Position numbers and translations under genes: made by a program
In this document: positions 1 through 64,000 of the stretch, in pieces
How positions within the stretch are numbered: the stretch's first letter is position 1
Layout of the letters: every line of letters starts with the position of its first letter
NCBI GenBank assembly: GCA_044225935.1
Contig: JBGAHX010000020.1
Span: 2,632 to 66,631 of the forward strand
Reading direction: 5' to 3'
Length of the DNA stretch: 64,000 bases
Origin: Gemmatimonadaceae bacterium
GTDB taxonomy: Bacteria > Gemmatimonadota > Gemmatimonadetes > Gemmatimonadales > Gemmatimonadaceae
The notes under the pieces: model-generated
What the model saw: the letters and a program-made list of their open reading frames with translations, nothing else
What the model was told of the DNA's origin: nothing
Database searches by the model: none

Positions 1-590
1 ACCTCCGGATGATTCTCGGCGATGGCGTTGGCCATCTTCTGCAGGAGAATCGTCTTGCCGGCGCGCGGCGGTGCGACGATCAGACCGCGTTGTCCCTTGC
101 CGATCGGTGCAATGAGGTCGACGACGCGCATCGACAAGTCTCCATTTTCCAGGCGCAGCCGCTGATCCGGATAGCGCGGACGGAGGTTGTCGAAGATGAG
201 CCGCGGATGCGACGGATCGGGATCGTCGCCATTGACCCGGTCGACCTTGAGCAGTGCGAGGTAGCGCTCCCACTGCTTGGGCGGACGCACTTCGCCACGG
301 ATCGTATCACCCGTGCGAAGGTCGAAGCGCTTGATCTGCGACGGCGAGACGTAGATGTCGTCGGGACCGTGGAGGTAGCTCCAGTCCTGGCTTCGCAGGA
401 AGCCGTACCCCTCGGCGAGGATCTCCAGCACGCCTTCACCGCGCAGCACCACTTCCTGATCGAGCAGGCGCTGCTCGATACGAAAGATCAGGTCCTGCTT
501 GCGCAGCCCCGACGTCTCTGGGACGCTCAAGTCCGACGCGAGCTCGAGGAGTTCGGCGACGGACTTCCGTTTCAGTTCGACAATGTCCAC
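1..590 (-). CDS. rho: Transcription termination factor Rho, N-terminal part (C-terminus lies beyond left window edge)
   Basis: Not in ORF track because it runs off the edge. Minus-strand translation from GTG at 588-590 reads VDIVELKRKSVAELLELASDL...EGYGFLRS...RVVDLIAPIGKGQRGLIVAPPRAGKTILLQKMANAI (Rho N-terminal/RNA-binding region plus Walker A). The listed 9..842 plus ORF is its antisense shadow. Confidence 0.85.
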   Translation of the reverse strand, partial: MDIVELKRKSVAELLELASDLSVPETSGLRKQDLIFRIEQRLLDQEVVLRGEGVLEILAEGYGFLRSQDWSYLHGPDDIYVSPSQIKRFDLRTGDTIRGEVRPPKQWERYLALLKVDRVNGDDPDPSHPRLIFDNLRPRYPDQRLRLENGDLSMRVVDLIAPIGKGQRGLIVAPPRAGKTILLQKMANAIAENHPE

Positions 591-843
591 GCGAGGTGGG
601 GAAGTCTCGAATGTTCGGGGTCGCCAGAGGCTCGGTCGGGCGAAAGTAGTAATCGCCCTCTCGGCGTGCAAGGCGACCCCTTGTGTTGCGCTTCGCCGGC
701 GGAATGCCGCGAGGCGTTTCGGGAGTATACGCTGGAGCGCGAGAGTCTGTCGCACACATCTCGTGTTCCAACGCGCCGCCTTGGGCGACAAAGGGGAGGC
801 CGAGACCGTCGGCCTCCCCCGTCTCCTGCGACAACTCAATGAA

Positions 844-917
844 TGCGCGAGGCGGGATTCGAACCCACGACCTTCGGCTCCGGAGGCCGACGCTCTATCC
901 AGCTGAGCTACTCGCGC
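844..917 (-). tRNA. tRNA-Arg (anticodon CCG)
   Basis: Minus-strand read GCGCGAG-TA-GCTC-AGCTGGATA-GAGC-G-TCGGC-CTCCGGA-GCCGA-AGGTC-GTGGG-TTCGAAT-CCCGC-CTCGCGC-A folds as a cloverleaf; anticodon loop CTCCGGA. Confidence 0.9.
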
Positions 918-1015
918 GCGATTGATCCAGTGGCGCGCCCCGGGCGGGAGCCTTCCCGGCCGTTTCGGGAGAGGGAAGGCTAACGGTCGCGGTCGGGCAA
1001 TACAAGTCGAGCGGC

Positions 1016-2374
1016 TTGCGGTCGATACTCCTTCGTGATAGGCGGCTCATCTTCGTGTCGAGCACGACCGTTGAAGGCGATTCGACTCCAACCCCCCGCT
1101 TCGTGACCATCGCTCCTTCCCCGGACGCGTCCTCCCCCGGTGCCTCGCTGGTCGACGTCTTTGTCGCGCGACAACCGATCTTCGACGTGTCAGGCGAGAC
1201 CTACGCGTACGAGCTGCTCTATCGGCGAACGGGTGTGACTTCGATCGCCGAAGGGGTGAGCGCCGATGTGATGGCCTCCGAGGTCCTGGTCCACACGTTC
1301 CTGAACATCGGGATGGACCGGATGACCGGAGGGCACCGCGCCTTCCTCAACTTCACGCGCGAAATGCTCGTGCGTGGGATGCACCAGCTCTTCGATCCGC
1401 AGACGGTGGTGATCGAACTCCTCGAAACCGTGGAGCCCGACGACGAGGTCGTTGCCGCGGCAAGAGGACTCGTCGACGCAGGGTACACGCTCGCCCTCGA
1501 CGACTTCGAGTTCAATCCGGCCTTCGAGCCGCTGCTCAAGATGGCGCGCATCATCAAGCTCGACGTCCTGAACAAGACGGAGAAGGAGCTCAAGGCGAAC
1601 TACGATCGCGTCGCGTCGTACGGGGGAACGATCCTCGCGGAGCGTGTCGAAACGCAGGAAGTGAAGGACACCTGCCAGGCGATCGGATACCGCCTCTTTC
1701 AGGGATACTTCTTCAGCAAGCCGGAGACGTTGGCGCGCCGGGACCTGTCGGCGGGGCAGCTCACGATCCTCCGGCTGATGAATCTCTTGCGCGACCCCGA
1801 CACGACGGATGCCGCACTGGAAGACGCGTTCCGGACCGACGTCTCGCTCACCTACAAGCTGCTGCGCACGGTGAACTCGGCGTCGATGGGCGGGCGCGGG
1901 ATCGAGTCGATTCGCCACGCGGTGCGCATGGTGGGGCGCGCCGAGCTGCACAAGTGGCTCTCGCTCCTCCTGGTCACCTCAGTGGCGGGGAAGGGAGGGA
2001 CCGACGCGGAGCTGGTGCGTGTCGCGATCCAGCGCGCGCGCCTCTGCGAGAACGTCGCCCGCCAGGGACGCGACCGCCGCAGCGCCGAGGCGCTGTTCAT
2101 GGTTGGACTCTTCTCCCTCCTCGACGCGATCCTCAAGGTACCGTTAGGCGACGTGCTGCATCGGATCGACCTCACCGACGAGGTGCGTCGGGCCCTCCTG
2201 GCGCGGAGCGGCCCGTACGCGCCGACGCTCTCGCTCGTCGAGGCGTACGAGCGCGGTTCGTGGCACGCGGTCGACGCGGAGTCGCAGGTGCTCGGTGTCG
2301 ATCCGTCGATGCTCGGTGACCTCTACCTCGAAGCGGTGCGCTGGACGCGGGAGCGGATCGAGCAGGCGATGTAG
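1016..2374 (+). CDS. EAL domain plus HDOD domain protein (c-di-GMP phosphodiesterase-like signalling protein)
   Basis: VARQPIFDVSGETYAYELLYR, ALDDFE, IKLDV, ERVETQE...GYRLFQGYFFSKP are EAL-type motifs. The C-terminal half (LRLMNLL...DVSLTYKLLRTVNSA...) looks like HDOD. Exact start uncertain. Confidence 0.75.
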   Translation: MRSILLRDRRLIFVSSTTVEGDSTPTPRFVTIAPSPDASSPGASLVDVFVARQPIFDVSGETYAYELLYRRTGVTSIAEGVSADVMASEVLVHTFLNIGMDRMTGGHRAFLNFTREMLVRGMHQLFDPQTVVIELLETVEPDDEVVAAARGLVDAGYTLALDDFEFNPAFEPLLKMARIIKLDVLNKTEKELKANYDRVASYGGTILAERVETQEVKDTCQAIGYRLFQGYFFSKPETLARRDLSAGQLTILRLMNLLRDPDTTDAALEDAFRTDVSLTYKLLRTVNSASMGGRGIESIRHAVRMVGRAELHKWLSLLLVTSVAGKGGTDAELVRVAIQRARLCENVARQGRDRRSAEALFMVGLFSLLDAILKVPLGDVLHRIDLTDEVRRALLARSGPYAPTLSLVEAYERGSWHAVDAESQVLGVDPSMLGDLYLEAVRWTRERIEQAM

Positions 2375-2396
2375 TCGAGCAAGATCAGGCGAAGCG

Positions 2397-2440
2397 AAAC
2401 GGGCGCGTCCTTCGAGAGGGGCGCGCCCGTTTGCGTTGTT
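2397..2440. terminator. Bidirectional rho-independent terminator between convergent EAL-HDOD and motB
   Basis: AAACGGGCGCG (2397-2407) pairs with CGCGCCCGTTT (2422-2432), an 11 bp stem. A T-rich tract TTTGCGTTGTTG follows, with A-rich sequence on the other side. Confidence 0.7.
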
Positions 2441-2554
2441 GGCACTTGTTAGGCGTTCGTCGATGCTGCGTGGTGATGCTACCTGGAGATGCCGGGCGAT
2501 TCGCAACGTAGCGCGTCCGTCCGCGGGGGCCCGGGGTGCGGAACGCCTGACGCC

Positions 2555-3391
2555 TTATGACGACTGCTTGACGCTGTTCTCCAGCCGCTCTTGCAGCTGC
2601 TCCACCGAAGGCGTGTCGGGGGGATCGATGAACGGGAGGAGGATCGAGATGCGGCGATTGGCGGGATTCAGCGGGTCGAGGGGGTACCGCAGCTGCTTGT
2701 CCGCCAGCCCGGTGACCTCGGCGATGCGCCCATGGTCGAGCCCCGATTCCTCGAGGATGCGCCGCGCCGCGTTCGCGCGATCGGCCGACAGGTCCCAGTT
2801 GGTGTACGTGCGGTTGGAGTAGCGCGCCGCGTCGGTGTGCCCCTCGATGACGATTGGGTTCTCCAGCCCCTTCAACTCGCCGGCGATCGTTTGCAGCGTG
2901 ATGCGCCCCTGCTCGGTGAGCACGGCGGAAGCGATCGGGAAGAAGGTGTCTCCCTTCTCGTCCTCGATCAGTTCGATGCGGAGCCCGCTGCGGGTGATGG
3001 TGATCTCGACCTTGGCGCGGAGCTTCCCCAGCGCGGCGATGGAGTCCATCGAGCCGCGCAATTGCACCTGCACGGCCTGGAAGCGCTGGCTTTGCAGCTG
3101 GCGAATGGCCATCTGGATCGATTCGCGCTTGACGGCCGCCGGCGAACTTCCCGACGCCAACGGGCTCGACCCGGACGAATATCCCTTCTTGTAGCCGACG
3201 GGGCTCGAGAAGTACCCCTCGATGGCCTGCTTGGTCTGCTCGTCCATGCCGAGGATCCACATGACCATGAAGAACGCCATCATGGCGGTCACGAAGTCGG
3301 CGTAGGCCACCTTCCACGAACCGCCGTGGTGACCGTGCCCCCCCTTCTTGATCTTCTTGACGATGATGACTTTGCCGCCGCCCTTTGCCAC
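2555..3391 (-). CDS. motB: Flagellar stator protein MotB (OmpA-like C-terminal domain)
   Basis: N-terminus WKVAYADFVTAMMAFFMVMW is the typical MotB plug/TM region. The C-terminus has an OmpA-like peptidoglycan-binding region (IEGHTDA...NWDLSADRANAARRIL). Confidence 0.9.
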   Translation of the reverse strand: MAKGGGKVIIVKKIKKGGHGHHGGSWKVAYADFVTAMMAFFMVMWILGMDEQTKQAIEGYFSSPVGYKKGYSSGSSPLASGSSPAAVKRESIQMAIRQLQSQRFQAVQVQLRGSMDSIAALGKLRAKVEITITRSGLRIELIEDEKGDTFFPIASAVLTEQGRITLQTIAGELKGLENPIVIEGHTDAARYSNRTYTNWDLSADRANAARRILEESGLDHGRIAEVTGLADKQLRYPLDPLNPANRRISILLPFIDPPDTPSVEQLQERLENSVKQSS

Positions 3392-3392
3392 G

Positions 3393-4250
3393 TCAGGCTG
3401 CCTTCTTGCGCGTGAGCTGCTCCAACTCGGTGAAGCTCGGGCGATCGACCGGCTCGATGTTGCGGCGCGCGAACTCGACGCAGGTCATCGGCGCGTCACC
3501 GCGCGCGAACGAGAGAAGCGCGGTACGGATGCACGACATGTATTGTCCTTCGCCGCGCTGCCGAGCCTCGATGGCCTTGGCGAACGGGCCGATCATCCCG
3601 TACGCGAGCAGGATGCCGAGGAACGTTCCGACGAGCGCCGCGGCCACCTTGTTGCCGATCTCCGAGGCCGCACCACCGATCGAACCCATCGTGATCACGA
3701 CGCCGAGCACCGCGGCGACGATGCCGAAGCCCGGCATGGCGTCGCCCATCGTCGTGATGGCCGACGGGACCTGGTGCTCTTCCTCGTGCATGCGCTCGAG
3801 GTCGAGGTCGAGAATGTCGGAGAGATGGTGATCTTCCACCGCACCGGTCAGCAGCACCTTGAGCGTGTCGCAGAGGAAGGTGACGGCGTGGTGATGGTGC
3901 AGGAACTTCGGGAACTTGGTGAAGATGCCGCTCTTCTCCGGCTCCTCGATGTGCGCTTCGAGGGCGATGAGTCCGTCCTTGCGCGCCGTCTGGAACACTT
4001 CGTAGAGGACCTGCAGCAACTCGCCGTACGATGTCTTGTTGAATGGCGTCGGCTTGAGCATCGCCAGGCCGGCGGCAATCGATGCTTTGATCACGCTCGG
4101 CGGGTTGGCCATGATGAATGACCCGATGCCGGCGCCACCAATGATGATGAATTCGGTCGGTTGCCACAGCACCCCGAGCTTACCGTGGTGCATGGTGTAG
4201 CCGGAGATGACGCTTCCGAGGACGACCGCGAGACCGATGAGCTGAAACAC
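3393..4250 (-). CDS. motA: Flagellar stator protein MotA
   Basis: Four-TM MotA/ExbB-like sequence, immediately upstream of and adjacent to motB. Confidence 0.9.
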   Translation of the reverse strand: MFQLIGLAVVLGSVISGYTMHHGKLGVLWQPTEFIIIGGAGIGSFIMANPPSVIKASIAAGLAMLKPTPFNKTSYGELLQVLYEVFQTARKDGLIALEAHIEEPEKSGIFTKFPKFLHHHHAVTFLCDTLKVLLTGAVEDHHLSDILDLDLERMHEEEHQVPSAITTMGDAMPGFGIVAAVLGVVITMGSIGGAASEIGNKVAAALVGTFLGILLAYGMIGPFAKAIEARQRGEGQYMSCIRTALLSFARGDAPMTCVEFARRNIEPVDRPSFTELEQLTRKKAA

Positions 4251-4270
4251 GACGATATCGTGGGGGAAGA

Positions 4271-4501
4271 CTACGAGGACTTGCTGGCGACGCCGCCCAC
4301 GAGCGCCGCCGCGTCGGCGCCGACATTGGCGCGACGATTCTCGTCGGCGATCTGGGTGACGATTTCCTCCCGCACGATGCTGACGTGCGGCGGCGCCTCG
4401 ATGCCAAGGCGCACACCGCGTCGATCGGAGGCGAGGACGACGATCCGGATGCCGCCTTCGATCACGATGGCGTCCCCGGCGCGTCGGGAAAGGATGAGCA
4501 T
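4271..4501 (-). CDS. csrA: Carbon storage regulator CsrA (flagellar-type)
   Basis: MLILSRRAGDAIVIEGGIRIVVLASDRRGVRLGIEAPPHVSIVREEI is a near-canonical CsrA fold sequence. 4 nt downstream of flgK. Confidence 0.9.
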   Translation of the reverse strand: MLILSRRAGDAIVIEGGIRIVVLASDRRGVRLGIEAPPHVSIVREEIVTQIADENRRANVGADAAALVGGVASKSS

Positions 4502-4505
4502 CGGC

Positions 4506-5966
4506 TCAGACCATGTTGAGGATGGACTGCGCCATTTCGTCGGCGACCTTCACGAGCCGGCTCGCCGCCGTATATGCCTGCTGATGCCGCAACATCAACG
4601 TCAGTTCCTCGTCGATGGACACGCCCGCAACGGAGGCGCGACGATTGTCGGCCTGCGTCGAGAGCGCGTCGAACACGTCGAACTGCGACTGCGCGTCGGC
4701 GGTGTCGACGCCGAGCTGCGTCACGGTCGTGGTGTAGTGATCGGAATAGGACTCGCCCGACGCGAAGCCAATCTGCGTGGCGAAGTTCGCGCCCATGCGC
4801 GTCTGCAGCGCGGCCATCCCGTTGTCGTCGCGCAACGCGCCGATCGCCGTGGCGAGTGTGTTGTTGCCGGGGGCGTTCTGCACGTCACCGGACGCGATGA
4901 CCAGGGCGCTCGCCGTCACCTCGCTGGAGAGCCGAATCGTCCCCGCGGTAGTGAAGCTGGAATCGAAGAAGTTCACGCGCGATCCGGTCGGCCCGTTGAG
5001 CGGGTTCCAGTTCGCGTTGCCTAACGCGTCGCCTGCCGCGGTCCAGCCGGACGCATGGTACTCGTTCACGCCGTTCACCAGCCCGCGGGCGAAGTCGTTG
5101 AGGCGCCCCTGCATCGCCGGCACGTCGGTGTTGATGAAGCCGATCATCTGCCCGGCCTGACCGCCCACGACCTGGATCGGCTCGACATCGCCTACCATGG
5201 CGAGATTCGTCGTCGTCGGGGTCGAGCGTACCTCGAGCTGGCGTGCGTTGTTCGCGTCGACGAGCATCAACCCGCCGAGATACACGCCCATGGTGCCGTT
5301 CGCCTGGATCTCCACACGCGCGCCGACAAGCTTCGCGAGCTGGTCGGCAATGCGATCGCGCGCATCGCGCAGGTCGGGTGTCTGCTGCCCCGACACTTCC
5401 GCTGCTGTCAGCTGCTTGTTGATCTCGGCGACCTGCTTCGCCATGGTGTTGACCTGGCCGGCGACGTCGGACAGGTGCCCGCGCGTGCGCACGGTGAGGT
5501 CGTCGATGCGCTGCGAATAGGAGTTGAGCGTGTAAGCCACCTGCTGCCCGCGCTGGCGCACCGCGCTCTGCGCGATGGCACTTCCGGGGTTGTTGGCCAG
5601 GTCGCTCCAGGAATTCCAGAACTGGTCGAGCGTGTTGGCGAGCCCCGATTCCGACGGTTCGCCCAGGAGCCCTTCCACCTCGCCAAGCAGGTCGCGGCGC
5701 ACCGAGTACGACTCGCGGTTGCCGACCTCGCGGCGATACGACGCATCGAGGAGCTCATCGCGCATGCGAATCACGCCGCGCACGCTCACACCGGTTCCCA
5801 CCGTGTAATTGGGGAACCGCTGCGGATACGAGGTGATCATCTCGGCGCGTTGGCGCGAGTACCCCTCGACCTCGGCGTTCGCGATGTTCTGCGACACCGT
5901 CTGCAGGGCGACCTGGTGCGCCGAGATCGCGCCGCGCGCGATGCTGAGGATGCTCCCGATGCTCAT
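4506..5966 (-). CDS. flgK: Hook-associated protein 1 FlgK
   Basis: N-terminal SILSIARGAISAHQVALQTVSQNIANAEVEGYSRQRAE and C-terminal LMLRHQQAYTAASRLVKVADEM are flagellar rod/hook family termini. Size and position fit FlgK. Confidence 0.85.
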   Translation of the reverse strand: MSIGSILSIARGAISAHQVALQTVSQNIANAEVEGYSRQRAEMITSYPQRFPNYTVGTGVSVRGVIRMRDELLDASYRREVGNRESYSVRRDLLGEVEGLLGEPSESGLANTLDQFWNSWSDLANNPGSAIAQSAVRQRGQQVAYTLNSYSQRIDDLTVRTRGHLSDVAGQVNTMAKQVAEINKQLTAAEVSGQQTPDLRDARDRIADQLAKLVGARVEIQANGTMGVYLGGLMLVDANNARQLEVRSTPTTTNLAMVGDVEPIQVVGGQAGQMIGFINTDVPAMQGRLNDFARGLVNGVNEYHASGWTAAGDALGNANWNPLNGPTGSRVNFFDSSFTTAGTIRLSSEVTASALVIASGDVQNAPGNNTLATAIGALRDDNGMAALQTRMGANFATQIGFASGESYSDHYTTTVTQLGVDTADAQSQFDVFDALSTQADNRRASVAGVSIDEELTLMLRHQQAYTAASRLVKVADEMAQSILNMV

Positions 5967-5968
5967 GG

Positions 5969-6508
5969 CTAGGCCCGCCGATTCACGAGAACAGGGCCGC
6001 GCGGGGAATCGCCAGCACCGGAGGAGTCGTAGCCGGTGCGCGACGCGCCGACGCCGGCGAGCGTGCGGACCATCTCCTCGCCGGTCGTAAGCGCCTCGCG
6101 CAGCACCTGGCGGTTAGTCGACACCTCGCGCGCGAGCGTGCGCGCGGAGACCTGCAGCGCCTCGCGCGACGCCTGCAGATCTTCGGTAGCGTACGGACCC
6201 ATCGCGGCGAGCAGGTCGCGCAGCGCGACGTCTTCCTGCTGCCCGAGCCGCGTGTTGATCGCCCGGCGGCGCTTCCGCGCCTCGCCGAGCGTGAGGAGGA
6301 CGCGCTGCACGGCGAAGACCGAGTCGTCGACCCCCTGCAGGTTGTCGGCCGCTACCGCTTCGCGCTGCTGGCGCATGATGGCGATCAGCTCGTCGATGAG
6401 GCGGCGCTCCGACTGCAGCGCGTCGGTGAGCCCCTTGACCAGCGTCGGCCACTGCGCCGGCGAAATCTGCGACATGGCGGGCGAAGGGTGCACAGGCGTG
6501 GCGTTCAT
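5969..6508 (-). CDS. flgN: FlgN-family flagellar export chaperone
   Basis: Helical protein (LTDALQSERRLIDELIAIMRQQREAVAADNLQGVDDSVFAVQRVLLTL) directly upstream of flgK. Start taken at the internal ATG (6506-6508), which overlaps the stop of the upstream gene as ATGA. The longer R-rich extension in the track looks spurious. Confidence 0.6.
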   Translation of the reverse strand: MNATPVHPSPAMSQISPAQWPTLVKGLTDALQSERRLIDELIAIMRQQREAVAADNLQGVDDSVFAVQRVLLTLGEARKRRRAINTRLGQQEDVALRDLLAAMGPYATEDLQASREALQVSARTLAREVSTNRQVLREALTTGEEMVRTLAGVGASRTGYDSSGAGDSPRGPVLVNRRA

Positions 6509-6846
6509 CGAGTCCCCTCCGGCTTGGCGGCGCCAGGCGTGCTGGTCGCGCTGGTCGCTTCGTTCGCGCGCGCGAGCTGCGGATGCAGCTGGCGGTAGAG
6601 CGCGTCGCCGATGCCGTGCTCCCACTGGCCGGGGAGTTCGTCGGCGAGGTGCTGGTCCATCATTCCGCTGAACATCGCTTCGCCCGGGCCGCCGTCGGTC
6701 ACGCCGTCGGTGGGCACGGTCTCACGCATGGCCTTGAAGAGCTGCTCCACGAACACACCCTGGAGCTGCCCCACGACCTTCTTCAGGCGCTGGTCCCGGT
6801 CGGGGAGCGCCGTACTCACGCTTTGAGCTTCGTTGATGTTCGTCAC
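6505..6846 (-). CDS. flgJ: Rod-binding protein (FlgJ N-terminal domain only, no hydrolase domain)
   Basis: 113 aa. LQGVFVEQLFKAMRET...MFSGMMDQHLADEL resembles the FlgJ rod-binding domain. Sits in the flgI-flgJ slot. Confidence 0.65.
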   Translation of the reverse strand: MTNINEAQSVSTALPDRDQRLKKVVGQLQGVFVEQLFKAMRETVPTDGVTDGGPGEAMFSGMMDQHLADELPGQWEHGIGDALYRQLHPQLARANEATSATSTPGAAKPEGTR

Positions 6847-7928
6847 CGCGCGACAACCTCTGCGGAAATGGCGCCGACCTGCTTGAGCGCTTCGAAGATC
6901 TGGGCGACCTGATGAGCCGGAGTGCGAACGGCCGACAATGCCGCCGCCAGTTGCTGCACGGTGGCCCCGGTCGGCACGCGTACCTGCCCTCCGGTTCCCT
7001 GCTGAGCAGTATCGGCAGGTGTCGGCCCAATCGAGAGTGTGAGTCCCTGAATGCTCACCACCCCCGGACCGAGGGTGAGATCGCCCCCGGCAACAATGGT
7101 CCCCTGCCGCTGGTCGATGACGATGCGGGCCACACGGGCTACCTCGACCTTGAGGTCCCGGATACGGGCAAGAACTGCCGCCGGTCCGCCCCCCGCGCTG
7201 TCCTTCGCGGTGATCGAAATTGCCCCCGGGTCCTCGACCTTCGCGCTCCCCTCTCCAACCACCGAGTCGATGGTCGCCGCGATCTTCGACGCCAGTCCGA
7301 TGTCGGGCTCGCGAAGCACGAGTCGTGTGCTTGCCTCGAACTTGGGGCGGGGGAGATCGGCCTCGATCACGCCGCCGGCGGCGATGCGCGAGCTGGCCGC
7401 GTTGAAGCCGATGCGACGACGAACGGCATCGTTCTCGTCGACATAGAGCGGGCCCTGCGCGGTGGCGAGCGGTTGTCCGCCCACTTCGGCGATGAGTGGC
7501 GTCATCCAGAGCACGCCGCCGCGGAGCGAGCGCGCGTCGCCGACCGAGGCGACCTGCACCTCGAAGCGGCCGCCCGGACGCAGATACGGCGAGACCTCGG
7601 CGGTCACGAGGACCGCGGCGACGTTTCGCGTGCGGAGAAACTCGGCAGGGACCACGACGTCAAAGCGGCGCAGCAGGTTGGCGACCGACTGCACCGTTTG
7701 CTGCGATCCGCGCCCGCTGTTGGTGTTGTCACCCGTGCCGCTCAATCCGGTCACGAGCCCATAGCCAACGAGACGAACCGGGACGCCCTGGTCGTCGATG
7801 ACCAGGTCGCGGATCGGGACGCCCTGCGCGAGTGCCGTCCGCGCGAGCGCCGCCTGCGTGCCGAGGCACGAGGCGGCGATGAGAAGGAGCCGGAACGCCC
7901 GTCGCAGGCGTGGGCGTGATCGCATCAT
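6843..7928 (-). CDS. flgI: Flagellar P-ring protein FlgI
   Basis: Signal peptide, then IRDLV...VRLVGYGLVTGLSGTGD and the characteristic FlgI C-terminus. Confidence 0.9.
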   Translation of the reverse strand: MMRSRPRLRRAFRLLLIAASCLGTQAALARTALAQGVPIRDLVIDDQGVPVRLVGYGLVTGLSGTGDNTNSGRGSQQTVQSVANLLRRFDVVVPAEFLRTRNVAAVLVTAEVSPYLRPGGRFEVQVASVGDARSLRGGVLWMTPLIAEVGGQPLATAQGPLYVDENDAVRRRIGFNAASSRIAAGGVIEADLPRPKFEASTRLVLREPDIGLASKIAATIDSVVGEGSAKVEDPGAISITAKDSAGGGPAAVLARIRDLKVEVARVARIVIDQRQGTIVAGGDLTLGPGVVSIQGLTLSIGPTPADTAQQGTGGQVRVPTGATVQQLAAALSAVRTPAHQVAQIFEALKQVGAISAEVVAR

Positions 7929-8647
7929 GGCCAGAAGAGTCCGAGGATCTTGGTGACGATGCCTGACTTGGGCTTGCCGAGCGATCCTTTCGCCGCGTAG
8001 GCCAGCTGGATGTCGGCGATGTGATCGGAGCCGACCACATCGCTCGAGTTGACGTCGATCGGGCTGACGAAGCCGGCGAGGGTGAGCGTGGTCTTGTTCT
8101 TGTCCACGTCGATGAGCTTGGAGCCCTTGACCTGCAGCATCCCGTTGGGCTGCACCGCGACGACGCGCACCGCGATCTCGGCGGCGTAGCGCGTGTCGCG
8201 GGTGGCATTGCCACGCTGGTTGGTGGTGCTTCCGTCGCCGGCGCCGTACGACGCGTCGATGTTCCCGAGCCCGGGCGTGCCGCTGCCAACGCTTGGGGGG
8301 CTCACGCCCAGGTCGAGCGATCGGCGGCGCGACGCGCTGGCGCTGTTGTCCTTGTTCGCCGAGGCGAGCGCGTACTCGTCGACGACAACCTTGATGATGT
8401 CACCCACGACGTAGCTGCGGCGGCTCGATGTCCAGGCGATGTTGCGCGTGGGGGCGGCCTTCGCCGAATCGGCGCGCGGCGGCGCCGCCTGCGCTCCGAG
8501 CGACGCGGCGACGACGCTCAGGAGCAGCAGGAGCGTGGAGAGCGCGCCGACCCAGGCGCCGACGGCGCGACCGCGATCGGGGGCGGGGACGGTAGGGATG
8601 ATCGTGACCTTTCGCGGGGTGGCCACGACGTCGCAGTGGTGGATCAT
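7925..8647 (-). CDS. flgH: Flagellar L-ring protein FlgH
   Basis: YVVGDIIKVVVDE...VVAVQPNGMLQVKGSKLIDVDKNKTTLTLAGFVSPIDV are FlgH-like. Start chosen at ATG 8645-8647, overlapping the flgA stop (ATGA). The longer track ORF overlaps flgA and is R-rich. Confidence 0.8.
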   Translation of the reverse strand: MIHHCDVVATPRKVTIIPTVPAPDRGRAVGAWVGALSTLLLLLSVVAASLGAQAAPPRADSAKAAPTRNIAWTSSRRSYVVGDIIKVVVDEYALASANKDNSASASRRRSLDLGVSPPSVGSGTPGLGNIDASYGAGDGSTTNQRGNATRDTRYAAEIAVRVVAVQPNGMLQVKGSKLIDVDKNKTTLTLAGFVSPIDVNSSDVVGSDHIADIQLAYAAKGSLGKPKSGIVTKILGLFWP

Positions 8648-9156
8648 GGGTTCCTCGAAGAGGCAATGGCGACGACGTGCGCCGGGCCGGCGACGACGCC
8701 GGTGACGCGGCGCCGCGCGCCGAGACGAACGGGGATGGTGTCGCCTAACGAGCCGGCGACCGGAGCGATGCCGTCGAGCGTGAGCGCGAGGCCGTTTTCC
8801 TGGACGGTGAACGTCACCGTCTGGCCGGCCGCGACAAGCGGGGCGGGGGCGACGGCCGGCGCGCGCAGCACTTCGCCCGCGCGCATGATGCGGCGCACGA
8901 GCCAACCCGGCGCGACCGGCGTCGGGCGGCGGGCGAAGCGACCGTCGGCCGCAACGCAGCGCATGGCGATGTCGCCGGCAAGGAGCGTCGCCCCTCGCGT
9001 GAGCGCGCGCGCCGCGACCGCGACCTCGACGGAGTCGGTGCCGCAGCGCGCGGGTCCCCCCTCCTGCGCCGACAGCGGCGACCGCCCGGAGGCCATCGCG
9101 ACCGCCAGCTGCACGACGAGGAGGAGGAACCAGCGAGAATGCAGGCGCATCGCCAT
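8644..9156 (-). CDS. flgA: P-ring assembly chaperone FlgA (SAF domain)
   Basis: Signal peptide plus a SAF-like C-terminus (LVRRIMRAGEVL...VAAGQTVTFTVQENGLALTLDGIA...GDTIPVRL). Position flgG-flgA-flgH. Confidence 0.75.
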   Translation of the reverse strand: MAMRLHSRWFLLLVVQLAVAMASGRSPLSAQEGGPARCGTDSVEVAVAARALTRGATLLAGDIAMRCVAADGRFARRPTPVAPGWLVRRIMRAGEVLRAPAVAPAPLVAAGQTVTFTVQENGLALTLDGIAPVAGSLGDTIPVRLGARRRVTGVVAGPAHVVAIASSRNP

Positions 9157-9947
9157 CAGCGAATCATGTTGTTGGCGGTGGACATCATCTCCTCGGCGTT
9201 CTTGATCGCCTTGGAGTTGATCTCGTAGGCGCGCATCGCGGTGATCATGTCGACCATCTCCTGCACGATCTCGACGTTGCTCGACTCGAGGTGTCCCTGC
9301 AGGATGCGCCCCATCCCTTCGTCGGCCGGGAAGCCGACCGTCGGCTGCCCGGACGCCGGAGTCTCGGCGAAGAGGTTCTCACCTAACGACTGGAGCCCCG
9401 ACGGATTCATGAAGCGCGCGAGCTCGAGCTGGCCGAGCTCCTGCTTCTCCACCGTGTTGCCGCCGACCGAGACCGAGATCTTCCCGGTCGTCGAGATCGT
9501 GAGCTCGGTAGCGTCGGTCGGGACCTTGATCCCGGGGACGACGGCGTAGCCGCCGCTGGTGATCAACGTTCCAGTGTCGGAGATGCCAAACGATCCGTCG
9601 CGCGAGTAGGCGATTGTCCCGTTGGGCATCTGGATCTGGAAGAAGCCTTCACCCTCGATCGCGAGGTCGAGCGGGCGCGTGGTCTCTTCGACGGCGCCTT
9701 GCGAGTGCAGGCGCTGCACCGAGGCCAGTCGCGTTCCGCGCCCGACCTGCACCGCCGGCATCGTGTTCGTGTCGGGATTCCCGACGACCGACGCTCCCTG
9801 CACCGTCTGGTAGAGGAGATCCTCGAAGTGCGCGCGCGAACCCTTGAAGCCCGTGGTGTTCACGTTCGCGAGGTTGTTGGCGATGACTTCGGTGCGAAGC
9901 TGCTGCGCCATCATGCCGGTGGCGGACGTGCGGAGGGCGGGGTTCAT
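9156..9947 (-). CDS. flgG: Distal rod protein FlgG
   Basis: MNPALRTSATGMMAQQLRTEVIANNLANVNTTGFK ... LESSNVEIVQEMVDMITAMRAYE; 263 aa. Confidence 0.92.
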   Translation of the reverse strand: MNPALRTSATGMMAQQLRTEVIANNLANVNTTGFKGSRAHFEDLLYQTVQGASVVGNPDTNTMPAVQVGRGTRLASVQRLHSQGAVEETTRPLDLAIEGEGFFQIQMPNGTIAYSRDGSFGISDTGTLITSGGYAVVPGIKVPTDATELTISTTGKISVSVGGNTVEKQELGQLELARFMNPSGLQSLGENLFAETPASGQPTVGFPADEGMGRILQGHLESSNVEIVQEMVDMITAMRAYEINSKAIKNAEEMMSTANNMIR

Positions 9948-9953
9948 GGGGTT

Positions 9954-9990
9954 CTAGAAGACGAGAGGTCAGAAGACGAGAAGACGAGAG
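9954..9990 (-). repeat. Octamer tandem repeat (gene sense CTCGTCTT), interrupted, about 3 units, 6 nt upstream of the flgG start
   Basis: Plus strand reads AGAAGACGAGAGGTC AGAAGACG AGAAGACG AGAGGT. Fills most of the 47 nt flgF-flgG spacer. Confidence 0.9.
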
Positions 9991-9994
9991 GTGC

Positions 9995-10690
9995 CTAACC
10001 AGGCACTTTCCCCAACTCATTCACGATCGTGCTGCGGATGCCGTCGAGGGTCGAGAGGACCTTCTGGGCGTCGGCGAAGTTGCGCTGGATCGAGATCAGG
10101 TCGACGAGCGAGGAAAGCGTGTTGACGTTGCTCCCCTCGAGCTCGCCCTGGCGAATGTCGCGGTCGGAATACGCGACCGACTGCTTTCCGGCATCAGGGA
10201 TGAAGTGCGTACCGCCTTCATGCTGCAGCGCGGCGCCGGCGGCGGGCTTCTCCATGCGGAGGCGGTCGATCTTGATGTTGTCGACGACGACCCATCCGGA
10301 ACGGTCGATCGCGACGGCGGAGCCGGAGACCTTGATCGCCCCCTTCTCCCCCAACAGGCGATTGCCGGTGGTGTCGGTCAGGTACCCCTGCGCATCGACG
10401 CTCCAGGCGCCTCCGCGCGTCCAGCGCTCGCCGTTCGGTGTGTTGACGACGAAGTAGTCCTGGCCGCGTGTGGCGATGTCGAGCGGGTTGCCGGTGGTCT
10501 CGTACGAACCGGCGGTGAAGTCGGTCGCCGCATCGGGGACGGGAACGCCGTCGCCGACGAGGCGGGCGAAGACGCGTTCTCCTTTGAAGCCGGTCGTGTT
10601 GACGTTTGCCAGGTTGTTCGACGCGACTTCCTGACGGCGCTCCCAGTAGCGGAGCGCGTGTGCCGCGCTGGCGATTCCGTCTGTCTTCAT
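9995..10690 (-). CDS. flgF: Proximal rod protein FlgF
   Basis: ASNNLANVNTTGFKGERVF ... LEGSNVNTLSSLVDLISIQRNF; rod-family termini, 231 aa, upstream of flgG. Confidence 0.85.
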   Translation of the reverse strand: MKTDGIASAAHALRYWERRQEVASNNLANVNTTGFKGERVFARLVGDGVPVPDAATDFTAGSYETTGNPLDIATRGQDYFVVNTPNGERWTRGGAWSVDAQGYLTDTTGNRLLGEKGAIKVSGSAVAIDRSGWVVVDNIKIDRLRMEKPAAGAALQHEGGTHFIPDAGKQSVAYSDRDIRQGELEGSNVNTLSSLVDLISIQRNFADAQKVLSTLDGIRSTIVNELGKVPG

Positions 10691-10724
10691 GCGAGAGGCT
10701 CCGAACGAGAGTCACTCGCATGAA

Positions 10725-10741
10725 AGGCAACGGCTATGCCC
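10725..10741 (-). promoter_or_regulatory. Candidate sigma54 promoter upstream of flgF
   Basis: Minus-strand GGGCATAGCCGTTGCCT has GG-N10-GC spacing and an exact TTGC -12 element. It lies about 35 nt upstream of the flgF ATG. Confidence 0.45.
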
Positions 10742-10778
10742 GCTGGGCCATCATCGGCCCTGAGTCGCTAAGTGCTTG

Positions 10779-11147
10779 TCAGGTAGCGACTTGGCTGCGA
10801 ACTGGCTTGGCGCTTGATCGACCAAGCAGGCGCTGGAAGAAGGAAAGACGTGCCGCCGGGGGTGATTTCTGCCGGGAGGCAGGGGCGGAGAGCCCGGCGA
10901 GGAGTGCCAGTGCGTCGCGCGAGAGCCCCGTGCGGCGCGCGACATCGGCGGTGTCGATCCCCGACGCGACGAGTGCGCGCGCCGTCATCGCGCGCGGACG
11001 CCCCGACGCGTCGCGCGGCGTCTCGGCGCGCGCGGGCCAGGCGATGAGCACGAGGAGCGCGAGCAGGGCGACGGCGAGGATCCCGCTCGCTGCGAGCGTG
11101 AGCGCGTCGCTGGTGATCAGGTCGACGAGGTGGAGGAGCGTCGCCAT
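10779..11147 (-). CDS. Hypothetical small membrane protein downstream of fliA
   Basis: High third-position GC, N-terminal TM helix (LTLAASGILAVALLALLVLIAW), and an HTH-like stretch (IDTADVARRTGLSRDALALL). No family recognised. Confidence 0.5.
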   Translation of the reverse strand: MATLLHLVDLITSDALTLAASGILAVALLALLVLIAWPARAETPRDASGRPRAMTARALVASGIDTADVARRTGLSRDALALLAGLSAPASRQKSPPAARLSFFQRLLGRSSAKPVRSQVAT

Positions 11148-11149
11148 CG

Positions 11150-11905
11150 TTAGGCCGGGGTGCGGAAGTGGGCGAGTTCGGAGCGCAGGCGCGAGAGCGC
11201 CTTGGCGCGAATCTGCGACACGCGCGACTCGGTGAGCTCGAGGACATCGGCGATCTCGTGCAGCTTGAGCTCCTCGAAGTAGTAAAGCGTGAGAACGATG
11301 CGCTCCTGCTCCTTGAGGCGGGTGAGCGCCTGCTTGAGGATCTCCTTCTCCTGCTCGCGATTGATCTCGTCTTCGATGTTGTTGTCGTGCGGATCGCTCA
11401 GCGCCTCCGGCGGGAGGAACGGTTGCCCGTCCTGTTCGGTCGCCCCCTGGTCGAGCGAGACCTGCACGGCGTTCTCGGTATCGGCCTGCCAGCGCCAGAG
11501 CGTTCCGAGGTCGAGGCCAAGGTGCTCGGCCACCTCCTTGTCGCTGGCGGGGCGTCCGAAGATGCGGGTCAGCGTCTCGCGCGCCTGCGAGATCTCGCGC
11601 GTCTTGCGGCGGATCGAGCGCGGGACGTGATCCTGCCGGCGAAGCTCATCGAGGATCGCGCCGCGGATGCGCGGCACGGCAAACGTGGAAAAGGCGAGAC
11701 CGCGCGACGGCTCGAAGGCCTCGAGCGCGTTCATCAGGCCAATGGTCCCGCACGAGACGAGTTCGTCGAAATCTGCTGGCGCAGCGAGCGCCTTCGAGAG
11801 CTGGCGCGCGACGTGATGCACGAGATTGAGATTCTCCGTGAGGAGCTTCTCTCGCGCCATCAGATCGCCGCTGGCGAAGGCGTCCCAGAGATTCTCGGTG
11901 GACAT
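11150..11905 (-). CDS. fliA: Flagellar sigma factor FliA (sigma28)
   Basis: Regions 2-4 of a group 3 sigma factor (LVHHVARQL..., GTIGLMNALEAFEPSRGLAFSTFAVPRIRGAILDELR, LKLHEIADVLELTESRVSQIRAKAL). Follows flhF-flhG as in many flagellar clusters. Confidence 0.88.
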   Translation of the reverse strand: MSTENLWDAFASGDLMAREKLLTENLNLVHHVARQLSKALAAPADFDELVSCGTIGLMNALEAFEPSRGLAFSTFAVPRIRGAILDELRRQDHVPRSIRRKTREISQARETLTRIFGRPASDKEVAEHLGLDLGTLWRWQADTENAVQVSLDQGATEQDGQPFLPPEALSDPHDNNIEDEINREQEKEILKQALTRLKEQERIVLTLYYFEELKLHEIADVLELTESRVSQIRAKALSRLRSELAHFRTPA

Positions 11906-11909
11906 CAGA

Positions 11910-12743
11910 TCAACCCTTCCTCAGGAGACGATGCATCGATGGTGGTGCTTCAACCGACTCGGTGAGAATCCGCTCACCGATTGCGCGTACCGCGAGTGCC
12001 GCGGTGGAGCCCAGGGAGGCCTCGGCCGTTCCCAGTCCGGCGGCGAGTGCGCTGCCGAAGTCGGGGTCGTCCGGCACCGCACCGGCAAACGGCGTGGTCC
12101 GCGATAGAAAACGAACGGAGGCCCCGTTGAGATACTCATGCAACCGATCGGCGCTTTGCTCGTCCACGCGATTCGCAATCACGTCGACGCGGACGTCGGG
12201 GAGGCGCTCGTGCAGGAGCTTGACGACGGCGTAGGTCGCGATCAGAGAAATGCGATCGCCGGCGGTGACGGCGAGGAGTCGGCTCACGCCGTCGGCGCAC
12301 GCCGTCATGAGCGACTCGGCACTCGAGCCGGCATCGACGACGACGAGGTCGACGTCGGCGTGGAGCGAGGCGACGCGGCGCATCAGGAGCCGGCGCTCCG
12401 TCGGGCGCAACGCCGGTTCGTCGACCGCCGCCGGAAAGAGTGACAAACGATCGGCGACAGGAACGAGCAGCTGGTGCGGTTCGCGCGCGCCCCGCAGCTC
12501 GCCAAGCGAGCCGCGTGGTTCCACGCCGAGCAGGTGATGCAGCCCGCCGATCCGTTCCCCGGCGTCGACGAGGAGGACGCGCTGTCCTTGCTCAGCCATG
12601 GTCGCGGCGAGCAGCGCAGCGATCGTCGATGTCCCTACACCTCCCTTGCCGCTCCCGACGGCCACGACGGGCGTGCGCGCGCTCGCGTCGCGAGACGCGG
12701 CGCCCGGGAGTGGGCGGTGCAGGGGATCGAGCGGAGCGGTCAT
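11910..12743 (-). CDS. flhG: MinD/ParA-type ATPase FlhG (YlxH)
   Basis: Deviant Walker A VAVGSGKGGVGTSTIAALLA; position after flhF. Confidence 0.8.
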   Translation of the reverse strand: MTAPLDPLHRPLPGAASRDASARTPVVAVGSGKGGVGTSTIAALLAATMAEQGQRVLLVDAGERIGGLHHLLGVEPRGSLGELRGAREPHQLLVPVADRLSLFPAAVDEPALRPTERRLLMRRVASLHADVDLVVVDAGSSAESLMTACADGVSRLLAVTAGDRISLIATYAVVKLLHERLPDVRVDVIANRVDEQSADRLHEYLNGASVRFLSRTTPFAGAVPDDPDFGSALAAGLGTAEASLGSTAALAVRAIGERILTESVEAPPSMHRLLRKG

Positions 12744-13576
12744 GCAGCGCGCGTGGATGCGGTGCCGGTGGAGAGCCCGAGCGCGCCGAGAATGTGGGCG
12801 CGCGACGGATGCAGGTCATCGGGGACCGCATGCCCGTCGGTGATCCAGCGGATCGGGAGGTCGACGCGCGCTGCGACGTCGGCGATCGCGCGTTCATCGT
12901 GCAGCTCGTCGACCTTGGAGATGATGGCGTGCGTGAGTCGGCACGGCGCCATCGCCTGCACGAGCGAGGGGACGGCGTCCGGTCGTAAAGTCGCGGGGAG
13001 TACCAGGTGCACTTCGTCGGGCGTGAGCGCACGGAGGAGCTGCTGCCACTGGGCGTTGGCGTCCTTCGAGCGCGGAGAGCGCCCGGGCGTGTCGATGATC
13101 ACGACGTCGCGATCGTCGAGGCGTTTCATCACGGCCGGCACTTCGCGCGCATCGTAGAGCACTTCGAGCGGGAGGTTCGTGACCTCGGCATACTGCTGCA
13201 TCTGCTCGAGCGCGCCGACGCGATAGGTGTCGAGCGTGATAAGCCCCACCTTGCGGCTGCCGAAGACGGCGCGATGCAGCGCGAGCTTTGCCGCCACAGT
13301 TGTCTTTCCGGCGCCGGTCGGACCGACGAGGGCGATGAGGAGCGGACCGCTGCGCCCGCGCCCGCCCTGTCCGCGCGGGAGCGACGGCGGGGCCGGTTCG
13401 AGGCGCTTGCGAAGCGCCGCCAGGTCCTGCTGGCGGGCGGCGATCACCTCGACGCGGGTCACGCCCCCCTCCTTCGAGACGGCGCTGCGGATGACGAGCA
13501 CGTCGTCGCCTAACGCGCGCCGCGCGTCGTCGAAGACGCGACGGAGGTCTGTGCCGTGGAAGGTCTCAAGCAGCAT
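12740..13576 (-). CDS. flhF: SRP-type GTPase FlhF
   Basis: LVGPTGAGKTTVAAKLA, DTYRVGA, IIDTPGRS and SKVDE are G1-G4 motifs of SRP-family GTPases. Follows flhA. Confidence 0.85.
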   Translation of the reverse strand: MLLETFHGTDLRRVFDDARRALGDDVLVIRSAVSKEGGVTRVEVIAARQQDLAALRKRLEPAPPSLPRGQGGRGRSGPLLIALVGPTGAGKTTVAAKLALHRAVFGSRKVGLITLDTYRVGALEQMQQYAEVTNLPLEVLYDAREVPAVMKRLDDRDVVIIDTPGRSPRSKDANAQWQQLLRALTPDEVHLVLPATLRPDAVPSLVQAMAPCRLTHAIISKVDELHDERAIADVAARVDLPIRWITDGHAVPDDLHPSRAHILGALGLSTGTASTRAA

Positions 13577-15659
13577 GGGTCAGCTCCCAGGTGGCGACGG
13601 AGTTCAGCTTCACGGTGGTCGGCAGTTCGGCGAGCGAGATCACGGGGAGCGTGGCGAGCACCGGCTCGACCAGGCGCCTGACGCCGATGCGCAGCGACGG
13701 CGGCGTGATCAGCGGCGGGAGGCGCCCTTCGCTGGCGTGGGTGGTGGCGAGGAAGTTGAGTTCGCGGAGCAGGTCGGCGAGCAGGTCGGGCGTGAGCGGT
13801 GCGAGCCCGGCCGGCGCGTTGCGCGGCGAGAAGAGTCCCATGAGCGACGCCTCGAGGCGCGGCCCGATCGTGATTCCGCGAACGGCACCCGCCGGATCCG
13901 AATAGGCACGGGCAATAACGTTCGACAGCGCGCGCCTCACGTGTTCGGTGAGCACCTCGGCATCCTTCGTCTGCTCGACGCCGTCGCCGAGCGCCTCGAG
14001 GATCGTGACCATGTCGCGGATGGGGATGCGCTCGCGCAGGAGGCGCTGCAGCACGCGGTGGAGGAGCCCCAACGACACCTTGCTGGGCACGAGGTCCTCG
14101 ACGAGCGCCGGGTGCGTGCGCTTGAGCGTCTCGACCATTTCCTGCACGTCCTGCCGCCCAAGGAGCTCGGCGGCATTGACCTTGAGCGACTCCATCAGGT
14201 GCGTGGCGATCACCACTGCCGGCTCCACGACCACGTAGCCTAACGACTCGGCTTCCACCCGGCGCGAGGAGGCGATCCAGCGCGCGGTGAGCCCGAACGC
14301 CGGATCGATGGTTTCGATCCCTTCGATCCCATGGATCACCGAGCCGGTGTCGAGCGCGAGGTGGAAGCGCGGCATCACCTCGGCGCGGGCGATCTCCGAG
14401 CCGCGCAGCTTGATGACGTACTCGTTCGCCGGCAGGTGCAAGTCGTCGCGCACGCGGATCGGTGGGATGAGGATCCCCACCTCGAGTGCGGCCTGCTTGC
14501 GCAGCAGTTGGATGCGCTCGAGGAGGTCACCCCCCTGACGCTCGTCGACGAGTGGAATGAGCGCGTAGCCGACTTCCAGCTCGATCGGGTCGATCTGCAG
14601 GAGGTCGCGCATCGGGTCGGCCGGCTTCTCCGGCTCCTTCGTGGCCTCGGTCGCGGCTTCACGCGCTTCCTTTGTACGGTCGGCTTCGGCCTGCGCCGCC
14701 ATGCGGGCGAGGAAGAAGAGCGTTCCGCCGATCGCGAGGAAGGGAAGCTTGGGAAGCCCCGGAATGAGGCCGAAGGTGGTGAGCACTCCAGCGGCGACGT
14801 ACATCGCACGCGGATACGCGGCGAGCTGCTGGCTCACCTGCGCGCCCATCTTCGCCTGACCCGACGCGCGCGTCACCATGATGCCGGCGGCCGTCGAGAC
14901 GATCAGTGCGGGGACCTGCGCGACGAGTCCTTCACCGACGGTGAGGATCGTGTACTGCGATGCGGCCTGCGCGAGCGGGAGCCCGCGCTGGATGACCGCG
15001 ATGAAGATCCCGCCGAGGATGTTGATGCCGGTGATGAGGAGCGCGGCGATCGCGTCGCCCTTCACGAACTTCGACGCACCATCCATCGCGCCGTAGAAGT
15101 CGGCCTGCCGCGCGATCTCCTCGCGGCGACGGCGCGCCTCACCCTCGTCGATCAATCCCGCCGAGAGGTCGGCGTCGATCGCCATCTGCTTGCCGGGCAT
15201 CGCGTCGAGGGTGAAGCGCGCCGCCACTTCGGCGACGCGTCCGGCACCCTTCGTGATCACGATGAAGTTGATCCCGATCAGGATCAGGAAGAGGACGACA
15301 CCTACCGCGTAGTTGCCGCCGATGACGAACTGCCCGAAGGCCTGAATCACCTGTCCAGCGTGCCCTTCCGAGAGGATGAGGCGCGTACTGGCGAAGTTGA
15401 GCCCCAGTCGAAAGAGCGTGAGCAGGAGCAGCAGGGCAGGGAACGACGAAAACTCGAGCGGCTCCCGCGTCTGCATCGTGGTGAGGAGCACCACCAGCGA
15501 TAGCGCGATGCTCGTCGCCAGGAGCAGGTCCAGGATGAACGACGGGAGCGGAACGATCATCAGGCCGAGCACGAACACCACCGCGATGGCGAGTCCCATC
15601 TCGGCGTTGCGCCTGGCGAAGCCCTCGGCGCTCGGCAGCGGGCGGACCGCGGTACTCAT
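13566..15659 (-). CDS. flhA: Flagellar export gate protein FlhA
   Basis: 697 aa. FlhA/InvA-family TM region and cytoplasmic domain (FVKGDAIAALLITGINILGG, VGEGLVAQVPALIVSTAAG). Confidence 0.95.
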   Translation of the reverse strand: MSTAVRPLPSAEGFARRNAEMGLAIAVVFVLGLMIVPLPSFILDLLLATSIALSLVVLLTTMQTREPLEFSSFPALLLLLTLFRLGLNFASTRLILSEGHAGQVIQAFGQFVIGGNYAVGVVLFLILIGINFIVITKGAGRVAEVAARFTLDAMPGKQMAIDADLSAGLIDEGEARRRREEIARQADFYGAMDGASKFVKGDAIAALLITGINILGGIFIAVIQRGLPLAQAASQYTILTVGEGLVAQVPALIVSTAAGIMVTRASGQAKMGAQVSQQLAAYPRAMYVAAGVLTTFGLIPGLPKLPFLAIGGTLFFLARMAAQAEADRTKEAREAATEATKEPEKPADPMRDLLQIDPIELEVGYALIPLVDERQGGDLLERIQLLRKQAALEVGILIPPIRVRDDLHLPANEYVIKLRGSEIARAEVMPRFHLALDTGSVIHGIEGIETIDPAFGLTARWIASSRRVEAESLGYVVVEPAVVIATHLMESLKVNAAELLGRQDVQEMVETLKRTHPALVEDLVPSKVSLGLLHRVLQRLLRERIPIRDMVTILEALGDGVEQTKDAEVLTEHVRRALSNVIARAYSDPAGAVRGITIGPRLEASLMGLFSPRNAPAGLAPLTPDLLADLLRELNFLATTHASEGRLPPLITPPSLRIGVRRLVEPVLATLPVISLAELPTTVKLNSVATWELTHAA

Positions 15660-16744
15660 GCGGTCACCGTCTGGAGCGCCTTGCCGCGCGCGATGCGGCG
15701 GCGGATGACGAAGGCGAGAATTTCGGCAACGGCCACGTAGAGTTCACTGGGGATCATCTGACCGATGCGGGCACTGGCGAGGAGCGCACGCGCGAGCGGC
15801 TTGTTCTCGATGCAGGGAATGCCGTTGTCGCGCGCGATGGCCTTGATACGCTCGGCGACCTTGCGCTGGCCGAGGGCGACGACGATCGGTGCCGGCGCCT
15901 TGAGCGGGTCATAGATCAACGCGACTGCGATGTGCGTCGGGTTGGTGATGACCACATCGGCCTTGGGAACCGACTGCATCATCTGCCGGCGCGCCAGCGA
16001 ACGCCCAAACGAGCGCATGCGCGCCTTCACCATCGGATCGCCTTCGGACTGCTTGCTCTCTTCCTTGATCTCGTCGCGGCTCATCTTGAGCCCCTGTTCG
16101 TGCTGCCAGATCTGGAAGGCGTAGTCCAGCCCAGCGAGCCCCAGGTAGCAGAGGCCGGCCGTCGTCAGGAGCTTCACTGAATACTTCAGCGTCACGACGA
16201 GGAAGCTGAAGTTCGGCTGCTGCCCGAGGGCGAGAATATCGGCCCACGCCGCGGTCAGCGCGCTCTTCACCGCAAAACTGATGAGGGCGAGCTTGAGCAG
16301 CGACTTGAACAGGTCGGCCAACGACTGAATGCCGAGGACGCGCTTGATGTTGTTGGCCGGTGACAGCTTGCTGAAGTCCGGCGAGAGCGGCTTGAAGGTG
16401 AAGATTCCGCGCGCCTGCGGGGCCGCGATCGCGAGCCCCATCAGCATGAGCGATCCGGCCCACATCCCGACGATGAGCACGGCCTTGCCGAAGATGTGGC
16501 GTACGAGCCCCACGGCCGAATCGGCGCCCAGCGGCGCGGACCCGATGGCGGCGATCCCCTCGGCGAACAGGTCGCGGATCTGCCCTCCGATCTTCCCGCC
16601 GAGGAGGTTGAGGGTCATCGCAGCGCCAAGGAGGACGAACGACGTCGTCAGCTCCTGCGAGCGCGGGATCTTTCCTTCGCTGCGCGATTCTTCGCGCCGT
16701 TTCGCTGTAGGTGCTTCTGTCTTTTCCTGGTCGGCGAGTGCCAT
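15656..16744 (-). CDS. flhB: Flagellar export switch protein FlhB
   Basis: MALADQEKTEAPTAKRREESRSEGKIPRS N-terminus and the NPTH autocleavage motif (VVITNPTHIAVAL). Confidence 0.95.
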   Translation of the reverse strand: MALADQEKTEAPTAKRREESRSEGKIPRSQELTTSFVLLGAAMTLNLLGGKIGGQIRDLFAEGIAAIGSAPLGADSAVGLVRHIFGKAVLIVGMWAGSLMLMGLAIAAPQARGIFTFKPLSPDFSKLSPANNIKRVLGIQSLADLFKSLLKLALISFAVKSALTAAWADILALGQQPNFSFLVVTLKYSVKLLTTAGLCYLGLAGLDYAFQIWQHEQGLKMSRDEIKEESKQSEGDPMVKARMRSFGRSLARRQMMQSVPKADVVITNPTHIAVALIYDPLKAPAPIVVALGQRKVAERIKAIARDNGIPCIENKPLARALLASARIGQMIPSELYVAVAEILAFVIRRRIARGKALQTVTA

Positions 16745-17539
16745 CTATCTCACTCCTGTGCCGACGAGGGCGCCCATGGCGCGCGTGAGCATGGCGTCGT
16801 ACGACGCCTCCCACCCGAGGAACCACGACGCGATGAACGGGAGCGTGGCGGCCAGTGTGCCGATGCCCACGAGGATCTGAATCGGAAAGGCGAGCTGCAG
16901 GATCTGAAGCTGCGGTGCGGCGCGGCTCAGCACCGCGAGCGCAACGTTGGCGATCAGCACGACCGCCATGACCGGCGCGGCCAGCTGCAACCCGATGGCG
17001 AAGAGCGACGAGCCCAACGACACGAAGCTGTGCAGCCCCGCCGCGACGTCGATCGGCGTTCCCACCGGAATTCGCTTGAGGCTCGTGGCGAGCGCGTCGA
17101 GCATGACCAGGTGCCCGTTGAGCGCGAGGACGAGCGAGAGCGAGAAGAGGTTCACGAGCTGCCCGAGCGCCGTCGTCTGCTGCTGCGACAGCGGATCCAT
17201 GATCGCCGATCCGGAAAGGCCGATCTGGATCGAGAGGAGTTCGCCGCATGCCTCGGCGGCGCCGATGAGGATCGCTGCGCCAAGGCCGATCGCGAAGCCG
17301 ATCAGCGACTCGCTGACGACTGCTGCCGGCGTGAGGTCGGGGAGTTTCTGCAGGTGGCTTTGCGCCACCGGCACCATCAGGATCGACAGGACGATGACGA
17401 GCGCGGTTCTCACCTTGACCGGCACCGGGCGCGCCGAGAATACCGGCGCGACGAGCACCATCCCGCTGATGCGCGCGCCAAAGAGCGCGATCGTCGCGGG
17501 GGCACCCGGTGCGAAGAGGTCGAAGGGAGCGACGGCCAT
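16745..17539 (-). CDS. fliR: Flagellar export gate protein FliR
   Basis: Polytopic membrane protein in the fliQ-fliR-flhB slot. Start taken at the internal ATG 17537-17539, overlapping the fliQ stop by 1 nt. Confidence 0.85.
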   Translation of the reverse strand: MAVAPFDLFAPGAPATIALFGARISGMVLVAPVFSARPVPVKVRTALVIVLSILMVPVAQSHLQKLPDLTPAAVVSESLIGFAIGLGAAILIGAAEACGELLSIQIGLSGSAIMDPLSQQQTTALGQLVNLFSLSLVLALNGHLVMLDALATSLKRIPVGTPIDVAAGLHSFVSLGSSLFAIGLQLAAPVMAVVLIANVALAVLSRAAPQLQILQLAFPIQILVGIGTLAATLPFIASWFLGWEASYDAMLTRAMGALVGTGVR

Positions 17540-17808
17540 CAGCCGACCAACGCGGGAAGGGAGCGGAAGAGGCGCTGCGTGTACTCGACGAGGACCTGCA
17601 GCATCCACGGCAGCCCGACGAGGAAGACAGCGGCCACGCCGAGGAGCTTGGGGAGGAACGAGAGCGTCTGCTCCTGAATCTGCGTCACGGTCTGCAGCAC
17701 GCTCACGAGGAGCCCGATCACCAGCGACACCACGAGCACGGGGCCCGCGACGAGCATCGCGATGAGCATGGCGTTGCGAGCGAGGTCGGTGACAAGCGTG
17801 TAAGACAT
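17539..17808 (-). CDS. fliQ: Flagellar export gate protein FliQ
   Basis: MSYTLVTDLARNAMLIAMLVAGPVLVVSLVIGLLVSVLQTVTQIQEQTLSFLPKL is canonical FliQ. The track ORF extends spuriously through the repeat. Confidence 0.9.
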   Translation of the reverse strand: MSYTLVTDLARNAMLIAMLVAGPVLVVSLVIGLLVSVLQTVTQIQEQTLSFLPKLLGVAAVFLVGLPWMLQVLVEYTQRLFRSLPALVG

Positions 17809-17809
17809 C

Positions 17810-17846
17810 AGAAGACGAGAAGACGAGAAGACGAGAAGACGAGGGG
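17810..17846 (-). repeat. Octamer tandem repeat (gene sense CTCGTCTT x4), 1 nt from the fliQ ATG
   Basis: Plus strand reads AGAAGACG x4 (17810-17841) followed by AGGGG. Occupies 37 of the 46 nt between the fliP stop and the fliQ start. Nearly identical to the copy at 58478-58514. Confidence 0.95.
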
Positions 17847-17854
17847 TGCGCTGG

Positions 17855-19258
17855 CTACTTGAAGCCCTGCACAAGCGATTGGATCAGTAGTGCCCATCCG
17901 TCAACCAGCACAAACAGCAGCAGCTTGAAGGGGAGGGCGATCATCGCGGGCGGGAGCATGAACATGCCCATGCTCATCAGGATCGAGCTGACGATGATGT
18001 CGATGACGATGAACGGGAGAAACAGGACGAAGCCGAGCTGGAAGGCGGTGCGCAGTTCGCTGGTGACGAAGGCGCTGGTGAGGACGATGGTCGAGACATC
18101 CTCGGGGCGCGCCGGCGGTGCTTCACCGCTCATGTCGACGAAGGCGGCGACGTCGCGCTCGCGCACCTGGCGGAGCATGAAGTCGCGCATTGGGCCGAGG
18201 GCGTTCTTCATCATCGCCCCCTGCTCGATCTGCCCGTCGAGCCACGGCGTGATCGCCACCCGATTCACTTCCTTCATCGTCGGCGCCATCACGAAGCCCG
18301 TCAGGAGCAACGCGAGGGCGCTGATGAGCTGAGCCGGGGGAGCCGTCTGCGTACCGAGCGCCTGCTTGAGGAACTGCAGGACGATCAGGATGCGCGTGAA
18401 GCTCGTCATCATGAGAACGAGCGTCGGGAGGAGCGTCAGCAGCCCGAGCATGATCACCACGCCGACCGAGCCGCTGAGCCGGAGCCCGCCCGGGCCGCTC
18501 CCGTCGACGCTGAGGTCCAGCTTCGGCATCGCCTTGCCTAACGCGTCGTCGAGTGAGGTCGACCCCTGTGCCGCCGGCACGGTGCTCGTCGCGGCGCGAG
18601 GCTGGGCCACGCCCTGCGGCGTGGCGGTCGCCGGACGCCCGTTGGCTGGCGCCGGTCCCGCTCCCCTCGTCGCGCCGTTCCGGGGCGCGCCTTGCGCCGC
18701 TCCCGCGGCGGCACCCTGTGGTGCTCCCTGTGCGCCTTGCGGTCGTGCGGGAGCTCCCGTCGCCTGGCGATTCGCTGGGGCATTCGTCGCCGCACCGGTG
18801 GCGCCGGCGCCAGTCGCCGCCTGTGCGAACGAGAGTCGCGGCGTGACGGCGAGCGACACGCCCGCCAGCAGCAACAGCGGAAGTCCCGCCGAGCGCAGGC
18901 CGTGCATCAGCGCGGCGCGAAAGTCGCGCGGCGCGCCGGGCGCGCCGGAAATGGGACCGGTGATCGCCTCGCGCACCGGGGCCGGCGCATTCGCCGCCTC
19001 CGCGTCGAGTTCGGCGATCGCGCGCACTCCCCCCTCGCCCACACTCACCGCAACGAGCTGCCCCCCGATGCGCACCACCGCGATCCCCTGACGGGGACCG
19101 AGCGCGATGCGCTGCACGATCTCGAGCTGCACGCCACCTTTGGATTTCCCCAGCGCCGCGCCGTTCGACACCTTGCGCAGGACGCGCATGGTGATCGCCA
19201 GCAGCGCCAGGACGAAGGCCAGGGTCAGCGCGACACCGACGAGCGACGCAAAGCTCAC
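17855..19258 (-). CDS. fliP: FliO and FliP encoded in one uninterrupted reading frame (fusion, or fliP initiating internally at 18907)
   Basis: aa 1-85 are FliO-like (one TM helix, then VQLEIVQRIALGPRQGIAVVRIGGQLVAVSVGEGGV). An internal MHGLRSAGLPLLLLAGVSLAVTPRLSFAQA looks like the FliP signal peptide. The C-terminus is canonical FliP (MTSFTRILIVLQFLKQALGTQTAPP...). Confidence 0.85.
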   Translation of the reverse strand: MSFASLVGVALTLAFVLALLAITMRVLRKVSNGAALGKSKGGVQLEIVQRIALGPRQGIAVVRIGGQLVAVSVGEGGVRAIAELDAEAANAPAPVREAITGPISGAPGAPRDFRAALMHGLRSAGLPLLLLAGVSLAVTPRLSFAQAATGAGATGAATNAPANRQATGAPARPQGAQGAPQGAAAGAAQGAPRNGATRGAGPAPANGRPATATPQGVAQPRAATSTVPAAQGSTSLDDALGKAMPKLDLSVDGSGPGGLRLSGSVGVVIMLGLLTLLPTLVLMMTSFTRILIVLQFLKQALGTQTAPPAQLISALALLLTGFVMAPTMKEVNRVAITPWLDGQIEQGAMMKNALGPMRDFMLRQVRERDVAAFVDMSGEAPPARPEDVSTIVLTSAFVTSELRTAFQLGFVLFLPFIVIDIIVSSILMSMGMFMLPPAMIALPFKLLLFVLVDGWALLIQSLVQGFK

Positions 19259-19596
19259 GCGGCAGACTCGGTAATGGCCTTCTTGGAGAGGATGCGCGTG
19301 ATGCGCACCCCGAAGTGCTCGCCGAGCACCACCACTTCGCCCTCGGCGAAACGGCGGTCGCCGACGAAGATGTCGATCGGCTCGCCGGCGAGTCGGTCGA
19401 GCTGCACCACGCTCCCGCGACCGAGGCGCAGAACCTCCTGCACGGTCATCGAGGTACGCCCTAACTCGATCGAGACCGGGAGCGTGAGGTCGAGGACGAG
19501 CGAGATCGGGACTTCGCCGCCTGCGGAAAGGACGGCCGTGATCTCCTCGAAGTTGGCCTCCATCGGGTCGGGCGCGTTCATGTCGGGAGCGGTCAT
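19255..19596 (-). CDS. fliN: Flagellar switch protein FliN
   Basis: SpoA-type C-terminus IELGRTSMTVQEVLRLGRGSVVQLDRLAGEPIDIFVGDRRFAEGEVVV. Confidence 0.9.
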   Translation of the reverse strand: MTAPDMNAPDPMEANFEEITAVLSAGGEVPISLVLDLTLPVSIELGRTSMTVQEVLRLGRGSVVQLDRLAGEPIDIFVGDRRFAEGEVVVLGEHFGVRITRILSKKAITESAA

Positions 19597-20618
19597 TTCG
19601 TCTTGGTCCGCGTGATCGGGAGGGTATCGGTCTCGGGCGCCGGGAGGAGCCCTTCGGTAAGGCGTACGGCGAGCGACGGTCCGATGCGTCCGGGGGCGCC
19701 CGTGAAGCGCACCTGCGAGCCGACGACGACGTTCAACTCGGCGTTGCGCATGATGCCGGTCGACACGACGCTCCCCGCCTGCAGGCCGAGGAGCTCGCGC
19801 ATGGTCATCCGGAAGGCAGGGAGGCGCGCCGCGACGGCGATACGCGTCCCGCGCACCGAGTGCTCGGCGATGTTGCGATTCACGCTGCGCTCGTCGTCCG
19901 TTCCCAGCACCGCCTCACGGCGCTCGGAGCCGCCGGCGAAGAAGCGCTCGAGGACGGCGAACGGGAGACAAATGAGGAGCAGCGAGCGCGTCTCGGCCGC
20001 CGACACCTCGATGTTCGCCACGAGGACCGGATCCTCGCGATTGGCGATGCGCAGGATCTCGGGGATCGACTCGAAGCCGGTGAGCGCGAGATCCATCTCG
20101 ATGTAGTCCTGCCACACTTCCTGCAGCACGTTGAGCACGCGGTCGGCGACCACCCGCACGGCCATGCGCTCGATCGGCGTGAGTGCCCGCGCAGGGATCG
20201 CTGGCGACCCGCTGCCGCCGAAGAGGCGATCAACAAGGAAGTAGGCGAACTCGTGCCCGAAATCGATCACCCCCTGCTGCCCCCCCGTCCCGTTCAGCTC
20301 GAACGTGTACGAGGCGCACGGCGTGGGGAGGGAGAGCGTGAATTCGCCGAAGGAGAACTGCTCGACGCTCTGCAGTTGCAGCTGTACGCCGCCGCGCACG
20401 CGCCCGAGGAGCCATCCCTCGAGCGACTTGGCGAAGCGCTCGTACATGGCCTCGAGCGTACGCAGCCGCTCCTTGGAGATGCGGTGCGGGCGCCGGAAAT
20501 CGTAGACCTGCGCGTCGATCTCCTCGCGCGCGATCGGGATCGCGGTCGCGGCAGCGCTACGCCCTCCTCCACCGAGGAGGGCGTCGATCTCGTTCTGGGA
20601 AAGTGTCTCGGACGCCAC
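19593..20618 (-). CDS. fliM: Flagellar switch protein FliM
   Basis: N-terminal LSQNEIDALL CheY-P binding motif; 341 aa. Confidence 0.92.
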   Translation of the reverse strand: MASETLSQNEIDALLGGGGRSAAATAIPIAREEIDAQVYDFRRPHRISKERLRTLEAMYERFAKSLEGWLLGRVRGGVQLQLQSVEQFSFGEFTLSLPTPCASYTFELNGTGGQQGVIDFGHEFAYFLVDRLFGGSGSPAIPARALTPIERMAVRVVADRVLNVLQEVWQDYIEMDLALTGFESIPEILRIANREDPVLVANIEVSAAETRSLLLICLPFAVLERFFAGGSERREAVLGTDDERSVNRNIAEHSVRGTRIAVAARLPAFRMTMRELLGLQAGSVVSTGIMRNAELNVVVGSQVRFTGAPGRIGPSLAVRLTEGLLPAPETDTLPITRTKTK

Positions 20619-20621
20619 GGC

Positions 20622-21215
20622 CTACTGGATGACAAACTGCGGGAAGTAGACTCGGCGGATCGGCTTCTTCTTGGACTTCTTGAACAGCGTGGCCAGCGAG
20701 TCGGCCAGCTCCTCCTTGATCGCCTCGCGATGTCCCATGTCGGAGAGCTCCTCCACCGTCTTGGAGCCCATCACCCGCAGGATCACGTCCCGCACCTCGC
20801 TGTCGCGGCTCTTCATCTCCTCGACCTGCGACGCTTCGTTGAACTCGAGCGCGGCGGCGAGCATCAGGAATCGCGAACCGCCGGAGCCGGCCGGGTTGAG
20901 CACCAGGTTGTCGATCAGGTGCAGATTCGAGGCGGCTCCCCCTTCGCCCCCCTCGCCATGCTCGCCGCCGGCAGGCGCTGCGTGCTCGCCGCCCCCCTCA
21001 CCTTCCGCCTCGGCGTCGCCGCCCGCGGAGTCGTGCGCGGCAGGGGACACGACGTAGCCCGACTTCTTGGCGAGCATCGGGCCAACGGCGAAGACCCCAG
21101 CAGCGCCGCCGATCAGGAGACTCCCGACCAGCGCCCCGATGAGGACGACGCCCTTGGGGCCGGCATTGACCGGCGCTTCTCCACCTTCTGCAGCTGGTGC
21201 TGGTTGATCTGACAT
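20622..21215 (-). CDS. fliL: Flagellar basal body protein FliL
   Basis: TM helix then LIDNLVLNPAGSGGSRFLMLAAALEF ... YFPQFVIQ, typical FliL. Confidence 0.85.
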   Translation of the reverse strand: MSDQPAPAAEGGEAPVNAGPKGVVLIGALVGSLLIGGAAGVFAVGPMLAKKSGYVVSPAAHDSAGGDAEAEGEGGGEHAAPAGGEHGEGGEGGAASNLHLIDNLVLNPAGSGGSRFLMLAAALEFNEASQVEEMKSRDSEVRDVILRVMGSKTVEELSDMGHREAIKEELADSLATLFKKSKKKPIRRVYFPQFVIQ

Positions 21216-21267
21216 GAGTGGGACGGCGGGAGGGAGCGAGAGAACACACGACGTGCGCAGGTGTGAA

Positions 21268-21284
21268 AAGCACGCCGCGGGCCA
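21268..21284 (-). promoter_or_regulatory. Candidate sigma54 promoter upstream of fliL
   Basis: Minus-strand TGGCCCGCGGCGTGCTT has GG-N10-GC spacing. About 55 nt upstream of the fliL ATG, in a 398 nt gap after flgE. Confidence 0.45.
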
Positions 21285-21323
21285 GTCGAGCGCGGCGAGA
21301 TTCTCGCGTCGAATGTGACTCGC

Positions 21324-21346
21324 AACACGTTGAAATCAAACGTGTT
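21324..21346. promoter_or_regulatory. AT-richer palindrome AACACGTT-N7-AACGTGTT
   Basis: Perfect 8 bp inverted repeat in the flgE-fliL intergenic region. Function unknown (protein site or RNA hairpin). Confidence 0.4.
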
Positions 21347-21613
21347 AAGCCGTCTCTTGATGCGCCGGATGGGACTCCGCACCACTCGGCACGAATGCGC
21401 GCTCCGGCAGGCTTTGCCGGGCGCAGATGGCGGAATTTTCTGCCATGGCACCCCGCGGTCGCACAGCCGGAACACGCTTAAGGGCGCGCTCGAGACTTGG
21501 CGGACGCAAGGAACCGCGCCCCATCCGCGCGCCGCGCAAACGGGGAGGTGGCTGGAGGCAGTAGCGGCGACGGCGCGCTGGGCGCGCCGCCACCGAATTG
21601 GGCCTACCGCGGG

Positions 21614-22909
21614 TTACCGCTTGAGGTTCACCAACTCCTGCAGCATTTCGTCGCTGCTGGTGATCACGCGCGAGTTGGCCTGGAAGCCGCGTTGCGTGAC
21701 GATCATGTTCGTGAATTCCTGGGCGAGATCGACGTTCGACATTTCCAGCGCGCCGCTGGTCATCGTCGACTGGACCCCTTCGAGCGCGTAGCCGAGCACC
21801 GCGCCGCCCGAGTTCCCCGAGATCGCGTACATGTTGTCGCCGACGCGCAGGAGGCCGCCGGGGTTGTTGAAGTCGGCGAGGACGATCTGCGCCAGGACCA
21901 CGTTGGTGCCGTTGGTGAAGGCGCCGGTGATGAGTCCCGTGCGGTCGATCGAGAAGTTCTGCAGCTGGCCGGCCTCGTAGCCGTCCTGGTCCTTGAGCAC
22001 GGCCGTGTTGGTGCCGGCAAACGACGTGATGCCGTTCACCGTACCCAGGCCGAGTTCGAGGGTGACGTTGACCGCGGCCGCGCCCGGGGGCGTGAAGCTG
22101 ATCACCGGCGGCGAGGTCGGCGCGGCGGTGGTGAGGAGCCCGGCCGTGTCGAAGGTCAGCGTCTGCGGCGTGGAGTTGGGCGGGGTGAAGCCGGTCGGGA
22201 GGTTGGTCCCGTCGATCTGCCACGACCAGGTGTCGGCGGCCGTCTTCCAGAACTGCAGCTTGAGGTCGTGCTGGGCGCCTAACGAATCGAAGACGGTGAT
22301 CGAGCTCTCGGTCCACGAGTCGACGTTTGCCGGGTCGGCGCGCCCGGTGGCGTCGAAGACGCCGGTGAAGATCGGTGCGGCGGCATCGAGGTTGCCGGCC
22401 AGCGTGGCCGTCTCGGTCGCCTTCGCCGCCGTCTTCTGCCCGACCGGGAGGACGATGTTCTGGACGCCGTCGATGAAGACACCGTTGTCGGCCATCTTGC
22501 CCTGCACGACGAAGCCGTTCGTCGGCGAGACCAGCTGCCCGCGCGCGTCCAACTGGAAATTGCCGGAACGCGTGTAGTAGTTCTGCGTCCCCTTCTTCAC
22601 GACGAAGAAGGAGTCGCCCTGGATCGCCAGGTCGGTGGTGAGGCCGGTCGACTCCAGGTTCCCCTGGTTGAACATCATGTCGACGGAGCCGATCTGCATG
22701 CCGAGGCCGACCTGGATCGGGTTGATGCCGCCGAGGTCACCGGGGGGACGGCTCGCGCCCTGCAAGAGCTGGGCGAAGCCTTCCTTGAACGTCACGCGCC
22801 CCGCCTTGAAGGCGACGGTGTTGACGTTCGCAATGTTGTTTCCGATGACGTCCATGCGCACCTGGTGGTTGCGCAGGCCGGAGACACCGGAAAAGAGGGA
22901 ACGCATCAT
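21614..22909 (-). CDS. flgE: Flagellar hook protein FlgE
   Basis: MMRSLFSGVSGLRNHQVRMDVIGNNIANVNTVAFK ... LEMSNVDLAQEFTNMIVTQRGFQANS; 431 aa. Confidence 0.92.
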   Translation of the reverse strand: MMRSLFSGVSGLRNHQVRMDVIGNNIANVNTVAFKAGRVTFKEGFAQLLQGASRPPGDLGGINPIQVGLGMQIGSVDMMFNQGNLESTGLTTDLAIQGDSFFVVKKGTQNYYTRSGNFQLDARGQLVSPTNGFVVQGKMADNGVFIDGVQNIVLPVGQKTAAKATETATLAGNLDAAAPIFTGVFDATGRADPANVDSWTESSITVFDSLGAQHDLKLQFWKTAADTWSWQIDGTNLPTGFTPPNSTPQTLTFDTAGLLTTAAPTSPPVISFTPPGAAAVNVTLELGLGTVNGITSFAGTNTAVLKDQDGYEAGQLQNFSIDRTGLITGAFTNGTNVVLAQIVLADFNNPGGLLRVGDNMYAISGNSGGAVLGYALEGVQSTMTSGALEMSNVDLAQEFTNMIVTQRGFQANSRVITSSDEMLQELVNLKR

Positions 22910-22939
22910 GTGGGACTGGTCCTGGCTGAGGGATAGTCG

Positions 22940-23644
22940 TTAGGAAAGGATCTTGACGATTGCGGCCATCGAGATGGTGAGCGGTCCCATGGTCAGCATG
23001 GCGCTCCCGTCCTGGCCGAAGGTCATCCCGTCGATCTTGCCGACGGCGTACGTATGCTGCGGCACGTCCTTGCCGTCGCTCCCGACCACGTCGATGTGCA
23101 CCGAGTACGCGCCCTCCGTCGCCGCGCCTGCTGCCGCCGCGCCGATGTCGAAGGACTTCATGGTGCCGCTCCCGACGTAGCCTAACGAGCGTGATCCGAC
23201 TTCCCTGCCGGACTGGTCGTACAGCGTGAGCTTCGCCACGCCACTCTGCGAGATGTCGGCGAGCACGGTCCCTCCGAGGTTGCCGTCGGCATCCTTCGTG
23301 AGCATGACCTTGTCGCTGTCGATCACCGCACTCTTGCCGATGGCGTTCATCGCCGAGCTGTTGCTGACCGCCATCGCCAGGGTGTTGAACTGCCCCTGCT
23401 GGGCCGCCAGCTTGTCGTTGATGTTGAGCAGCTGCTCCAGCCCCGAGAACTGGGCCAGGTCCGCCGCCATCTGCTTTCCATCCATAGGATCCATCGGATC
23501 CTGGTACCGCATCTGCGTGGTGAGGAGCTTGAGGAACTCGTCCTTCCCCAGTTTGCCACCCGGCGCCGGGACGTCGGTCGACGAATTCCCCGTCGACGTC
23601 GCCGCGTAGGCCGAATTGGCGATGGACTGGATGATGTTGCTCAC
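22940..23644 (-). CDS. flgD: Hook capping/scaffold protein FlgD
   Basis: LGKDEFLKLLTTQMRYQDPMDPMD...QFSGLEQL is the FlgD signature. Confidence 0.9.
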   Translation of the reverse strand: MSNIIQSIANSAYAATSTGNSSTDVPAPGGKLGKDEFLKLLTTQMRYQDPMDPMDGKQMAADLAQFSGLEQLLNINDKLAAQQGQFNTLAMAVSNSSAMNAIGKSAVIDSDKVMLTKDADGNLGGTVLADISQSGVAKLTLYDQSGREVGSRSLGYVGSGTMKSFDIGAAAAGAATEGAYSVHIDVVGSDGKDVPQHTYAVGKIDGMTFGQDGSAMLTMGPLTISMAAIVKILS

Positions 23645-26205
23645 CGTCTGTCTCCCTTGCCGTCACGACGCTGCCGTGACCGCTGTTGATCGGTGCCGTC
23701 GCGCTCGAAGGCGCGGGGCGGGTTGCGCGAATCCCTCGCGGTGGAGCCACCACCATCCGATGCGGTGGCTGATGCGGCGCGCGCCACGTCGCGCTCGGCT
23801 GCAACGGCCGAGGCGGTGAGCACCGACGCATCCGTACTGCGACTGCTCGTGCGTACAACCATCGATTCCCCTTCCAACCCCTGCCGCTGCAACGCCTGCT
23901 GCAGCTCGGGAACCCGAGACCGCAACTCCGCGGCTGCTTGCGGGTCGGCGATGTCCAGCGTGGTCCCGACCGAATGCCCGCGCAGGTCGATGCGAATGCG
24001 ATCCTCGCCCCCGTCGGGAGCATCGAGTCGCAGCAGCACCGACGACATCGGACGATCGTTCGCCGCTTCCTGGATGCGCAGCACGCGCGCGATCCGTTCG
24101 GTGGCGTCCGATCGCGTCAGACCGGCCACCGGCGACGCGGAGCTCGCGCGCTCGCCACGATCCGTCGTCACCCCGTCGTGCGCCGCGAGGGCCTTGGCAG
24201 CATCGCCCTCGGCCGGTGCGGCGTGCGCAGCGAGGACGCCTTCCGTGCGGTCGCGTTCTCCGCGCTCCGACGACGAGCGGCGTTCGCCAGACGCTCCGTG
24301 ACGCTGCTCTCCATCGTTGGCGATGACCGGCGCAGGTGCGAGGCGCGAGTTCCCCGGTGTGGCGTTAGGCGCGCCGGCGGGAAGTGGCGTACTCTCCGCA
24401 CCATGCCCCGCGTCGTCGGCACGCGCGGCGTCGACCGCCGCCCCACCGCCAACAGCGGCAACCGATGCGACCTGGGCCACCTGCGCGACCGTCGCCACGT
24501 GCGCCACCGGTGCGACCTGCGCCACCGGCGCCACGGTCGCCGGCGCGGCCACCCCCGCCACTCCTGCGACGCTCGCTACCCCGGCAACGCGCGCGATGAA
24601 GCCGGGTGTTCCGGTGGCAGCCGGCGCGACCAGCGTTCGCGTCGTGAGCGCGGAGTTGTCGATCGTTCCCCGCACTCCCTCTTCGCGCGACGCGTCGACC
24701 GGAACGTTCGGGGACGCCGTCGTGGGGAAGGGGAGAATGTGCGGCGCGTCGCCGTTTGGCGTGGTCGGGAGGATGTGCACACCCCGCTCGTTGCCCGGGA
24801 CCCAGTTCCTGACTCCCTGCAACGGCGGTGTAGCCGACGGATCGATCGCCGATCGCATCGCCTTCGGGATCGCGGGCACCAGCGACTCATCCACCCCCAG
24901 CGGGACGATGTGGATGTCGCCCTCGGCGCCGCGCACGAGCCGCGGTGCGAGGTCGGGTGGCGGCGCCTGACGAGTGGCGGAGCTCCCGCTGCCCACGAGC
25001 TCGATGTGTCCCGGATCGCGCGGCCACAGCGTGCGCAGTCCTTCCTGCCGCGCCACGCGCGCCAGGCGCTCGAACCCCGCCGAGTTGCCGTAGCCGCCGT
25101 CGATCACCACGTCGGCGGCGTTCCCCGCGAGATGGCGCGAGTTGCGCGTCCAGGTGACGACGTCACCCGGCGCCGTACGCCCCTGCGCATACAGTGCGTC
25201 CTGTCGCTCCTGCGAGCGCGTCGTCTCGACGACCTGCACGGTGTAGCCGTACTCCTGCTCCATGCGGTCGATCACGCGCTCGAGTCGCGCGCGCAGTTCG
25301 GGCGCGAGCCCTTCCATCTCCTTGTTCACGGCGAGCGGGTCGCGCGCCGATGTGCCTTCGAGCACCAAGCGTCGCGCGGCACTCGCCGCCTCGTCGATCA
25401 CTCGCTCGTCGATGGTGATCGCCGAGTCGCCCGTCGTCGTGGCGGTGGTTGCCGCCGGCGTTGCGGCTGACGGAGATCCGTTCGTCGCCGTCACGTTCAT
25501 CCCCGCGATGGCACCGGCGACCGCCGCGGCATTGCCGGCGACCAGGGTGAGCGGCGGAAGGGGGGCGACCGCGGCGTCCAACGGCTGCTCGACGAAGCTC
25601 GTCGCGGCGCCCGAGGCGTCGGGAGTCGCATCGCCCGTCGCGCCCGCAGTGTCATCCGCATCGCGCGACGCACTGCGGTCGTTGGCCGACGAAAGGCGTA
25701 CGGATGTCCGCGCCCCCGGCGTCCCAACGAACGTGGTCCCCGGCTCGCGACCGTTGCTCTTCGCATCGCGCCGCGCGTCGATGCGAGCGTCGGTGCTGCG
25801 CTCCGACGCGCCACGCACGCTACGCGCGCTCTCGCTCGCATCACGCGGCGCCGATTCGCGACGATCGTTCGCGCTGTCACGCGTCGATTCGCGACCTGCT
25901 TCGCGGGGAGACTCGTGCGTCGCCTCGCGCGGCGCGTTGTCGTCGCGCATCGCGCGCACCTCTCGGGCGTGCACGTCGGCAATCCGACGCTCGTCGGCCG
26001 ACTCGCCGCCGTGCGCGACGTCGCGTTTCGCTTCGCGCGATCGACGCATGGCCGCTTCGCGACTCTCCGACGGCTCGTGCAACGCGCTCGAGAGCGCGTG
26101 ACCGAACGTACGCGCGGGCTCGACGGCGCGATGCGTCATATCGTTAGTCGCGGCGGGCGAAGCGGGCTCCGACGCCGGACGGACGTACGAGACGGGGAGC
26201 GTCAT
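23641..26205 (-). CDS. fliK: FliK-type hook-length control protein with an internal M15-family zinc peptidase domain
   Basis: 854 aa in the fliK slot. The C-terminal VLLRLDAPDGGEDRIRIDLRGHSVGTTLDIADPQAAAELRSRVPELQQALQRQG is Flg_hook-like. aa ~296-405 read TTRSQERQDALYAQGRT...SRHLAGNAADVV...DPGHIEL (H-x6-D...H, M15 pattern). Long low-complexity linkers. Confidence 0.7.
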   Translation of the reverse strand: MTLPVSYVRPASEPASPAATNDMTHRAVEPARTFGHALSSALHEPSESREAAMRRSREAKRDVAHGGESADERRIADVHAREVRAMRDDNAPREATHESPREAGRESTRDSANDRRESAPRDASESARSVRGASERSTDARIDARRDAKSNGREPGTTFVGTPGARTSVRLSSANDRSASRDADDTAGATGDATPDASGAATSFVEQPLDAAVAPLPPLTLVAGNAAAVAGAIAGMNVTATNGSPSAATPAATTATTTGDSAITIDERVIDEAASAARRLVLEGTSARDPLAVNKEMEGLAPELRARLERVIDRMEQEYGYTVQVVETTRSQERQDALYAQGRTAPGDVVTWTRNSRHLAGNAADVVIDGGYGNSAGFERLARVARQEGLRTLWPRDPGHIELVGSGSSATRQAPPPDLAPRLVRGAEGDIHIVPLGVDESLVPAIPKAMRSAIDPSATPPLQGVRNWVPGNERGVHILPTTPNGDAPHILPFPTTASPNVPVDASREEGVRGTIDNSALTTRTLVAPAATGTPGFIARVAGVASVAGVAGVAAPATVAPVAQVAPVAHVATVAQVAQVASVAAVGGGAAVDAARADDAGHGAESTPLPAGAPNATPGNSRLAPAPVIANDGEQRHGASGERRSSSERGERDRTEGVLAAHAAPAEGDAAKALAAHDGVTTDRGERASSASPVAGLTRSDATERIARVLRIQEAANDRPMSSVLLRLDAPDGGEDRIRIDLRGHSVGTTLDIADPQAAAELRSRVPELQQALQRQGLEGESMVVRTSSRSTDASVLTASAVAAERDVARAASATASDGGGSTARDSRNPPRAFERDGTDQQRSRQRRDGKGDRR

Positions 26206-26882
26206 GGCTGCACCACGGCAGCGCGGAGCACCGCCTTGCTGATCGTCGCGGCACGGGCGGGGGGGAAGTTGCGCAGGATCGCCGCCGCCTGCTTTTCGCT
26301 CAGCGTCGAGATCACGCTCTGCACCTCGGTGTCCTCGAGTTGCTCGAGTACCATCGCGGCATCCTTGGCCGGCATCGCGGCAAAGATCTTCGCAACCTTC
26401 GACACGCCGGGGGGCGGCGTCTTCGCGGCAGACGTGACGATAGGGCGCGGCGGCGGCGTCGGTCGCGAAGTGCTACCCGGTACTGTTCCGGGCGACCCGT
26501 TCGACTCGACCGTCTGCACGGCCCTGTTGTAAGTCTTTGGAGTCTTGGTGGCCGACGGAGCGGGCGCATGCGCGGTCTCGACAGCCGGCGCAGCTCCGTG
26601 GCTGCTCGGCTTCTCGGCGCCGCCGTGCTCGGGCGCGCCATGCTCGGCGGCCGAGGATGAATCGGCCGGCACGCCTTCGGCCGTGGAATCCGCTCCGTGC
26701 CCGGTCGATGCGACGTGCTTCGCTCCTTCCTCCTCGGCTTTCGCCAACGAGTCGGCGACGAGAGCCGCCTTGCGCGCGACATCGGCTGCGTAGGCCTTCT
26801 TGGCGTTCATCACCGACACCGCCGATCCGCCGCCCAACCCGACCACGAGGCCGATCACCGCGAGCACAATGAGCTTCATCAT
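26202..26882 (-). CDS. YlxF/FlbB-like flagellar protein with an MgtE-N-like C-terminal region
   Basis: N-terminal TM helix; C-terminal KIFAAMPAKDAAMVLEQLEDTEVQSVISTLSEKQAAAILRNF. Position between fliJ and fliK, as for Bacillus ylxF. Confidence 0.5.
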   Translation of the reverse strand: MMKLIVLAVIGLVVGLGGGSAVSVMNAKKAYAADVARKAALVADSLAKAEEEGAKHVASTGHGADSTAEGVPADSSSAAEHGAPEHGGAEKPSSHGAAPAVETAHAPAPSATKTPKTYNRAVQTVESNGSPGTVPGSTSRPTPPPRPIVTSAAKTPPPGVSKVAKIFAAMPAKDAAMVLEQLEDTEVQSVISTLSEKQAAAILRNFPPARAATISKAVLRAAVVQP

Positions 26883-27352
26883 GAGACGCCTTCCTTTCCC
26901 TTGCGATTGATGTCGTCCGACGAGGTGAATCGCGTCAGCGCGATTGCGTCCATCGCTGCCAGGTCGCGCGCGTTTTCGTCGGCGCGGTGCAAGTCGAGCC
27001 GCTTCTCGCGCAGCCGGTCGAGCACCTGTCGTTCCTGCGAGGCAGCCGAGAGCAGCTGGTGCTGCGAGTCCACCGCCTGTTCAGCTGCAACGGTGCGCTC
27101 GTCGGCCTGCTCGACGCGCTCCTGCAGAGGAGAGATGGTCTGCGCGAGGCTCACGAGGTGGCCGATGGTCGTCCCGCCCCCCGTCGCCGACGCCAGGCGC
27201 GTGTGCGCCGCCGCGTGCGCATCGGCGAGCGCGTCGCGCACGTCTCGCTCCTGGTCCGCTTCCAGCCGCTTGAATGCGAGCTGACGGGCCATCTCCTGTT
27301 CGTGCTTGGCCTTGAGGTCGAGGAGGCGCTGCAGCGGAAACTTGAACGTCAT
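26879..27352 (-). CDS. fliJ: Flagellar export protein FliJ
   Basis: MTFKFPLQRLLDLKAKHEQEMARQLA..., coiled coil, about 157 aa, follows fliI. Confidence 0.8.
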   Translation of the reverse strand: MTFKFPLQRLLDLKAKHEQEMARQLAFKRLEADQERDVRDALADAHAAAHTRLASATGGGTTIGHLVSLAQTISPLQERVEQADERTVAAEQAVDSQHQLLSAASQERQVLDRLREKRLDLHRADENARDLAAMDAIALTRFTSSDDINRKGKEGVS

Positions 27353-28677
27353 GACGCCGCCTGGCCGACACCGGCCCGTTGCGTGAGCGAGATGAGTGAC
27401 TGGCGCGTCTGGTCGAACGACGTGACCTCATCGGGGCGCTGCTGCAGGAACGAGAGCACCTGGTCGCGCGAGCGCAGCGCCGCGTCGACCATCGGGTCGC
27501 TCCCCTTCTGGTACGCGCCGACCATGATGAGGTCTTCCTTCTCGCGATACGCCGCTTCGAGGCGCATCAGCGTGTTGGCGGCAGAGCGCTGCGGCGCGTC
27601 GATGATCATGTCGCGCACGCGGCTCTTGCTCTCCAGCACGTCGATCGACGGGAAGTGTCCGGCGCTCGCCAGGCGGCGCGTGAGCACGACGTGTCCGTCG
27701 AGAATCGATCGGGCTGCGTCGGCGACCGGCTCGTTGAAGTCGTCGCCGTCCACGAGCACCGTGTAGATCCCGGTGATCCCGCCCGACGAGCTGTTGCCGG
27801 CGCGCTCGAGGAGACGCGGAAGATTCGCGAAGACCGACGGCGGATACCCCTTGGTCGTCGGCGGCTCGCCGGTGGCGAGCCCGATCTCGCGCCACGCCAT
27901 CGCCACGCGCGTGACCGAGTCGACCATCAGCAGGACGTGTTTCCCCTGGTCGCGGAAGTATTCGGCGATCGAGGTCGCCACCAGGGCGCCACGGGCGCGC
28001 ACCAGTGCGGCCTGGTCGCCGGTCGCGACGATGATGACCGAGCGGGCGAGCCCCTCCGGTCCTAACGAGTGCTCGATGAAGTCGCGCACCTCGCGTCCAC
28101 GCTCGCCAAGGAGGGCGATCACGTTCACGTCGGCGGTCGCCTGGCGGGCAATCATGCCGAGCAGCGTCGATTTCCCCACGCCCGAGCCGGCGAAGATCCC
28201 GACGCGCTGTCCCTTGCCGAAGGTCAGCATGCCATCGAGGGCGCGCACGTTCGTCACCAGCGGTTCGGTGATCAGCTGGCGCTCGAGCGGATGCGGCGGT
28301 TCGCCGGTGAGCGGAACGCGCTCCTTCGCCTCCAACTTCCCCTTGCCGTCGATCGGGTGCCCGAGCCCGTTCAGCACGCGGCCGAGCATCCCCGGTCCCA
28401 CGTCGACACCGAACGAGCGACCGAGCGGCTGTACGCAGCTCCCCGGGTGCAGCCCGGCCAGCTCGCCTAACGGCATGAGGAGGACGCCGCGCTCGTGGAA
28501 GCCGACGACCTCGGCGAGCACCGAGTAGTCGTCGGTGAGCGATGAGATGCGGCACAGTTCCCCGACGCCCACGTCGAGACCGACCGCCTCCACCACCAGC
28601 CCCACGAGGCGGGTGACGCGGCCGTAGCGCGCGAAACGCGAGACGTCGACGATGCGACGGGCGAGGGTATCAGGCAC
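27349..28677 (-). CDS. fliI: Flagellum-specific ATPase FliI
   Basis: Walker A GIFAGSGVGKSTLLGMIA, Walker B VLLMVDSVTR. The start is uncertain: the in-frame GTG at 28677 overlaps fliH by 8 nt; the track ORF extends to 28776 inside fliH. Confidence 0.9.
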   Translation of the reverse strand: MPDTLARRIVDVSRFARYGRVTRLVGLVVEAVGLDVGVGELCRISSLTDDYSVLAEVVGFHERGVLLMPLGELAGLHPGSCVQPLGRSFGVDVGPGMLGRVLNGLGHPIDGKGKLEAKERVPLTGEPPHPLERQLITEPLVTNVRALDGMLTFGKGQRVGIFAGSGVGKSTLLGMIARQATADVNVIALLGERGREVRDFIEHSLGPEGLARSVIIVATGDQAALVRARGALVATSIAEYFRDQGKHVLLMVDSVTRVAMAWREIGLATGEPPTTKGYPPSVFANLPRLLERAGNSSSGGITGIYTVLVDGDDFNEPVADAARSILDGHVVLTRRLASAGHFPSIDVLESKSRVRDMIIDAPQRSAANTLMRLEAAYREKEDLIMVGAYQKGSDPMVDAALRSRDQVLSFLQQRPDEVTSFDQTRQSLISLTQRAGVGQAAS

Positions 28678-29359
28678 CGGTGTACGTGACGCGGCGGTAG
28701 AGGCGCTCGAGCGCCGTGTCGACGCGACCATCGACGATCCGGTCGCGCCCTTCGATGAGGCACCCGCCAGCCGCAATACGCGGATCGGCGAGCCAATGCA
28801 CTTCCTTGCGCGGGGCGAGCGGCGAGGCGTCGCCTAACGCCGCAAACGCGCCGTTGATCACCTGCAGGTCCTGCGGGTTGAGGCGGAGCGTCACCGGCTG
28901 GTCGAGCGGGAACTCCTCCAGCGCCTGCGCGACCATCGTCGACAGCCCCGACTTGTCGAGCGTCACCTCGCGTCCGATCACCTGTCGCGCGACCGCGACG
29001 GCCAGCGCGCAGATGTTCTCTTCGGCGTTCCCGACCCAACGCGCGGCATCGGCATTCAGCGACTCGAGCGCCTCGGTCAACGCGTCCATCGCGTAGCGCA
29101 GCCGCGCGGTTGCCTCCTGGTCGCCCACACGGCGCCCTTCAGCGACGCCGCGTTCGTACGCCTCCTGCATTGCGCGCTCGAGGAACTCCGGATCCGGGGC
29201 CGCGGGCTCCGCGTCCGCCGCATCCTCCTCCTGACGGCGCAGCGCTTCGTGCAACCCACGCGTGTCGAGCGCGAGCTCTTCCGGCGCCCACATCACGGGG
29301 TGATGTGTGCCCTCCGACGACTCGGTCCGTCCGCCGCGCGGACTACTGGACCATGTCAT
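28670..29359 (-). CDS. fliH: Flagellar export regulator FliH
   Basis: Central EAYERGVAEG... and C-terminal GGCLIEGRDRIVDGRVDTALERL are FliH-like. Lies between fliG and fliI. Confidence 0.8.
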   Translation of the reverse strand: MTWSSSPRGGRTESSEGTHHPVMWAPEELALDTRGLHEALRRQEEDAADAEPAAPDPEFLERAMQEAYERGVAEGRRVGDQEATARLRYAMDALTEALESLNADAARWVGNAEENICALAVAVARQVIGREVTLDKSGLSTMVAQALEEFPLDQPVTLRLNPQDLQVINGAFAALGDASPLAPRKEVHWLADPRIAAGGCLIEGRDRIVDGRVDTALERLYRRVTYTGA

Positions 29360-30398
29360 CGTCGCCTCCGCTCAGCACGATTTCGCCCGCTTCCTCGAGC
29401 TTGCGGACCATCGCCACGATATTGGCCTGCGCGCCCTCGACGTCGCGCATGCGCACGGCGCCAAGCATTTCCATCTCGTCGTTGAGCGCCTGCACGGCGC
29501 GTTGCGACATCGCGCCCGTGATCTTGCCGCGCAGTTCGGCGCTCGCCGCCTTGAGGGCGAGCGACAGCTCCTTCGAGTCCACGTCGCGCAGCAGGCGCTG
29601 GAGGGCGCGTGCGTCGAGCGTGCCGATGTCCTCGAAGACGAACATGAGGTTCTTGATCTGATCGCAGAGCCCCTGGTCCATCGTCGAGACGCCGTCGAGC
29701 AGCACCTTCTCCAACGAGGCGGCGACGTAGTTGAGCACCGAGGCCACCGCCGCCGGTCCACCCGACGACGACATCCCCTGCGTCGCCGTGAGGTCGGCGT
29801 CGGCGCTCAGCGAGCGCTCGATGAGCATGAGGAGCTCGGGCTGCACCTTCTCCATCTTCGCCATGCGATACACGACCTCGGCACCGATGCTGGTGTCGAG
29901 TTCCTTGAGGATCGCGGCGGTGTGCTGGGGATCGAGGTGCGCAAGGATGAGCGCGATCGTCTGCGGATGTTCACCGCCCAGCATCTGCCCGAGCTGCTGC
30001 GGGTCGGCGTTGCGGAGGCGGTGCAGACCGATCGTGTTCTGCAGCTGCCCCTGAATGCGCTCCAGCACCTGCGACGCCTTGCGGCTGCCGAAGGCCTTCT
30101 CGAGGATCTCGCGCGCCGCGTCCACACCGCCCTGCGCGAGGGAGTCGGCGACCATGATGCGCGTCATCCACTCGTCGAGCACCGCGTCGACCACGCTGGG
30201 CGAGACGCTCTCGAGGCGCGCGATCTCGAACGAGATCGCGTCCACCTCTTCGGAGGCCATCTTCTGCGTGATCGCCGCGGCGACGTCTGAGCCGAGCGCA
30301 AGGCACATGATCGCGGCCTTCTGGCGCCCCGACAGGGACTGCGGATCGACCAGGTCGAGCGCGTTGGAGCTGCCGCGAGTGGCGAGGGCGGTACTCAC
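29343..30398 (-). CDS. fliG: Flagellar rotor/switch protein FliG
   Basis: LSGRQKAAIMCLALGSDVAAAITQKM..., MFVFEDI and C-terminal torque-helix region; GTG start at 30398. Confidence 0.92.
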   Translation of the reverse strand: MSTALATRGSSNALDLVDPQSLSGRQKAAIMCLALGSDVAAAITQKMASEEVDAISFEIARLESVSPSVVDAVLDEWMTRIMVADSLAQGGVDAAREILEKAFGSRKASQVLERIQGQLQNTIGLHRLRNADPQQLGQMLGGEHPQTIALILAHLDPQHTAAILKELDTSIGAEVVYRMAKMEKVQPELLMLIERSLSADADLTATQGMSSSGGPAAVASVLNYVAASLEKVLLDGVSTMDQGLCDQIKNLMFVFEDIGTLDARALQRLLRDVDSKELSLALKAASAELRGKITGAMSQRAVQALNDEMEMLGAVRMRDVEGAQANIVAMVRKLEEAGEIVLSGGDDDMVQ

Positions 30399-30401
30399 GC
30401 G

Positions 30402-31955
30402 TTAGGCCTCCTTCAGCCAGGCACGCATGAGCTTCGTCGCGATTTCGGGCTGCTGCTCGACCGTCGAGGCGACGCGTTGCTTCGTTTCCTGGTTGGCCTG
30501 CAGCGCCGCGAGCTCGGGGAGCATCTTGAGCGCACGCGAAGGATCCTCGACCTCGGCGGGCCCCGCCGAAGGGAGCGAGTCGGCGTCGAAGCGTTGCACG
30601 CTCGCCATGTCCATCTGCGCCGACGCCGTCAGCCGCGGCACCTCGGCCGGGGGCGACGGTGCGCGCAGCGAGCGGATGGCCATGAAGCCGATCACAAAGG
30701 CGAAGAGCAGGGCAGCGCTGTTGAGGATGAGCGATTGGTTCTGCTGCACCTTCTGCAGTGCCGTCGGCGGCGCCTCGACCTTGGGCGGAATGATCGCCGG
30801 CGCGGCGAACGGCACCGACACGACCGACACCTGGTCGCCGCGCGCCGAGTCGAAGCCGACGGCGCCCCGCACCAGAGTGTCGAGGCGGGCGAGTTCCTCC
30901 GGCGTGCGTGCCTGAAACGTCGCGCTGTCGCCGGTGCCGACCTGCTTGTCGTTCACGAGGACCGCCACCGTCAGGCGCCTAACGGTGCCTGCCGCCGGGG
31001 CGAAGACCTCGGTGCTCTTGGAGTTCTCGTACGTCGTGGCCTGGTTGCTCGACCCGGCGCCACCCTGTGCCCCCGGGACGATCTCGGCCTTCTGCTCCGA
31101 CGCTGTTGCCGCCTTGTCGGGATCGAGCGTCTGCGTCGTGCGCTCGACGCGATCGAAGTTCATCGAGGCCGCCACCTGCACGCGCGCGTTGTCGCGCCCC
31201 ACCACCTGGCCGACGATCTCCTCGGCCTTCTGGCGGAAGTGCTCTTCCATCTCCTGCTGCACCTCGAGCTGGCGCGAGGTGAGGCCGGCCATCGACGTGC
31301 GATCGGCCGGCAACGAGAGGAGGCGCCCCGCGTCGTCGACCACGGTCACGTCCTCGCTCTGCAGCCGGTCGACGCTCGACGCGACCAACTGGGCAATGCC
31401 ACGCACCACGTCGGCTGGCGGATCGGCCCCGTTCTTGAGCTTGAGCACCACGCTCGCGGTGGCCGGATTCGCCGCGCTGCGGAACGTGGAGGTTTCCTGG
31501 ATCGCCAGGTGCACCTGCGCCGACTCGACGCCTCGCATCTTCCCGATCGTGCGCTCGAGTTCTCCCTCGAGCGCGCGGCGGTAGTTGATGCGCTGCGTGA
31601 AGTCGGTCATCGCGTACGCCGGCTGGTCGAAGATCTCCATCCCGGGGCGGCCGGCGTTAGGCAGGCCACCGTCCTTCGCCACCGCCACGCGCGCGCGCGC
31701 GAGGTCGGTCGCCGCCACCAGCACGTCGGCACCGCCGCGCTCGAGGCGATAGAGGATCCCCGCCTGCGTGAGGCCGTCGGTGATCTTCGCGCTCTCCTCG
31801 AGCGAGATGGACTGGAAGATCGGGACGAACGTGGGGGCCGTGGCCCACCGCGAGACGCCAATGATCAGCGCGATGGCGCCCAACCCGACGGCAATCGTCG
31901 AGATGCGGCGCCATCCGCCGAGTCGTTCGATCATGTCGCGCAATCCTTCAGGCAT
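30402..31955 (-). CDS. fliF: MS-ring protein FliF
   Basis: 517 aa, YscJ/FliF family (RARVHLAIQE..., VAVLVND), two TM segments. Confidence 0.9.
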   Translation of the reverse strand: MPEGLRDMIERLGGWRRISTIAVGLGAIALIIGVSRWATAPTFVPIFQSISLEESAKITDGLTQAGILYRLERGGADVLVAATDLARARVAVAKDGGLPNAGRPGMEIFDQPAYAMTDFTQRINYRRALEGELERTIGKMRGVESAQVHLAIQETSTFRSAANPATASVVLKLKNGADPPADVVRGIAQLVASSVDRLQSEDVTVVDDAGRLLSLPADRTSMAGLTSRQLEVQQEMEEHFRQKAEEIVGQVVGRDNARVQVAASMNFDRVERTTQTLDPDKAATASEQKAEIVPGAQGGAGSSNQATTYENSKSTEVFAPAAGTVRRLTVAVLVNDKQVGTGDSATFQARTPEELARLDTLVRGAVGFDSARGDQVSVVSVPFAAPAIIPPKVEAPPTALQKVQQNQSLILNSAALLFAFVIGFMAIRSLRAPSPPAEVPRLTASAQMDMASVQRFDADSLPSAGPAEVEDPSRALKMLPELAALQANQETKQRVASTVEQQPEIATKLMRAWLKEA

Positions 31956-31970
31956 GCGGGGCGGCTACTC

Positions 31971-32390
31971 CTAGCTCGTCATGTTGATGAGGGCGCGATA
32001 TGCGTCCGTCACCTTGTTGCGCAACTCGATCATCACTTCCAGCGCGATCCCCGATTCCTCGGCGGCCGCCATCACCTGGTGCAGCTCGACCGGCTCGCCG
32101 CGCATGAAGCGCGCGCTCAAGTCGCTCGCATTGTCCTGCGCGTCGGAGACCTGGTTGATCGCCTTGGTCAGCGTCTCCCCAAACGACGGGCCGCCGGCGG
32201 CGCCCGCCTGATCTCCCTTGCCGATGTCGATCGTGTACCGCTTGACGCCGTCGGGACCGGTGACTCCGCCGGAGATCTTTCCGAAGGAGTCGCCGGCGCC
32301 GCCGTTCAGCGCGCCATTCAGGGCACCCTGGATTCCGCCCCCCTGCAACGCGGAAAGGCGCGAGGTGATCGCACCGATGGGATCGCTCAT
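31971..32390 (-). CDS. fliE: Hook-basal body complex protein FliE
   Basis: C-terminus FGETLTKAINQVSDAQDNASDL...ELHQVMAAAEESGIALEVMIELRNKVTDAYRALINM is FliE-like. The N-terminus is an unusually long Gly-rich extension. Confidence 0.8.
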   Translation of the reverse strand: MSDPIGAITSRLSALQGGGIQGALNGALNGGAGDSFGKISGGVTGPDGVKRYTIDIGKGDQAGAAGGPSFGETLTKAINQVSDAQDNASDLSARFMRGEPVELHQVMAAAEESGIALEVMIELRNKVTDAYRALINMTS

Positions 32391-32392
32391 GA

Positions 32393-32737
32393 TCAGGCCT
32401 TCACGTCGAGTCGTCCGCCGCGCGCCATGGGCGCGCTGGCCGGCATCTGCCCGGAGAGCACGCGCCCGTACGTCAGCGGTCCCATCGCCCCCAACTTGGC
32501 GAAGTAGGCGCGCTCATCCTGCGTGAGCACGCTCCACAGCGCGGGGTCGGTCCCTTGTGGCGGCTGGACGGGAACGCTCGCTGGGCTTGCAGCTGCCGGA
32601 GCACGGACGGCGGCGGTCTGCGCCGGAACGTTGGCGCGCTGCGCCTGTCCCGCCGTCCCCGCCTGATCGGGGCGCGCCGGCACGTTCGACGGCCGGATCG
32701 GCGCTCCATATGGTGATCGAATCCCGTTGATGCTCAT
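32393..32737 (-). CDS. Hypothetical protein inserted between flgC and fliE
   Basis: 114 aa with a Pro/Ala-rich N-terminal half and a C-terminal LWSVLTQDERAYFAKLGAMGPLTYG. Its stop is 2 nt from the fliE start. No family recognised. Confidence 0.5.
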   Translation of the reverse strand: MSINGIRSPYGAPIRPSNVPARPDQAGTAGQAQRANVPAQTAAVRAPAAASPASVPVQPPQGTDPALWSVLTQDERAYFAKLGAMGPLTYGRVLSGQMPASAPMARGGRLDVKA

Positions 32738-32767
32738 CAGGTGCCTATCGCTCTCTGTGGTTTGTCA

Positions 32768-32795
32768 CTCCCGTCCCCCGTCCCCCGTCCGTCTC
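32768..32795 (-). repeat. Heptamer array (plus strand CTCCCGT CCCCCGT CCCCCGT CCGTCTC), G-rich in gene sense
   Basis: Begins at the flgC stop codon and ends 30 nt upstream of the 32737 ATG. Confidence 0.85.
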
Positions 32796-33325
32796 TATAT
32801 GTCCAACGCTCGTCGCAGCAGCTGCTTCGCCGCCTGAAACACGGTGGCATTCGCCTCGTAGACCCGGCGCGCCTCCATCATGTCGACCAGCTCGTCCGTC
32901 ACTTGCACGTTGGGGTAGCGCACGTAACCGTTCGCATCGGCGTCGGGGTGCCCCGGGTCGTAGACCATCGGTCCTTCGCTCGGATCTTCCTCGATCGCGG
33001 TCGCGCGCACGCCGCCGTAACTGTCGGTCGGATCTTCCGGCGAGACGCCGGGCTGCATGTCGCTGCCTGGAAGCGGCGGATACGCCGGCGCTGAACCCTC
33101 GCGGATCGACGGCTCGGCCACGACGACGCGGCGGCGATACGGGCCGCCCCCTTCGGTGCGCGTCGTTTCGGCGTTGGCGATGTTCGTCGCCACCGTCTCC
33201 ATCCGCAGTCGCTGGAGCGACATCCCGCTGGTCGCGATGTCCATCGGACGGAAGAGCGGGGGACGCGGTGTGCGCTCCATGTTGTTGGTCAGGAGCGGAA
33301 GCATCTTGACTGGAGGGATCGTCAT
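32795..33325 (-). CDS. flgC: Proximal rod protein FlgC
   Basis: FRPMDIATSGMSLQRLRMETVATNIANAETTRT ... VYEANATVFQAAKQLLRRALDI. Its ATG overlaps the flgB stop by 1 nt. Confidence 0.9.
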   Translation of the reverse strand: MTIPPVKMLPLLTNNMERTPRPPLFRPMDIATSGMSLQRLRMETVATNIANAETTRTEGGGPYRRRVVVAEPSIREGSAPAYPPLPGSDMQPGVSPEDPTDSYGGVRATAIEEDPSEGPMVYDPGHPDADANGYVRYPNVQVTDELVDMMEARRVYEANATVFQAAKQLLRRALDI

Positions 33326-33609
33326 CAGCGCTCCCGGATCGCGAGGCGAAGCTTGGCGTAGGTCTTCTCGAGGAGCTTGGCCGTCGCTTCGTAGCGCAGC
33401 TGCTCATCGGCGAGCGACGTCATTTCGGCTTCCAGGTTCACCGCTTCGCCCGGCGCCGTCGTCCCATCGGGAAGGGCGAACCCGCTCTGGTTCTGCAGGG
33501 ACGCGCCGGAGACGCGCTGAGCGATCGACTTGACGCGCTGATTGCTCGCATCGAGTGCATCGCGCAGCTGCGGCGCCTGCGAAACCCGGCCAAAGAATCC
33601 GAAGAGCAT
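33325..33609 (-). CDS. flgB: Proximal rod protein FlgB (short, 94 aa)
   Basis: C-terminus VNLEAEMTSLADEQLRYEATAKLLEKTYAKLRLAI is FlgB-like. First gene of the unit, with a GGAGGGGG Shine-Dalgarno 2 nt upstream. Confidence 0.75.
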   Translation of the reverse strand: MLFGFFGRVSQAPQLRDALDASNQRVKSIAQRVSGASLQNQSGFALPDGTTAPGEAVNLEAEMTSLADEQLRYEATAKLLEKTYAKLRLAIRER

Positions 33610-33663
33610 CGCCCCCTCCGTGAAATCGGTCCCACGCGGTCACACGACCGCGCTCACTGGAAA

Positions 33664-33679
33664 GGCAATGCACGGACCA
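33664..33679 (-). promoter_or_regulatory. Candidate sigma54 promoter of the flgB operon
   Basis: Minus-strand TGGTCCGTGCATTGCC has GG-N10-GC spacing and an exact TTGC. About 55 nt upstream of the flgB ATG, just downstream of a terminator. Confidence 0.55.
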
Positions 33680-33701
33680 ATGGCCGAGGCGTGCAAACGA
33701 A

Positions 33702-33730
33702 AGGGGCGCCGCCGATTCCGGCGCGCCCCT
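33702..33730. terminator. Hairpin terminator after the sigma54 activator gene (T-rich tracts on both sides)
   Basis: AGGGGCGCCGCCG-ATTC-CGGCGCGCCCCT. On the minus strand it is followed by TTTCGTTTGC, on the plus strand by AAGTGTTTGTTGTTGTTG. Confidence 0.6.
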
Positions 33731-33966
33731 AAGTGTTTGTTGTTGTTGTGCTTAACTGCATCGTATCGCCGGCGTCTTCGTTCGATCTCGGTCTCGAATA
33801 TTCGTCTCGGGCAGGGCGCAGCTTTTACCTCGAAGGAAGAGTTTGCCGTCTCCGCGCGGTCACTCTTGCCCGCCTTGGCAACGACTCGCAATCATCTGGC
33901 AAACAGTCGCCGGTCGCGCCCGCGACCAGCGCGGGCCGGCGGCCGTCACCGTTTGCGAGGTGACTG

Positions 33967-35400
33967 CTATTCGTCCGCCACCGCCACCCGCTGCGGACCG
34001 TTCAACTTGTTCCGCAACGTGCGCACGCTGATCCCCAGGAGCTCGGCGGTCTTGGTGCGGTTGCCGCGCGTGAGCTCGAGTGCGCGCTGGATCATCGCCC
34101 GCTCCGCTTCCTCGACGTTGAGCGTCGTGAGGACGATCCCGTTCGGCGGCGTCGCCGCAACCGGCGGCGTCCCATCGACCGGCGTTCCGTTGCGCTGCAA
34201 GGCCTGGCGCACGAGCGGATGTTGCCCGACGGTTGCCATGCGCTGGTGGTCGAACAGGTGCGAGGCGAGTTCGGCGTCGTGCGAGAGAATCACCGCGCGC
34301 TCAACGGCGTGCTGCAGTTCGCGCACGTTCCCCGGCCACGGATAGTCCTGCAGGATCTTGATCGTGTCGGGAGCGATCCCGCTGATCTCCTTCCCCATCT
34401 CGCTCCCCGTTCGCATGGCGAAGCGATAGGCGAGAATGGGGATGTCATCCGGACGATCGCGCAGCGCAGGAATGGCGATCGGCACGACGCTCAATCGATA
34501 GTAGAGATCTTGCCGGAAGTGCCCAGCCGCCGCGAACTCGGCGAGGTTGCGATTCGTCGTCGCGATGACGCGCACGTCCACGCGTATGGAATGCGTCCCG
34601 CCCACGCGCTCGAATTCCTGCTCCTGCAGCACGCGCAGGAGCTTCGACTGCAGATCGAGACGCATCTCCGAGATTTCGTCGAGGAGGAGCGTCCCGCCGT
34701 GCGCGCGCTCGAATGCCCCTTCGACTCGCTTGATCGCACCGGTGAAGGCGCCGCGCTCGTGTCCGAACAATGCGCTCTCGATCAACCCCTCGGGGAGCGC
34801 TGCACAATTCAACTTGATGAACGGCTTGTCGCGACGGTCGCTCTGGTCATGGATCGCGCGGGCAAAGAGTTCCTTCCCCGTTCCGCTCTCGCCTTCCAGG
34901 AGCACCGTCGCGCGCGTCGGGGCGACCATCTGCACCGTCTGCAGGATGCGGCGGATCTGCAGGCTCTCGCCGATGATCTGTCGCTCGTTGCGGAACTCCA
35001 TGACTTCACGCCGCAGCGACTCGTTCTCGCGCCGGAGCCGCACGTACTCCAGCGCCTGTTCCACCGCGAGCTCGAGCTGCTGGGTGCGGACGGGCTTCGT
35101 TATATAGTCGATCGCCCCGGCCTTGATCGCCGCCACGGCGTGCTCGATGCTCGCGTAGCCCGTGAGCATGATCAGCGGGATGTCGTATCCCTCACGCTGC
35201 AGGAGCGAGAGGAACTCGAGCCCGGTGAGGCCCGGCATGCGGTAGTCGGAGATGATCAGGTCGATACTCTCGCGCGAGAGCACCTGGAGCGCCTCCACGA
35301 CGTTGCGGGCACCAGTCGGCTGGTGGCCGGCGCGCGAGAGCGTGTCCTCGAGGATCAGGCCGACGGACGGTTCGTCATCGACGTACAGGATATTCGCCAT
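33967..35400 (-). CDS. Sigma54-dependent response regulator (REC + AAA+ + Fis-type HTH; FleR/FlrC/FlbD-like)
   Basis: REC (ILYVDDEP...LIISDYRMPGLTG), Walker A GESGTGKELFARAIH, GAFTGA sigma54-contact motif, and C-terminal HTH NRTKTAELLGISVRTLRNKL. Confidence 0.9.
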   Translation of the reverse strand: MANILYVDDEPSVGLILEDTLSRAGHQPTGARNVVEALQVLSRESIDLIISDYRMPGLTGLEFLSLLQREGYDIPLIMLTGYASIEHAVAAIKAGAIDYITKPVRTQQLELAVEQALEYVRLRRENESLRREVMEFRNERQIIGESLQIRRILQTVQMVAPTRATVLLEGESGTGKELFARAIHDQSDRRDKPFIKLNCAALPEGLIESALFGHERGAFTGAIKRVEGAFERAHGGTLLLDEISEMRLDLQSKLLRVLQEQEFERVGGTHSIRVDVRVIATTNRNLAEFAAAGHFRQDLYYRLSVVPIAIPALRDRPDDIPILAYRFAMRTGSEMGKEISGIAPDTIKILQDYPWPGNVRELQHAVERAVILSHDAELASHLFDHQRMATVGQHPLVRQALQRNGTPVDGTPPVAATPPNGIVLTTLNVEEAERAMIQRALELTRGNRTKTAELLGISVRTLRNKLNGPQRVAVADE

Positions 35401-35443
35401 GCGGGTGACGGGCGTGTTACGGGTGACGGGGAGAGCGGGGCGC

Positions 35444-35533
35444 GGAAGTGCGAGGTCCGGAAGTGCGAGATCGGGAAGTGCGAGATCGGGAAGTGCGAGA
35501 TCGGGAAGTGCGAGATCGGGAAGTGCGAGAAGC
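35444..35533. repeat. Six tandem 15 bp units GGAAGTGCGAGATCG in a divergent regulatory region
   Basis: Units start at 35444, 35459, 35474, 35489, 35504 and 35519. The four central units are identical and the outer two differ by 2-3 nt. The SHFPI-repeat ORFs in the track are artefacts of this array. Confidence 0.95.
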
Positions 35534-35536
35534 GGT

Positions 35537-35563
35537 TAAGCAATCGAGCCAGGTGGTCGATAC
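35537..35563 (+). promoter_or_regulatory. Candidate sigma28 (FliA) promoter for flgL-fliW
   Basis: TTAAGCA-N14-TCGATAC. Same architecture as the sites upstream of fliC and flgM. About 70 nt upstream of the flgL ATG. Confidence 0.55.
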
Positions 35564-35634
35564 TCGCACATGACGCACATCACGCGCGGTCGGCAACTTC
35601 TTCCGCTCGGACATTCTCGCCGCCCAAGGGTCGT

Positions 35635-36516
35635 ATGCGGATCACCAACAACATGGTCAGCCGAGCTTCGCTGGCAGGACTCCAGCGAGCGCTTCGGGGG
35701 GTGAACGATGCGCAGAACCGGGCGACGACCGGTCTGCAGGTCGAACGCGCCTCCGATGACCCGTCGGCCTCCAGCTCGATCATGGCGTCGGGCTCGACCC
35801 TGCGGGCGATCGACCAGTACAAGCGCAACATCAACTCGGCGCGTGCCCGCCTCGATCGTGAAGAGTCGATCATGGGTTCGGTATCGACGATGCTCGAGCG
35901 CGCAAAGGAGCTCGGCGTCTCGCAGGGGACCGGCACCGCCGACGCGCAGACGCGACTCACTGCCAAGGCCGAAGTCGACCAGCTGTTGCAGGCGGTCGTC
36001 CAACTCGGCAACACGTCGCACGAAGGGGAATTTCTCTTCGGCGGCGACCAGTCGAATGTTGCGCCATTCAACGGGACCACGGCTCCGTACTCCGCCGCTC
36101 CGCCGACCGGGACGCGTTATGCCGAGATCTCGTCCGCGCTCAGCATCCGCACGAACCACAACGGCACCGACGCCTTCCTCAACAGCGGCGTCCTCGCGTC
36201 GCTCGAGCAGCTCTCCCTCGCGCTCGGCGCGAACGACCAGACGGCGATCCAGGCATCGCTCTCGTCGCTCGATAGCGCGCACGCCAACGTGCAGGTCCTT
36301 ATCGGCGAGACCGGCGCCGCGTCGCAGCAGCTCGACGTCGCGACCTCCAATCTCGACGCGCTCGACACCTCGCTCCGCACCTTCAAGTCGTCGCTGCAGG
36401 ATGCCGACATCGAGAAGGCCGTGACCGAGCTGGTGGGGCGCCAGACCGCCTATCAATCCGCGATGCTTGCGACGTCCCGCGTGATGAGCCTCAACCTGGC
36501 AGACTACCTGCGATGA
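35635..36516 (+). CDS. flgL: Hook-associated protein 3 FlgL
   Basis: MRITNNMVSRASLAGLQRALRGVNDAQNRATTGLQVERASDDPSA... flagellin-family termini, 293 aa. The 5-prime part of track ORF 34219..36516 is antisense shadow. Confidence 0.85.
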   Translation: MRITNNMVSRASLAGLQRALRGVNDAQNRATTGLQVERASDDPSASSSIMASGSTLRAIDQYKRNINSARARLDREESIMGSVSTMLERAKELGVSQGTGTADAQTRLTAKAEVDQLLQAVVQLGNTSHEGEFLFGGDQSNVAPFNGTTAPYSAAPPTGTRYAEISSALSIRTNHNGTDAFLNSGVLASLEQLSLALGANDQTAIQASLSSLDSAHANVQVLIGETGAASQQLDVATSNLDALDTSLRTFKSSLQDADIEKAVTELVGRQTAYQSAMLATSRVMSLNLADYLR

Positions 36517-37010
36517 GCAACTCGGTGGCAACAGCTCCCGACGATCGCCTCTCCATCTCGTCCGACCTTCTCGGCGCCCTGGACGTCTCCTCGAGCGACA
36601 TCGTCCGCTTTCCCGGCGGACTGTACGGCTTTCCGGAGTGCCGCGGCTTCGTCCTCCTCCCGGCGGCGCGCGAAAGCTTCTTCTGGCTCCAGTCGAGCGA
36701 GTACAGCAGCCTCTCGTTCCTCCTCGTCGATCCGTTCGCCTGGTTCCCGGACTACCACATCGATCTCGACGACGTGGACCTGGTCCGGCTCGGCTCCAAC
36801 GATCCAAAGCACCTGCTCGTCCTCACGATCGTCACGATGCCGAGTGCACCTGGCGAGCCGTGCACGGCGAACCTGCACGCCCCGATCCTCTTCAACATGC
36901 GGGACCGGCACGCGCACCAGTCGATTCGCCCCGACGACGGCAACAGCATCCGCGAGCCGTTCTACCTCGACCAGCCCCCCGCCGAGTCGGCGGTGGCTGC
37001 CGCGCACTAG
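36513..37010 (+). CDS. fliW: Flagellar assembly factor FliW (CsrA antagonist)
   Basis: IVRFPGGLYGFPECRGFVLLP...FFWLQSSEYSSLSFLLVDPFAWFPDY...NLHAPILFN is FliW-like. Confidence 0.85.
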   Translation: MSNSVATAPDDRLSISSDLLGALDVSSSDIVRFPGGLYGFPECRGFVLLPAARESFFWLQSSEYSSLSFLLVDPFAWFPDYHIDLDDVDLVRLGSNDPKHLLVLTIVTMPSAPGEPCTANLHAPILFNMRDRHAHQSIRPDDGNSIREPFYLDQPPAESAVAAAH

Positions 37011-37250
37011 AGCGCATCGCACAACAGGTCGACGGCATCTGGGCGGCGATGGCGCGGCGCGGTCGACGACCGTTCGAGCGATGACCGCGAACGACGCGTC
37101 GCTCGTCACGCCTTCGCGACGCGGGGGCGCTGCGCCCTAACGACGTCGAGCGGCACTTCCTGCCGTGACCCGGCGTGTCGTGCCGGAAGCATTCTCCGGT
37201 GCGCGTCGCGGGGTGATCTGTAAGACAATGCCGTATAAGAGTTTACGGAG

Positions 37251-37266
37251 TGGCACGGTCGGTGCC
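37251..37266 (+). promoter_or_regulatory. Candidate sigma54 promoter upstream of the TPR-glycosyltransferase gene (also a palindrome)
   Basis: TGGCACGGTCGGTGCC: exact TGGCACG -24 element, GG-N10-GC spacing, GTGC at -12. 78 nt upstream of ATG 37344. GGCAC/GTGCC are also self-complementary, so a hairpin is an alternative reading. Confidence 0.4.
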
Positions 37267-37343
37267 TAGGCTCTGAGAGGATACGTGCGCCCGTTCGCCG
37301 GGCGACCGCCGGAAGACCTTCCGACCTCAGGATCTCGGGACCC

Positions 37344-39748
37344 ATGTCCGCAGTCATACGTCCGACCGACGCGGCGGCCCACGCCGATTTCGCGAACGCC
37401 GTCGCGTTCCACATCGCCGGCGACATCGCCGCCGCGCGACGCGAGTACGAGAAGGTGCTGACGCGGGATCCCGACCATGCCGAGGCCTGCAACAATCTCG
37501 CGTCGATCCTGGCGGGGCAGGGTGAGGAGGAGCGCGCGGAGCAGCTGCTCCTGCGCGCGGTGGGGACGTCGGCAACCTATGCCGAAGCGCACAACAACCT
37601 TGGACTCCTCTGGTCGGGGCGCGGCGAATTCGCACGCGCCCTCGCTGCCTTCGAACGCGCCGTGGCGCTCGATGGCTCGAAGGCCGGCTGGCACAGCAAC
37701 CTTGGAAATGCCTGCGTGGAGCTCTTCCGCTTCGCCGAGGCGATCGTCGCCTTCGATCGCGCGGTCGCGATCGACGATCGCGATGCCGACGTCTGGTCCA
37801 ATCGCGCCCTCGCCCTTCGTGGCCTGCAGCGCCAGGACGACGCCATCGAGTCGCTGCGACGCGCGCTCTCTCTCGCGCCCTCGCACGTCAACGCGTTGAG
37901 CAACCTCGGCATCATGCTCAAGGAGATCAAGCGCCTCGATGAAGCCGAGTCGCTCCTCGCGCGTGCGACGGCGATCGACCCCGCCAACCCAAAGCTCTGG
38001 TGCAACTACGCGGCGATCTTCGAGGCGCGCGGTCAGTACGGTCGCATGCGCGAACTCGCAGAGCACGCGTGCACACTCGACCCCACCTATCCCGAGGCAT
38101 GGAATCTCCTCGCCAACGGCGAGATGGAAGCGGGACGCTACGACTCGGCGATCGCGCTCTACGAAAAGGCGCGCGCGTTCGATCCCTACAACAGCAATGC
38201 CAACTGGAACCTCGCCCTCCTCTGGCTCCTGAAGGGAGACTTCGCGCGCGGGTGGCCCCAGTTCGAGTGGCGCAAGCGCCTGCAGTCGGCGGTCATCGAT
38301 CGCGGTGAGTACGCTGGCGCGGAGTGGGATGGGAGTCCGCTCGCCGGGCGCGACATCCTCCTGCATACCGAACAGGGTGTGGGTGACGCCTTCCAGTTCG
38401 TACGCTTCGCTCCGCAGCTCAAGGAGAACGGTGCACGACGCGTCTATCTCGAATGCCCGTATCCGATCGTCCCGCTCCTCACGGGAGTGCGTGGACTCGA
38501 CGCGGTCGTTGCGCGTGGCGTTGCACTCCCCGCATTCGATGTCCACGCCAACCTCATGAGCCTCCCCGGGCTTCTCGGCACGACGCTCGACTCGATTCCC
38601 GCCGAGGTGCCGTACATCCCGGTCGAGCCGCGAACGGTCAGCGCGCGCGTCGATTCTCCTCCCGGGACGCTCACCGTCGGCTTCGTGTGGGCCGGCAATC
38701 CGCTGCACGGTCGCGACTTCCTGCGCTCCGCTCCGATGGAGTCGTTCCGCGCGCTCGCTGCCATCGACGGTGTGAAGTTCTTCTCGTTGCAGAGAGGGGA
38801 TGCCGCCGAGCGCGAACTCGCGTCGCACCCGATCGACGGTGTCGTCGACCTCGCCAACGACCTGCGCGACTTCCGCGACACGGCTGCCGTGCTGCAGGCG
38901 CTCGACCTCGTGATCACCGTCGACACGTCGGTGGCCCACCTGGCCGGTGCGTTAGGCAGGCCCACCTGGCTCCTCCTCCCGCACGTCCCCGACTTCCGCT
39001 GGTTGCTCGATCGCACCGATTCGCCGTGGTATCCGACGATGCGCATCTTCCGCCAGCCCGAGCCGCGCGATTGGGAGAGCGTCTTCGACGCCGTCGCGAT
39101 CGCGTTGCGCGAGCGCGTTGCCGGCGACTCCGGATCGACGTCGCGCGCATCGTCCGTTCCTGCAGCTCCCGCGCCCGCCATCGCTGACGACACGGTGGTC
39201 ACGCTTTCATCGGCCGCGCGTGTCCCAGACGGGCGCCCGCGCTTCGACCTCTATACGTCGCTCGCATCGCTCGCCGATCCGCAGCGCTTCGCCGAGTACG
39301 AGGCGGAACTCGTCGGCGTCGGGCACGACATGCCGGTGCGCACCTTCCTCGACGAGTACCTGCGCGATGGCGATGTCCTCGTCGACCTCGCGCCCAATCT
39401 CGGGGTCGCGGTCCTGTCGGCGGCCACCGCGCCGAAACCTCCTGCGACGATCGTCATCGTCGAAGCGCGTGACGCCGAAGCGGATCGCCTGCAGTCGCTT
39501 GTCGCGCGCCGCGCCCCGCTGGTATCGGTCGTTCGCGCTGCCGACGCGCGTTCGGCTATGCGCGATCGCGACCGGGCTCCGGGCGCACGACTGGTCGTCC
39601 GCGCAGGGGACGGGAGCGACGTCGCGCGCGCATCGTCGATGCGATCGGGAGCACCGAGGGCGAGCGCCGTCCGGCCGTCGTGGCGTGGTCGAGCCTCGTG
39701 CCGGCCGACGCCAGCGGCCCGCTCACCTTCCTCGAGTCGTTAGGGTAA
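37344..39748 (+). CDS. TPR-repeat protein fused to a GT9/GT41-like glycosyltransferase domain plus an FkbM-like C-terminal region. The last ~40 codons appear to continue in another frame (apparent frameshift near 39623-39631).
   Basis: N-terminal TPRs (AEAHNNLG..., SNLGNA...). LHTEQGVGDAFQFVRFAPQLK, VGFVWAGNP, DLVITVDTSVAHLAGALGRPTWLLLP. The track ORF ends at 39743, but third-position GC favours the frame ending TAA 39746-39748. Confidence 0.7.
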
Positions 39749-41254
39749 GTGACCCTCGCCCTGAGCATCGCAGGCACCGAGGCGTCACTCGATGCCATCG
39801 ACGATCCGTCGAGAGCGCAGGCGTTGGTGAGTATCGCACACGCAGCGCTCGACGCGATGGAACAGGACGCGGAAGCTTCTGCTTCCGCCGCGACCGCTCC
39901 GGCCGCGCCGGCGCCGATTCAGGTATCGATCTCGATGCCCGGTGCGATCGTCTCCGCGCCTGCGCCTGCGCCTGCGCCCGTGCCGGCTCGTGCGTCGGCC
40001 GCCGATCGCGGCGCCATATCGATCTCGATCGGTGGAATGGAGCCGCTCCAGCAACAGGATGTGTCCGCGAGCGATGGTCTCGCGCTCGGCGAAATCGGCA
40101 TCGACTGGCAGCTGCGCGGCGATTCCGGGTGGGGCGTGTACGGGACCAACCTCGCTCTCGAGCTCGAGCGTTCGGGGACGCATCTCCCCACAATCTTCGC
40201 GGCCGATACGACCGACTTGTCGCCGGTGGCGCGTTTCCGCCTCGATCGCGCATTGCGCGCGGGTGCGGCGCGTGCAAACGCGCATGCGGGGAGGGCGACG
40301 CCGCTCCCCTTCGACGGGCTCATGCTTCGCGCTCTTGGCAACGACTTCGGGCACGGACCGTTGTGGGAGCAGGTTTCCGCCAGCCGCAACGCGGGCGTCA
40401 TCTTCTTCGAGGATTCTGCCTTCGACGACGCGGCGATGCAGCGCGCACGCGCGCTCGACCTCATCGTCGCCGGCTCGCACTGGAACGCCGAAGTGCTGCG
40501 TGGCGCGGGGCTCGATCACGTCGTCACAGTCCTGCAGGGGATCGATCCCACGATCTTCCACCCCGCGCCAGCCAGCGGGCACCTGGGCGAGCGCTTCGTC
40601 GTCTTCTCCGGCGGAAAGCTCGAGTATCGCAAGGGGCAGGATCTCGTCGTCGCCGCATTCCGTGCATTCCAGGCTCGGCATCCCGACGCGTTGCTCCTGA
40701 CGGCGTGGCACAACAACTGGCCGCAGCTGATCGCCGACCTCGATCTCGCCGGCCACGTGCACGGCGTTCCAACGGTTCGCGACGGTCACCTCGACGTCAC
40801 CTCCTGGCTCGTGTCGAACGGCATCCCGCAGGGCGCCATCCTCGACGTGAGGCGCACTCCGAATGCGATGATGGGACACGTCGTGCGCGAAGCGAATGTC
40901 GCCATCTTCCCCAACCGATGCGAAGGGGGGACGAACCTCGTCGCGATGGAGTGCATGGCCGCCGGCATCCCGACCATCGTCGCGAACAACTCGGGACAGC
41001 GCGACCTGGTGGCAACCGGGGGCGCGATTGCGCTCGAGCAGCAGCGCCCAGTTGCTCACCCCACCCGTCACTTCCGCAGCACCGAGGGGTGGGGCGAGAG
41101 CGACGTGGAGGAGATGGTCGAGGCACTCGAGCGCCTCTACACCGACCGCGCGCGCGCCAGGGAAATCGCCCGAAACGGCGCCGTCGCCCTGCGCGCCATG
41201 AGTTGGAAGAATCAGGTGGGCGAGCTCCTGAGGGTTCTCGCTCCATTGCTCTAG
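39749..41254 (+). CDS. Glycosyltransferase, GT4 (group 1) family, with an Ala/Pro-rich N-terminal region
   Basis: FSGGKLEYRKGQDLVVAAF..., FPNRCEGGTNLVAMECMAAGIPTIV (EX7E-type motif). Exact start uncertain. Confidence 0.7.
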   Translation: MTLALSIAGTEASLDAIDDPSRAQALVSIAHAALDAMEQDAEASASAATAPAAPAPIQVSISMPGAIVSAPAPAPAPVPARASAADRGAISISIGGMEPLQQQDVSASDGLALGEIGIDWQLRGDSGWGVYGTNLALELERSGTHLPTIFAADTTDLSPVARFRLDRALRAGAARANAHAGRATPLPFDGLMLRALGNDFGHGPLWEQVSASRNAGVIFFEDSAFDDAAMQRARALDLIVAGSHWNAEVLRGAGLDHVVTVLQGIDPTIFHPAPASGHLGERFVVFSGGKLEYRKGQDLVVAAFRAFQARHPDALLLTAWHNNWPQLIADLDLAGHVHGVPTVRDGHLDVTSWLVSNGIPQGAILDVRRTPNAMMGHVVREANVAIFPNRCEGGTNLVAMECMAAGIPTIVANNSGQRDLVATGGAIALEQQRPVAHPTRHFRSTEGWGESDVEEMVEALERLYTDRARAREIARNGAVALRAMSWKNQVGELLRVLAPLL

Positions 41255-41286
41255 TCTCCCGTCCCCCGTCTCCCGTCTCCCGTCCC
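41255..41286 (+). repeat. Heptamer array TCTCCCG TCCCCCG TCTCCCG TCTCCCG TCCC, ending 5 nt before the FkbM-methyltransferase ATG
   Basis: Fills the 37 nt spacer between the GT4 stop (41252-41254) and ATG 41292. Confidence 0.9.
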
Positions 41287-41291
41287 AGATC

Positions 41292-42116
41292 ATGCGCCAG
41301 GAAATCAGCATCAACCTCGCGTCACCCAGCGGTCCGCGTCAGCTCAAGCTCCTCCTCGATCCCGAGCAGATGAGCCAGCGCTTCATGCTGAACGACTTCG
41401 GCTCGGGAAAACTCTACGAGTCGGAAACATCGAACTTCATCGGCTCGATCCTTCGGCCGGGCGACACCTTCATCGACATCGGGGCGCACGTCGGCTATTT
41501 CACGATGCTCGCCTCGACCCTCGTGGGACCGACCGGCGCGGTTTACTGCTTCGAGCCCGAGCTCGGGAACTACGGCCACCTTCTCGAGCACATCGAGGTG
41601 AACGGTGCCACCAACGTCCGTCCGTTGCACATGGCGGTTGGAGCTGCGCCAGCGACGGCCGACTTCTTCGTCAATGCCGACAACGATGGCGGGCACGCGC
41701 TTTGGGAAGTGGGACGCCACCCGTTCAACGAGCGCACGCGCAATGCGCCGGTCTCGCGCAAGGTCTTCGTCACCTCGCTCGACCACATCTTCGAGAATCG
41801 CGACATGCGCACCCTCAAGGCGATCAAGATCGACGCCGAGGGGGCGGAGTTCGCGATCCTCGTTGGCGCGCGCGAGCTGCTTCGCCGTACTCGCATTCCA
41901 TTTATAGTCGCCGAGATCAACCGCTTCGGCCTCGAGTCGATGGGCGCGAGCGAGCGGCACGTGCGCGAGTTCATGAGTGATCTGGGTTACGAAACCTACC
42001 TCTTCCAACCCGGTCAATCGTTCCTTCAGCGCCTGCAGTCCGACGAGTCGCCGCAGACGGACTACGTCTTCAACATCCTGTTCCGTCACCCCGAGGCCCC
42101 GGCGATGGCCGCGTGA
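41292..42116 (+). CDS. FkbM-family methyltransferase
   Basis: GDTFIDIGAHVGYFTMLAS, CFEPE..., IKIDAEGAEFAILVGA are typical FkbM-family (SAM-dependent) motifs. Confidence 0.8.
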   Translation: MRQEISINLASPSGPRQLKLLLDPEQMSQRFMLNDFGSGKLYESETSNFIGSILRPGDTFIDIGAHVGYFTMLASTLVGPTGAVYCFEPELGNYGHLLEHIEVNGATNVRPLHMAVGAAPATADFFVNADNDGGHALWEVGRHPFNERTRNAPVSRKVFVTSLDHIFENRDMRTLKAIKIDAEGAEFAILVGARELLRRTRIPFIVAEINRFGLESMGASERHVREFMSDLGYETYLFQPGQSFLQRLQSDESPQTDYVFNILFRHPEAPAMAA

Positions 42117-42143
42117 CGGGAAAGGCGGATTGACAGGGGATTC

Positions 42144-42197
42144 GCCGGCGCGCAACGCGCGCCGGCACTCCCGTCCCCCGTCTCCCGTCTCCCGTCC
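42144..42197 (+). repeat. 10 bp-stem GC hairpin (42144-42166) followed by a heptamer array CTCCCGT CCCCCGT CTCCCGT CTCCCGT CC (42168-42197)
   Basis: GCCGGCGCGC-AAC-GCGCGCCGGC, then a direct copy of the array found at 41255-41286. Confidence 0.85.
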
Positions 42198-42218
42198 GAT
42201 CTTTTCTTTCAGACTTTC

Positions 42219-42246
42219 TAAAGTTCTGCTCGCATCCCTCCGATAC
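42219..42246 (+). promoter_or_regulatory. Candidate sigma28 promoter of the flagellin gene
   Basis: CTAAAGTT-N14-CCGATAC, about 80 nt upstream of the fliC ATG. Compare the consensus TAAA-N15-GCCGATAA. Confidence 0.65.
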
Positions 42247-42326
42247 GGGTCTTCGGAGGGACGGCACAAGGCCGACACCCCAGAGGGGAACGGATTCCCC
42301 TACTTCAAGACCAAGGAGCAGGACTC

Positions 42327-43421
42327 ATGCGTATCAACACGAACGTCAGCGCGCTGCGCGCGCAGGGCAACCTTACCCGCGTCAACGAGCAGATCTCCTC
42401 GTCGATGGCGAAGTTGTCCAGCGGTTTCCGCATCACGCGTGCGGCTGACGACTCGGCCGGTTTGGGTATCGCCAACGTCCTGCGCGCGGACATCCGCTCG
42501 CTCGGGCAGGCGGCGCGCAACTCGGAGCAGGCGAACTCGGTGTTGAACATCGCCGAAGGCGCGTCGGGCACGATCCAGAAGATGCTCGAGCGTATGAAGG
42601 AGCTCGCGTCGCAGGCGGCGTCGGACAACGTGGACTCGGCTGGTCGTAGCCGCATCACGACGGAGTATCAGGCGCTCCGGAACGAAATCGACCGCACCGT
42701 CTCCACGGTGAAGTTCCAGGGCAACACGCTGCTCAACGGCGCCTTCGGTGCCACGATCGACTCCGCGTCGACGGCTCTCGGCGCCTCGACGGGCGTGTAC
42801 AACGTCCGCCTCACTGGTGCGGGCACCGGCGCGCTCACGCTGTCGTCGGGCGGTAGCGTTGTCACCCTGACCAACGGTTCCACCTCGCAGACCCTCGGTG
42901 TCACCGCAGGCTCCAAGCAGACGCTCAACTTCACGTCGCTCGGCGTCACGATCGACACCAACCAGGCGGTCACCGCTTCCTCGATCGCCGGCAACATCAC
43001 GGTTGGCGCCAGCACTGGTACGTTCCTCGTTTCGTCGTCGGGCCAGTACAGCGGCAACGACCAGATCTCGATCTCCGGTTCTTCGCTCGACCTCCGCGCG
43101 TCGACGCTCACGGTGAACACCGACCCGACCACGCTGGCCAATGCGCAGTCCGCGCTCAGCGAAATCGACGTCGCCATCACCAACGTCAACGTCGCCCTCG
43201 GCGTGATCGGTTCGCTCCAGAGCCGTATCGACGTGGCGACGGAGAATGTCCGCACCACGATCCAGAACTTCAGCGCCGCCGAGTCCACGATCCGTGACCT
43301 CGACATGGCGAGCGAGATGACCACGTTCACCAAGAACCAGGTGCTCTCGCAGGCTGGTACCGCGATGCTGGCCCAGGCCAACTCGGCTGGACAGAGCATC
43401 CTCACCCTGCTCCGCGGCTAA
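42327..43421 (+). CDS. fliC: Flagellin
   Basis: MRINTNVSALRAQGNLTRVNEQISSSMAKLSSGFRITRAADDSAGLGIA ... LSQAGTAMLAQANSAGQSILTLLRG. AAGGAG Shine-Dalgarno 9 nt upstream. Confidence 0.95.
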   Translation: MRINTNVSALRAQGNLTRVNEQISSSMAKLSSGFRITRAADDSAGLGIANVLRADIRSLGQAARNSEQANSVLNIAEGASGTIQKMLERMKELASQAASDNVDSAGRSRITTEYQALRNEIDRTVSTVKFQGNTLLNGAFGATIDSASTALGASTGVYNVRLTGAGTGALTLSSGGSVVTLTNGSTSQTLGVTAGSKQTLNFTSLGVTIDTNQAVTASSIAGNITVGASTGTFLVSSSGQYSGNDQISISGSSLDLRASTLTVNTDPTTLANAQSALSEIDVAITNVNVALGVIGSLQSRIDVATENVRTTIQNFSAAESTIRDLDMASEMTTFTKNQVLSQAGTAMLAQANSAGQSILTLLRG

Positions 43422-43445
43422 TCCTCGTAGGCAGGCGACGAACGA

Positions 43446-43477
43446 GCCCGGGATCGGCGATTCGGCCGGTCCCGGGC
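43446..43477 (+). terminator. Hairpin between fliC and fliD (possible attenuating terminator)
   Basis: GCCCGGGA...TCCCGGGC, 8 bp outer stem with further inner pairing. Weak T tract. Confidence 0.4.
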
Positions 43478-43502
43478 ATTCGTCCAAGACGAGAGAGTTT
43501 CC

Positions 43503-46175
43503 ATGTCAGACCCCATTGGCAGTTTCTCCGGGCTGGCGAGCGGCGTGCAGTGGCGGGATCTGGTCGACCAGCTCGTGGCGATCGACAAGCAACGCAAGCT
43601 CGATCCGGTTACCGCTCGCACCACGCTCGCGCAGAACCAGGCCACGGCCTGGACCTCGTATCAGTCCCTGGCCGTCAAGTTCCGAGATGCGGCGAATGCT
43701 CTGCGTGACAGCAGCGCGTTCGGCGCCTTCAGCGTATCCGGCGGTACGAGCATCGCCACCGGGCGCACGCTGCTCACCGCGTCGGCTTCGTCCGGCGCGT
43801 CGCCTGGGAACTACTCCGTAGAGGTGCTCGACGTCGCCCGCGCCAACAAACTCAGTGGTGCGGTCGTCAGCAGCCCGTCGTCGGCGCTTGGCTACAGCGG
43901 CGAATTCGGCGTCAATGGTCAGAAGGTGACGGTGGTCGCCACCGACACCCTCAACAGCATTCGCGACAAGATCAACGCCCTCAACGCCGGCAGCAGCGCG
44001 TCGGGGGTGACGGCGTCGGTGCTCAGCACCGGTTCCACCCAGCATCGCCTCATCCTCTCGTCCGACCAGACGGGCGCCGCGGGGATCGAGCTCATCGACG
44101 ACGCCGGCGGCGTATTGCAGCAGCTCGGCGTGGTCGACGGCACGAAGTCCCTCAACGTGGCGAGCGATGGCGGTGTCCAGACACAGAAAGTCTCGTCGAC
44201 CACCGCGGCGATCGCCGCGATGCTCGGCGTCACCATGCCGCCGCCGAGTACCATCGAGGTTGGCGGGCGCACGATCACGGTCGACCTGACGGTCGACTCG
44301 CTCTCGTCGATTGCGGCGAAGATTTCCGCAGCAGGCGGCAACGCCTCGGTCAACTCCGAAACGGCGGGCGGGAAGACGTCGTACCGCCTGGTTACCAGCG
44401 ACACCGTCAGCGCATCCACCGTCGACGGGCAGCGCACGCTCGAAGTCCTCGGCTTCGTGAAGAACGGGCGCAGCGGGGTGTCGCAGGTCGTGCAGAGCGA
44501 GAATGCCTTCACCGACGGCGTTGGCGTCACGGCCACGGGGAGCACGCTCCTGTCAGCCCTGCAGGTGTCGGGCAACGCCCTCGGGCTTGCGGCTGGCGAC
44601 ACCTTCAACATCCAGGGGAAGCGCGGCGACGGAAGCACGGTGAACCTCAGCTTCACCGTCGGCGCGAGCGACACGCTGCAGACGCTGGTCACCAAGATCA
44701 ACGATGCGACGTCGGGCTTCGGCGCCGGCACGCGCACCGCGACCGCGTCCATCAGCAATGGCCAGATCGTCCTGAGCGACAATGCGTCGGGCGACTCGCA
44801 GCTCGCCCTCTCGCTCTCCGCGACCCGCGTGTCCGACGGATCCACCGTGTCGTTGGGGCGGCAGCTCGTGTCGACGGTCGGACGCCAGCGCGAAGTCGTC
44901 GCCGGGACCGATGCGTCGGTCCGCGTCGACGGCGTCGTCGTTTCGCGCGCGAGCAACACCATCGCCGACGCCTTGAACGGCGTGACCCTGACCTTGCAGC
45001 AGGCCGAAGTTGGGACGACGGTGTCGCTGAACATCGCGCGTGACACCGACGCCCTCTCGACGAAGGTCAAGGCCGTCGCCGACGCGTACAACGCGCTCGT
45101 GAAGTTCCGTGCCGATCAGCAGAAGGACGGGCAGCCACTCCGGAACAATCCCACGCTGCGCAACTCGATCGCGTCGCTCACCTCGCAGCTCCTCTCGAAC
45201 GTTTCCGGACTCTCCGGCACGCTCAACCGCCCGGGCTCCGTCGGACTGGCGTTGCAGGCTGATGGTACGCTCAAGCTCGACGACACGGTCTTCAAGGCGG
45301 CGCTCAACTCGAATTTCTCCGACGTCGTCTCGCTCTTCACCACCTCGGGCACGAGCGCCAACAACCAGATCTCCTACTGGACGTCGTCGTACAAGACGCT
45401 CCCCGGCTCCTACGCGGTCAACATCACCGCAGCAGCTACCACGCCGACCGTATCGGGGAGCGGCTTCTCGGGGACGTACGTCGACGACGGCACGCCCGAC
45501 ACCCTCGACATCACCGACGCGATCAGCGGCGTCACCGGGAGCATCTCGCTCGCCAACGGCGACACGACCGACACCATCGTCACCAAGCTGAATTCGCTGT
45601 TCGCCACGTCGAAGATGGCGTTGTCGGCCTCCAAGAACGGCAACGACCTGGTGATCACCGGGACGCGCTACGGCAGCGCATCGTCCTTCACCGTGGCCTA
45701 TACGCCCGGTGGGGCCGACGGCACAGCGCAGCTGGGGATCGCGGCCAATTCCTTCGCGGGTACCGACGTCGCCGGGACGATCGGTGGCGAGCTTGCGACT
45801 GGGAGCGGGCAGGTCCTCACCGCAACTCCGGCGATCGTCGGGAAAGCGGTTGACGGACTTTCGATCTCGTACACGGGGACGGCCACGGGGGCGGTGGGCG
45901 ACTTGAACTTCACGCTCGGCGTGGGCGGGATGCTGTACAACACGTCCGATGTGTTCGCCCGTCCGGACGGCACGATCTTCGAGCAGCAGCAGCAGCTCGA
46001 AAAGACGATCAACGACCTCGGGACGCGTGCCGATACTCTCCAGCAGCAGATCGATCGTCGTCGTGCCGCGCTGGTGGCGCAGTTCACGAAGATGGAGGCT
46101 GCGATCAGTCGCATTCAGTCGCAGGGTTCGGCGCTCTCCAGCTTCATCAACTCGCTGCAGGCGTCGGGCAACTAG
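43503..46175 (+). CDS. fliD: Filament cap protein FliD (unusually long, 890 aa)
   Basis: N-terminal FSGLASGVQWRDLVDQLVAIDKQRKLDPV and C-terminal LQQQIDRRRAALVAQFTKMEAAISRIQSQGSAL are FliD termini. The central region is a Thr/Ser/Gly-rich repetitive beta-type sequence. Confidence 0.85.
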   Translation: MSDPIGSFSGLASGVQWRDLVDQLVAIDKQRKLDPVTARTTLAQNQATAWTSYQSLAVKFRDAANALRDSSAFGAFSVSGGTSIATGRTLLTASASSGASPGNYSVEVLDVARANKLSGAVVSSPSSALGYSGEFGVNGQKVTVVATDTLNSIRDKINALNAGSSASGVTASVLSTGSTQHRLILSSDQTGAAGIELIDDAGGVLQQLGVVDGTKSLNVASDGGVQTQKVSSTTAAIAAMLGVTMPPPSTIEVGGRTITVDLTVDSLSSIAAKISAAGGNASVNSETAGGKTSYRLVTSDTVSASTVDGQRTLEVLGFVKNGRSGVSQVVQSENAFTDGVGVTATGSTLLSALQVSGNALGLAAGDTFNIQGKRGDGSTVNLSFTVGASDTLQTLVTKINDATSGFGAGTRTATASISNGQIVLSDNASGDSQLALSLSATRVSDGSTVSLGRQLVSTVGRQREVVAGTDASVRVDGVVVSRASNTIADALNGVTLTLQQAEVGTTVSLNIARDTDALSTKVKAVADAYNALVKFRADQQKDGQPLRNNPTLRNSIASLTSQLLSNVSGLSGTLNRPGSVGLALQADGTLKLDDTVFKAALNSNFSDVVSLFTTSGTSANNQISYWTSSYKTLPGSYAVNITAAATTPTVSGSGFSGTYVDDGTPDTLDITDAISGVTGSISLANGDTTDTIVTKLNSLFATSKMALSASKNGNDLVITGTRYGSASSFTVAYTPGGADGTAQLGIAANSFAGTDVAGTIGGELATGSGQVLTATPAIVGKAVDGLSISYTGTATGAVGDLNFTLGVGGMLYNTSDVFARPDGTIFEQQQQLEKTINDLGTRADTLQQQIDRRRAALVAQFTKMEAAISRIQSQGSALSSFINSLQASGN

Positions 46176-46216
46176 TTCCCCTGCGACAGGCGCTCCCACT
46201 CTCTTTGTGAGGCAGC

Positions 46217-46630
46217 ATGTCGTACGGCGCATTCGCCAAGCAGGCCGCGCGCTATCGTGAGGCGGAGGTTCTCTCCGCCTCGCCAGCGCAGCTCGTCGTG
46301 ATCGTGTACGAGCATCTCCTGGTCAACCTGCGCCGTGCGCGCCTTCAGGTGGGGGATGTCGATGGGGCGGCGCGCTCGGACTCGCTCGCCCGTGCCCGCG
46401 CAGCATTGACGGAGCTCCTCGTCACGCTCGACCACGAGAAGGGAGGCGACCTCGCGGCGCGGCTCGGCGCGATCTACACCTTCATGCTCGGGGAGCTGTC
46501 GGTCCTTGGCGTGAAGCCAAGCGCCGAACGGCTCGATGCGATCATCGCCCTCGCGACTGAACTGCACGAGGCGTTTGGGCAGGTCGCGGCGACCCAACCC
46601 GGTACGCGCCAGGCGGTGGCAGCATCATGA
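46217..46630 (+). CDS. fliS: Flagellin chaperone FliS
   Basis: YREAEVLSASPAQLVVIVYEHLLVNL...ARAALTELLVTLDHEKGGDLAARLGAIYTFML is FliS-like. Confidence 0.85.
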   Translation: MSYGAFAKQAARYREAEVLSASPAQLVVIVYEHLLVNLRRARLQVGDVDGAARSDSLARARAALTELLVTLDHEKGGDLAARLGAIYTFMLGELSVLGVKPSAERLDAIIALATELHEAFGQVAATQPGTRQAVAAS

Positions 46631-47049
46631 GCGTAGGCGCGCCTGCCGTTGCCACCGAGCTTCGCGCTCTCTTCGAGCGCTTCACCGCGCTGAGCGAGGA
46701 CGCGATGCGCGCGTGTGACGCCGGCGACGTCGACGCACTCGAGCGCGCGCTCGAGGCGCGCGAGCAGATCACCGGACGGGTCGCCGTCCTGGATCATTCG
46801 CTCGGCGCGATGCGCAACGCGCTGCTTAGCACCGCGGGGCGCGATGCCTTCGATGCCACGCTGCGCACCGCGCGCGCGGCGGCCGCCCTCGCCGAGCGGC
46901 GCAATGCCGAGTTGGCCGAGCGCGCACGCACCGCGCGCACCGTCATCGGGGCCACGATCGACCGCCTGCGTCACGACGCGGCTGCCCAGGCGGCCTACGC
47001 CGCTGCCTCCGAGCGCGACGACGCGCCGCATTTCGACCGTACCCGTTAG
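46627..47049 (+). CDS. Hypothetical helical protein after fliS (possible FliT/FlgN-type chaperone)
   Basis: Translationally coupled to fliS (ATGA overlap) and predicted all-helical by eye. Function inferred from position only. Confidence 0.45.
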   Translation: MSVGAPAVATELRALFERFTALSEDAMRACDAGDVDALERALEAREQITGRVAVLDHSLGAMRNALLSTAGRDAFDATLRTARAAAALAERRNAELAERARTARTVIGATIDRLRHDAAAQAAYAAASERDDAPHFDRTR

Positions 47050-47066
47050 GCACGAGGACGCACGCC

Positions 47067-47405
47067 ATGCCGCCGCGCTGGGAGTCCCCCTTCGATTCGT
47101 CGCCGCGTGACGCGGCCATGCTCGCCGAGGTCCTCGCCGCGCTGCAGTCGCACCTGACGGGTGCGTCCCCCGATGCCACCGGCGACCCGGGGAGCGAGGA
47201 CGGGGAGGGGCACTCCCCCGACGTGCAGGACCTGATCAGTGCCGCCCTGGCCGAGCTGCATCGTCTGGCGCCCATCCCGCGCGCCGAGGCTGGGATCGCT
47301 CCCGTGCTGGGAAGCGGCGTCGTTCATGAGCTGCTGCGTCAGCAGCGCGAGCCACGACTCCTCCTCGAGGCGGAATCCGAGCCTACAGTCGACGAGCGAC
47401 TCTGA
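47067..47405 (+). CDS. Hypothetical protein
   Basis: High third-position GC over 112 codons. No recognisable motif. Confidence 0.4.
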   Translation: MPPRWESPFDSSPRDAAMLAEVLAALQSHLTGASPDATGDPGSEDGEGHSPDVQDLISAALAELHRLAPIPRAEAGIAPVLGSGVVHELLRQQREPRLLLEAESEPTVDERL

Positions 47406-47436
47406 CCCATGCCGATCCCGGTTGTCGGTGCGGCAT

Positions 47437-47463
47437 TAAGTTCCTCCAGCAGTCTGCCGATAC
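47437..47463 (+). promoter_or_regulatory. Candidate sigma28 promoter of flgM
   Basis: TAAG-N15-GCCGATAC, near-consensus. 26 nt upstream of the flgM start region. Confidence 0.7.
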
Positions 47464-47488
47464 CAGTGTCTAGGCAAGGAGGATGCCG

Positions 47489-47788
47489 ATGAAGATTCAT
47501 GGCGGCAACGGAGGCCCCCAGCGTCCCGACCGTTCGCGCGACGTCTCGATCCAACCGGTCGAGTCGCGTGAGCAGGGCGCGAAGCGGACTCCTTCACACG
47601 TGGAAAAATTCGACCGCGTCGAGATCTCCGACGCCGGGCGCGCGAAGGCGGCCCGGCTCGAGCCCACCTCGTCCGGCACTCGCGATCGGTTGGCCGAAGT
47701 GCGACAGCGCGTCCTGAACGGCGCCTACGACGCCGATGCAGTCGTCGGCGAGGTCGCACGCAAGATCATCGACCGCGGCGACGTTTAA
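47489..47788 (+). CDS. flgM: Anti-sigma28 factor FlgM
   Basis: MKIHGG...DRVEISDAGRAKA...LAEVRQRVLNGAYDADAVVGEVARKII is FlgM-like. AAGGAGG at 47476-47482 favours ATG 47489 over 47483. Confidence 0.8.
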   Translation: MKIHGGNGGPQRPDRSRDVSIQPVESREQGAKRTPSHVEKFDRVEISDAGRAKAARLEPTSSGTRDRLAEVRQRVLNGAYDADAVVGEVARKIIDRGDV

Positions 47789-47797
47789 TCAATAGGT

Positions 47798-47846
47798 CAT
47801 CTCGCACGTGCTCGCCGGCCTCCGGCCGGCGAGCGCGTGCGAGATG
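47798..47846 (+). terminator. Very long hairpin (23 bp stem, 3 nt loop) after flgM
   Basis: CATCTCGCACGTGCTCGCCGGCC-TCC-GGCCGGCGAGCGCGTGCGAGATG, with one G-U pair. No U tract follows. Confidence 0.6.
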
Positions 47847-47876
47847 AAGTCAAACTGCACGAAGGAGATCGGGACC

Positions 47877-48254
47877 ATGAAGATCCTTGTCGTCGACGAT
47901 TCGGCCACCATGCGCCGGATTCTGGTCAATTCGCTCCAGCGAATCGGCTACAGCGAGTGTGTGGAAGCGAGTGATGGGCGCGAGGCAGTCGACAAGTTCG
48001 ACAGCAGCATCCAGTTTGTCATCACCGACTGGAACATGCCGAACATGTCCGGGCTCGACCTGGCCAAGGCGTTGCGCGCGCACGCCGACGGCAAGTCGGT
48101 CCCTATCCTCATGGTCACCACCCGCAGCGTCAAGGAAGACATCATCGCCGCCATCCAGGCCGGCGTGAACAACTACATCGTGAAGCCCTTCACCCCCCAG
48201 GTGCTGAAGGAGAAGATCGATGCGGTCTTGAGCGGCGCGGCCGCCGCGGCCTGA
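47877..48254 (+). CDS. cheY: Chemotaxis response regulator CheY
   Basis: MKILVVDDSATMRRIL...FVITDWNMPNMSGLDL...KPFTP. AAGGAG Shine-Dalgarno upstream of the internal ATG 47877. Confidence 0.9.
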   Translation: MKILVVDDSATMRRILVNSLQRIGYSECVEASDGREAVDKFDSSIQFVITDWNMPNMSGLDLAKALRAHADGKSVPILMVTTRSVKEDIIAAIQAGVNNYIVKPFTPQVLKEKIDAVLSGAAAAA

Positions 48255-48256
48255 TC

Positions 48257-48982
48257 ATGATCAACAGACAGCCGAGCGAGCTCCTGTACGACTCCGAAGC
48301 GACGCTACGCCTCGTGGACTCGGCGATCCAGGACATGGGGGAGTTGGGTGGGGAAGAGCAGGCACCGCAATCCCTCGAGCAGCGGCTGCAAGCCGTCCTG
48401 ACGCCCGGCCCCGCGATGGGCCTCATCGGGCTCTCCGACATGCTCGCCCGTGGCTACGCCGAGATCCTCGGCGTCCTCGACTCGCTGCGCCAGAGTCGCA
48501 GCCTCCTCGAGCGCGCCGCCGTCGAGAAGATCCAGTCGACGCACGACAAACTGCGCGAAGTTTCCGATGCCACCGAGACGGCGGCGACGGACATCCTCAA
48601 CGGGCTCGAACGCGCGAATACGATGGTCGATGACCTCGACGCCTACGCCGGCGAGCACGGGGAGCCCGACGATCGCGCCAGCACCATCCGCAACACCCTG
48701 CGTGATGAACTCTTCGCCCTCATGGGGCACATGCAGTTCCAGGACATCACCAGCCAGCAGCTCAACTACGCGTCGGCCGTCCTCACCGAGATGGAGGCGC
48801 GTCTCGCCAACATTGCCCGCGTCTTCGATCCGGCCGCCTTCGGCGCCTCCCCGGAGCGCACGGTGATCGAGGCGGAGGACCACGACCGTCCCGTCACCTT
48901 CGACCCCAACGCCTCCACGCAGAATCGTGAGGAGCGCCAGAAGGTCGCCGACGAGATCGTCGCCACGAAGTCCGCCCCCTAG
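48257..48982 (+). CDS. cheZ: CheZ-like CheY-P phosphatase
   Basis: MQFQDITSQQL resembles the CheZ catalytic QDFQDLTGQ motif (D-x3-Q). Directly follows cheY. Confidence 0.6.
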   Translation: MINRQPSELLYDSEATLRLVDSAIQDMGELGGEEQAPQSLEQRLQAVLTPGPAMGLIGLSDMLARGYAEILGVLDSLRQSRSLLERAAVEKIQSTHDKLREVSDATETAATDILNGLERANTMVDDLDAYAGEHGEPDDRASTIRNTLRDELFALMGHMQFQDITSQQLNYASAVLTEMEARLANIARVFDPAAFGASPERTVIEAEDHDRPVTFDPNASTQNREERQKVADEIVATKSAP

Positions 48983-48997
48983 AAGAGTCCTGCTCCG

Positions 48998-49043
48998 CGC
49001 GCGCCACCGTACGTCCCCGGCGGTGGCGCGCGTCTCGTTTCCC
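48998..49043 (+). terminator. Rho-independent terminator after the cheZ-like gene
   Basis: CGCGCGCCACCG (48998-49009) pairs with CGGTGGCGCGCG (49021-49032), followed by TCTCGTTTCCC. Confidence 0.6.
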
Positions 49044-49156
49044 GGCATTCCGCGGCGCGCGTCAAGATCGCGTCGTGCCGCGCCGAAACTTGGGGAAGAC
49101 GCTCGCAGGTTGCACCGGCAGAGCGTGCACGAATTCTCTCCGACTTCGCATCGCTC

Positions 49157-49801
49157 GTGCCCTCGTACTCGCTCCACGGCTTCGCTCTGCGCCCGATCGC
49201 CTCCTTGGCAACGGCAGAGGATCAGCGAGACATACTCGAGCTGCTCGAGGCGCGGTCGATCACCGACTTCGCCCACCACGCGGAAACGGTCGTCAGTCGC
49301 GTGCGTGATCGCGAAGTTCGCTGCCTCGGTGGATACGCCGATCTCGCGCCCCGCTCGCGGGACATGACCCGAGCACTCCTCGACGCCGTCGAGGACGCGC
49401 GCGACGGCGGCGCGGAGGCATTCCCCGCGGACTACGACCGGCTCCTCGCGATCGTGTGCGATCCCGAATCCGCCGGCGTCTCCGAGGCGCCGCTCGTTCC
49501 CGGCGCGTTAGGCGGGAGCGCGTCGCCCAGGGTGGCCGCCATCGGCGCCTGCGCTGGTCGCGATCCGCTTGAAGACGGAGGTGCGGGCGATCCCGCTTCC
49601 CCAACCCCTGATCAAGCGACCGCGCGGCACGGCGGAGATCGCGTTGCCGGGTCGACAGTCCGCGTGCGCAACACCGCGCTCGGCCGCCTCATCGAGATGG
49701 TCGCCGAGCAGGTGGGCGACGGCCGCGAGCGCCTCCTCCTCGACATCGATCGCGTCCGCTCCGCAACCGAGGTCCGGTCCATCGCCTCCGCCGACGCCTG
49801 A
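49157..49801 (+). CDS. Hypothetical protein in the che cluster
   Basis: 214 codons with reasonable third-position GC. No recognisable motif. GTG start in track. Confidence 0.4.
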   Translation: MPSYSLHGFALRPIASLATAEDQRDILELLEARSITDFAHHAETVVSRVRDREVRCLGGYADLAPRSRDMTRALLDAVEDARDGGAEAFPADYDRLLAIVCDPESAGVSEAPLVPGALGGSASPRVAAIGACAGRDPLEDGGAGDPASPTPDQATARHGGDRVAGSTVRVRNTALGRLIEMVAEQVGDGRERLLLDIDRVRSATEVRSIASADA

Positions 49802-49812
49802 GCGCGATCTCG

Positions 49813-50655
49813 ATGCCGATTCCGCAGGTGCAGACCGCCTCGACGCTGACCATCAGCGACGCGCAGTTCCGCCGTGTCGGTGAACTGGTCACGCGCATCG
49901 CGGGAATCCAGCTCCCACCTGGCAAGGAGAGTCTGGTTCGGTCGCGCCTCGCCAAGCGCATCCGGGCGCTGGGGCTCGCGAGCATGCAGGAGTATCTGGA
50001 CTTCGTCGACGGCGATGCGTCTCGCGGCGAACTCGCCGAGATGATCGACGTCCTCACCACCAACAAGACGTCGTTCTTCCGGGAGATCGAACACTTCCGC
50101 CTGATGCAGCGCTCACTCCTCCCGGCACTGGCGGAGGGGCACGCTCCCGTACGGATCTGGAGCGCGGGATGCTCGACCGGCGAGGAGCCCTATTCGATCG
50201 CCATGGTCGCGCGTGAGACGCTGGGCGCCGGCGCGATGCGCGTTCGTATCCTCGCCACCGACATTTCGGCCCGCTGCCTGCAGCGCGCACGTAGTGCGGA
50301 ATACGACGTGGGTGTGGTCGAGCACGTCGAGCCCGGGCTGCGGGACGCGCATTTCGAACCGGTCATCGGTGCAAACGATCGGCTGCGTGTAGTCCCGCCG
50401 ACCGCCGCGCTCGTGCAATTCACCCGCCTCAATCTGATGTGCGAATGGCCCATGCGCGGGACGTTCGACATGATCTTCTGCCGCAACGTCATGATCTACT
50501 TCGACAAGCCGACGCAGGAACGCCTGGTGACGCGCTTCACCTCGCTCCTCGCGCCAGGAGGGCACCTCATGGTCGGGCACTCCGAGAGCCTGAGCGGACT
50601 TCGCCACGAACTATCCTACGTCCAGCCCGCGACGTACCGCAGGGTCGGCGCATGA
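49813..50655 (+). CDS. cheR: Chemotaxis methyltransferase CheR
   Basis: TTNKTSFFRE, VRIWSAGCSTGEEPYSIAM, ILATDIS, FCRNVMIYFD. Confidence 0.92.
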   Translation: MPIPQVQTASTLTISDAQFRRVGELVTRIAGIQLPPGKESLVRSRLAKRIRALGLASMQEYLDFVDGDASRGELAEMIDVLTTNKTSFFREIEHFRLMQRSLLPALAEGHAPVRIWSAGCSTGEEPYSIAMVARETLGAGAMRVRILATDISARCLQRARSAEYDVGVVEHVEPGLRDAHFEPVIGANDRLRVVPPTAALVQFTRLNLMCEWPMRGTFDMIFCRNVMIYFDKPTQERLVTRFTSLLAPGGHLMVGHSESLSGLRHELSYVQPATYRRVGA

Positions 50656-51159
50656 CACCGGCCGACACGACCTGCCACCGCGAGGTCGGTATTGCCGACA
50701 TGGCGCTGTCGGATACGGAAGATGAGAGACGCGTAATCTTCGTGCTGGGGAGCTGTCCGGGCGTCTGTGTGCACGATTCCCGTGGACGGCGTGAGCGGGC
50801 TGCTTCAACTCATGCTCCCCTCGAGCGACATCGATCCGCAGAAGGCGCAACGCAATCCCCGGATGTTCGTCGATACAGGGGTGCCGGAACTATTGGAGGC
50901 CATTTATCGCGCGGGGGCACACAAGGAGCGCCTGATCGTGCAGGTGATCGGTGGCGTTACCACGGGTGACGCCGAGCAGCGGAACGCTTTTCAGGTCGGG
51001 AAGCGCAATGTGCTGCCGCTCAAGAAGCTGCGGTGGAGGAACAGCGTGATCCTGCGGGGCGAGGACGTCGGCGGCCGACGGCTCTCGCGCACCGAGTTTC
51101 TGCAGGAACGCGCCGGAGAGGTACTCGTGAAGACAAACGGCCGCGAGGCCTCGCTCTGA
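50652..51159 (+). pseudogene. cheD: Chemoreceptor glutamine deamidase CheD with an apparent 1 nt insertion (frameshift at about 50778-50781)
   Basis: Frame A from ATG 50652 (ATGA overlap with cheR) gives ...REVGIADMALS...VLGSCPGVCVHD. Frame B continues PVDGVSGLLQLMLPSS...IGGV...GKRNV...GEDVGG. Together these match the conserved CheD LGSCVAVC..D....G..H.MLP. Confidence 0.8.
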
Positions 51160-51180
51160 CAAACGACAGGAAACAATCGT

Positions 51181-51564
51181 ATGGCACTCAATGTCCTGGT
51201 GATCGACGACAGCGCCGTCATGCGCTCGATGCTCATTCGCACCCTGCGCCTGAGCGGGCTCCCGCTCACGAACGTCTACCAGGCGGGTGATGGCGCCGAA
51301 GCGCTGCAGACATTCGCCGACCACGATGTCGACCTCGCCCTCATCGACATCAACATGCCCGTCATGAACGGTGAGGAGTTGATCGACAAGATCCGCGCCG
51401 ACCGACGGCTCGCCGGCGTCGCCCTCGTCGTCGTCTCGACCGAGGGGTCGGAGACGCGCATCGGCGCGCTCAAGGACCGCGGCGTGTCGTTCATCCACAA
51501 GCCGTTCACCCCCGAGCAGGTGCGCGCCACGGTGCTGCGTGTCCTCGGAGTGGCAGATGCCTGA
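51181..51564 (+). CDS. Second CheY-like single-domain response regulator
   Basis: VLVIDDSAVMRSML...LALIDINMPVMNGEEL...HKPFTP. Confidence 0.88.
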   Translation: MALNVLVIDDSAVMRSMLIRTLRLSGLPLTNVYQAGDGAEALQTFADHDVDLALIDINMPVMNGEELIDKIRADRRLAGVALVVVSTEGSETRIGALKDRGVSFIHKPFTPEQVRATVLRVLGVADA

Positions 51565-52015
51565 GACCTACGCGGCGCCGCTCGTCGACGCCTCTACCGA
51601 GACGTTCGAGCAGCTCGCCTACTTCTTCGCCGAGCCTGGGCCGGTCGATGCCGTGGACCCCAGCGCCGTCGAGGGGGTCGTCGCCGTCGCCTTCAGCGGC
51701 GTCTCGAACGGCGGGGTGGTGTTGCAGCTCGCGGGAGGGATCCTGCCGTCGCTCGCCGCCAACATGCTTGGCCTCGAGTCGGGCGCATCGGTCAGCGAGC
51801 AGCAGGATGCGCTGGGCGAGACGGCGAACGTCATTTGCGGCAATGTCCTTCCGCGCATTGCCGGGACGACGGCTGTCTTCGCCCTCGGTGTTCCGCAGCG
51901 CTTTGAATCGTGGCAATCCGCACTCGATGCGTTGGGTCCCATCGCCGCGCATGTGCGACTCGATGTCGAGGGCGGGCGCGCCGATATCGCGCTGGTGCTG
52001 CAGGCCGCCAGCTGA
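51557..52015 (+). CDS. cheX: CheX/CheC-family CheY-P phosphatase
   Basis: DALGETANVICGNVLP fits the D/S-x3-E-x2-N-x22-P family motif. The ATG at 51557 overlaps the stop of the preceding gene and has GGAG upstream. Confidence 0.7.
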   Translation: MPETYAAPLVDASTETFEQLAYFFAEPGPVDAVDPSAVEGVVAVAFSGVSNGGVVLQLAGGILPSLAANMLGLESGASVSEQQDALGETANVICGNVLPRIAGTTAVFALGVPQRFESWQSALDALGPIAAHVRLDVEGGRADIALVLQAAS

Positions 52016-52052
52016 TCGCGTGGTCGACCACGCCCGGCGCCGTGGGCACTCG

Positions 52053-52235
52053 ATGCCGATTCGCGTGCTCGTGGTCGACGACTCCGCCGTGACACGGACG
52101 GCGATCAGTGACGAGCCGTCACGACACGCCGACATCGAGGTCGAGGGAACGGGCGATCGATCCGTGCGTCTTTCATGCGGTCGCCCAGATGGCTGGACGG
52201 CAAGGCGAGGGGGCGCTCGGCACGGAGATCGGTGA
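52053..52235 (+). pseudogene. cheB: Truncated cheB remnant (first ~30-35 codons of the receiver domain only)
   Basis: MPIRVLVVDDSAVTRTAISDE...ADIEVEGTG matches the CheB N-terminus and then degenerates. Less than 300 nt remain before the tRNA cluster, so no full-length cheB is possible. Confidence 0.6.
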
Positions 52236-52288
52236 GGATGGCGCGGGGGACTGCGAGAATGGTCGAGGGAGCGGCAAGAAACGACAAA

Positions 52289-52316
52289 GGCGGCGCCTCA
52301 CTTGGAGCGCGCCGCC
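52289..52316 (-). terminator. Rho-independent terminator downstream of the tRNA cluster
   Basis: GGCGGCGC...GCGCCGCC, 8 bp stem. On the minus strand it is followed by TTTGTCGTTTCTT. Confidence 0.6.
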
Positions 52317-52345
52317 AAAGTCATTGTATGAAAGCCAGTTACAAG

Positions 52346-52419
52346 TCGGGGCGACTGGATTTGAACCAGCGACCTCCTGCTCCCGAAGCAGGCGCGCTAC
52401 CGGGCTACGCTACGCCCCG
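52346..52419 (-). tRNA. tRNA-Pro (anticodon CGG)
   Basis: Minus-strand CGGGGCG-TA-GCGT...CCTGC-TTCGGGA-GCAGG...GCTGG-TTCAAAT-CCAGT-CGCCCCG-A cloverleaf. Confidence 0.9.
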
Positions 52420-52446
52420 AAACTACCACTTCCACATCTTATAGTA

Positions 52447-52520
52447 TGCGCCCAGAGAGACTCGAACTCCCAACCTTCTGATCCGTAGTCAGATGCTCTA
52501 TCCAATTGAGCTATGGGCGC
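52447..52520 (-). tRNA. tRNA-Arg (anticodon ACG)
   Basis: Minus-strand GCGCCCA-TA-GCTC-AATTGGATA-GAGC-A-TCTGA-CTACGGA-TCAGA-AGGTT-GGGAG-TTCGAGT-CTCTC-TGGGCGC-A. Confidence 0.9.
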
Positions 52521-52731
52521 CGACGATAAGCGCTTCGTGCACCAGCTTTGCCCTTCGCAATCCGTGATTCGCGGCGCAGGATCCACCGCGACCGTCACGG
52601 CGAAGACCGCGGAAAGTAGACACCCCTCAGAGGGGCGTCAAGTGAGACAAAACCCCGTCTCGAACCACGTGCCTCGTACCTGCGTGCACCACTCTCCAAA
52701 CAAAGTCGCCCTCGGCGATGCCGAGGGCGCA

Positions 52732-52805
52732 TGGGCGGTACAAGACTCGAACTTGTGACCTCCACGATGTCAACGTGGCGCTCTAACCAACTGAGCTAAC
52801 CGCCC
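52732..52805 (-). tRNA. tRNA-Val (anticodon GAC)
   Basis: Minus-strand GGGCGGT-TA-GCTC-AGTTGGTTA-GAGC-G-CCACG-TTGACAT-CGTGG-AGGTC-ACAAG-TTCGAGT-CTTGT-ACCGCCC-A. Confidence 0.9.
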
Positions 52806-52883
52806 GATACAACGCGTGCGCCGAGAACTTTTTCGAGCTCCGATACGTTCGTACCAAAGCTCTCATTGGCGCGCCGCGCCGAG

Positions 52884-52957
52884 AAGCGGGAAACGGGACT
52901 CGAACCCGCGACCCCAACCTTGGCAAGGTTGTGCTCTACCAACTGAGCTATTCCCGC
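52884..52957 (-). tRNA. tRNA-Gly (anticodon GCC)
   Basis: Minus-strand GCGGGAA-TA-GCTC-AGTTGGTA-GAGC-A-CAACC-TTGCCAA-GGTTG-GGGTC-GCGGG-TTCGAGT-CCCGT-TTCCCGC-T. Confidence 0.9.
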
Positions 52958-53072
52958 GAACCGCAACTCCACCTGACGTTCACTTGCCTTGGACGCATCA
53001 CGCTCGTGAGCTGCAACCAATCTCGCCAGCGTTCTTGCATCACGGTATCCAGGTCGAACGCCTTCTCGACCA

Positions 53073-53145
<73 letters not shown>

Positions 53146-53401
53146 GTCACGACGCGGTGGAGCCCGCCGCTTTCAGGAACCGCGAAGTGTACCCGGGAGT
53201 AGTACCGATGTCAAGAAATCCACTCTGGCGCAACGCCTCCTGACAGGTATCTTGCAGCGACTTTTTCCACTCCTGCGTTAGCCAGTAGTCAGACGTTGCT
53301 CCGCTGTTGCTCCGTCTGTTGCGGTGAGTGCTGTTCATGCGGCCGATCGCTCCTGCCGCCCCAAGGTTTCACATACTTCAAGTCCACGAGGACTTTCTTA
53401 A

Positions 53402-54289
53402 ATGACTGACGTGAAGCGCCGCCGTCGCCGGACGACCCCACAGGGGATCGCGCCGAGCGAACCGGAGCGTGACATTCTCGACCAGTACCTTTACGAGGTC
53501 AGCACGTATCCGCTGCTCAAGGCCGCGGAGGAGATCGAGCTCGCCCGGAAGATTCGCGCGGGCGATCAGGACGCGTTGCAGGAACTGGTGAAGCGCAACC
53601 TGCGCTTCGTCATCTCCGTCGCCAAGAAGTACCAGAACCGTGGTCTCCCGCTCATCGACTTGATCGGCGAAGGGAACGTCGGTCTCCTCACCGCTGCGCG
53701 AAAGTTCGATCCCGACCAAGGCGTGAAGTTCATCTCGTACGCCGTGTGGTGGATTCGTCAGGCGATCCTGTCGTCGCTCGCACGCCAGGGACGCACGGTG
53801 CGCGTCCCGCTCAATCGTACGGCCGATCTCTCGCGCATCATCAAGGCCTCGGAGATCCTTCGGCAGAAGCTCCGCCGCGAGCCCACGCCGGAAGAACTCG
53901 CGCAGCTCACCGGTCTCTCGGTCGATGTCGTGCAGTCGCTGGCTGCACTCAACACCGGCGACGTCCGCCTCGATGCACCGATGGATCCGGAAGGCGATCG
54001 CGCGCTCATCGAGCGATTCGTCGCCGACGAAATGCCCGACACCGAGGAAGAAGCGATGAATCGCTTCCTCTCGGACGAGATCGAACTCGCCCTCTCCACG
54101 CTCCCGCCGCGCGACGCAAAGGTCCTGCGTCTCTACTTCGGGCTCGAGGGCGGGCGCGAGCACACGCTCGAGGAAATCGGCTCGATGCTCGGCGTCACCC
54201 GCGAACGCGTCCGCCAGCTGCGGGACCGCGCGCTCAAGCGTCTGCGCGAAGGCGACGTCGGTCGCGCGCTCTCCAGCTTCGCCGCGTGA
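53402..54289 (+). CDS. Sigma70-family sigma factor, short RpoD-like form (no region 1.1)
   Basis: Regions 1.2-4.2 are present: YLYEVSTYPLL, NLRFVISVAKKYQNRGLPLIDLIGEGNVGLLTAARKFD, FISYAVWWIRQAI, TVRVPLN, LEEIGSMLGVTRERVRQLRDRALKRL. The RVPLN form resembles Bacteroidota-type primary sigma factors. Confidence 0.85.
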   Translation: MTDVKRRRRRTTPQGIAPSEPERDILDQYLYEVSTYPLLKAAEEIELARKIRAGDQDALQELVKRNLRFVISVAKKYQNRGLPLIDLIGEGNVGLLTAARKFDPDQGVKFISYAVWWIRQAILSSLARQGRTVRVPLNRTADLSRIIKASEILRQKLRREPTPEELAQLTGLSVDVVQSLAALNTGDVRLDAPMDPEGDRALIERFVADEMPDTEEEAMNRFLSDEIELALSTLPPRDAKVLRLYFGLEGGREHTLEEIGSMLGVTRERVRQLRDRALKRLREGDVGRALSSFAA

Positions 54290-54490
54290 GCCGGTAACAT
54301 CGCGCAGTACGACAGCAATGCAGCATGCACGGGCGAACCGAAAGGTTCGCCCGTTTGCATTGTGCGACACGAGTTACCGCACCCGTTCGCCGTTACACGC
54401 GAGGCACACACCAGCGCGAGTCGCGCGCCCCTTTCGCCGCTCACATTCATGCTGTTGATTGCGGTGGCCGGCATCGTATGCGTTGCTGAG

Positions 54491-54518
54491 CCTCGTCTTC
54501 TCGTCTTCTCGTCTTCAG
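54491..54518 (+). repeat. Octamer tandem repeat CTCGTCTT x3 abutting the TTG start of the ABC ATPase
   Basis: CCTCGTCTT CTCGTCTT CTCGTCTT CAG, then TTG at 54519. Confidence 0.9.
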
Positions 54519-55274
54519 TTGATCTCCTTACAAGGCGTCCACAAGGCGTTCGGCCCAAAGAAAGTGCTGCAGGGCTTCTCCCTCGACGTCGAAGAAGGGG
54601 AGACGATGGTGATCATCGGCTATTCCGGAACCGGAAAGTCGGTGGCGATCAAGCACATCGTGGGACTGCTGGAACCTGACGAGGGACGCGTCGTCGTCGA
54701 TAACCTCGACGTCCCCAAGCTCTCGCGACGCGAACTGTACGCGCTGCGCGCGCGCATTGGCTACGTCTTCCAGTTCGCGGCACTGTTCGACTCGCTCTCC
54801 ATCGGCGAAAACGTCGCGATGGGGCTCCGCAAGCAGGGACAGCTTTCGCTGAAGGAGATCGACGAGCGCGTGCACGAAGTCCTCGAACTCGTCGACCTGC
54901 CTAACGTTCAGGACCGTTTTCCCGCCGAGCTCTCCGGCGGGATGCGCAAGCGAGTCGGTCTCGCACGGGCCATCGCCCTACGCCCGAAATACATCTTGTA
55001 CGATGAGCCGACGACCGGGCTCGATCCCGTCACCAGCGCGGTGATCGACGAGCTCATGGTGCGCATGCGCGAAAAGCTCGGCGTGACCAGCATCGTCATC
55101 ACCCACGACATGCGAAGCGCCTATCGCGTCGGGACGAAGATCGCGATGCTCTACGAAGGGAAAGTGCGCCAGGTCGGAACCGTCGACGAGATCCGCAACA
55201 CCGACGACCCGATCGTGCGGCAGTTCGTCGAAGGACGCCCCGAAGTCGACGCCGAACCTACCCGGGAGGACTGA
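54519..55274 (+). CDS. ABC transporter ATP-binding protein, MlaF/Ttg2A-like (no permease gene adjacent)
   Basis: LISLQGVHKAFG, Walker A GYSGTGKS, signature LSGGMRKRVGLARA, Walker B ILYDEPTTGLD. Start taken at the in-frame TTG 54519, because the upstream part of the track ORF is the repeat. Confidence 0.85.
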   Translation: MISLQGVHKAFGPKKVLQGFSLDVEEGETMVIIGYSGTGKSVAIKHIVGLLEPDEGRVVVDNLDVPKLSRRELYALRARIGYVFQFAALFDSLSIGENVAMGLRKQGQLSLKEIDERVHEVLELVDLPNVQDRFPAELSGGMRKRVGLARAIALRPKYILYDEPTTGLDPVTSAVIDELMVRMREKLGVTSIVITHDMRSAYRVGTKIAMLYEGKVRQVGTVDEIRNTDDPIVRQFVEGRPEVDAEPTRED

Positions 55275-55277
55275 CCG

Positions 55278-55742
55278 GTGTCGCACGGGAGCGGGGTGTC
55301 GGGCGCCGGAGCGCGCGAGGAGGTGTCGGCGGGGGGCGTGGTCGTGCGCATCGAGGACGGGCGCCCGGTCTTCCTCCTCATCCGAGACTCGTATCGCAAC
55401 TGGGGGTTTCCCAAGGGACATCTCGAGAGCGGTGAGACGCCACACGACGCGGCGCTGCGCGAGGTCGCCGAGGAGACTGGGCTCGAAGACCTCCGGCTCC
55501 GCGGGGAAATCGAGACGATCGACTGGTACTTCCGGTTCCGCGGACGCCTCGTGCACAAGGTCTGCCACTTCTTCCTCATGCAGACCGAGAGTGCCGCTAC
55601 ATGTCCGCAGCGGGACGAAGGAATCACGGCCTGTCGCTGGGAGTCGTTCGAGCGCGCCTTCTCGCTCGTGTCGTACGAGAATGCCCGCGAGGTCCTGCGA
55701 CGGGCCTTCGAGATCGTCAATACGCCCAGCTCCGCGTCGTAG
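55278..55742 (+). CDS. NUDIX hydrolase
   Basis: Nudix box GFPKGHLESGETPHDAALREVAEETGL. Confidence 0.85.
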   Translation: MSHGSGVSGAGAREEVSAGGVVVRIEDGRPVFLLIRDSYRNWGFPKGHLESGETPHDAALREVAEETGLEDLRLRGEIETIDWYFRFRGRLVHKVCHFFLMQTESAATCPQRDEGITACRWESFERAFSLVSYENAREVLRRAFEIVNTPSSAS

Positions 55743-55746
55743 TCTC

Positions 55747-56577
55747 ATGACGCACGCGCTCCCCGGGACACCGGTGGCTTTGGCGGTCGTCGTCCTGGCC
55801 AGCCGAGATCGCGCCCGTAACCTCGTCAAGGACGCCTTCCCGCGGCGTCGCACCCGCCTAACGCTCGCGCGAAACATCCGCGAGTTCGAGCGCGCCTTTC
55901 GCACCGGACTGGTAGACGCGGCGCTCGTCGATCTCGGCGGACCCGTGGAGGACGTGATGCGCGCGATCGAACTCGCGCGCGAATTTCCCAGCGCGCCGTT
56001 CTTCGGCCTGACCCCATTCCGCCCGAGCGACGCCGCGTTCTGCGCGCGCGCCGCGACGTTCGACTTCGCCGGACTCCTCGTCGAAGGCGTCGACGATCAC
56101 GTGCTGCGCGAAATCGTCGCGCCCCGAGCCTTCACCACGCGCTTCGCCGAGGCGCTCGCCACTCCCCCCGAATCGCTCCACCTCGAGACGCCACTCCGCG
56201 TTGCGTCGTGGCGGGTGCTCGTCTCGCACGCGGGACGGCCGCTGCATACGGATGTCGTGGCGCGTGAGCTGGGTGTGACCCGGGAGCACCTGAGCCGAGC
56301 CTTCGGTGCCTCCGGCGCCCCCAATCTCAAGCGGGTGATCGACCTCGTACGCCTTGCCGCCGCCGCCGAGCTCTCAAAAAACCCGGGCTACGACGTCGGC
56401 GACGTGGCGCGCGTCCTCGGCTTCGCCTCGTCGTCGCACCTGAGCACCACGTCGCAACGCATCGTCGGGATTCGTCCGACCTCCTTGGCGCGCCTACGAA
56501 CCGTCGACCTGGTCGAGCGCTTCATCCACGGCCGGATGCGGAGCCGGCCCGCGACAGTGAAGGGGCGGCGGGGCTAA
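55747..56577 (+). CDS. AraC-type HTH transcriptional regulator
   Basis: C-terminal VARELGVTREHLSRAF...AAAELSKNPGYDVGDVARVLGFASSSHLSTTSQRIVGIRP is an AraC-family double HTH. Start at the internal ATG 55747. Confidence 0.7.
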   Translation: MTHALPGTPVALAVVVLASRDRARNLVKDAFPRRRTRLTLARNIREFERAFRTGLVDAALVDLGGPVEDVMRAIELAREFPSAPFFGLTPFRPSDAAFCARAATFDFAGLLVEGVDDHVLREIVAPRAFTTRFAEALATPPESLHLETPLRVASWRVLVSHAGRPLHTDVVARELGVTREHLSRAFGASGAPNLKRVIDLVRLAAAAELSKNPGYDVGDVARVLGFASSSHLSTTSQRIVGIRPTSLARLRTVDLVERFIHGRMRSRPATVKGRRG

Positions 56578-56581
56578 CAGG

Positions 56582-56697
<116 letters not shown>

Positions 56698-56846
56698 ATT
56701 GTCTTTCAGCCGCGATTTCGCGCCGGGGGCGAAGCGCAGGAGACCGCGGAGCACACGCAGCAGTCGCCCGCCCGAGCACCCCAGCCCGCCCAAGCCCCTA
56801 CACGAACGAACGGGCACGTCCCATTCGCTTGAAAGTCGACAAACCT

Positions 56847-56862
56847 TGTGATAATTTTCACA
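56847..56862. promoter_or_regulatory. Perfect TGTGA-N6-TCACA palindrome (CRP/FNR-family type site) upstream of atpA
   Basis: TGTGATAATTTTCACA, 47 nt upstream of the atpA ATG, inside the 20 nt palindrome CTTGTGA-TAATTT-TCACAAG. AT-rich island in GC-rich DNA. TTGAAA lies 15 nt upstream of GATAAT. Confidence 0.55.
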
Positions 56863-56908
56863 AGCTAGACCCGATCGCATTTCCGACCTAAACGCTCCGA
56901 TCCTCGTT

Positions 56909-58477
56909 ATGGCCTCCGACACGATCCTTCGCCCAGGCGAAATCAAGGACATTCTCCTCCGCGAAATCGAGGCGGCGGACCTGCACGGACTCGACGTAGA
57001 AGAGGTTGGGACGGTCCTCGAGGTGAAGGACGGCGTGGCCCGTATTTACGGCCTCCGCAAGGCGATGGCCGGCGAGATGCTCGAGATCGCGTCCTCCGAA
57101 ACGGGGAACAAGATCACCGCGCTCACGCTGAACCTCGAAGAGGACAACATCGGCGCGGTGGTCCTCGGTGACTACCTGCAGCTCAAGGAGGGGGACGAGG
57201 TGCGGCGCACCGGGCGCGTGCTCGAAGTCCCGGTCGGTCCCGCCCTCGTCGGGCGCGTGGTCGATCCGCTCGGCCGTCCGGTCGACGGCAAGGGCTCGAT
57301 CGAGACCCCGCACACCCGCCTCGTCGAATCGCCGGCTCCCGGCATCATCGTTAGGCAGCCGGTGAAGGAGCCGATGCAGACCGGGATCAAGTCGATCGAC
57401 GCGATGATCCCGATCGGGCGCGGCCAGCGCGAGCTCATCATCGGCGACCGCGGCACCGGCAAGACGGCGATCGCGATCGACACGATCATCAACCAGAAGG
57501 GACAAGGGGTCATCTGCGTCTACGTCGCCATCGGGCAGAAGGCGTCGACGGTTGCCTCGGTGGTCGAGAAGCTCCGCCAGCAGGGGGCGATGGACTACAC
57601 CATCGTCGTCGTCGCCTCCGCGTCGGACCCGGCCCCGATGCAGTACATCGCCCCCTACACGGGCGCAGCGATGGCCGAGTACTTCATGTACGACGAAGGA
57701 CAGGCGACGCTTTGTGTGTACGATGACCTGTCCAAGCAGGCCGCCGCGTATCGCCAGCTCTCGCTCGTGCTCCGCCGCCCGCCGGGACGCGAGGCATTCC
57801 CGGGCGACGTCTTCTATCTCCACTCCCGTCTCCTCGAGCGCGCCGCCAAGTTGCGCGAGGATCAGGATGTGGTCGACGGCAAGACGATCAAGAAGCCGGG
57901 TGGCTCGCTCACCGCGCTCCCGATCATCGAGACGCAGGCCGGTGACGTGTCGGCCTACATCCCGACGAACGTCATCTCGATCACCGACGGACAGATCTTC
58001 CTCGAGACCGACCTGTTCTTCTCGAACGTGCGCCCGGCGATCAACGCCGGTATCTCGGTGTCGCGCGTCGGTGGTTCGGCGCAGATCAAGGCCATGCGCT
58101 CGGTTGCCGGCCGCCTCCGCCTCGACCTCGCGCAGTACCGCGAGCTCGAAGCCTTCGCCGCGTTTGCCTCGGACCTCGACGCCGCCACCAAGAAGCAGCT
58201 CGAGCGCGGCGCCCGCACGGTGGAAGTGCTCAAGCAGCCGCAGTACGCGCCGATGCCGGTCGAGCAGCAGGTGATGATCATCTACGCGGTCTCGAACGGC
58301 TTCATCGACGACGTCCCGGTCGCCAAGGTGCGCGAGTGGGAGCGCGGCTTCCTCGACTTCATGGCCGCGCAGTGGCCCCAGGTCGGCGACGCCATCCGCA
58401 AGGAGAAGGTCCTCTCGAAGGACACGGAGGCGACCCTCAAGAACGGCATCGCCGCCTATAAGAAGGTAGCGAAGTGA
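56909..58477 (+). CDS. atpA: F1 ATP synthase alpha subunit
   Basis: Walker [16 protein letters not shown] and overall canonical alpha sequence; 522 aa. Confidence 0.97.
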
Positions 58478-58514
58478 CCCCTCGTCTTCTCGTCTTCTCG
58501 TCTTCTCGTCTTCT
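58478..58514 (+). repeat. Octamer tandem repeat CCC + CTCGTCTT x4 + CT, ending 6 nt before the atpG ATG
   Basis: Fills the atpA-atpG spacer. About 40 nt nearly identical (in gene sense) to the fliP-fliQ spacer. Confidence 0.95.
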
Positions 58515-58520
58515 GATCTA

Positions 58521-59381
58521 ATGGCCAAAGGCAGAGAGCTCAAAGCCCGCATCAAGACGACCGAGAACACCCGGAAGATCACGCGCACGCTCGAGATGGT
58601 CTCCACCTCGAAGATGAAGCGTGCGCAGGATCGGGTGCACGCTGCGCGGCCGTATGCGAACGCGCTCTCCGATGTGATCTCGTCGCTCTACACGCCGGAA
58701 CTCGCCGAGCAGTTCCCGCTCCTGCGCCAACCGGCCAAGCCGAAGCGCGCGGCGGTGATCCTGCTCAACTCCAATCGCGGCCTTGCCGGTGGCTTCAACG
58801 CCAACCTGATCAAGGAAGCGCGCGCGCAGCTGCAACGCCTGCGCGCGCAGGGGATCGAGACGGAGCTCCACGTCTCGGGGCGAAAAGGGATCGGCTACTT
58901 CCGGTACCTCGGTGAGCCGCTTGCCGCCGCGCGGACCGACATCACCGACCGCCCCACCGCCGAAGACGCGGCCTCGCTGGTCGAGGGGCTGATGCAGCGC
59001 TTCGTCGACGGTTCGCTCGACGCCGTTTACGTCGTCTACGCCCACTTCAAGTCGGTCCTGAGCTGTCCCCCGACCACCACGCAGGTTCTCCCCGTCGTGC
59101 CACCGGAACGCACCGGGCCGGCGCCGGACTACCTGCTCTTCCCGTCGGCTGCCGAGATTTTGACCGAACTCCTCCCGTCCTACGTGCGCAACACGATGTA
59201 CCGCACGCTGGTCGAGACGGCTGCGGCCGAGCACATCGCACGTCGTACCGCCATGAAGAATGCGACCGACAACGCGACCGAGCTGTTGTCCGTTTATCGC
59301 CGCACGTATAACCGCGCCAGGCAGGCGCAGATAACTCAAGAGATCGCGGAAATCGTGGGCGGCGCGGCCGCGTTGGAGTAG
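58521..59381 (+). CDS. atpG: F1 ATP synthase gamma subunit
   Basis: MAKGRELKARIKTTENTRKITRTLEMVSTSKMKRAQ ... ITQEIAEIVGGAAAL. Confidence 0.95.
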   Translation: MAKGRELKARIKTTENTRKITRTLEMVSTSKMKRAQDRVHAARPYANALSDVISSLYTPELAEQFPLLRQPAKPKRAAVILLNSNRGLAGGFNANLIKEARAQLQRLRAQGIETELHVSGRKGIGYFRYLGEPLAAARTDITDRPTAEDAASLVEGLMQRFVDGSLDAVYVVYAHFKSVLSCPPTTTQVLPVVPPERTGPAPDYLLFPSAAEILTELLPSYVRNTMYRTLVETAAAEHIARRTAMKNATDNATELLSVYRRTYNRARQAQITQEIAEIVGGAAALE

Positions 59382-59387
59382 GCGTTA

Positions 59388-60967
<1,580 letters not shown>

Positions 60968-60969
60968 TC

Positions 60970-61221
60970 ATGTTGAAGGTTTCGGTGATCTCGCCGGAGC
61001 GTATCCTCTTCGAAGGCGACGTGGAGTCGGTCATCGCTCCCGCGTTCGACGGCGAGGTCGGCATCCTCACGGCGCATGCGCCGATGATGACGCTCCTCGG
61101 CAAGGGGACGCTCAAGCTCGGCGCGAACGGGAGTCAGGGGGCCTTCGATGTCGAGGGCGGTTTCCTTCAGGTCGTCGACAACCAGGTGCGCGTGGTGACG
61201 GAAAAGGCTGCGCAGCGCTAG
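60970..61221 (+). CDS. atpC: F1 ATP synthase epsilon subunit, short form (83 aa, beta-sandwich only)
   Basis: MLKVSVISPERILFEGDVESVIAPAFDGEVGILTAHAPMMTLL... then stops after about 83 aa, without the usual C-terminal helical hairpin. Confidence 0.85.
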   Translation: MLKVSVISPERILFEGDVESVIAPAFDGEVGILTAHAPMMTLLGKGTLKLGANGSQGAFDVEGGFLQVVDNQVRVVTEKAAQR

Positions 61222-61252
61222 CACGAGAGCGAACTCAGGAAGTGGAACGACG

Positions 61253-61292
61253 CCCCCCGGACGCGCGATCGAGCGCTCCGGGGGGTTCTTTC
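61253..61292 (+). terminator. Rho-independent terminator after atpC
   Basis: CCCCCCGGACGCGC...GCGCTCCGGGGGG followed by TTCTTTCGTCC. Confidence 0.7.
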
Positions 61293-61460
61293 GTCCTGAG
61301 GGCATCTCCCTCACCGCCGGAATCGCGCCGTTCACCGTGCATGCGGGAGTCTCCGCCGCGCTCGTGTGGCCCGCACAAATTGGGGATTGCACCTTCGACG
61401 AGTGCCGCGGCGCGCGCCACGGGTGGTGCGTGACGCCTTTCCCCTCATAAGCGAGGCCCC

Positions 61461-61952
61461 ATGCGCGTCTCTCGTCGATCGACCTTCGTCCGCACGTTGC
61501 TCCTGTCGACGCTTCCGGCCGCGCTCCTGGGGTGCGGGAGCGACAGCACCTCGTCACCCGCTCCCGAGCGCTACGTACTCGCGCTCACCGGCGCCGCCGA
61601 GCGTCCGAACGCGGTGGTGACGAACGCGTCGGCCAGTGCGGTCCTCACCGTGATCTCTCCCGACTCGATCGAATACCTGATCTACGCATCGGGTGACTCG
61701 GTGACGGCATCGCACATTCACGCGGCCGATGTAACCGCGGCAGGACCGATCATGGTGTTCACGTTCGGCGGGCCGGTGATCGGGCGCGTCGATGGCGTGT
61801 TCCGCTATGGGTTCATCACGCGGAGCGGCACGTTTTCCGGGGCGTTCAGCTTCGACTCGGTGCTCACCCGCATGCGCGCGGGGACGGCGTATCTCAACAT
61901 CCACACGCGGAAGTTTCCGGGGGGCGAACTTCGCGGACAGATCGTGCGCTGA
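61461..61952 (+). CDS. CHRD domain lipoprotein
   Basis: Lipobox LLGC, then LTGAAERPN...ASHIHAADVTAAGPIMV...YLNIHTRKFPGGELRGQI (CHRD-type motifs). Confidence 0.75.
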   Translation: MRVSRRSTFVRTLLLSTLPAALLGCGSDSTSSPAPERYVLALTGAAERPNAVVTNASASAVLTVISPDSIEYLIYASGDSVTASHIHAADVTAAGPIMVFTFGGPVIGRVDGVFRYGFITRSGTFSGAFSFDSVLTRMRAGTAYLNIHTRKFPGGELRGQIVR

Positions 61953-62282
61953 GCGGCTTCTCGCGCGCGGGAGAGCGGGCGTGGCAGCGTACGACCCGAT
62001 CGCTGCCTGACGATGCCAGCGTTGTGACACCGCGCGCTGCCTGACGACACGCGTCGCCTGACGACGCGTGTCGGTGCGGCGCGAGTCAACCGCGATATTT
62101 CCTCGCGTGCGCTCCGACGCGCGTCGATCTGCGAGAGCGCCGTGCCGCTTGTCGCTGACGAGCACGTGCAGCGAATCTTCCGTGTGCCTCTGGCGTATCA
62201 CAGGCACACCGCCCCCGCGCCCCTCGCGGGGCGCTGGTTCGCATCCATCCGGGCGCCTACCGCCCGTGCACGAGGACTCGTC

Positions 62283-62981
62283 ATGCAGGGATTCCGCACC
62301 GCGCGCGTCGCGGCGATCGCGCCGCGCACTGCGCGCGCCTGGTTCTATCTTCTCGCCGCGGCTGCGGCGCTCCTCCCGTTCTTCGCCCGTAGTGCGCACG
62401 CTCAGGCCTGGGCGTACCCATCCTTCCAACCGCCGGCCGTCACATCGCGCGAGTTCAACTTCGGCATCGCCGACGCTGGCGACGCGGGAACGGCGATCGT
62501 CTTCCAGTGGCGTGAGGGATACTCCGCGCGCTCGCAGTTCTCCTTCGACGCCGGCTTCGCCGACCCGCAGGCGCGCGGCGCCGACAACGTCCTCTTCCTC
62601 GGCGGCAACTTCGGATACCAGCTCGCCAAGTCGTCGGCCGACGTGCCGCTCGACTTCATGCTGACCGCCGGCGCCGGCCTCGGATTCGGCAACAAGACCA
62701 CGCTCCGCGTCCCGGTGGGCGTCTCGATCGGACATCGCTTCCCGCTCGACGGCACGCTCGCGCTCACACCGTACGTGCACCCGCGCGTTTCGCTCGACTT
62801 CTGCAGCTCGTGCGGCGGCGACGATTCGCAGGTGGGGATCAATTTCGACATCGGCGCAAACCTCGAACTCACGCGCGTACTCGCGCTCCGCGGTACGGCT
62901 TTCTTCGGCGGCTCCGACCGGTTCGGCAACGACGGGATCGGGATCTCGCTCGCCTGGACGCCGCCCGGGCTTCGGCGTTAG
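62283..62981 (+). CDS. Hypothetical secreted protein, probable outer-membrane beta-barrel
   Basis: Signal peptide ending AHAQA. Alternating hydrophobic beta-strand pattern and aromatic-rich C-terminus (IGISLAW). Start taken at the internal ATG 62283. Confidence 0.5.
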   Translation: MQGFRTARVAAIAPRTARAWFYLLAAAAALLPFFARSAHAQAWAYPSFQPPAVTSREFNFGIADAGDAGTAIVFQWREGYSARSQFSFDAGFADPQARGADNVLFLGGNFGYQLAKSSADVPLDFMLTAGAGLGFGNKTTLRVPVGVSIGHRFPLDGTLALTPYVHPRVSLDFCSSCGGDDSQVGINFDIGANLELTRVLALRGTAFFGGSDRFGNDGIGISLAWTPPGLRR

Positions 62982-63092
62982 GCAGTCCGCCTCGGCGCAC
63001 GTACGCGCGGTGCCTGCTTCACGCGTCCACCGGTAGTCGCACCCTCGGCGCCAAGCGCCGACCTCGGCGTGGCTACCGGTCTTCGCTTGTCG

Positions 63093-64000
63093 CTACTTGT
63101 CGCGACGTCCGTCGAGCAGAGAGGCCACGAGATCGTACGACCGGTCGGCGGCACCGACGCCGCTCGCCACGAGCGCGCGGGCGCAATCGCCCGCTTGGCG
63201 ACGCGCATCGTCGTCCCCAAGCCAACCGAGCATCGTGTCGGCGGCGCTCTCTGCATCACGGACGATCGCAGCACCCCCCGACTCCACGAGGAGCGAGGCG
63301 TCGCGCGCATTCGCGATGCGCGGGCCGAAGGCGACCGGTGCGCCGAACGCCGCGGGCTCCAGGACCGAGTGCAGTCCGGCCGCATGAAAGCCTCCGCCGA
63401 CGAAGGCGGCACTGGCAAGCGCGTACAGGTCACCGAGCACTCCCACGCGATCCACCAGCACGACCGGCGCCGCGCTCGCTCCCGGCGTCCCGAGCCGAGC
63501 CACGGCGATGCCGTGCGCCGACCCCCACGCCTCGATCGGCGTGAGATGCCCTTCGGTCGGCTCGTGCGGGGCGATGATCAGTCGCGCGGCGGGGAGCGCG
63601 TTGCGCACCTCACGCCACGCCTCGAGGAGGACGCGCTCGTCGGCCGGCCAGGTACTCCCCGCGACCAGCGTGGGTGCGGCGCTCTCGAGCGGCGCGAGCA
63701 GGGGCGCGGTGCGATCGACGTGCGCGGCGCGCGCAGCGACCTGGTCGTAGCGCGTGTCGCCGGTCACGATGATACGGCGCGGATCGGCGCCTAACGCGGC
63801 GAGTCGATCACCATCGGCAGCGGCGACAGCGCCGATCGCGTCGAGCGAGCGGTAGGCATCACGAAGGAGCGCGTCGGCCACTCCACGCTGACGCGTCGAG
63901 TTCGGAGCCACCGTGCCGCTGACCAGGCCGACCTTCACTCCGCGACGGCTGGCGTACGCGGTGAGGAGCGGCCAGACGTCCAGCTTTGCATAGACGAGCG
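63093..64000 (-). CDS. waaA: 3-deoxy-D-manno-octulosonic acid (Kdo) transferase, C-terminal part (N-terminus beyond right edge)
   Basis: LVSGTV...IIVTGDTRYDQV...LVAGSTWP.DE...LIIAPHEP...VLVDRVGVLGDLYALASAAFVGGG is KdtA/WaaA-like. The frame stays open to the window end. Confidence 0.75.
   Translation of the reverse strand, partial: LVYAKLDVWPLLTAYASRRGVKVGLVSGTVAPNSTRQRGVADALLRDAYRSLDAIGAVAAADGDRLAALGADPRRIIVTGDTRYDQVAARAAHVDRTAPLLAPLESAAPTLVAGSTWPADERVLLEAWREVRNALPAARLIIAPHEPTEGHLTPIEAWGSAHGIAVARLGTPGASAAPVVLVDRVGVLGDLYALASAAFVGGGFHAAGLHSVLEPAAFGAPVAFGPRIANARDASLLVESGGAAIVRDAESAADTMLGWLGDDDARRQAGDCARALVASGVGAADRSYDLVASLLDGRRDK

Follow-up and report, generated by a model that had tools for sequence, protein, structure and literature searches.

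The 64-kb stretch of a Gemmatimonadaceae genome analyzed here, hereafter the window, raises the question of why a single octamer recurs throughout it and what force maintains it. The octamer CGTTAGGC/GCCTAACG was found in 23 exact copies, 10 on the plus and 13 on the minus strand. All copies named in the original prediction exist, and the over-representation that it claimed was borne out. Dinucleotide-preserving shuffles (n = 100) averaged 0.81 copies with at most 3 in a single shuffle, synonymous-codon shuffles (n = 300) averaged 1.5-1.8 with at most 6, and an order-3 Markov model predicted 1.16 copies of CGTTAGGC, which ranked first among all 8-mers of the window for enrichment; the Poisson tail for the count was ≤5e-18. 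With null means of 0.8-1.8, the 2-3 copies roughly expected at first were, if anything, an overestimate, and the codon-aware null proposed as a check returned about 1.5 copies, a number not similar to 23. In-frame copies amounted to 19 in the window, against 0.43 expected analytically from codon usage.

The word was sharply bounded. The heptamer CGTTAGG occurred 30 times in the window, and the seven occurrences beyond the octamers (9382, 22938, 28061, 37136, 39738, 59383 and 59820) agree exactly with the at least seven anticipated. The near-variant CGTTAGGT encoded Ser-Leu-Gly in flgG (9382-9389, minus strand); in the clade it was the sole one-mismatch variant with a large fold-excess (16 vs. 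2.8 expected), CGTCAGGC showed an approximately twofold excess (33 vs. 14.3), and the other one-mismatch variants showed little or none. No conserved flanks were found around the copies in the window. Copies were distributed over the motility region (17 in 49.5 kb) and the remainder of the window (6 in 14.5 kb), with equal density in housekeeping and motility genes. The gaps between copies were random (coefficient of variation 0.8, KS p = 0.73) and exponential, with no periodicity at the scale visible in the window, 64 kb being too short for periods of 10-90 kb.

Thirteen copies encoded Leu-Gly in the sense direction. Pro-Leu-Gly (CCG-TTA-GGC) was found in an EAL/HDOD gene (1055-2374; copy at 2142-2149, +) and in fliI (27349-28677; 28465-28472, −). 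Ala-Leu-Gly (GCG-TTA-GGC) was found in flgK (4506-5966; 5019-5026, −), at a site common to 6 ingroup genomes, in the N-terminal part of flhF (12740-13576; 13508-13515, −), at a site common to 8 ingroup loci, and in the fliO/fliP gene (17855-19258; 18536-18543, −), where other lineages presented Val-Ala, Leu-Ser or similar pairs. It was also present in fliH (28670-29296; 28832-28839, −), a TPR-repeat gene (37344-39743; 38950-38957, +), an ORF without Pfam match (49157-49801; 49506-49513, +) and waaA (63093 to beyond 63998, −; 63789-63796, −). Ser-Leu-Gly (TCG-TTA-GGC) was encoded in flgA (8644-9156; 8743-8750, −), flhA (13566-15659; 14238-14245, −), where several relatives carried Phe, Val or Tyr, flgE (21614-22909; 22277-22284, −), where outgroups carried CGCTCGGC, and flgD (22940-23644; 23180-23187, −).

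The remaining copies confirmed the uses predicted for them. Two supplied, in antisense, the TAA stop (GCC-TAA-CG) of fliA (11150-11905, −; 11148-11155, +) and of fliF (30402-31943, −; 30400-30407, +), and two the TAG stop (CGT-TAG-GC) of the ORFs at 46627-47049 (47044-47051, +) and 62283-62981 (62976-62983, +). Val-Arg (GTT-AGG) was encoded in sense in atpA (56909-58477; 57349-57356, +) and in fliF (30977-30984, −), the latter being the only copy whose start had to be corrected, from 30978 to 30977, whereas the other 22 positions stood. Pro-Asn (CCT-AAC) was found antisense to a fliK-like gene (23641-26205, −; 24363-24370, +) and to fliF (31655-31662, +), and Pro-Asn was likewise found antisense to an ABC ATPase gene (54564-55274, +; 54899-54906, −). 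Leu-Thr (CTA-ACG) was found antisense to an AraC-type HTH gene (55780-56577, +; 55856-55863, −).

The rarity of TTA, suspected from the outset, was evident, since only 18 of the 1,920 Leu codons of the window were TTA. GGN followed in 17 of these 18 codons, NCG preceded in 16, and the exact CG-TTA-GGC context was present in 13. TTA was thus nearly confined to the motif, which indicates that the motif accounts for TTA use and not vice versa. Of about 17 in-frame copies originally counted, 13 were exact NCG-TTA-GGC and four were other TTA-GGN sites. About one gene in four, irrespective of its function, contained a TTA codon. Across 8 ingroup loci, 62 copies lay in the Leu-Gly frame, against 0.81 expected from codon usage, and about 27% of [Ala/Pro/Ser/Thr]-Leu-Gly sites were occupied when all synonymous-compatible sites were counted; Leu codons at unoccupied NCG-Leu-GGC sites followed general Leu usage. 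Antisense Pro-Asn sites reached the same occupancy (6 of 22 compatible sites, 27%, vs. 0.5 copies expected). The Val-Arg frame (2 of 92) and the antisense Leu-Thr frame (1 of 63) were hardly used, the latter even though CTA was avoided less than TTA. The notion that all frames are used therefore held for several frames on both strands, but about 70% of genic copies lay in the Leu-Gly frame and about 80% were in sense. The motif also made five antisense TAA stops, and 7 of 99 copies were intergenic, in the 12.9% of sequence lying between genes, which does not represent an intergenic enrichment; no inverted motif pairs were found at terminators. The antisense Pro-Asn copies, the TAA and TAG stops and the intergenic copies uphold the proposal of a force acting on DNA, as opposed to a preference for a codon pair. 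CGTTAGGC is a signature word of the genome as a whole, and it is read in double-stranded DNA.

Relatives, sampled as genome pieces of 20-64 kb, revealed how far the word extends. Among ten loci whose FlhA was at least 77% identical, CGTTAGGC was the top or second 8-mer in seven, and the other three were short (4.7, 7.0 and 4.5 kb) with 2-3 copies apiece. The surroundings of the atp operon in three more relatives held 12 copies in 63 kb. The ingroup total was 99 copies in 265 kb over twelve loci; most sampled stretches had about one copy per 1-4 kb, and the relative L083 reached 16 copies in 19 kb. The motif was thus not confined to one region: copies lay all along the window and also in relatives. 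Loci of sister Gemmatimonadota contained 0 copies in about 280 kb, and other phyla only 3 in about 1.44 Mb (FlhA set) and 4 in the rest of an FlgE set of about 1.0 Mb. The motif is peculiar to a single subclade of uncultured Gemmatimonadaceae, and no report of it was found in the literature.

Comparison of these genomes also revealed how sites come and go. Leu had replaced Phe, Ile, Val, Met or Tyr at flhA:309/472, flhB:245, fliP:239/353 and flgA:136, and the 98.65% identical relatives L083 and L084 differed at one site by Phe/Leu, i.e., CGTTCGGC vs. CGTTAGGC; at the flgA site of the window, their orthologue carries CGTTCGGC (Phe). Some motif sites therefore arose through amino-acid replacement. 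A further relative, L082, retained 6 of 8 window motif sites, compared with 25.6% of background 8-mers, so that sites turn over with preferential retention.

Different mechanisms could underlie such a word. A signal acting in RNA or translation is highly improbable; in this case CGUUAGGC in mRNA, or the UUA-GGC pair, would constitute a ribosome pause, a tRNA-limited switch of the bldA type, or a binding or cleavage site of an RNA-binding protein such as CsrA. The prevalence of sense copies and of a single frame, the scarce use of the antisense Leu-Thr frame, and the presence of csrA (in the cluster) and fliW in the window are in its favor, but antisense copies were enriched more than 10-fold (Pro-Asn and TAA stops, as above), intergenic copies occur, housekeeping and motility genes are equally dense, and the GGA core of CsrA sites is missing from the word. 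As in the bldA regulation of Streptomyces, TTA very seldom encodes Leu in a high-GC genome; however, a tRNA-limited switch needs no fixed flanks on either side of TTA, which here stands nearly always in a fixed 8-base context, and the same word is enriched in antisense too. Neutral biased repair or gene conversion is also improbable. In this scenario, mismatch processing analogous to VSP repair would turn near-cognates into CGTTAGGC, which would have no function of its own. The motif's opposition to codon bias, its presence on both strands and its interspecies turnover would be explained, and at deeper divergence site sharing was close to the prediction from equilibrium occupancy. Nevertheless, no one-mismatch precursor was depleted (CGTTGGGC, 9 vs. 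12 expected; CGCTAGGC, 2 vs. 0.9), so that precursor depletion gives no support to the Vsr-type candidate of the original prediction, and unoccupied NCG-Leu-GGC sites presented ordinary Leu codons. Moreover, motif retention between the window and L082 exceeded the background, and two changes toward A/T would be required, unlike the T to C of VSP repair, whose effects are only about twofold.

A Chi-like role, in which the clade's RecBCD/AddAB-type helicase-nuclease would recognize the octamer and switch from degradation to RecA loading, thereby marking and protecting self DNA, is fairly improbable. Chi sequences (E. coli GCTGGTGG and its lineage equivalents) are asymmetric, sharply defined, lineage-specific 5-8-mers over-represented on the chromosome, and the 8-bp, clade-specific CGTTAGGC shares these traits. 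However, Chi is co-oriented with replication, is made of frequent codons and shows a modest excess, whereas CGTTAGGC follows the gene strand (10 plus, 13 minus), exceeds expectation 15- to 80-fold, forces a nearly unused codon and has entailed amino-acid replacements, the last three well beyond what is known for Chi. Leu-Gly occupancy was alike in plus and minus genes of the window (p = 0.2), and a 75% strand skew was rejected (p = 0.04) provided that the window lies within a single replichore. Neither a DnaA-box cluster nor an AT-rich origin was found at the switch of gene orientation in the window. The motif is without strand polarity inside the window, which disfavors the replication-polar candidate once suggested. 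KOPS, treated in a study of skewed guide motifs (PMC3384302), are sparser than CGTTAGGC, rich in G and polarized strongly toward dif. Like the KOPS/SRS octamers that orient FtsK/SpoIIIE (GGGNAGGG, GAGAAGGG), CGTTAGGC is over-represented genome-wide, but in the window it is neither G-rich nor polar. The HIP1 octamer of cyanobacteria (GCGATCGC) is another parallel, being enriched 15- to 300-fold inside and between ORFs, with conserved orthologous sites and no peptide or RNA role (PMC5861425), and it was recently tied to transformation efficiency (bioRxiv 10.1101/2024.09.10.611283). CGTTAGGC resembles it in hyper-abundance, comparable fold-excess, occurrence in several frames and between ORFs, orthologous retention and the lack of an evident peptide or RNA role, and its sharp 8-bp specificity is typical of a single recognition protein. 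Selection could thus keep the octamer as the target of a DNA-binding protein or DNA methyltransferase specific to the clade, without uptake bias, for nucleoid or chromosome organization or as an epigenetic self-mark. This explanation is unlikely. HIP1 is palindromic and has cognate methyltransferases, whereas CGTTAGGC is asymmetric, contains A/T in a 67% GC genome and is limited to a far narrower clade; in addition, the periodic spacing was not seen at the scale of the window, which holds no methyltransferase or nucleoid-protein gene.

The best guess, although a tentative one, is that CGTTAGGC acts as a self-recognition tag similar to an uptake sequence. A persistent and highly sequence-specific force would hold the word against genome GC content and codon bias, and coding constraint would steer most copies to the near-silent [Ala/Ser/Pro/Thr]-Leu-Gly frame (NCG-TTA-GGC), the others lying in the antisense Pro-Asn frame, in TAG/TAA stops and between genes. 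A clade-specific DNA receptor of competent cells may preferentially bind and import fragments bearing the word, which would then be installed by homologous recombination. In this way, molecular drive would propagate new copies, and self DNA would come to be marked by the word. Several observations count against such uptake: no natural competence is documented in the Gemmatimonadota literature; intergenic DNA is unenriched and terminator pairs are absent; the 8-bp word is shorter and more sharply bounded than USS/DUS; the frames are used less evenly than expected if the drive were purely orientation-neutral; and density varies about 10-fold among lineages and loci. The DUS of Neisseriaceae (GCCGTCTGAA core, with dialects) and the USS of Pasteurellaceae (AAGTGCGGT core) span 9-12 bp plus flanks, are denser between genes than inside them and belong to competent hosts, whereas CGTTAGGC lacks conserved flanks and its one-mismatch variants are hardly enriched. 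On the other hand, the codon-bias defiance, the action on both strands, the sharply defined word, clade specificity, site retention, altered amino acids, random spacing and absence of replication polarity all count for the uptake-like reading, as does the 15- to 80-fold excess, which also matches that of USS/DUS and lies far above that of Chi. DUS and USS are likewise short, asymmetric and lineage-specific, occur about once per 1-4 kb, far over compositional expectation, and show no replication polarity. Their copies within genes occupy the least costly frames with one orientation predominating (PMC2346458), so that the orientation bias seen here is no exception, and they are common to related species, with variants (PMC3630211). 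CGTTAGGC thus resembles the genome-wide self tags known from a few other bacteria, such as DNA uptake sequences and HIP1.

The window harbors 23 exact copies of the asymmetric octamer CGTTAGGC, counted together with its reverse complement GCCTAACG, 10 on the plus and 13 on the minus strand. The coordinates listed for them in the original prediction were correct except for one, the copy placed at 30978, which starts at 30977. Dinucleotide-preserving shuffles of the window yielded 0.81 ± 0.88 copies and never more than 3, and under an order-3 Markov model the octamer was the most exceptional 8-mer of the window (23 versus 1.16 expected); all null models together placed the expectation at 0.8–1.8 copies. 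The 7-mer ranking was topped by two sub-words of the motif, CGTTAGG (30) and GTTAGGC (25). Since the Markov and codon expectations are inflated by the motif copies themselves, these fold-excesses are conservative. A longer motif was ruled out, given that the 23 aligned copies presented no conserved flanking bases except for an effect of the following codon.

An artefact of codon usage was ruled out by both an analytic codon-aware null and codon shuffling, for which a gene model of our own was built from codon statistics (66 genes, 88% of the window) and compared with Pfam and with the called genes of relatives. Codon usage predicted analytically 0.43 in-frame copies in the window, versus 19 observed, and 300 synonymous-codon shuffles produced 1.5–1.8 copies (maximum 6) versus the 23 present, so that the excess originally claimed survived the codon-aware null. 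TTA accounted for 18 of the 1,920 Leu codons in the window, being followed by a Gly codon in 17 cases and preceded by NCG in 16, with the exact context CG-TTA-GGC in 13. At the 29 NCG-Leu-GGC sites of the window, TTA was used in 13, and the other 16 carried Leu codons in their usual proportions. The use of TTA is a by-product of the motif, and not the reverse. From the rarity and context of TTA, together with the codon-aware nulls, it follows that none of the three outcomes named beforehand as contrary to the original prediction was found, namely a similar count under a proper null, the confinement of the motif to this region, or TTA being a common Leu codon.

The genes of the window comprise a partial Rho, MotAB, CsrA, a near-complete flagellar and chemotaxis set, a tRNA cluster, a sigma factor, the F1 ATP synthase, and WaaA, and its FlhA and AtpD placed it in uncultured Gemmatimonadaceae. 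The syntenic flagellar locus was retrieved from relatives at graded levels of FlhA identity, and the motif was found in all 10 of the 10 ingroup loci, in which FlhA was at least 77% identical to that of the window (or FlgE 84%). In decreasing order of FlhA identity, the loci carried 11 copies in 22 kb (L082, 94%), 16 in 19 kb (L083, 89%), 15 in 15 kb (L084, 89%), 11 in 22 kb (L085, 84%), 7 in 22 kb (L086, 81%), 5 in 22 kb (L088, 79%), 3 in 4.7 kb (L002, 78%), and 9 in 22 kb (L089, 77%), and the locus recognized by FlgE (L092, 84%) carried 2 in 4.5 kb. CGTTAGGC ranked first among the 8-mers of L082, L083/L084, L085, L086, and L089, and second in L088, and it was not among the top 8-mers of the short loci L002, L087, and L092, with 2–3 copies each. 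No copy was found in the sister-lineage loci L090 (FlhA 73%), L091 (71%), and L003 (66%), nor, among the matches listed, in ~225 kb more of high-GC relatives with FlgE 55–66% identical; the outgroups (L090, L091, L003, and L093–L106), about 280 kb in all, held 0 copies. In other phyla, 3 copies were present in ~1.44 Mb of FlhA-set loci and 4 in the remainder of the ~1.0 Mb FlgE set, in both cases among the matches listed. The FlhA scan of genome contigs and the FlgE scan of metagenome contigs each gave at least 1–2 ingroup loci; the matches listed were mostly distant flagellar homologues, which served as negative controls.

In three further relatives, 21-kb stretches around the atp operon contained 5, 2, and 5 copies, versus ~0.2 expected; therefore, the motif is independent of flagellar genes, although its density varies. 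Together, twelve ingroup loci from motility and housekeeping regions harbored 99 copies in 265 kb. In the window, the motility and chemotaxis region (17 in 49.5 kb) was as dense as the remainder (6 in 14.5 kb), and a signal or promoter of the flagellar regulon was ruled out, as housekeeping genes and the atp surroundings of relatives were equally dense. Genome-wide statements made here refer to one 64-kb window and to pieces of 4.5–22 kb from relatives.

Over eight pooled ingroup loci (198 kb), 85 copies were counted versus 3.8 expected, and most of the 24 one-mismatch variants displayed little or no excess in the same loci. A large fold-excess was observed for CGTTAGGT (16 versus 2.8 expected), a roughly twofold one for CGTCAGGC (33 versus 14.3), and a small one for TGTTAGGC (5 versus 1.7). 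Essentially all eight positions of the motif are specified. The sole candidate for a sister-clade 'dialect', AACGGCAA in the outgroup Gemmatimonadota-like contigs L098 and L099, was rejected, since it corresponded to a tandem (AACGGC)n hexanucleotide array, located at 17708-17867 in L098 and at 15786-15799 in L099 and not dispersed.

When the 99 copies of the 12 pooled ingroup loci (265 kb) were sorted by reading frame, 69 encoded x-Leu-Gly in sense and 10 lay antisense to Pro-Asn; 3 were sense Val-Arg, 1 was antisense Leu-Thr, 9 spanned a stop codon (CGT-TAG-GC or antisense GCC-TAA-CG), and 7 were intergenic. Intergenic DNA made up 12.9% of the sequence and 7% of the copies in these 12 loci (p=0.10), with no clear depletion or enrichment. 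Occupancy was defined as the share of sites convertible to the motif by synonymous changes alone. In eight pooled ingroup loci, [APST]-Leu-Gly sites were occupied in 62 of 228 cases (27%) versus 0.81 predicted by codon usage, and antisense Pro-Asn sites in 6 of 22 (27%) versus 0.51, whereas the Val-Arg frame (2/92) and antisense Leu-Thr (1/63) were scarcely used. The Val-Arg deficit may derive from the need for two rare codons; that of Leu-Thr is not accounted for by codon rarity, since CTA is less avoided than TTA. It was observed that motif positions 2, 5, and 8 fall at wobble in the two well-used frames (27% each), and positions 1, 4, and 7 in the two poorly used ones (~2%). The motif acts as a DNA-level signal, the placement of which is channelled by coding constraints.

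The projection of motif sites on the orthologous codons of 13 loci resulted in 43 distinct positions, at which the outgroup codons were always ordinary (CGCTCGGC, CGCTGGGC, and similar). Some sites were widely shared, such as flhF codon 21 (eight loci) and flgK:314 (six loci), and many others were lineage-private. About half of the sites corresponded to conserved Leu-Gly dipeptides, with a synonymous change, and the remaining ones to variable positions, with Phe, Ile, Val, Met, or Tyr replaced by Leu at flhA:309, flhA:472, flhB:245, fliP:239, fliP:353, and flgA:136. Between L083 and L084, which are 98.65% identical, 14 sites were common and one differed, by a Phe/Leu change (CGTTCGGC versus CGTTAGGC). 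L082, with 84% nucleotide identity to the window, kept 6 of 8 window sites, compared with identity in 25.6% of all aligned 8-mers. In deeper pairs, third codon positions were near saturation (~50% identity), so that site sharing at larger distance, which approximated independent gain at ~27% occupancy, is indistinguishable from it, and only the nearest relative is informative. The overall picture is one of a persistent clade-wide force that generates and preserves sites while allowing some to be lost.

Along the window, the gaps between copies were random (mean 2.8 kb, coefficient of variation 0.8, KS versus exponential p=0.73). The strand of the motif tracked that of the genes, being mostly minus in the minus-strand flagellar operons at 3–33 kb and mostly plus in the plus-strand genes at 36–63 kb, with the exceptions lying within opposite-strand genes. 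Leu-Gly sites of the window were occupied in 10 of 34 cases for minus-strand genes and in 3 of 23 for plus-strand ones (p=0.2). A replication origin at the switch of gene orientation (33–37 kb) was ruled out, as neither a DnaA-box cluster nor an AT-rich stretch was found there, and the whole window most probably belongs to a single replichore. Orientation in this window speaks, to a limited extent, against a replication-polar motif.

The features of the motif are those of lineage-specific genome 'watermarks': it is asymmetric, sharply defined, in 15- to 80-fold excess, against codon bias and sometimes at amino-acid cost, clade-shared with site turnover, randomly spaced and, in the window, non-polar. 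To our knowledge, hyper-abundant words of this type occur in very few lineages, namely Neisseriaceae, Pasteurellaceae, and cyanobacteria, and in two of these three they revealed the discrimination between self and foreign DNA during transformation. The DUS of Neisseriaceae and the USS of Pasteurellaceae are asymmetric watermarks with a known mechanism, in which biased uptake followed by recombination constitutes a molecular drive; the uptake receptor of Neisseria is ComP. Because the watermark traits match those of DUS/USS, the reading ranked first is that of an uptake-sequence-like self-recognition tag, which the comparison suggests only tentatively. DUS/USS are short words far above expectation throughout the genome, with hundreds to thousands of copies at roughly one per kb, and the motif was in comparable excess on genome fragments; it was likewise shared by a clade and absent from its neighbours. 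DUS/USS have no replication-strand polarity and function in both orientations; in the one window, the motif followed the gene strand, at 10 plus and 13 minus copies and with no origin signature. Inside reading frames, DUS/USS favour one orientation (PMC2346458), and they exist as variants at the clade level (PMC3630211). What argues against full membership is that DUS/USS are longer words enriched in intergenic DNA, with inverted pairs acting as terminators in Neisseria, whereas the motif, known from sequence alone, has 8 bp, no intergenic enrichment, and no terminator-type inverted pairs, the closest pair being direct and 52 bp apart. No type IV pilus, ComEA, ComEC, or DprA genes were found within the 64-kb window.

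A protein-binding or methylation motif of the HIP1 type, ranked second, is unlikely. Its likeness to the motif lies in an octamer enriched at least 15-fold, used in several frames, also intergenic, and kept at orthologous positions; HIP1 of cyanobacteria has the same statistical behaviour and no settled function (PMC5861425), and a recent preprint linked it to transformation efficiency (bioRxiv 10.1101/2024.09.10.611283). However, HIP1 is palindromic and lies over the site of a cognate DNA methyltransferase, whereas CGTTAGGC is not its own reverse complement, and the window encodes no DNA methyltransferase, its FkbM and CheR being of other kinds. The third-ranked reading, a Chi-like site, is quite improbable, since Chi, a word that RecBCD/AddAB recognizes and that attenuates their nuclease, is co-directional with replication on the leading strand, whereas the motif switches with the gene strand in a 64-kb window with no oriC features, and its 13 of 23 copies in one orientation depart from an expected 75% skew (p=0.04 in this single window). 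KOPS/SRS, in turn, are G-rich octamers whose skew toward dif exceeds 80%, unlike the motif in both respects. A neutral product of biased repair, in fourth place, is also decidedly improbable. Very improbable is the fifth reading, a signal in RNA or translation, because the excess also occurs antisense, at stop codons, and in intergenic DNA, for which an RNA or codon-pair explanation cannot account. Control of the bldA type involves rare TTA codons in a regulatory subset of genes, independent of their flanks and with no antisense signal, whereas TTA in the motif is locked in NCG-TTA-GGN and the word is enriched antisense and at stop codons. Returning to recognition in a wider sense, the octamer could be the cis element of an undescribed system, either an uptake or self-recognition sequence or a gene-conversion drive writing the 8-mer, a proposal that is plausible but falls somewhat short of probable; in the gene-conversion version, a sequence-directed drive would override both codon usage and amino-acid sequence.

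The phenomenon belongs to the known class of watermarks, and this instance is new; full-text searches for CGTTAGGC, or for Gemmatimonadota with uptake sequences, competence, or over-represented octamers, retrieved nothing relevant. The motif would add a third or fourth independent example, from a phylum that has hardly been studied genetically, and would be a sign that abundant uncultured bacteria of soil and wastewater undergo natural transformation or some other self-recognition process. If the uptake reading is true, the motif would be the first example beyond the Proteobacteria and would indicate that an uncultured Gemmatimonadaceae clade of these habitats takes up DNA by natural transformation with a preference for its own. 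The motif may also serve as a simple marker for assigning contigs to the clade and for spotting foreign DNA inside it, would inform the design of DNA for its genetic manipulation, and would offer a natural experiment in which a DNA-level drive bends codon usage and protein sequence, with 27% of compatible Leu-Gly sites occupied and an unused codon revived.

Other features of the region were noticed. Short tandem arrays, most of them pyrimidine-rich on the coding strand, occupy spacers immediately 5′ of start codons (window 9957-9989, 17810-17843, 54492-54516, 58481-58514, 56589-56692, 41254-41284, 59389-59415, 59495-59523, and 35444-35530). Three to four units of (CTCGTCTT) precede flgG, fliQ, an ABC ATPase gene, and atpG, (CCGCGTTCT)x11.6 precedes atpA, (GTCTCCC)x4 the FkbM gene, and (GACGGGA) and (CCCGTCC) precede atpD; (GGAAGTGCGAGATCG)x5.8 lies at 35444-35530. 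AGAAGACG k-mers were also among the top 8-mers of four relatives' loci (L083, L084, L172, and L174). These arrays may be leader or translation-initiation elements. A search for known RNA families returned only tRNAs: a five-tRNA cluster (Pro-CGG, Arg-ACG, Val-GAC, Gly-GCC, Ala-GGC; 52345-53145, minus strand) is flanked by the chemotaxis genes and a sigma-70-family gene, tRNA-Arg(CCG) adjoins rho (844-917, minus strand), and no tRNA-Leu(UAA) was present in the 64-kb window.

FliO and FliP form one fused ORF of 467 aa (17855-19258, minus strand), as in most relatives (411–436 aa), and are split in L082 and L090. In two relatives, the flagellar cluster is interrupted by TonB-dependent-receptor-like genes (CarboxypepD_reg/Plug): in L088 (977-4231) they take the place of fliK-flgD-flgE and one of them includes a motif copy at 1914, and in L091 (14940-17916) they are found between fliA and flgB. 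CsrA (4271-4501, minus strand) is encoded directly downstream of flgK, a position kept in all relatives, and FliW (36513-37010, plus strand) in the same cluster, which suggests a CsrA-FliW-flagellin partner-switch in Gemmatimonadaceae as in Bacillus. The longest motif-free gap of the window, of 8 kb (38958-47043), holds the glycosyltransferase, FkbM, flagellin, FliD, and FliS genes. Within it, the glycosyltransferase and FkbM-family methyltransferase genes (39749-42116) are found immediately upstream of flagellin (42327-43421), an arrangement that suggests flagellin glycosylation.

Follow-up and report, generated by a model that had tools for sequence, protein, structure and literature searches.

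Polar octamer arrays at gene boundaries in Gemmatimonadaceae, with a possible role in translation initiation

Four tandem octamer arrays located upstream of fliQ, atpG, flgG and an ABC ATPase gene, within a 64,000-nt stretch of Gemmatimonadaceae DNA (hereafter the window), are members of a dispersed short-tandem-repeat family of the Gemmatimonadaceae. They are the Gemmatimonadota addition to an already described but unexplained class of polar repeats (Rehm et al., 2015; MacGregor, 2015). Gene-boundary repeats with units of 7-8 nt are on record from cyanobacteria, Xanthomonas and Beggiatoaceae, with a function established in none of them (PMC4692102; PMC4679880), and Gemmatimonadota are the fourth phylum with such repeats. 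We give about even odds (roughly 0.5) to a role of the arrays as an unstructured leader free of start and stop codons, which would permit initiation independent of a Shine-Dalgarno (SD) sequence, or scanning after termination. If true, this translational reading would tell how a high-GC bacterium that rarely uses SD makes ribosome entry sites within operons.

Four arrays of one octamer adjoin start codons

A sequence-only reading of the window had placed repeats of the octamer CTCGTCTT against the starts of four genes, and direct reading bore this out, with exact (CTCGTCTT)n located 1-8 nt upstream of the fliQ, atpG, flgG and ABC ATPase starts:

17810-17846, minus strand: fliP-fliQ array, CCC + (CTCGTCTT)x4 + CT; fills the spacer to within 1 nt of the fliQ ATG at 17808
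58478-58514, plus strand: atpA-atpG array, CCC + (CTCGTCTT)x4 + CT; fills the spacer to within 6 nt of the atpG ATG at 58521
9956-9990, minus strand: interrupted flgF-flgG array, CT(CTCGTCTT)x2 CTGAC CTCTCGTCTTCT; stops 8 nt short of the flgG ATG at 9947
54491-54518, plus strand: ABC ATPase array, C(CTCGTCTT)x3 CAG; adjoins the TTG at 54519, at the 3' end of a 229-nt intergenic region
Octamer array in RNA form, pyrimidine strand: (CUCGUCUU)4

The order of elements is fliP stop (17857-17855), CCAGCGCACCC, (CTCGTCTT)x4, CTG and fliQ ATG at the first site; atpA stop (end 58477), CCC, (CTCGTCTT)x4, CTGATCTA and atpG ATG at the second; and flgF stop (9995-9997), (CTCGTCTT)x2, CTGAC, CTCTCGTCTTCT, AGAACCCC and flgG ATG at the third. 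The distance to the flgG ATG, initially given as 6 nt, is 8 nt by our count, and the ABC ATPase copy, counted at first among intergenic spacers made up almost wholly of the repeat, sits in a leader and not in a short intercistronic spacer, since its upstream neighbour, a sigma-70 factor gene, ends 229 nt away. The near-identity over about 40 nt that had been noted between the fliQ and atpG copies amounts to 41 identical bases (A CCC [unit]x4 CTGAT). Unit numbers are 4, 4, 3 and 2+1.5. The 16-mer CTCGTCTTCTCGTCTT occurs nine times in the window against 0.06 expected, a count reached in 0/100 shuffles, and TRF recovered the same four arrays and no further array of CTCGTCTT in the window.

Pfam matches identify the genes concerned (FliQ, FliO/FliP, FlgG, FlgF, AtpA, AtpG and ABC ATPase). 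The proposed starts are supported because the profile alignments begin close to the N-termini, at residues 2-6 in FliQ, FlgG and AtpG and at residue 17 in the ABC ATPase, whose TTG start was also chosen when genes were called independently in a 99.1%-identical assembly. A coding repeat was rejected, since the same alignments place the gene starts downstream of the arrays, and so was a CRISPR-like array, the units being head-to-tail without spacers. Automatic gene callers mis-place start codons at arrays, because these contain no stop codon. In the window, Rfam at the gathering threshold returned six tRNAs only and nothing at the arrays, and a promoter scan of 54200-59700 gave no promoter-like site.

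A dispersed family oriented toward gene boundaries

A 24-mer scan of species-representative genomes matched at least 92 stretches; among the matches listed, 81 of 92 stretches came from 12 Gemmatimonadota MAGs, with at least 16-23 loci per MAG. TRF and regular-expression searches of 81 loci plus the window gave 105 arrays, only five of them inside predicted genes. The family is built on CTCGTCTT; CCCGTCTT and CTCGTCCT are variants of this unit, and the heptamer CYCCCGT is its sister. The four window arrays are real copies of this repeat family, which is abundant in Gemmatimonadaceae, and with a single unit at many sites in many genomes, the initial view that they are not random microsatellites holds. 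A search of one literature library found no paper on intergenic tandem repeats of Gemmatimonas.

In the set of 105 arrays, the pyrimidine strand points to the nearest ORF irrespective of the direction of that ORF. A gene boundary lies within 25 nt of the 3' end of the CU strand in 81 of 94 arrays, and within 25 nt of its 5' end in 23 of 91; in the discriminating cases, only the 3' end was near a boundary in 55 and only the 5' end in 3 (binomial p = 2e-13). The polarity also holds with the gene calls of an independent pipeline, and the heptamer and other repeat families in the same loci have the same one. Among the 85 arrays with two called neighbours, 45 face the stop codon of an opposite-strand gene, all at most 15 nt from the boundary, and 40 have a same-strand downstream gene, most of them ending 0-11 nt before its start. 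In the sense of the gene that it faces, a stop-facing array reads as (AAGACGAG)n directly after the stop, so that mRNAs would have CU tracts ending 0-11 nt before starts about as often as AG tracts starting 0-15 nt after stops. Orientation and distance, which it had been suggested at the outset to tabulate genome-wide, show in these loci a strong bias to ORF boundaries, but one that ignores ORF direction: co-orientation with the downstream gene, noted for the four copies in the window, is not the rule of the family.

A polarity blind to gene direction, with roughly half of the arrays next to stops, is more than one translational function can explain, and this pattern hints at a DNA-level or mutational cause. 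One such cause would be boundary elements at ORF ends (non-B DNA, a site for a nucleoid protein or topoisomerase, or a barrier to replication or transcription), for which gene orientation would be immaterial because they would act as duplex or single-stranded DNA. A polarity set relative to the ORF body, and not to the direction of transcription, would fit such elements; inverted arm pairs could extrude as cruciforms, and the same rule has been published for G-rich heptamers, where it was read through DNA/RNA G-quadruplexes (PMC4692102). Nevertheless, both G-quadruplexes and H-DNA were rejected for the octamer from its sequence, as AAGACGAG has no GG and the strand is not pure homopurine. Moreover, no candidate protein is known, and the changing units at fixed sites described below speak against a sequence-specific DNA binder, making boundary elements of this kind an unlikely explanation.

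Array sites are kept while their units change

Loci of relatives were fetched via AtpG and FlgG and were not chosen for repeats; a retention rate from all-versus-all locus pairs was set aside as biased, both members having been fetched for having an array. Sense CU-rich arrays of 7-8-mers occupy the fliP-fliQ spacer in 7/7 lineages, and CU-rich 7-8-mer arrays with differing units the flgF-flgG spacer in 6/7. The atpA-atpG spacer contains a CU-rich array in 4/4 lineage groups (W, L174-L179, L180, L181), and a 3-unit array adjoins the conserved TTG of the ABC leader in 3/4 lineages. Two loci, L013 and L074, were rejected as flgG orthologues, since the genes downstream in them have no relation to flgG, and the common tail '...TCTAGAACCC(C)ATGAA' does not reflect orthology.

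At these sites both the number and the type of units vary. Relatives have 4 or 5 units between atpA and atpG at 88% nucleotide identity and a heptamer array instead at 84%. The comparison of unit number between strains, also proposed initially, gave 4 versus 5 units at this spacer among contigs encoding the same AtpG protein. The same four spacers hold other units in close relatives (CYCCCGT, CCCGTCTT, CTCGAATT and more), and in deeper relatives some atpA-atpG spacers carry the CU-rich units CTCACTC, CTCAACT, CCCTCTT and CGCACTCC. Most Gemmatimonadota relatives at 54-76% AtpG identity have an atpA-atpG spacer of 0-20 nt without any repeat, so the array is not needed for atpG translation. The fliQ array is identical, with 4 units, in a species with 81%-identical flanks, and in a 99.1%-identical strain every array has the same number of units, with one gap in all over 8.8 kb. 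A 9-mer array of 11.6 units is present only in the species of the window. In the fetched loci, which were chosen for at least 3 units and therefore give a biased distribution, 59 arrays have 3 units, 17 have 4 and 15 have 5 or more.

That site and CU-rich character persist while units are exchanged and their number varies speaks against a sequence-specific binder, and would fit either a composition-based role or a mutational process. A dedicated binding platform, as put forward in the sequence-only reading, is consequently hard to reconcile with the other units found at the same four spacers. If the arrays bound one particular RNA-binding regulator (an S1 paralogue, or a protein of Csp, KH or CsrA-like type), the flagellar, ATP synthase and other genes would form a post-transcriptional regulon. 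The copies are indeed multivalent, periodic and placed exactly over the ribosome-binding region, and the same idea has been advanced for the TAACTGA repeats of Beggiatoaceae (PMC4679880). In addition, csrA occurs in orthologous flagellar clusters (Pfam CsrA), with a 76-aa ORF at 4271-4501 in syntenic position. However, CsrA binds a GGA motif, which the CU units lack, the unit differs between sites of one genome and between close relatives at each site, the downstream genes are functionally unrelated, and half of the arrays lie in the opposite orientation, after stops. We therefore regard a regulon of this type as quite improbable.

Even less credible is a contingency (phase-variation) system, in which slippage in unit number would tune or switch downstream expression. 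A difference of one unit between strains does exist, as the 4 versus 5 units in strains encoding the same AtpG protein show. However, with a stop on one side and a start on the other, an array can change by 8 nt without shifting a reading frame, and the targets are housekeeping genes (ATP synthase, flagellar export). Variation is limited to ±1 unit in one population, is absent at 99.1% identity, and leaves the fliQ array at 4 units in the species with 81%-identical flanks, all of which disfavours a tuning of expression.

The arrays could also be tolerated selfish or neutral microsatellites without any function, created and homogenised by slippage and conversion between arrays (or by template switching in hairpins), and persisting next to ORF ends in the least harmful orientation. 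Slippage equilibrium can maintain SSR loci in the absence of selection, and whole-unit changes between strains, turnover of unit type, a 9-mer array confined to one species, the many relatives lacking any atpA-atpG array and a polarity blind to gene orientation are all in line with such a process. Similarly, the authors describing the analogous Xanthomonas and Nostoc repeats were unable to assign them a role in gene regulation (PMC4692102). Tolerance alone, however, fails to predict arrays in one orientation 0-15 nt from a boundary in long intergenic regions. It also sits poorly with the retention of arrays in tight operon junctions despite the deletion bias of bacteria (6/7-7/7 at the flagellar sites, 3/4-4/4 near atp), and with an identical fliQ array between flanks that have diverged to 81%. 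A purely neutral origin thus seems possible but doubtful. Degenerate in-register units flank the arrays about equally, 26 at the 5' end against 24 at the 3' end, and thus give no sign of growth from one end.

Shine-Dalgarno status and structure of array-preceded starts

In agreement with what had been noted, GGAG, GAGG and AGGA are absent at -20..-4 from fliQ, atpG, flgG and the ABC ATPase, and fliC has the clear AAGGAG attributed to it. The absence at the four genes is, however, not distinctive. An SD core (GGAG/GAGG/AGGA at -20..-4) precedes only 22 of the 67 genes that were called in the window. Across these genomes the share of genes with an SD is about 25%, and a published table gives a value of 22 for Gemmatimonadetes. 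As SD-less genes are the rule in these genomes, a missing SD at four of them is nothing special. Among array-preceded genes the core was found in 1/25, against 85/335 of the others and a coding background of 14%. The array unit itself is pyrimidine-rich, like the anti-SD, and is not a Shine-Dalgarno element as judged by complementarity to the CCUCC core of the 16S rRNA 3' end at 4-13 nt before the start; the organism's own 16S rRNA lies outside the window.

The 70-nt initiation region has a minimum free energy (MFE) of -7.5 kcal/mol in array-preceded genes and -19.0 in other genes (p = 2e-13), and the four window leaders or spacers contain no significant structure (z -0.4 to +0.4). This low structure is an automatic outcome of CU-rich composition, and is therefore not independent evidence of function.

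In the translational reading that we favour, the arrays would be transcribed as nearly the whole intercistronic spacer or leader. The downstream gene would then get a leader that lacks an SD and any A, has a single G in every 8 nt, and is free of predicted structure and, in all frames, of start and stop codons. An SD is missing from about three quarters of the genes of this high-GC lineage, and the CU tract might let 30S subunits load without SD pairing, in the manner of S1-dependent or standby sites. Alternatively, ribosomes that have terminated on fliP, flgF or atpA might slide untrapped to the next start. In either case the need would be compositional and structural, with no specific sequence motif. 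Known S1-dependent pyrimidine- or AU-rich leaders, standby sites and cases of post-termination scanning or re-initiation concern individual leaders and no genome-wide tandem-repeat family; the arrays would share with them a single-stranded, G-poor, unstructured tract 5' of an SD-less start, with no competing starts. An S1-type, sequence-tolerant mechanism, which base composition and lack of structure would fit, appears plausible. The sequence-only interpretation as a whole is partly supported, or half right.

Comparison with described gene-boundary repeats

The closest parallel is provided by the G-rich heptamer SSRs of Xanthomonas (GGGAATC) and Nostoc (GGGGA(C/T)T), which are dispersed, head-to-tail and strongly intergenic (Rehm et al., 2015, PMC4692102). 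They lie 'almost exclusively' closer to the 5'-neighbouring ORF whichever its orientation, appear on the non-coding strand upstream of an ORF and on the coding strand downstream of it, sometimes over the stop codon, and also occur as inverted pairs (PMC4692102). The Gemmatimonadaceae arrays, from another phylum, obey the identical ORF-boundary orientation rule, and share with SSRs of this type the dispersed, head-to-tail, non-coding units of 6-9 nt and the retention between the same genes in relatives with variation in length and sequence. These heptamers are related to the cyanobacterial STRR sequences. In contrast, the purine strand of our octamer has no GG, so the G-quadruplex rationale, which was the authors' interpretation and does not define the positional class, is inapplicable here. 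An octamer that cannot form G-quadruplexes and yet follows the same rule removes the leading structural explanation for it.

The TAACTGA direct repeats of marine Beggiatoaceae occur in two to six tandem copies, mostly intergenic (MacGregor, 2015, PMC4679880). They are in forward orientation, their largest class ends 1 nt before the start, and they overlap the expected ribosome-binding site, in regions where SD is rare (about 25% SD genome-wide) and upstream of diverse genes, including essential ones; binding of S1, Csp or CsrA was proposed (PMC4679880). Forward arrays within a few nt of an SD-less start are likewise found in the four window arrays and the 40 same-strand arrays. Whereas 147 of 170 TAACTGA sets point to starts and 12 of 170 to stops (PMC4679880), about half of the arrays here adjoin stops (45/85). 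The units differ as well, being here CU-rich with no A and no stop codon, whereas TAACTGA contains TAA and TGA.

The REP/BIME repeats of enterobacteria are imperfect palindromes of about 35 nt mobilised by RAYT transposases, whose inverted copies form hairpins able to stabilise upstream mRNA. Like them, the arrays are dispersed, lineage-specific, extragenic, probably transcribed, and often located after stops or between cistrons; unlike them, they are made of head-to-tail 7-8-mers without intrinsic palindrome, and hairpins arise only from paired arrays.

Sister heptamer arrays and the atpG-atpD hairpin

The sister heptamer GACGGGR, which has GGG runs, forms the first two of the further heptamer arrays in the window:

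59389-59415, plus strand: purine-strand heptamer arm (GACGGGA)x3.9; starts 7 nt after the atpG stop, hairpin 5' arm
59493-59523, plus strand: pyrimidine-strand heptamer arm (CYCCCGT)x4; ends 10 nt before the atpD ATG at 59534, hairpin 3' arm
41254-41284, plus strand: heptamer array (GTCTCCC/CCCGTCY)x4.4; begins on the stop codon of the gene before it and runs to 7 nt from the ATG at 41292
42168-42197, plus strand: heptamer array x4; directly after a GC palindrome (42136-42160), 129 nt before the flagellin ATG
32770-32790, plus strand: heptamer array x3; purine-rich on the gene's minus strand, directly following the upstream gene's TAG stop

The atpG-atpD arms are predicted to pair into a hairpin with a stem of roughly 30 bp (MFE -83.5 kcal/mol, z -6.4). 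The two arms always match in type, as heptamers in W, L180 and L181 and as octamers in L174-L179, and the hairpins of all these lineages fold with z between -4.7 and -8.2. This switch between heptamer and octamer at fixed sites, made by both arms of an intercistronic hairpin together, distinguishes the case from the Rehm heptamers and is one of its new elements. Inverted arms, one trait of MITE or foldback elements, occur at atpG-atpD, L004, L006 and L084, with loops unrelated between copies and between species and no linked transposase.

Taken further, the translational reading would make the polar CU/AG arrays a general, sequence-tolerant cistron-junction system of a low-SD, high-GC lineage, kept by selection. 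Single CU arrays would serve as standby or scanning tracks in place of an SD, and a stem of AG and CU arms, from upstream stop to downstream start, would act as a ribosome-opened switch coupling the translation of neighbouring cistrons. Where flagellar and ATP synthase cistrons meet, selection would have preserved the arrays while proteins diverged by more than 20%, leaving the unit free to change. We hold this extension to be speculative and rather unlikely.

Arrays as the U-tracts of terminators were rejected, as the 40 nt on the 5' side of arrays show no overall excess of hairpins (mean -9.4 versus -11.2 kcal/mol in control intergenic windows), and a terminator scan of 54200-59700 gave nothing at the ABC leader or atpA-atpG arrays. 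The GC palindrome at 42136-42160 followed by a heptamer array looks like a terminator arrangement, and 4/10 arrays between convergent genes follow a strong hairpin, the only class to do so.

Octamer arrays at four gene starts

When fliQ, atpG, flgG and an ABC ATPase gene are read in the sense direction, the sequence ahead of each consists of almost nothing but CTCGTCTT units.

Arrangement of the four arrays, read towards the start codon
fliP-fliQ spacer: fliP stop, 11 nt, four CTCGTCTT units, CTG, fliQ ATG at 17808
atpA-atpG spacer: atpA stop, CCC, four CTCGTCTT units, CTGATCTA, atpG ATG at 58521
flgF-flgG spacer: flgF stop, two CTCGTCTT units, CTGAC, 1.5 units, AGAACCCC, flgG ATG at 9947
ABC ATPase leader: three CTCGTCTT units, CAG, TTG start at 54519

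These arrays, first noticed in a sequence-only reading, were confirmed by direct inspection, by the count of the two-unit 16-mer (9 occurrences in the window, where shuffles predict 0.06), by Tandem Repeats Finder, which recovered the same four arrays, and by Pfam, which backs the gene identities. The fliQ and atpG copies have 41 identical bases in common. Profile alignments start at residues 2-6 (FliQ, FlgG, AtpG) or 17 (ABC ATPase), indicating that the start codons are well placed, and the same TTG was chosen for the ABC gene by an independent gene call in a 99.1%-identical assembly. The arrays had been described as filling four intergenic spacers; all of them adjoin starts, but the sigma-70 factor gene upstream of the ABC ATPase ends 229 nt away, so that this copy lies in a leader and not in a short intercistronic spacer. 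The copies occupy the final 25-45 nt before the four starts. They are CU-rich single arrays that contain no A and no start or stop codon, and they are unstructured (z from -0.4 to +0.4).

A polar repeat family of Gemmatimonadota

A scan of one genome per bacterial or archaeal species with three consecutive CTCGTCTT units matched at least 92 stretches; among the matches listed, 81 came from 12 Gemmatimonadota MAGs, mostly Gemmatimonadaceae, the two richest having at least 16 and at least 23 loci. The window accordingly belongs to a Gemmatimonadaceae genome, and the FlgG of one MAG (JBDTUA01) is 98% identical to that of the window. CTCGTCTT arrays form a lineage-wide, dispersed, polar and slippage-prone repeat family.

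We oriented 105 arrays from the fetched loci and the window by their pyrimidine (CU) strand, with genes in the fetched loci called by a codon log-odds model that recovers the window's genes. In 81 of 94 arrays the 3' end of the CU strand was no more than 25 nt from a gene boundary, compared with 23 of 91 for the 5' end. Among arrays with exactly one end at 15 nt or less from a boundary, the near end was the 3' one 55 times and the 5' one 3 times (p = 2e-13). The boundary was a same-strand start codon for 40 arrays, most of them ending 0-11 nt ahead of it, and the stop codon of an opposite-strand gene for 45, all 45 within 15 nt. This stop is often TAG, the array opening with the AG of this codon. 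Constant co-orientation with the downstream gene, as initially proposed, thus holds for the four window copies but not for the family: on mRNA, CU tracts lie just 5' of starts and purine (AG) tracts just 3' of stops. Heptamer and other families in these loci, which were not fetched on their account, obey the same rule. The rule also holds with public-pipeline gene calls, in which the distance from stop to purine array is -1 to +1 nt and that from pyrimidine array to start is 0-8 nt.

Public gene calls misplace starts at arrays (L181 6001-6921; L174 2250-2918, also L175 and L178, all loci from relatives), because the arrays have no stop codon. The atpG call of L181 is 20 codons too long and runs through the array, and the ABC ATPase call of L174, L175 and L178 is 29 codons too short, starting from a downstream ATG despite the conserved TTG abutting the array.

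Persistence of sites and turnover of units

The loci compared here were retrieved by AtpG and FlgG homology and hence were not selected for repeats. The fliP-fliQ spacer carries a sense-strand CU-rich 7-8-mer array in 7/7 lineages, ending 1-9 nt before the start; its unit is octamer CTCGTCTT in four, a CYCCCGT-type heptamer in two and octamer CCCGTCTT in one. In the Gemmatimonadaceae assembly STL-GEM2 (JAXLXW01), the fliQ array is identical (four units plus CTG-ATG) though its flanks are 81% identical. The flgF-flgG spacer has an array in 6/7 lineages, with a new CTCGAATT unit in one relative with 98% FlgG identity and 8.4 units in another lineage, and a three-unit array abuts the conserved TTG of the ABC leader in 3/4 lineages. 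At atpA-atpG, relatives at 84% identity carry a heptamer array. Deeper relatives (AtpG 54-76%) mostly have repeat-free spacers of 0-20 nt here, and a few carry unrelated CU-rich units (CTCACTC x13, CTCAACT, CCCTCTT, CGCACTCC). The suggested variation of unit number between strains was borne out at atpA-atpG (the window has four units, and contigs encoding one identical AtpG protein have four or five), but no array differed in unit number in the 99.1%-identical strain.

Arrays have long persisted at the four sites while their units changed. That they are tolerated microsatellites is a serious rival explanation; a platform for a sequence-specific regulator, as also proposed, is weakened by the unit changes at fixed sites.

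The atpG-atpD spacer has two heptamer arms that pair with each other (MFE -83.5 kcal/mol, z -6.4): a purine-strand arm beginning 7 nt after the atpG stop and a pyrimidine-strand arm ending 10 nt before the atpD start. The heptamer pair recurs in relatives at 84% nucleotide identity. In the 88%-identity relatives both arms, AG and CU, are made of octamers, the loop is unrelated, and the spacer still folds (z -4.7). The joint switch of unit type points to selection for pairing or hairpin-templated correction. Other MAGs have inverted octamer pairs with short loops between convergent genes. A small conserved GCCGC-UUCG-GCGGC stem with a UUCG tetraloop lies directly 3' of the purine arm in both the window (59416-59440) and L181 (6951-6970) and is absent from L174.

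Initiation regions and possible function

The missing Shine-Dalgarno (SD) motif at array genes was verified, with a core (GGAG, GAGG or AGGA at -20 to -4) in 1 of 25, but is not special to them, as only 85 of 335 array-free genes carry one (coding background 14%, motif peak at -14 to -8). The core occurs in 22 of the window's 67 genes, and Gemmatimonadetes have a value of 22, taken to be the SD percentage, in a published survey table. Lacking an SD is normal in these genomes. In array-preceded genes, the 70-nt initiation region has much less structure (-7.5 kcal/mol, versus -19.0 in other genes) because of its CU-rich composition.

We propose that CU tracts would act as SD-independent leaders of downstream genes, allowing S1- or standby-type 30S loading, or scanning from the upstream stop to the next start; composition and single-strandedness, and not a motif, would be needed. 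Since the orientation rule takes no account of which way genes run, and half of the arrays lie at stops, a purely translational account is incomplete, and action at the DNA level is a serious rival. The original interpretation, including SD-independent leaders, is partly supported.

Relation to known repeats

Neither this kind of repeat nor the translational hypothesis is new to the literature. In Xanthomonas and Nostoc, GGGAATC and GGGGA(C/T)T heptamers lie 'almost exclusively' closer to the 5'-neighbouring ORF whatever its orientation, on the non-coding strand upstream of ORFs and on the coding strand after stops; related species keep them at the same gene junctions, and the authors identified no role in gene regulation and favoured G-quadruplexes (Rehm et al., 2015, PMC4692102). 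The Gemmatimonadaceae octamer follows the same orientation rule but contains no GG, which rules out G-quadruplexes as its cause. In Beggiatoaceae, TAACTGA repeats stop about 1 nt short of start codons that lack an SD, and binding of S1, Csp or CsrA was proposed (MacGregor, 2015, PMC4679880); they point almost exclusively to starts, whereas the octamer family does not. For Gemmatimonadota, our literature search turned up no description of such repeats. At the sequence level, the phenomenon is robust, conserved and under-studied, and a non-G4 octamer, unit turnover at fixed sites and a concerted hairpin-arm switch place new constraints on any explanation.

Other repeats and features of the window

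Further short pyrimidine-rich tandem families in the window are a CYCCCGT heptamer (five places), a 9-mer and a 15-mer.

56589-56692: CCGCGKTCT 9-mer array, 11.6 copies, upstream of the atpA promoter region
35444-35530, - strand: CTCGCACTTCCCGAT 15-mer array, 5.8 copies, 97% match, ending 43 nt before ATG 35400
42136-42210: GC palindrome GCCGGCGCGCAACGCGCGCCGGC, directly followed by a heptamer array and TCTTTTCTTTC

The 99.1%-identical strain (L001) shares the 9-mer array but L174, L180 and L181 lack it, so that it looks like a recent expansion; because it adjoins the upstream stop in CU orientation, it departs from the polarity rule. The terminator-like palindrome and heptamer array lie between a gene at 41292-42116 and the flagellin gene at 42327, and several heptamer arrays of other loci have a '...GCGCCGGCA-CTCCCGTC' junction in common. 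Among Gemmatimonadota relatives, some atpA-atpG spacers (L109 and L123, from metagenomes) contain (AAGTGGG)n...(CCCACTT)n arrays and CCCCAGT-like ones, CCCCAGT being the classical cyanobacterial STRR1 unit.

Rfam matched only six tRNA genes in the whole window, five clustered on the - strand (52346-53145) and one near the left end (844-917). A perfect CRP/FNR-type palindrome, TGTGA-TAATTT-TCACA (56847-56862), lies 47 nt before the atpA ATG, with a TTGAAA hexamer (56829-56834) upstream; all relatives compared keep this block, whereas the remaining intergenic sequence diverges, and the palindrome may be an operator of the atpAGDC operon.

Follow-up and report, generated by a model that had tools for sequence, protein, structure and literature searches.

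We find that the gene at positions 23641..26205 (minus strand, stop codon included) of the 64-kb stretch of DNA analysed here, referred to as the window, encodes an 854-aa protein that is very probably the Gemmatimonadota orthologue of FliK and carries an embedded, active-looking M15 zinc peptidase module. If the role proposed below is correct, the ruler of hook length may at the same time make the opening in the wall through which the flagellum grows.

Gene, locus and conservation of the fusion

A sequence-only reading of this DNA had placed a single uninterrupted 854-codon ORF, X, in the fliK slot (fliJ, ylxF-like, X, flgD, flgE), and both statements hold, as the frame is open throughout and Pfam matches give the gene order fliF-fliG-fliH-fliI-fliJ-(MgtE_N/ylxF-like)-X-flgD-flgE-fliL-fliM. 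The ATG of the fusion gene overlaps the stop codon of the ylxF-like gene directly upstream (MgtE_N/FliG-like by Pfam; 26202..26882, minus strand) in the sequence ATGA, and its TGA overlaps the GTG start of flgD (GTGA), the hook cap gene directly downstream (22940..23644, minus strand; Pfam FlgD match), to which it is translationally coupled. The NCBI protein set includes a sequence identical to the fusion product (P0001), and the N-terminal Met and a conserved N-terminus are common to the homologues.

Both domains are present in 97/97 homologues and in 111/124 further representatives of 50%-identity clusters, and 456 clusters at this identity level score E <= 1e-30. At approximately 72 of 80 species-level genome loci the two domains lie in one frame with the same synteny, the rest being cut by contig ends or indels. 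The ylxF-like gene is kept next to the fusion gene in 70/80 loci and flgD in 72/80, and the order fliI-fliJ-ylxF-X-flgD-flgE-fliL recurs in about 70 of the 80, plus one 5.5-Mb contig. The taxa with the fusion belong to two classes of Gemmatimonadota, Gemmatimonadia and Longimicrobiia, and the domain order (N-terminus, M15, (VAx)n spacer, FliK-C) is constant.

A long ORF of this kind might also be an artefact of a frameshift or misassembly that joins a peptidase gene to fliK, and the two halves are indeed in different frames at 2/80 loci and on one extra contig. These exceptions, however, are single indels or come from assemblies with many further broken genes nearby, one of the frame breaks falls inside the M15 domain itself, and a stand-alone full-length FliK was not found among close relatives. 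With the single frame present in over 200 independent sequences, taken from different assemblies, this reading is effectively refuted and retains a negligible probability. The comparison of related genomes, proposed earlier as a check for a conserved or a split fusion, thus shows one reading frame being kept, with apparent splits at contig ends or in frameshift-ridden assemblies.

The C-terminal FliK domain

The C-terminal region had been read as a Flg_hook domain, and the Pfam score supports this assignment, Flg_hook matching aa 715-791 with E = 3.6e-8 and 33.6 bits against a cut-off of 29.8. The complete FliK C-terminal (T3S4, substrate-specificity-switch) domain comprises aa 700-815 (23761..24108, minus strand), AF2 models aa 721-790 with a pLDDT of 83-96, and a Foldseek search with the full-length model retrieved FliK-C (2rrl, E = 4e-3) and the PscP switch domain (5cuk, E = 3e-2, TMt 0.54). 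The domain was found in all 97 homologues, has a dN/dS of 0.18-0.37 and occurs once in the window according to a six-frame HMM scan. It is followed by an Arg-rich tail (aa 816-854 and the stop codon that overlaps the flgD start; 23641..23760, minus strand) of moderate conservation (dN/dS ~0.22-0.32). The Flg_hook match above the cut-off, the fold match to FliK-C and PscP, and the conserved synteny together support the identification of the protein as FliK.

The protein shares its C-terminal Flg_hook/T3S4 domain with FliK of Salmonella and E. coli, a member of the T3S4 family with YscP/PscP of injectisomes, as well as a ruler region, N-terminal and central, that is disordered and lacks a signal peptide, and like fliK its gene adjoins flgD-flgE and is the sole such gene in the cluster. 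Salmonella FliK has 405 aa; the fusion protein is about twice as long, and its ruler differs in containing both a folded zinc peptidase module and the conserved (VAx)n repeat. No enzyme domain is known to us in any characterised FliK or YscP, and full-text literature searches yielded no account of a fusion between FliK and a peptidase; the sequence-only reading, likewise, knew of no described hook-length ruler fused to a peptidoglycan peptidase.

The M15 peptidase module

The M15/LAS module comprises aa 262-405 (24991..25422, minus strand), with a leading helix (aa 267-288) preceding the catalytic core (aa 296-405). AF2 predicts it with a pLDDT of 88.3 and a pTM of 0.80, and the best Foldseek match of this model is Ply500 (2vo9, E = 2e-7, TMq 0.71), with LysB4, LysECD7, VanXYc, ChiX, LdcB and the T5 endolysin as further matches, the top matches all being LAS/M15 enzymes. 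Comparison of the single sequence with Ply500/LysB4 gave E = 1e-5, and a profile searched against PDB sequences gave 3.9e-12 for Ply500 and 4e-12 for LysB4. PHROG endolysin families match down to E = 1e-17, and 99 phage records are 33-41% identical to the module, several of them annotated as L-Ala-D-Glu endopeptidase or endolysin. No Pfam M15 model reached its curated cut-off on the fusion protein (VanY 15.5-16.9 bits versus 25; Peptidase_M15_3 16.7 versus 23.2), and the NCBIfam search returned no match. Profile search and structure prediction, both suggested as checks by the sequence-only reading, hence yielded significant M15 homology and a confident LAS/M15 fold; the six-frame HMM scan located one M15 domain in the window.

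The H-x6-D ... H zinc-ligand motifs lie at exactly the residues given earlier, as verified codon by codon (R330, S356-x-H358-x2-G-x-A-x-D365, D397-x-x-H400). Alignment to the SNH..G.A.D motif of Ply500/LysB4 predicts His358 (25132..25134, minus strand; S-x-H-x2-G-x-A-x-D motif) as first and Asp365 (25111..25113, minus strand; H-x6-D) as second Zn ligand, and alignment to the Streptomyces Zn DD-carboxypeptidase (1lbu) predicts Asp397-Pro-Gly-His400 (25006..25017, minus strand; D-x-x-H) to provide the general base (Asp) and the third Zn ligand (His). All of the 97 homologues, otherwise 30-66% identical in sequence, retain H358, D365, D397, H400 and, at the substrate site, Arg330. The dN/dS of the module is 0.18-0.32 (roughly 0.2-0.3, as in the FliK domain) versus ~0.6-0.7 in the flanking disordered regions. 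The invariant catalytic residues and this low dN/dS suggest that the module is catalytically competent.

We also considered that the module might be non-enzymatic, acting as a folding plug, an anchor or a wall-binding module that sets the measured length: it would refold outside the channel and pull or anchor the N-terminal part of the ruler at the cap, or hold that part at the wall. Its position inside the ruler region and the distance to FliK-C, which varies less (73-341 aa) than the length of the region preceding the module, are compatible with such a function, and LAS-fold domains without peptidase function exist, one example, the Hedgehog N-terminal domain, being itself a fold match. The catalytic and zinc residues together with Arg330, however, are invariant across this divergent family, a pattern expected for an enzyme and not for a scaffold, making a purely structural role unlikely.

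Fold and H-x6-D...D-x-x-H motif are common to the module and to Ply500, LysB4, CwlK and the L-alanoyl-D-glutamate peptidases of phages T5 and RB49, as is an R-S-x3-Q-x2-L-Y-x-Q-G-R-T motif. By homology the module would thus be an L-Ala-D-Glu (L,D-) endopeptidase of the Ply500/LysB4/CwlK/TagX type, a specificity extrapolated from homologues of 24-41% identity, and it is likely to act on peptidoglycan. In contrast to these enzymes it has no cell-wall-binding domain and sits mid-chain in a disordered flagellar protein.

The kinship with cell-lysing phage endolysins, which are the nearest relatives, might point to a function outside the producer, where flagellar export would secrete a lytic enzyme against neighbouring bacteria or for scavenging wall fragments. 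Other bacteria are known to export non-flagellar proteins by the flagellar route, and FliK is a secreted protein that passes into the medium after the hook has emerged from the cell. Against this, the protein has no module for binding cell walls or crossing outer membranes, the wall of diderm neighbours is out of reach for an external peptidase, and few ruler molecules are exported per flagellum. Moreover, the strict 1:1 fusion to fliK across the phylum and the loss of the hydrolase domain from FlgJ point to a role in assembly, so that we assign this function a low probability.

The disordered regions

The N-terminal region (aa 1-261; 25423..26205, minus strand) is rich in Ala, Arg, Ser, Thr and Asp and predicted to be disordered (AF2 pLDDT <50 outside a short helix, aa 31-42; dN/dS ~0.6-0.7). 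It contains a conserved 'F-x-x-A-L-x-x-A' motif at ~aa 34-42, M1 and F34 being nearly invariant among the homologues, and neither a Sec signal nor a TM segment was detected in it (hydropathy maximum 0.13 over the first 60 aa). We presume that this region provides the fT3SS export signal and part of the ruler, and that the Ala/Gly/Pro/Val-rich spacer between peptidase and FliK-C domain (aa 406-699; 24109..24990, minus strand; pLDDT mostly <50, dN/dS ~0.6) is the main ruler segment.

The Val-Ala spacer noted earlier between the two domains is present, but it is a conserved (V/I-A-x)n tripeptide repeat (aa 538-585; 24451..24594, minus strand) and not mere low complexity. TRF reports periods of 9/18/27 at 24426-24534, and 199/236 family members have 4-12 units, with x mostly R/Q/T/S and several nearly invariant Ala/Val columns. 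AF2 predicts no structure for the repeat. The lengths flanking the peptidase vary widely among homologues (4-558 aa before, 73-341 aa after), which is awkward for a simple ruler.

FlgJ and other wall hydrolases in the window

The FlgJ of this cluster (113 aa; 6505..6846, minus strand) matches Pfam Rod-binding only (E = 1.5e-14), and a scan of ~50 ORFs throughout the 64-kb window detected no further peptidoglycan hydrolase domain. This bears out, within the window, that FlgJ is reduced to its rod-binding domain and that the flagellar genes include no other wall-remodelling enzyme. Bacteria with single-domain FlgJ require a separate wall-lytic enzyme (PMC8517470), as exemplified by SltF of Rhodobacter and LTaseBb/BB0259 of Borrelia, where another protein must likewise supply the lytic activity. 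Those enzymes are separate glycan-strand cutters recruited by binding to FlgJ, whereas the candidate here is a peptidase fused to FliK.

The peptidase could also be active on peptidoglycan at another flagellar step, such as basal-body wall remodelling for P-ring assembly or anchoring of the MotB stator, with the hole being made by a separate enzyme. Fold, profile and invariant residues support this equally well, the cluster encodes the FlgI/FlgH rings and a MotB with an OmpA-like peptidoglycan-binding domain, and the genome view spans 64 kb; the actual hole could be made by a lytic transglycosylase, Sec-exported and of the SltF/LTaseBb kind, that is encoded outside this stretch. The cluster itself, however, holds no candidate for a second hydrolase, and an enzyme delivered through the channel would emerge at the far end of the structure under assembly and not around the basal body. 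We therefore consider a different step rather improbable, if somewhat less so than a structural or an extracellular function.

Proposed role in flagellar assembly

We lean slightly towards a ruler-borne peptidase that is exported by the flagellar type III system and cuts stem peptides locally during rod/hook growth, and give even chances to its role being to let the rod/hook cross the wall. As no N-terminal signal peptide is present, no route to the wall other than fT3SS export is evident. As with other FliK proteins, export of the fusion protein would be intermittent during rod-hook assembly, the unfolded chain passing N-terminus first through the channel of the nascent rod/hook. As long as the tip of the structure remains periplasmic, the emerging M15 module would refold, bind Zn2+ and cut peptidoglycan stem peptides at the assembly site, and the removal of cross-links would allow the ~10-nm rod, capped by the single-domain FlgJ, to pass the sacculus. 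Ruler molecules exported later, with the hook already through the outer membrane, would exit the cell, so that wall cutting would be limited automatically in time and place, and the C-terminal T3S4 domain would then flip FlhB to late-substrate export, as elsewhere.

FliK secretion is intermittent during hook construction (PMC7911332). Furthermore, the Salmonella fT3SS exports an engineered FliK-β-lactamase to the periplasm at the rod stage, where it is enzymatically active (bioRxiv 10.1101/2024.03.11.584431), although this fusion is artificial and C-terminal and its enzyme has no role in assembly. An L-Ala-D-Glu peptidase active in the cytoplasm could in principle attack UDP-MurNAc-peptide precursors, so that control of its folding or activity would be needed. 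In Salmonella the wall is penetrated at the rod stage and FliK is best known as a hook-stage substrate, which counts against the proposed mechanism.

Comparison with known wall-crossing systems

By analogy, a type-III-exported ruler that delivers a wall peptidase for sacculus crossing is plausible. The dual-domain FlgJ of beta/gamma-proteobacteria, a rod cap with a GH73 glucosaminidase, embodies the same concept of an export substrate carrying a wall-cutting enzyme to the place of assembly (PMC8517470; bioRxiv 10.1101/2024.03.11.584431). The two differ in the carrier (ruler here, rod cap there), the bond (stem peptide versus glycan strand) and the fold (M15/LAS versus GH73), the local FlgJ keeping its rod-binding domain only. 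A LAS peptidase dedicated to a trans-envelope machine that crosses the producer's own peptidoglycan is known in TagX of the Acinetobacter T6SS, a Ply500-like L,D-endopeptidase that cleaves L-Ala-D-Glu and that the T6SS needs to cross peptidoglycan (PMC5061870). TagX is encoded in T6SS clusters, is anchored in the inner membrane and is neither a secreted substrate nor a ruler, whereas the fusion protein has no transmembrane segment.

A length-determining protein that passes through a narrow tube and carries wall-degrading activity has a counterpart in phage tape measures. Proteins and machines are unrelated, which makes this an analogy only. Tape-measure proteins with peptidoglycan-hydrolase motifs include Tmp of mycobacteriophage TM4 and Pb2 of T5; in a phage paper on this theme the hydrolase resides on the hub protein and not on the tape measure.

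A single ORF occupies the fliK position

The gene of the fusion protein is located at 23641..26205 (-) of the window, which has a G+C content of 67%, and reads through 854 codons as a single ORF without interruption. It shares nucleotides with both neighbours, its ATG with the stop codon of the gene upstream (ATGA) and its TGA with the GTG start of the gene downstream (GTGA), indicating that the gene is part of a translationally coupled operon. Pfam scans gave the order fliF, fliG, fliH, fliI, fliJ, a ylxF-like MgtE_N gene, the fusion gene (X), flgD, flgE, fliL and fliM, and the rest of the window holds an almost complete flagellar and chemotaxis regulon, comprising motAB, flgK, flgN, flgJ, flgI, flgH, flgA, flgG, flgF, fliA, a gene for a MinD/ParA-like ATPase at the flhG position, flhF, flhA, flhB, a fliO-fliP fusion, fliE, flgC, a sigma-54 activator gene, fliW, the flagellin gene, fliD, cheY and cheR. 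The sequence-only reading had placed a single 854-codon ORF at the fliK position, and both the ORF and the order of its neighbours were confirmed by the scans; the residue numbers and nucleotide coordinates proved exact when checked against the sequence. The observation is thus confirmed, and its interpretation is supported for architecture and conservation: the protein is, with high confidence, a FliK orthologue with an embedded M15 module.

The C-terminal domain identifies a FliK family member

A FliK Flg_hook domain had been claimed at the C-terminus, and Pfam PF02120 (Flg_hook) indeed matches aa 715-791 with 33.6 bits, exceeding the gathering score of 29.8. Modelled at full length by AlphaFold2 from 97 homologues, the protein has a compact alpha/beta domain at aa 700-815, the pLDDT values being 83-96 over aa 721-790. 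Searching the PDB with this model using Foldseek returned two M15 endolysins first, followed by the FliK C-terminal domain (2rrl, E = 4e-3), and the substrate-specificity-switch domain of PscP was also found (5cuk, E = 3e-2, TMt 0.54). As a single-sequence phmmer search of the C-terminal 165 aa against PDB sequences yielded chance-level matches only, the assignment of FliK-C rests on Pfam and the fold search; an NCBIfam scan of the whole protein gave no match.

The gene lies in a flagellar cluster beside flgD and flgE and is the sole FliK-C gene in the window, a six-frame scan with an HMM of the domain having detected no second copy there. The protein also has an extended, disordered ruler region, with pLDDT < 50 over aa 44-259 and most of aa 409-699, and no hydrophobic N-terminal segment, signal peptide or membrane segment was found in it. 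With these features the fusion protein is a member of the FliK/T3S4 family.

The internal module is a divergent M15/LAS peptidase

The Pfam M15 families considered were VanY and Peptidase_M15_2/3/4. On the window protein VanY scored 15.5-16.9 bits against a cut-off of 25 and Peptidase_M15_3 scored 16.7 against 23.2, and because no model reaches its curated cut-off public annotation misses the domain. The profile-HMM search that had been proposed as a check had a divided outcome, as Flg_hook passed its gathering score and the Peptidase_M15 models stayed below theirs. In a Pfam scan of 33 orthologous M15 domains, VanY matched all 33 and Peptidase_M15_3 matched 30 at E <= 1; together with the scores below the cut-offs on the window protein, these family-wide matches indicate that the module (aa 262-405) cannot be assigned to one Pfam family and is a divergent member of the M15/LAS clan (Peptidase_MD).

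The internal M15 domain itself, which had been read from the sequence, is borne out by homology and by its predicted fold. Searched in isolation, the M15 region matched phage endolysin families of PHROGs with E-values up to 1e-17 and the solved L-Ala-D-Glu endopeptidases LysB4 and Ply500 with E = 1e-5, a value that reached 4e-12 with a profile of the 33 orthologous domains. By tblastn, 99 phage records were found at 33-41% identity, several of which are annotated as L-alanyl-D-glutamate endopeptidase or endolysin. Structure prediction, also suggested in the sequence-only reading, gave a confident LAS-fold model of aa 288-412 (pLDDT 88.3, pTM 0.80), the best PDB matches of which were Ply500, LysB4, LysECD7, VanXYc, ChiX, LdcB and the RB49 and T5 L-Ala-D-Glu peptidases. 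Foldseek listed 19 PDB matches at E <= 1e-3, namely 13 M15/LAS peptidases and 6 Hedgehog N-terminal domains, which have the LAS fold in common with the module.

In alignments, S356-x-H358-x2-G-x-A-x-D365 and D397-P-G-H400 coincide with the positions of the zinc ligands and the general base in Ply500-type enzymes, residue roles that have been described for Ply500 and TagX (PMC5061870). The predicted zinc ligands thereby show the H-x6-D ... H arrangement that had been noticed, with an Asp three residues before the last His, and H358, D365, D397 and H400 are invariant in 97 of 97 homologues, showing that the catalytic residues are under strict constraint. This invariance disfavours the view that the module aids the ruler as a folding anchor without catalysis, a role that could nevertheless coexist with an enzymatic function. 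As substrate of the M15 module we consider peptidoglycan probable, and by extrapolation from its closest relatives of characterised activity (Ply500, LysB4, the T5 and RB49 peptidases, ChiX and TagX) we predict that L-Ala-D-Glu is the bond that is cleaved.

The fusion is conserved among Gemmatimonadota

Searching 5.8 billion proteins resulted in 97 homologues of 473-1056 aa, and local HMMs built from the 97-sequence alignment located the M15 domain followed by FliK-C in every one of them. An exhaustive profile search of 1.84 billion cluster representatives gave 456 clusters at E <= 1e-30. Among the best 150 of these there were 124 new representatives, 111 of which carry both domains; the other 13 have no FliK-C and, with their shorter lengths of 163-648 aa, give the impression of truncated sequences, several of which stop within the tripeptide repeat described below. 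The best 150 matches, which are those listed from this search, all belong to the fusion family, none being a relative of the M15 domain from outside it.

A scan of one genome per GTDB species identified a relative in 287 genomes. Of the 287, the best 80 with a name at phylum level or lower belong without exception to Gemmatimonadota and include Gemmatimonas, Roseisolibacter, Gemmatimonadales and Longimicrobiaceae. Comparison with related clusters had been proposed to reveal whether the fusion is conserved or split, and it is conserved: both domains lie in one frame in about 72 of these 80 loci, the remainder being cut by contig ends (6) or having the halves in overlapping frames (2). The order fliI-fliJ-ylxF-X-flgD-flgE-fliL is kept in about 70 of the best 80 loci and recurs in L081, a 5.5-Mb metagenomic contig with independent gene calls. 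With both Gemmatimonadia and Longimicrobiia represented among the taxa, the fusion is probably older than the divergence of these two classes.

We also considered that the ORF is an artefact. Misassembly or a chance ORF as source of the fusion was rejected and an artefact is effectively excluded. In three related assemblies the fliK-M15 gene is frameshifted (L003, 8984..11696; L041, 8960..11306; L082, 4500..6678). In L041 the split is due to a single indel immediately after the M15 domain. In L003, which the contig name suggests to be from a long-read assembly, the match to the orthologue of a further related locus, L005, breaks into two diverged blocks in different frames, with no single indel pinpointed. 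Neither locus was accepted as evidence for two genes. In L082 the FliK homologue remains collinear but is distributed over five frames, with a break within the M15 domain as well, and FliH, FliI, ylxF, FlgE, FliL and FliO/P are fragmented too. The frameshifts in the three assemblies point to long-read assemblies prone to indels, or possibly to decay of the flagellar cluster, and not to genuine versions with two genes. A stand-alone full-length FliK was not found, as a search with FliK-C only returned just 12 short fragments, one of them on a long contig in an assembly with many broken genes.

Database names of the family are inconsistent, as seen for the homologues P0005, P0049, P0053, P0066, P0067, P0069 and P0082, and range from 'flagellar hook-length control protein FliK' to 'M15 family metallopeptidase', 'CwlK', 'D-alanyl-D-alanine dipeptidase', 'YcbK (DUF882)' and 'hypothetical'. 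No annotation in the database records of the homologues names both domains. As pipelines label the proteins either FliK or M15/CwlK/YcbK, the FliK-M15 architecture is invisible in databases.

Conserved islands in a fast-evolving chain

Pairwise dN/dS values against seven orthologues, which are rough as the flanks align poorly and dS is high, were 0.18-0.32 for the M15 domain and 0.18-0.37 for FliK-C, as compared to about 0.6-0.7 for the N-terminal region and the spacer. This contrast characterises the fusion protein as conserved islands in a fast-evolving disordered chain. The islands are a short N-terminal motif, the M15 module (aa 262-405), a (V/I-A-x)n tripeptide repeat (aa 538-585) and FliK-C with the Arg-rich tail. 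The N-terminal motif, M-x-x-P ... F-x-x-A-L-x-x-A, presumably resembles the N-terminus of Salmonella FliK. Across family members the stretch before the peptidase varies from 4 to 558 aa and the spacer between peptidase and FliK-C from 73 to 341 aa.

The (V/I-A-x)n repeat, encoded at 24451..24594 (-) between the peptidase and FliK-C, consists of 4-12 units in which x is mostly R, Q, T or S. It is present in 199 of 236 family members, among them the homologous proteins P0009, P0017, P0081 and P0233, and several of its Ala/Val columns are nearly invariant. AlphaFold2 predicted no structure for the repeat, which may serve as a ruler element or interact with the channel. No other stretch of the fusion protein is as hydrophobic, and the repeat could be taken for a membrane segment by mistake.

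Three H-I-[VL]-P motifs follow the peptidase at aa 431-434, 476-479 and 489-492 (about nt 24727..24914), in the contexts GDIHIVPLG, GVHILPTTP and APHILPFP. At least one such motif occurs in 29 of 236 family members, all of them closest relatives. In the full-length model the first motif forms short strands of raised confidence and possibly packs on the peptidase.

No other wall hydrolase was found in the window

FlgJ (6505..6846) had been described as a 113-aa protein restricted to the rod-binding domain, and Rod-binding was indeed the sole domain found; the FlgJ of this cluster has lost, or never had, a hydrolase domain. Neither glycosidase, lytic transglycosylase or amidase nor other peptidase domains were detected in the roughly 50 ORFs scanned across the 64-kb window, which also contains small ORFs without a Pfam match, in agreement with the claim that the flagellar genes encode no other wall enzyme. 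Bacteria with a single-domain FlgJ need a separate lytic enzyme for passage of the hook through the wall (PMC8517470).

Membership of the fusion protein in the FlgJ family was ruled out as it has no match to Rod-binding or to GH73 glucosaminidase, the latter being absent from the FlgJ of the cluster as well. Conceptually the fusion protein is akin to dual-domain FlgJ, an exported flagellar protein equipped with a wall hydrolase, and it may work like the FlgJ C-domain. Membership in the SltF family was rejected, although the protein may work like SltF. TagX matches in the type of its peptidase domain, being a Ply500-like L,D-endopeptidase that cleaves L-Ala-D-Glu and that the T6SS needs to cross the wall of the producer (PMC5061870), but a TagX-type protein was ruled out as the fusion protein has no TM segment and its context is flagellar, not T6SS; in its mode of action it may nevertheless be similar to TagX.

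A full-text literature search, with most subscription journals outside its coverage, gave no description of a FliK-peptidase fusion or of flagellar assembly in Gemmatimonadota. The claim that the fusion is undescribed therefore holds for the literature searched, in which the architecture is new.

The ruler as a possible wall-opening tool

To our knowledge, how the flagellum passes through peptidoglycan has been worked out in only a few proteobacteria and spirochaetes, in which an enzyme that attacks glycan strands is either built into FlgJ or brought in by it. In a Borrelia lytic transglycosylase mutant, rods or hooks are reported to stall beneath the wall. No wall enzyme is known to us for the majority of phyla in which FlgJ has a single domain, and the fusion protein provides a concrete, testable candidate for a whole phylum, of which Gemmatimonas aurantiaca T-27 is described as motile. 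This candidate differs in its chemistry, a predicted stem-peptide endopeptidase, in its carrier, a secreted ruler, and in a proposed built-in control over place and time of wall cutting.

The flagellar type III system secretes FliK at intervals while the hook is being built (PMC7911332), and a Salmonella FliK-beta-lactamase fusion that is exported at the rod stage has enzymatic activity in the periplasm (bioRxiv 10.1101/2024.03.11.584431). The fusion protein has no Sec route to the periplasm. We propose that the ruler would be exported unfolded and that the peptidase would refold as it emerges into the periplasm from the end of the growing rod or hook, where it could cut stem peptides locally and open the mesh for the rod. 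After penetration of the outer membrane the ruler would leave the cell, ending wall cutting. Such a function is plausible, and that wall passage is the specific role of the M15 module we regard as an even chance; the enzyme may instead remodel the wall for ring or stator assembly, or may act outside the cell after release.

Only tentatively, as a possibility rather than the expected outcome, do we extend the wall-passage role to the Gemmatimonadota ruler as the wall-opening tool of the flagellum. The type-III-exported ruler would thread the nascent rod and free its L,D-endopeptidase at the tip, acting as the only flagellum-dedicated wall hydrolase of the phylum. Its target would be stem peptides, not glycan strands, and it would shut itself off since later rulers leave the cell once the hook is outside. 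If true, this would be a third solution for crossing the sacculus, beside dual-domain FlgJ and single-domain FlgJ with a lytic transglycosylase, and a convergent counterpart of phage tape-measure proteins carrying wall hydrolases. Phage tape-measure proteins carry muralytic motifs, and their likeness to the fusion protein would be conceptual only. As the hydrolase sits on the baseplate hub and not on the tape measure in PMC11329794, the analogy was dropped as evidence. Refolding of a 140-residue enzyme in the middle of a ruler also raises the question of how length is measured.

Further features of the flagellar cluster

FliO and FliP are encoded by a single ORF of 467 aa, 17855..19258 (-), in which Pfam places FliO at aa 27-98 and FliP at aa 270-462. 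A single FliO-FliP ORF (397 aa) is also present at 16126..17319 of the related 5.5-Mb contig L081, where it was called independently, and this fusion seems typical of the phylum Gemmatimonadota.

Between fliW (36513..37010) and the flagellin gene (42327..43421), directly upstream of the latter, three genes (37344..42116 (+)) encode a 799-aa TPR protein with a weak glycosyltransferase-9 match, a 501-aa GT4-type glycosyltransferase as well as an FkbM-type methyltransferase, a grouping suggestive of an island for glycosylating or otherwise modifying flagellin. FliD (43503..46175 (+)) is unusually long with 890 aa and contains FliD_N, a Flagellin_IN motif and two FliD_C stretches. A gene oriented opposite to the adjoining motA/motB (1016..2374 (+)) encodes a protein with EAL and HDOD domains, through which c-di-GMP may be linked to the control of motility.

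Small ORFs of the cluster that have no Pfam match or lie outside the scan are 32393..32737 (-), 33325..33609 (-), 46627..47405 (+), 10779..11147 (-) and 4271..4501 (-). The first two occupy positions expected for flgB or other small rod or chaperone genes, and two small ORFs after fliD could be fliS/fliT-like. Finally, the longest FlgH ORF (7925..8905 (-), 326 aa) contains the FlgH domain only at aa 157-326 and overlaps the FlgA ORF (8644..9156 (-)) by about 260 nt, so that the true start of FlgH is probably further downstream, or else FlgH has an unusual N-terminal extension.
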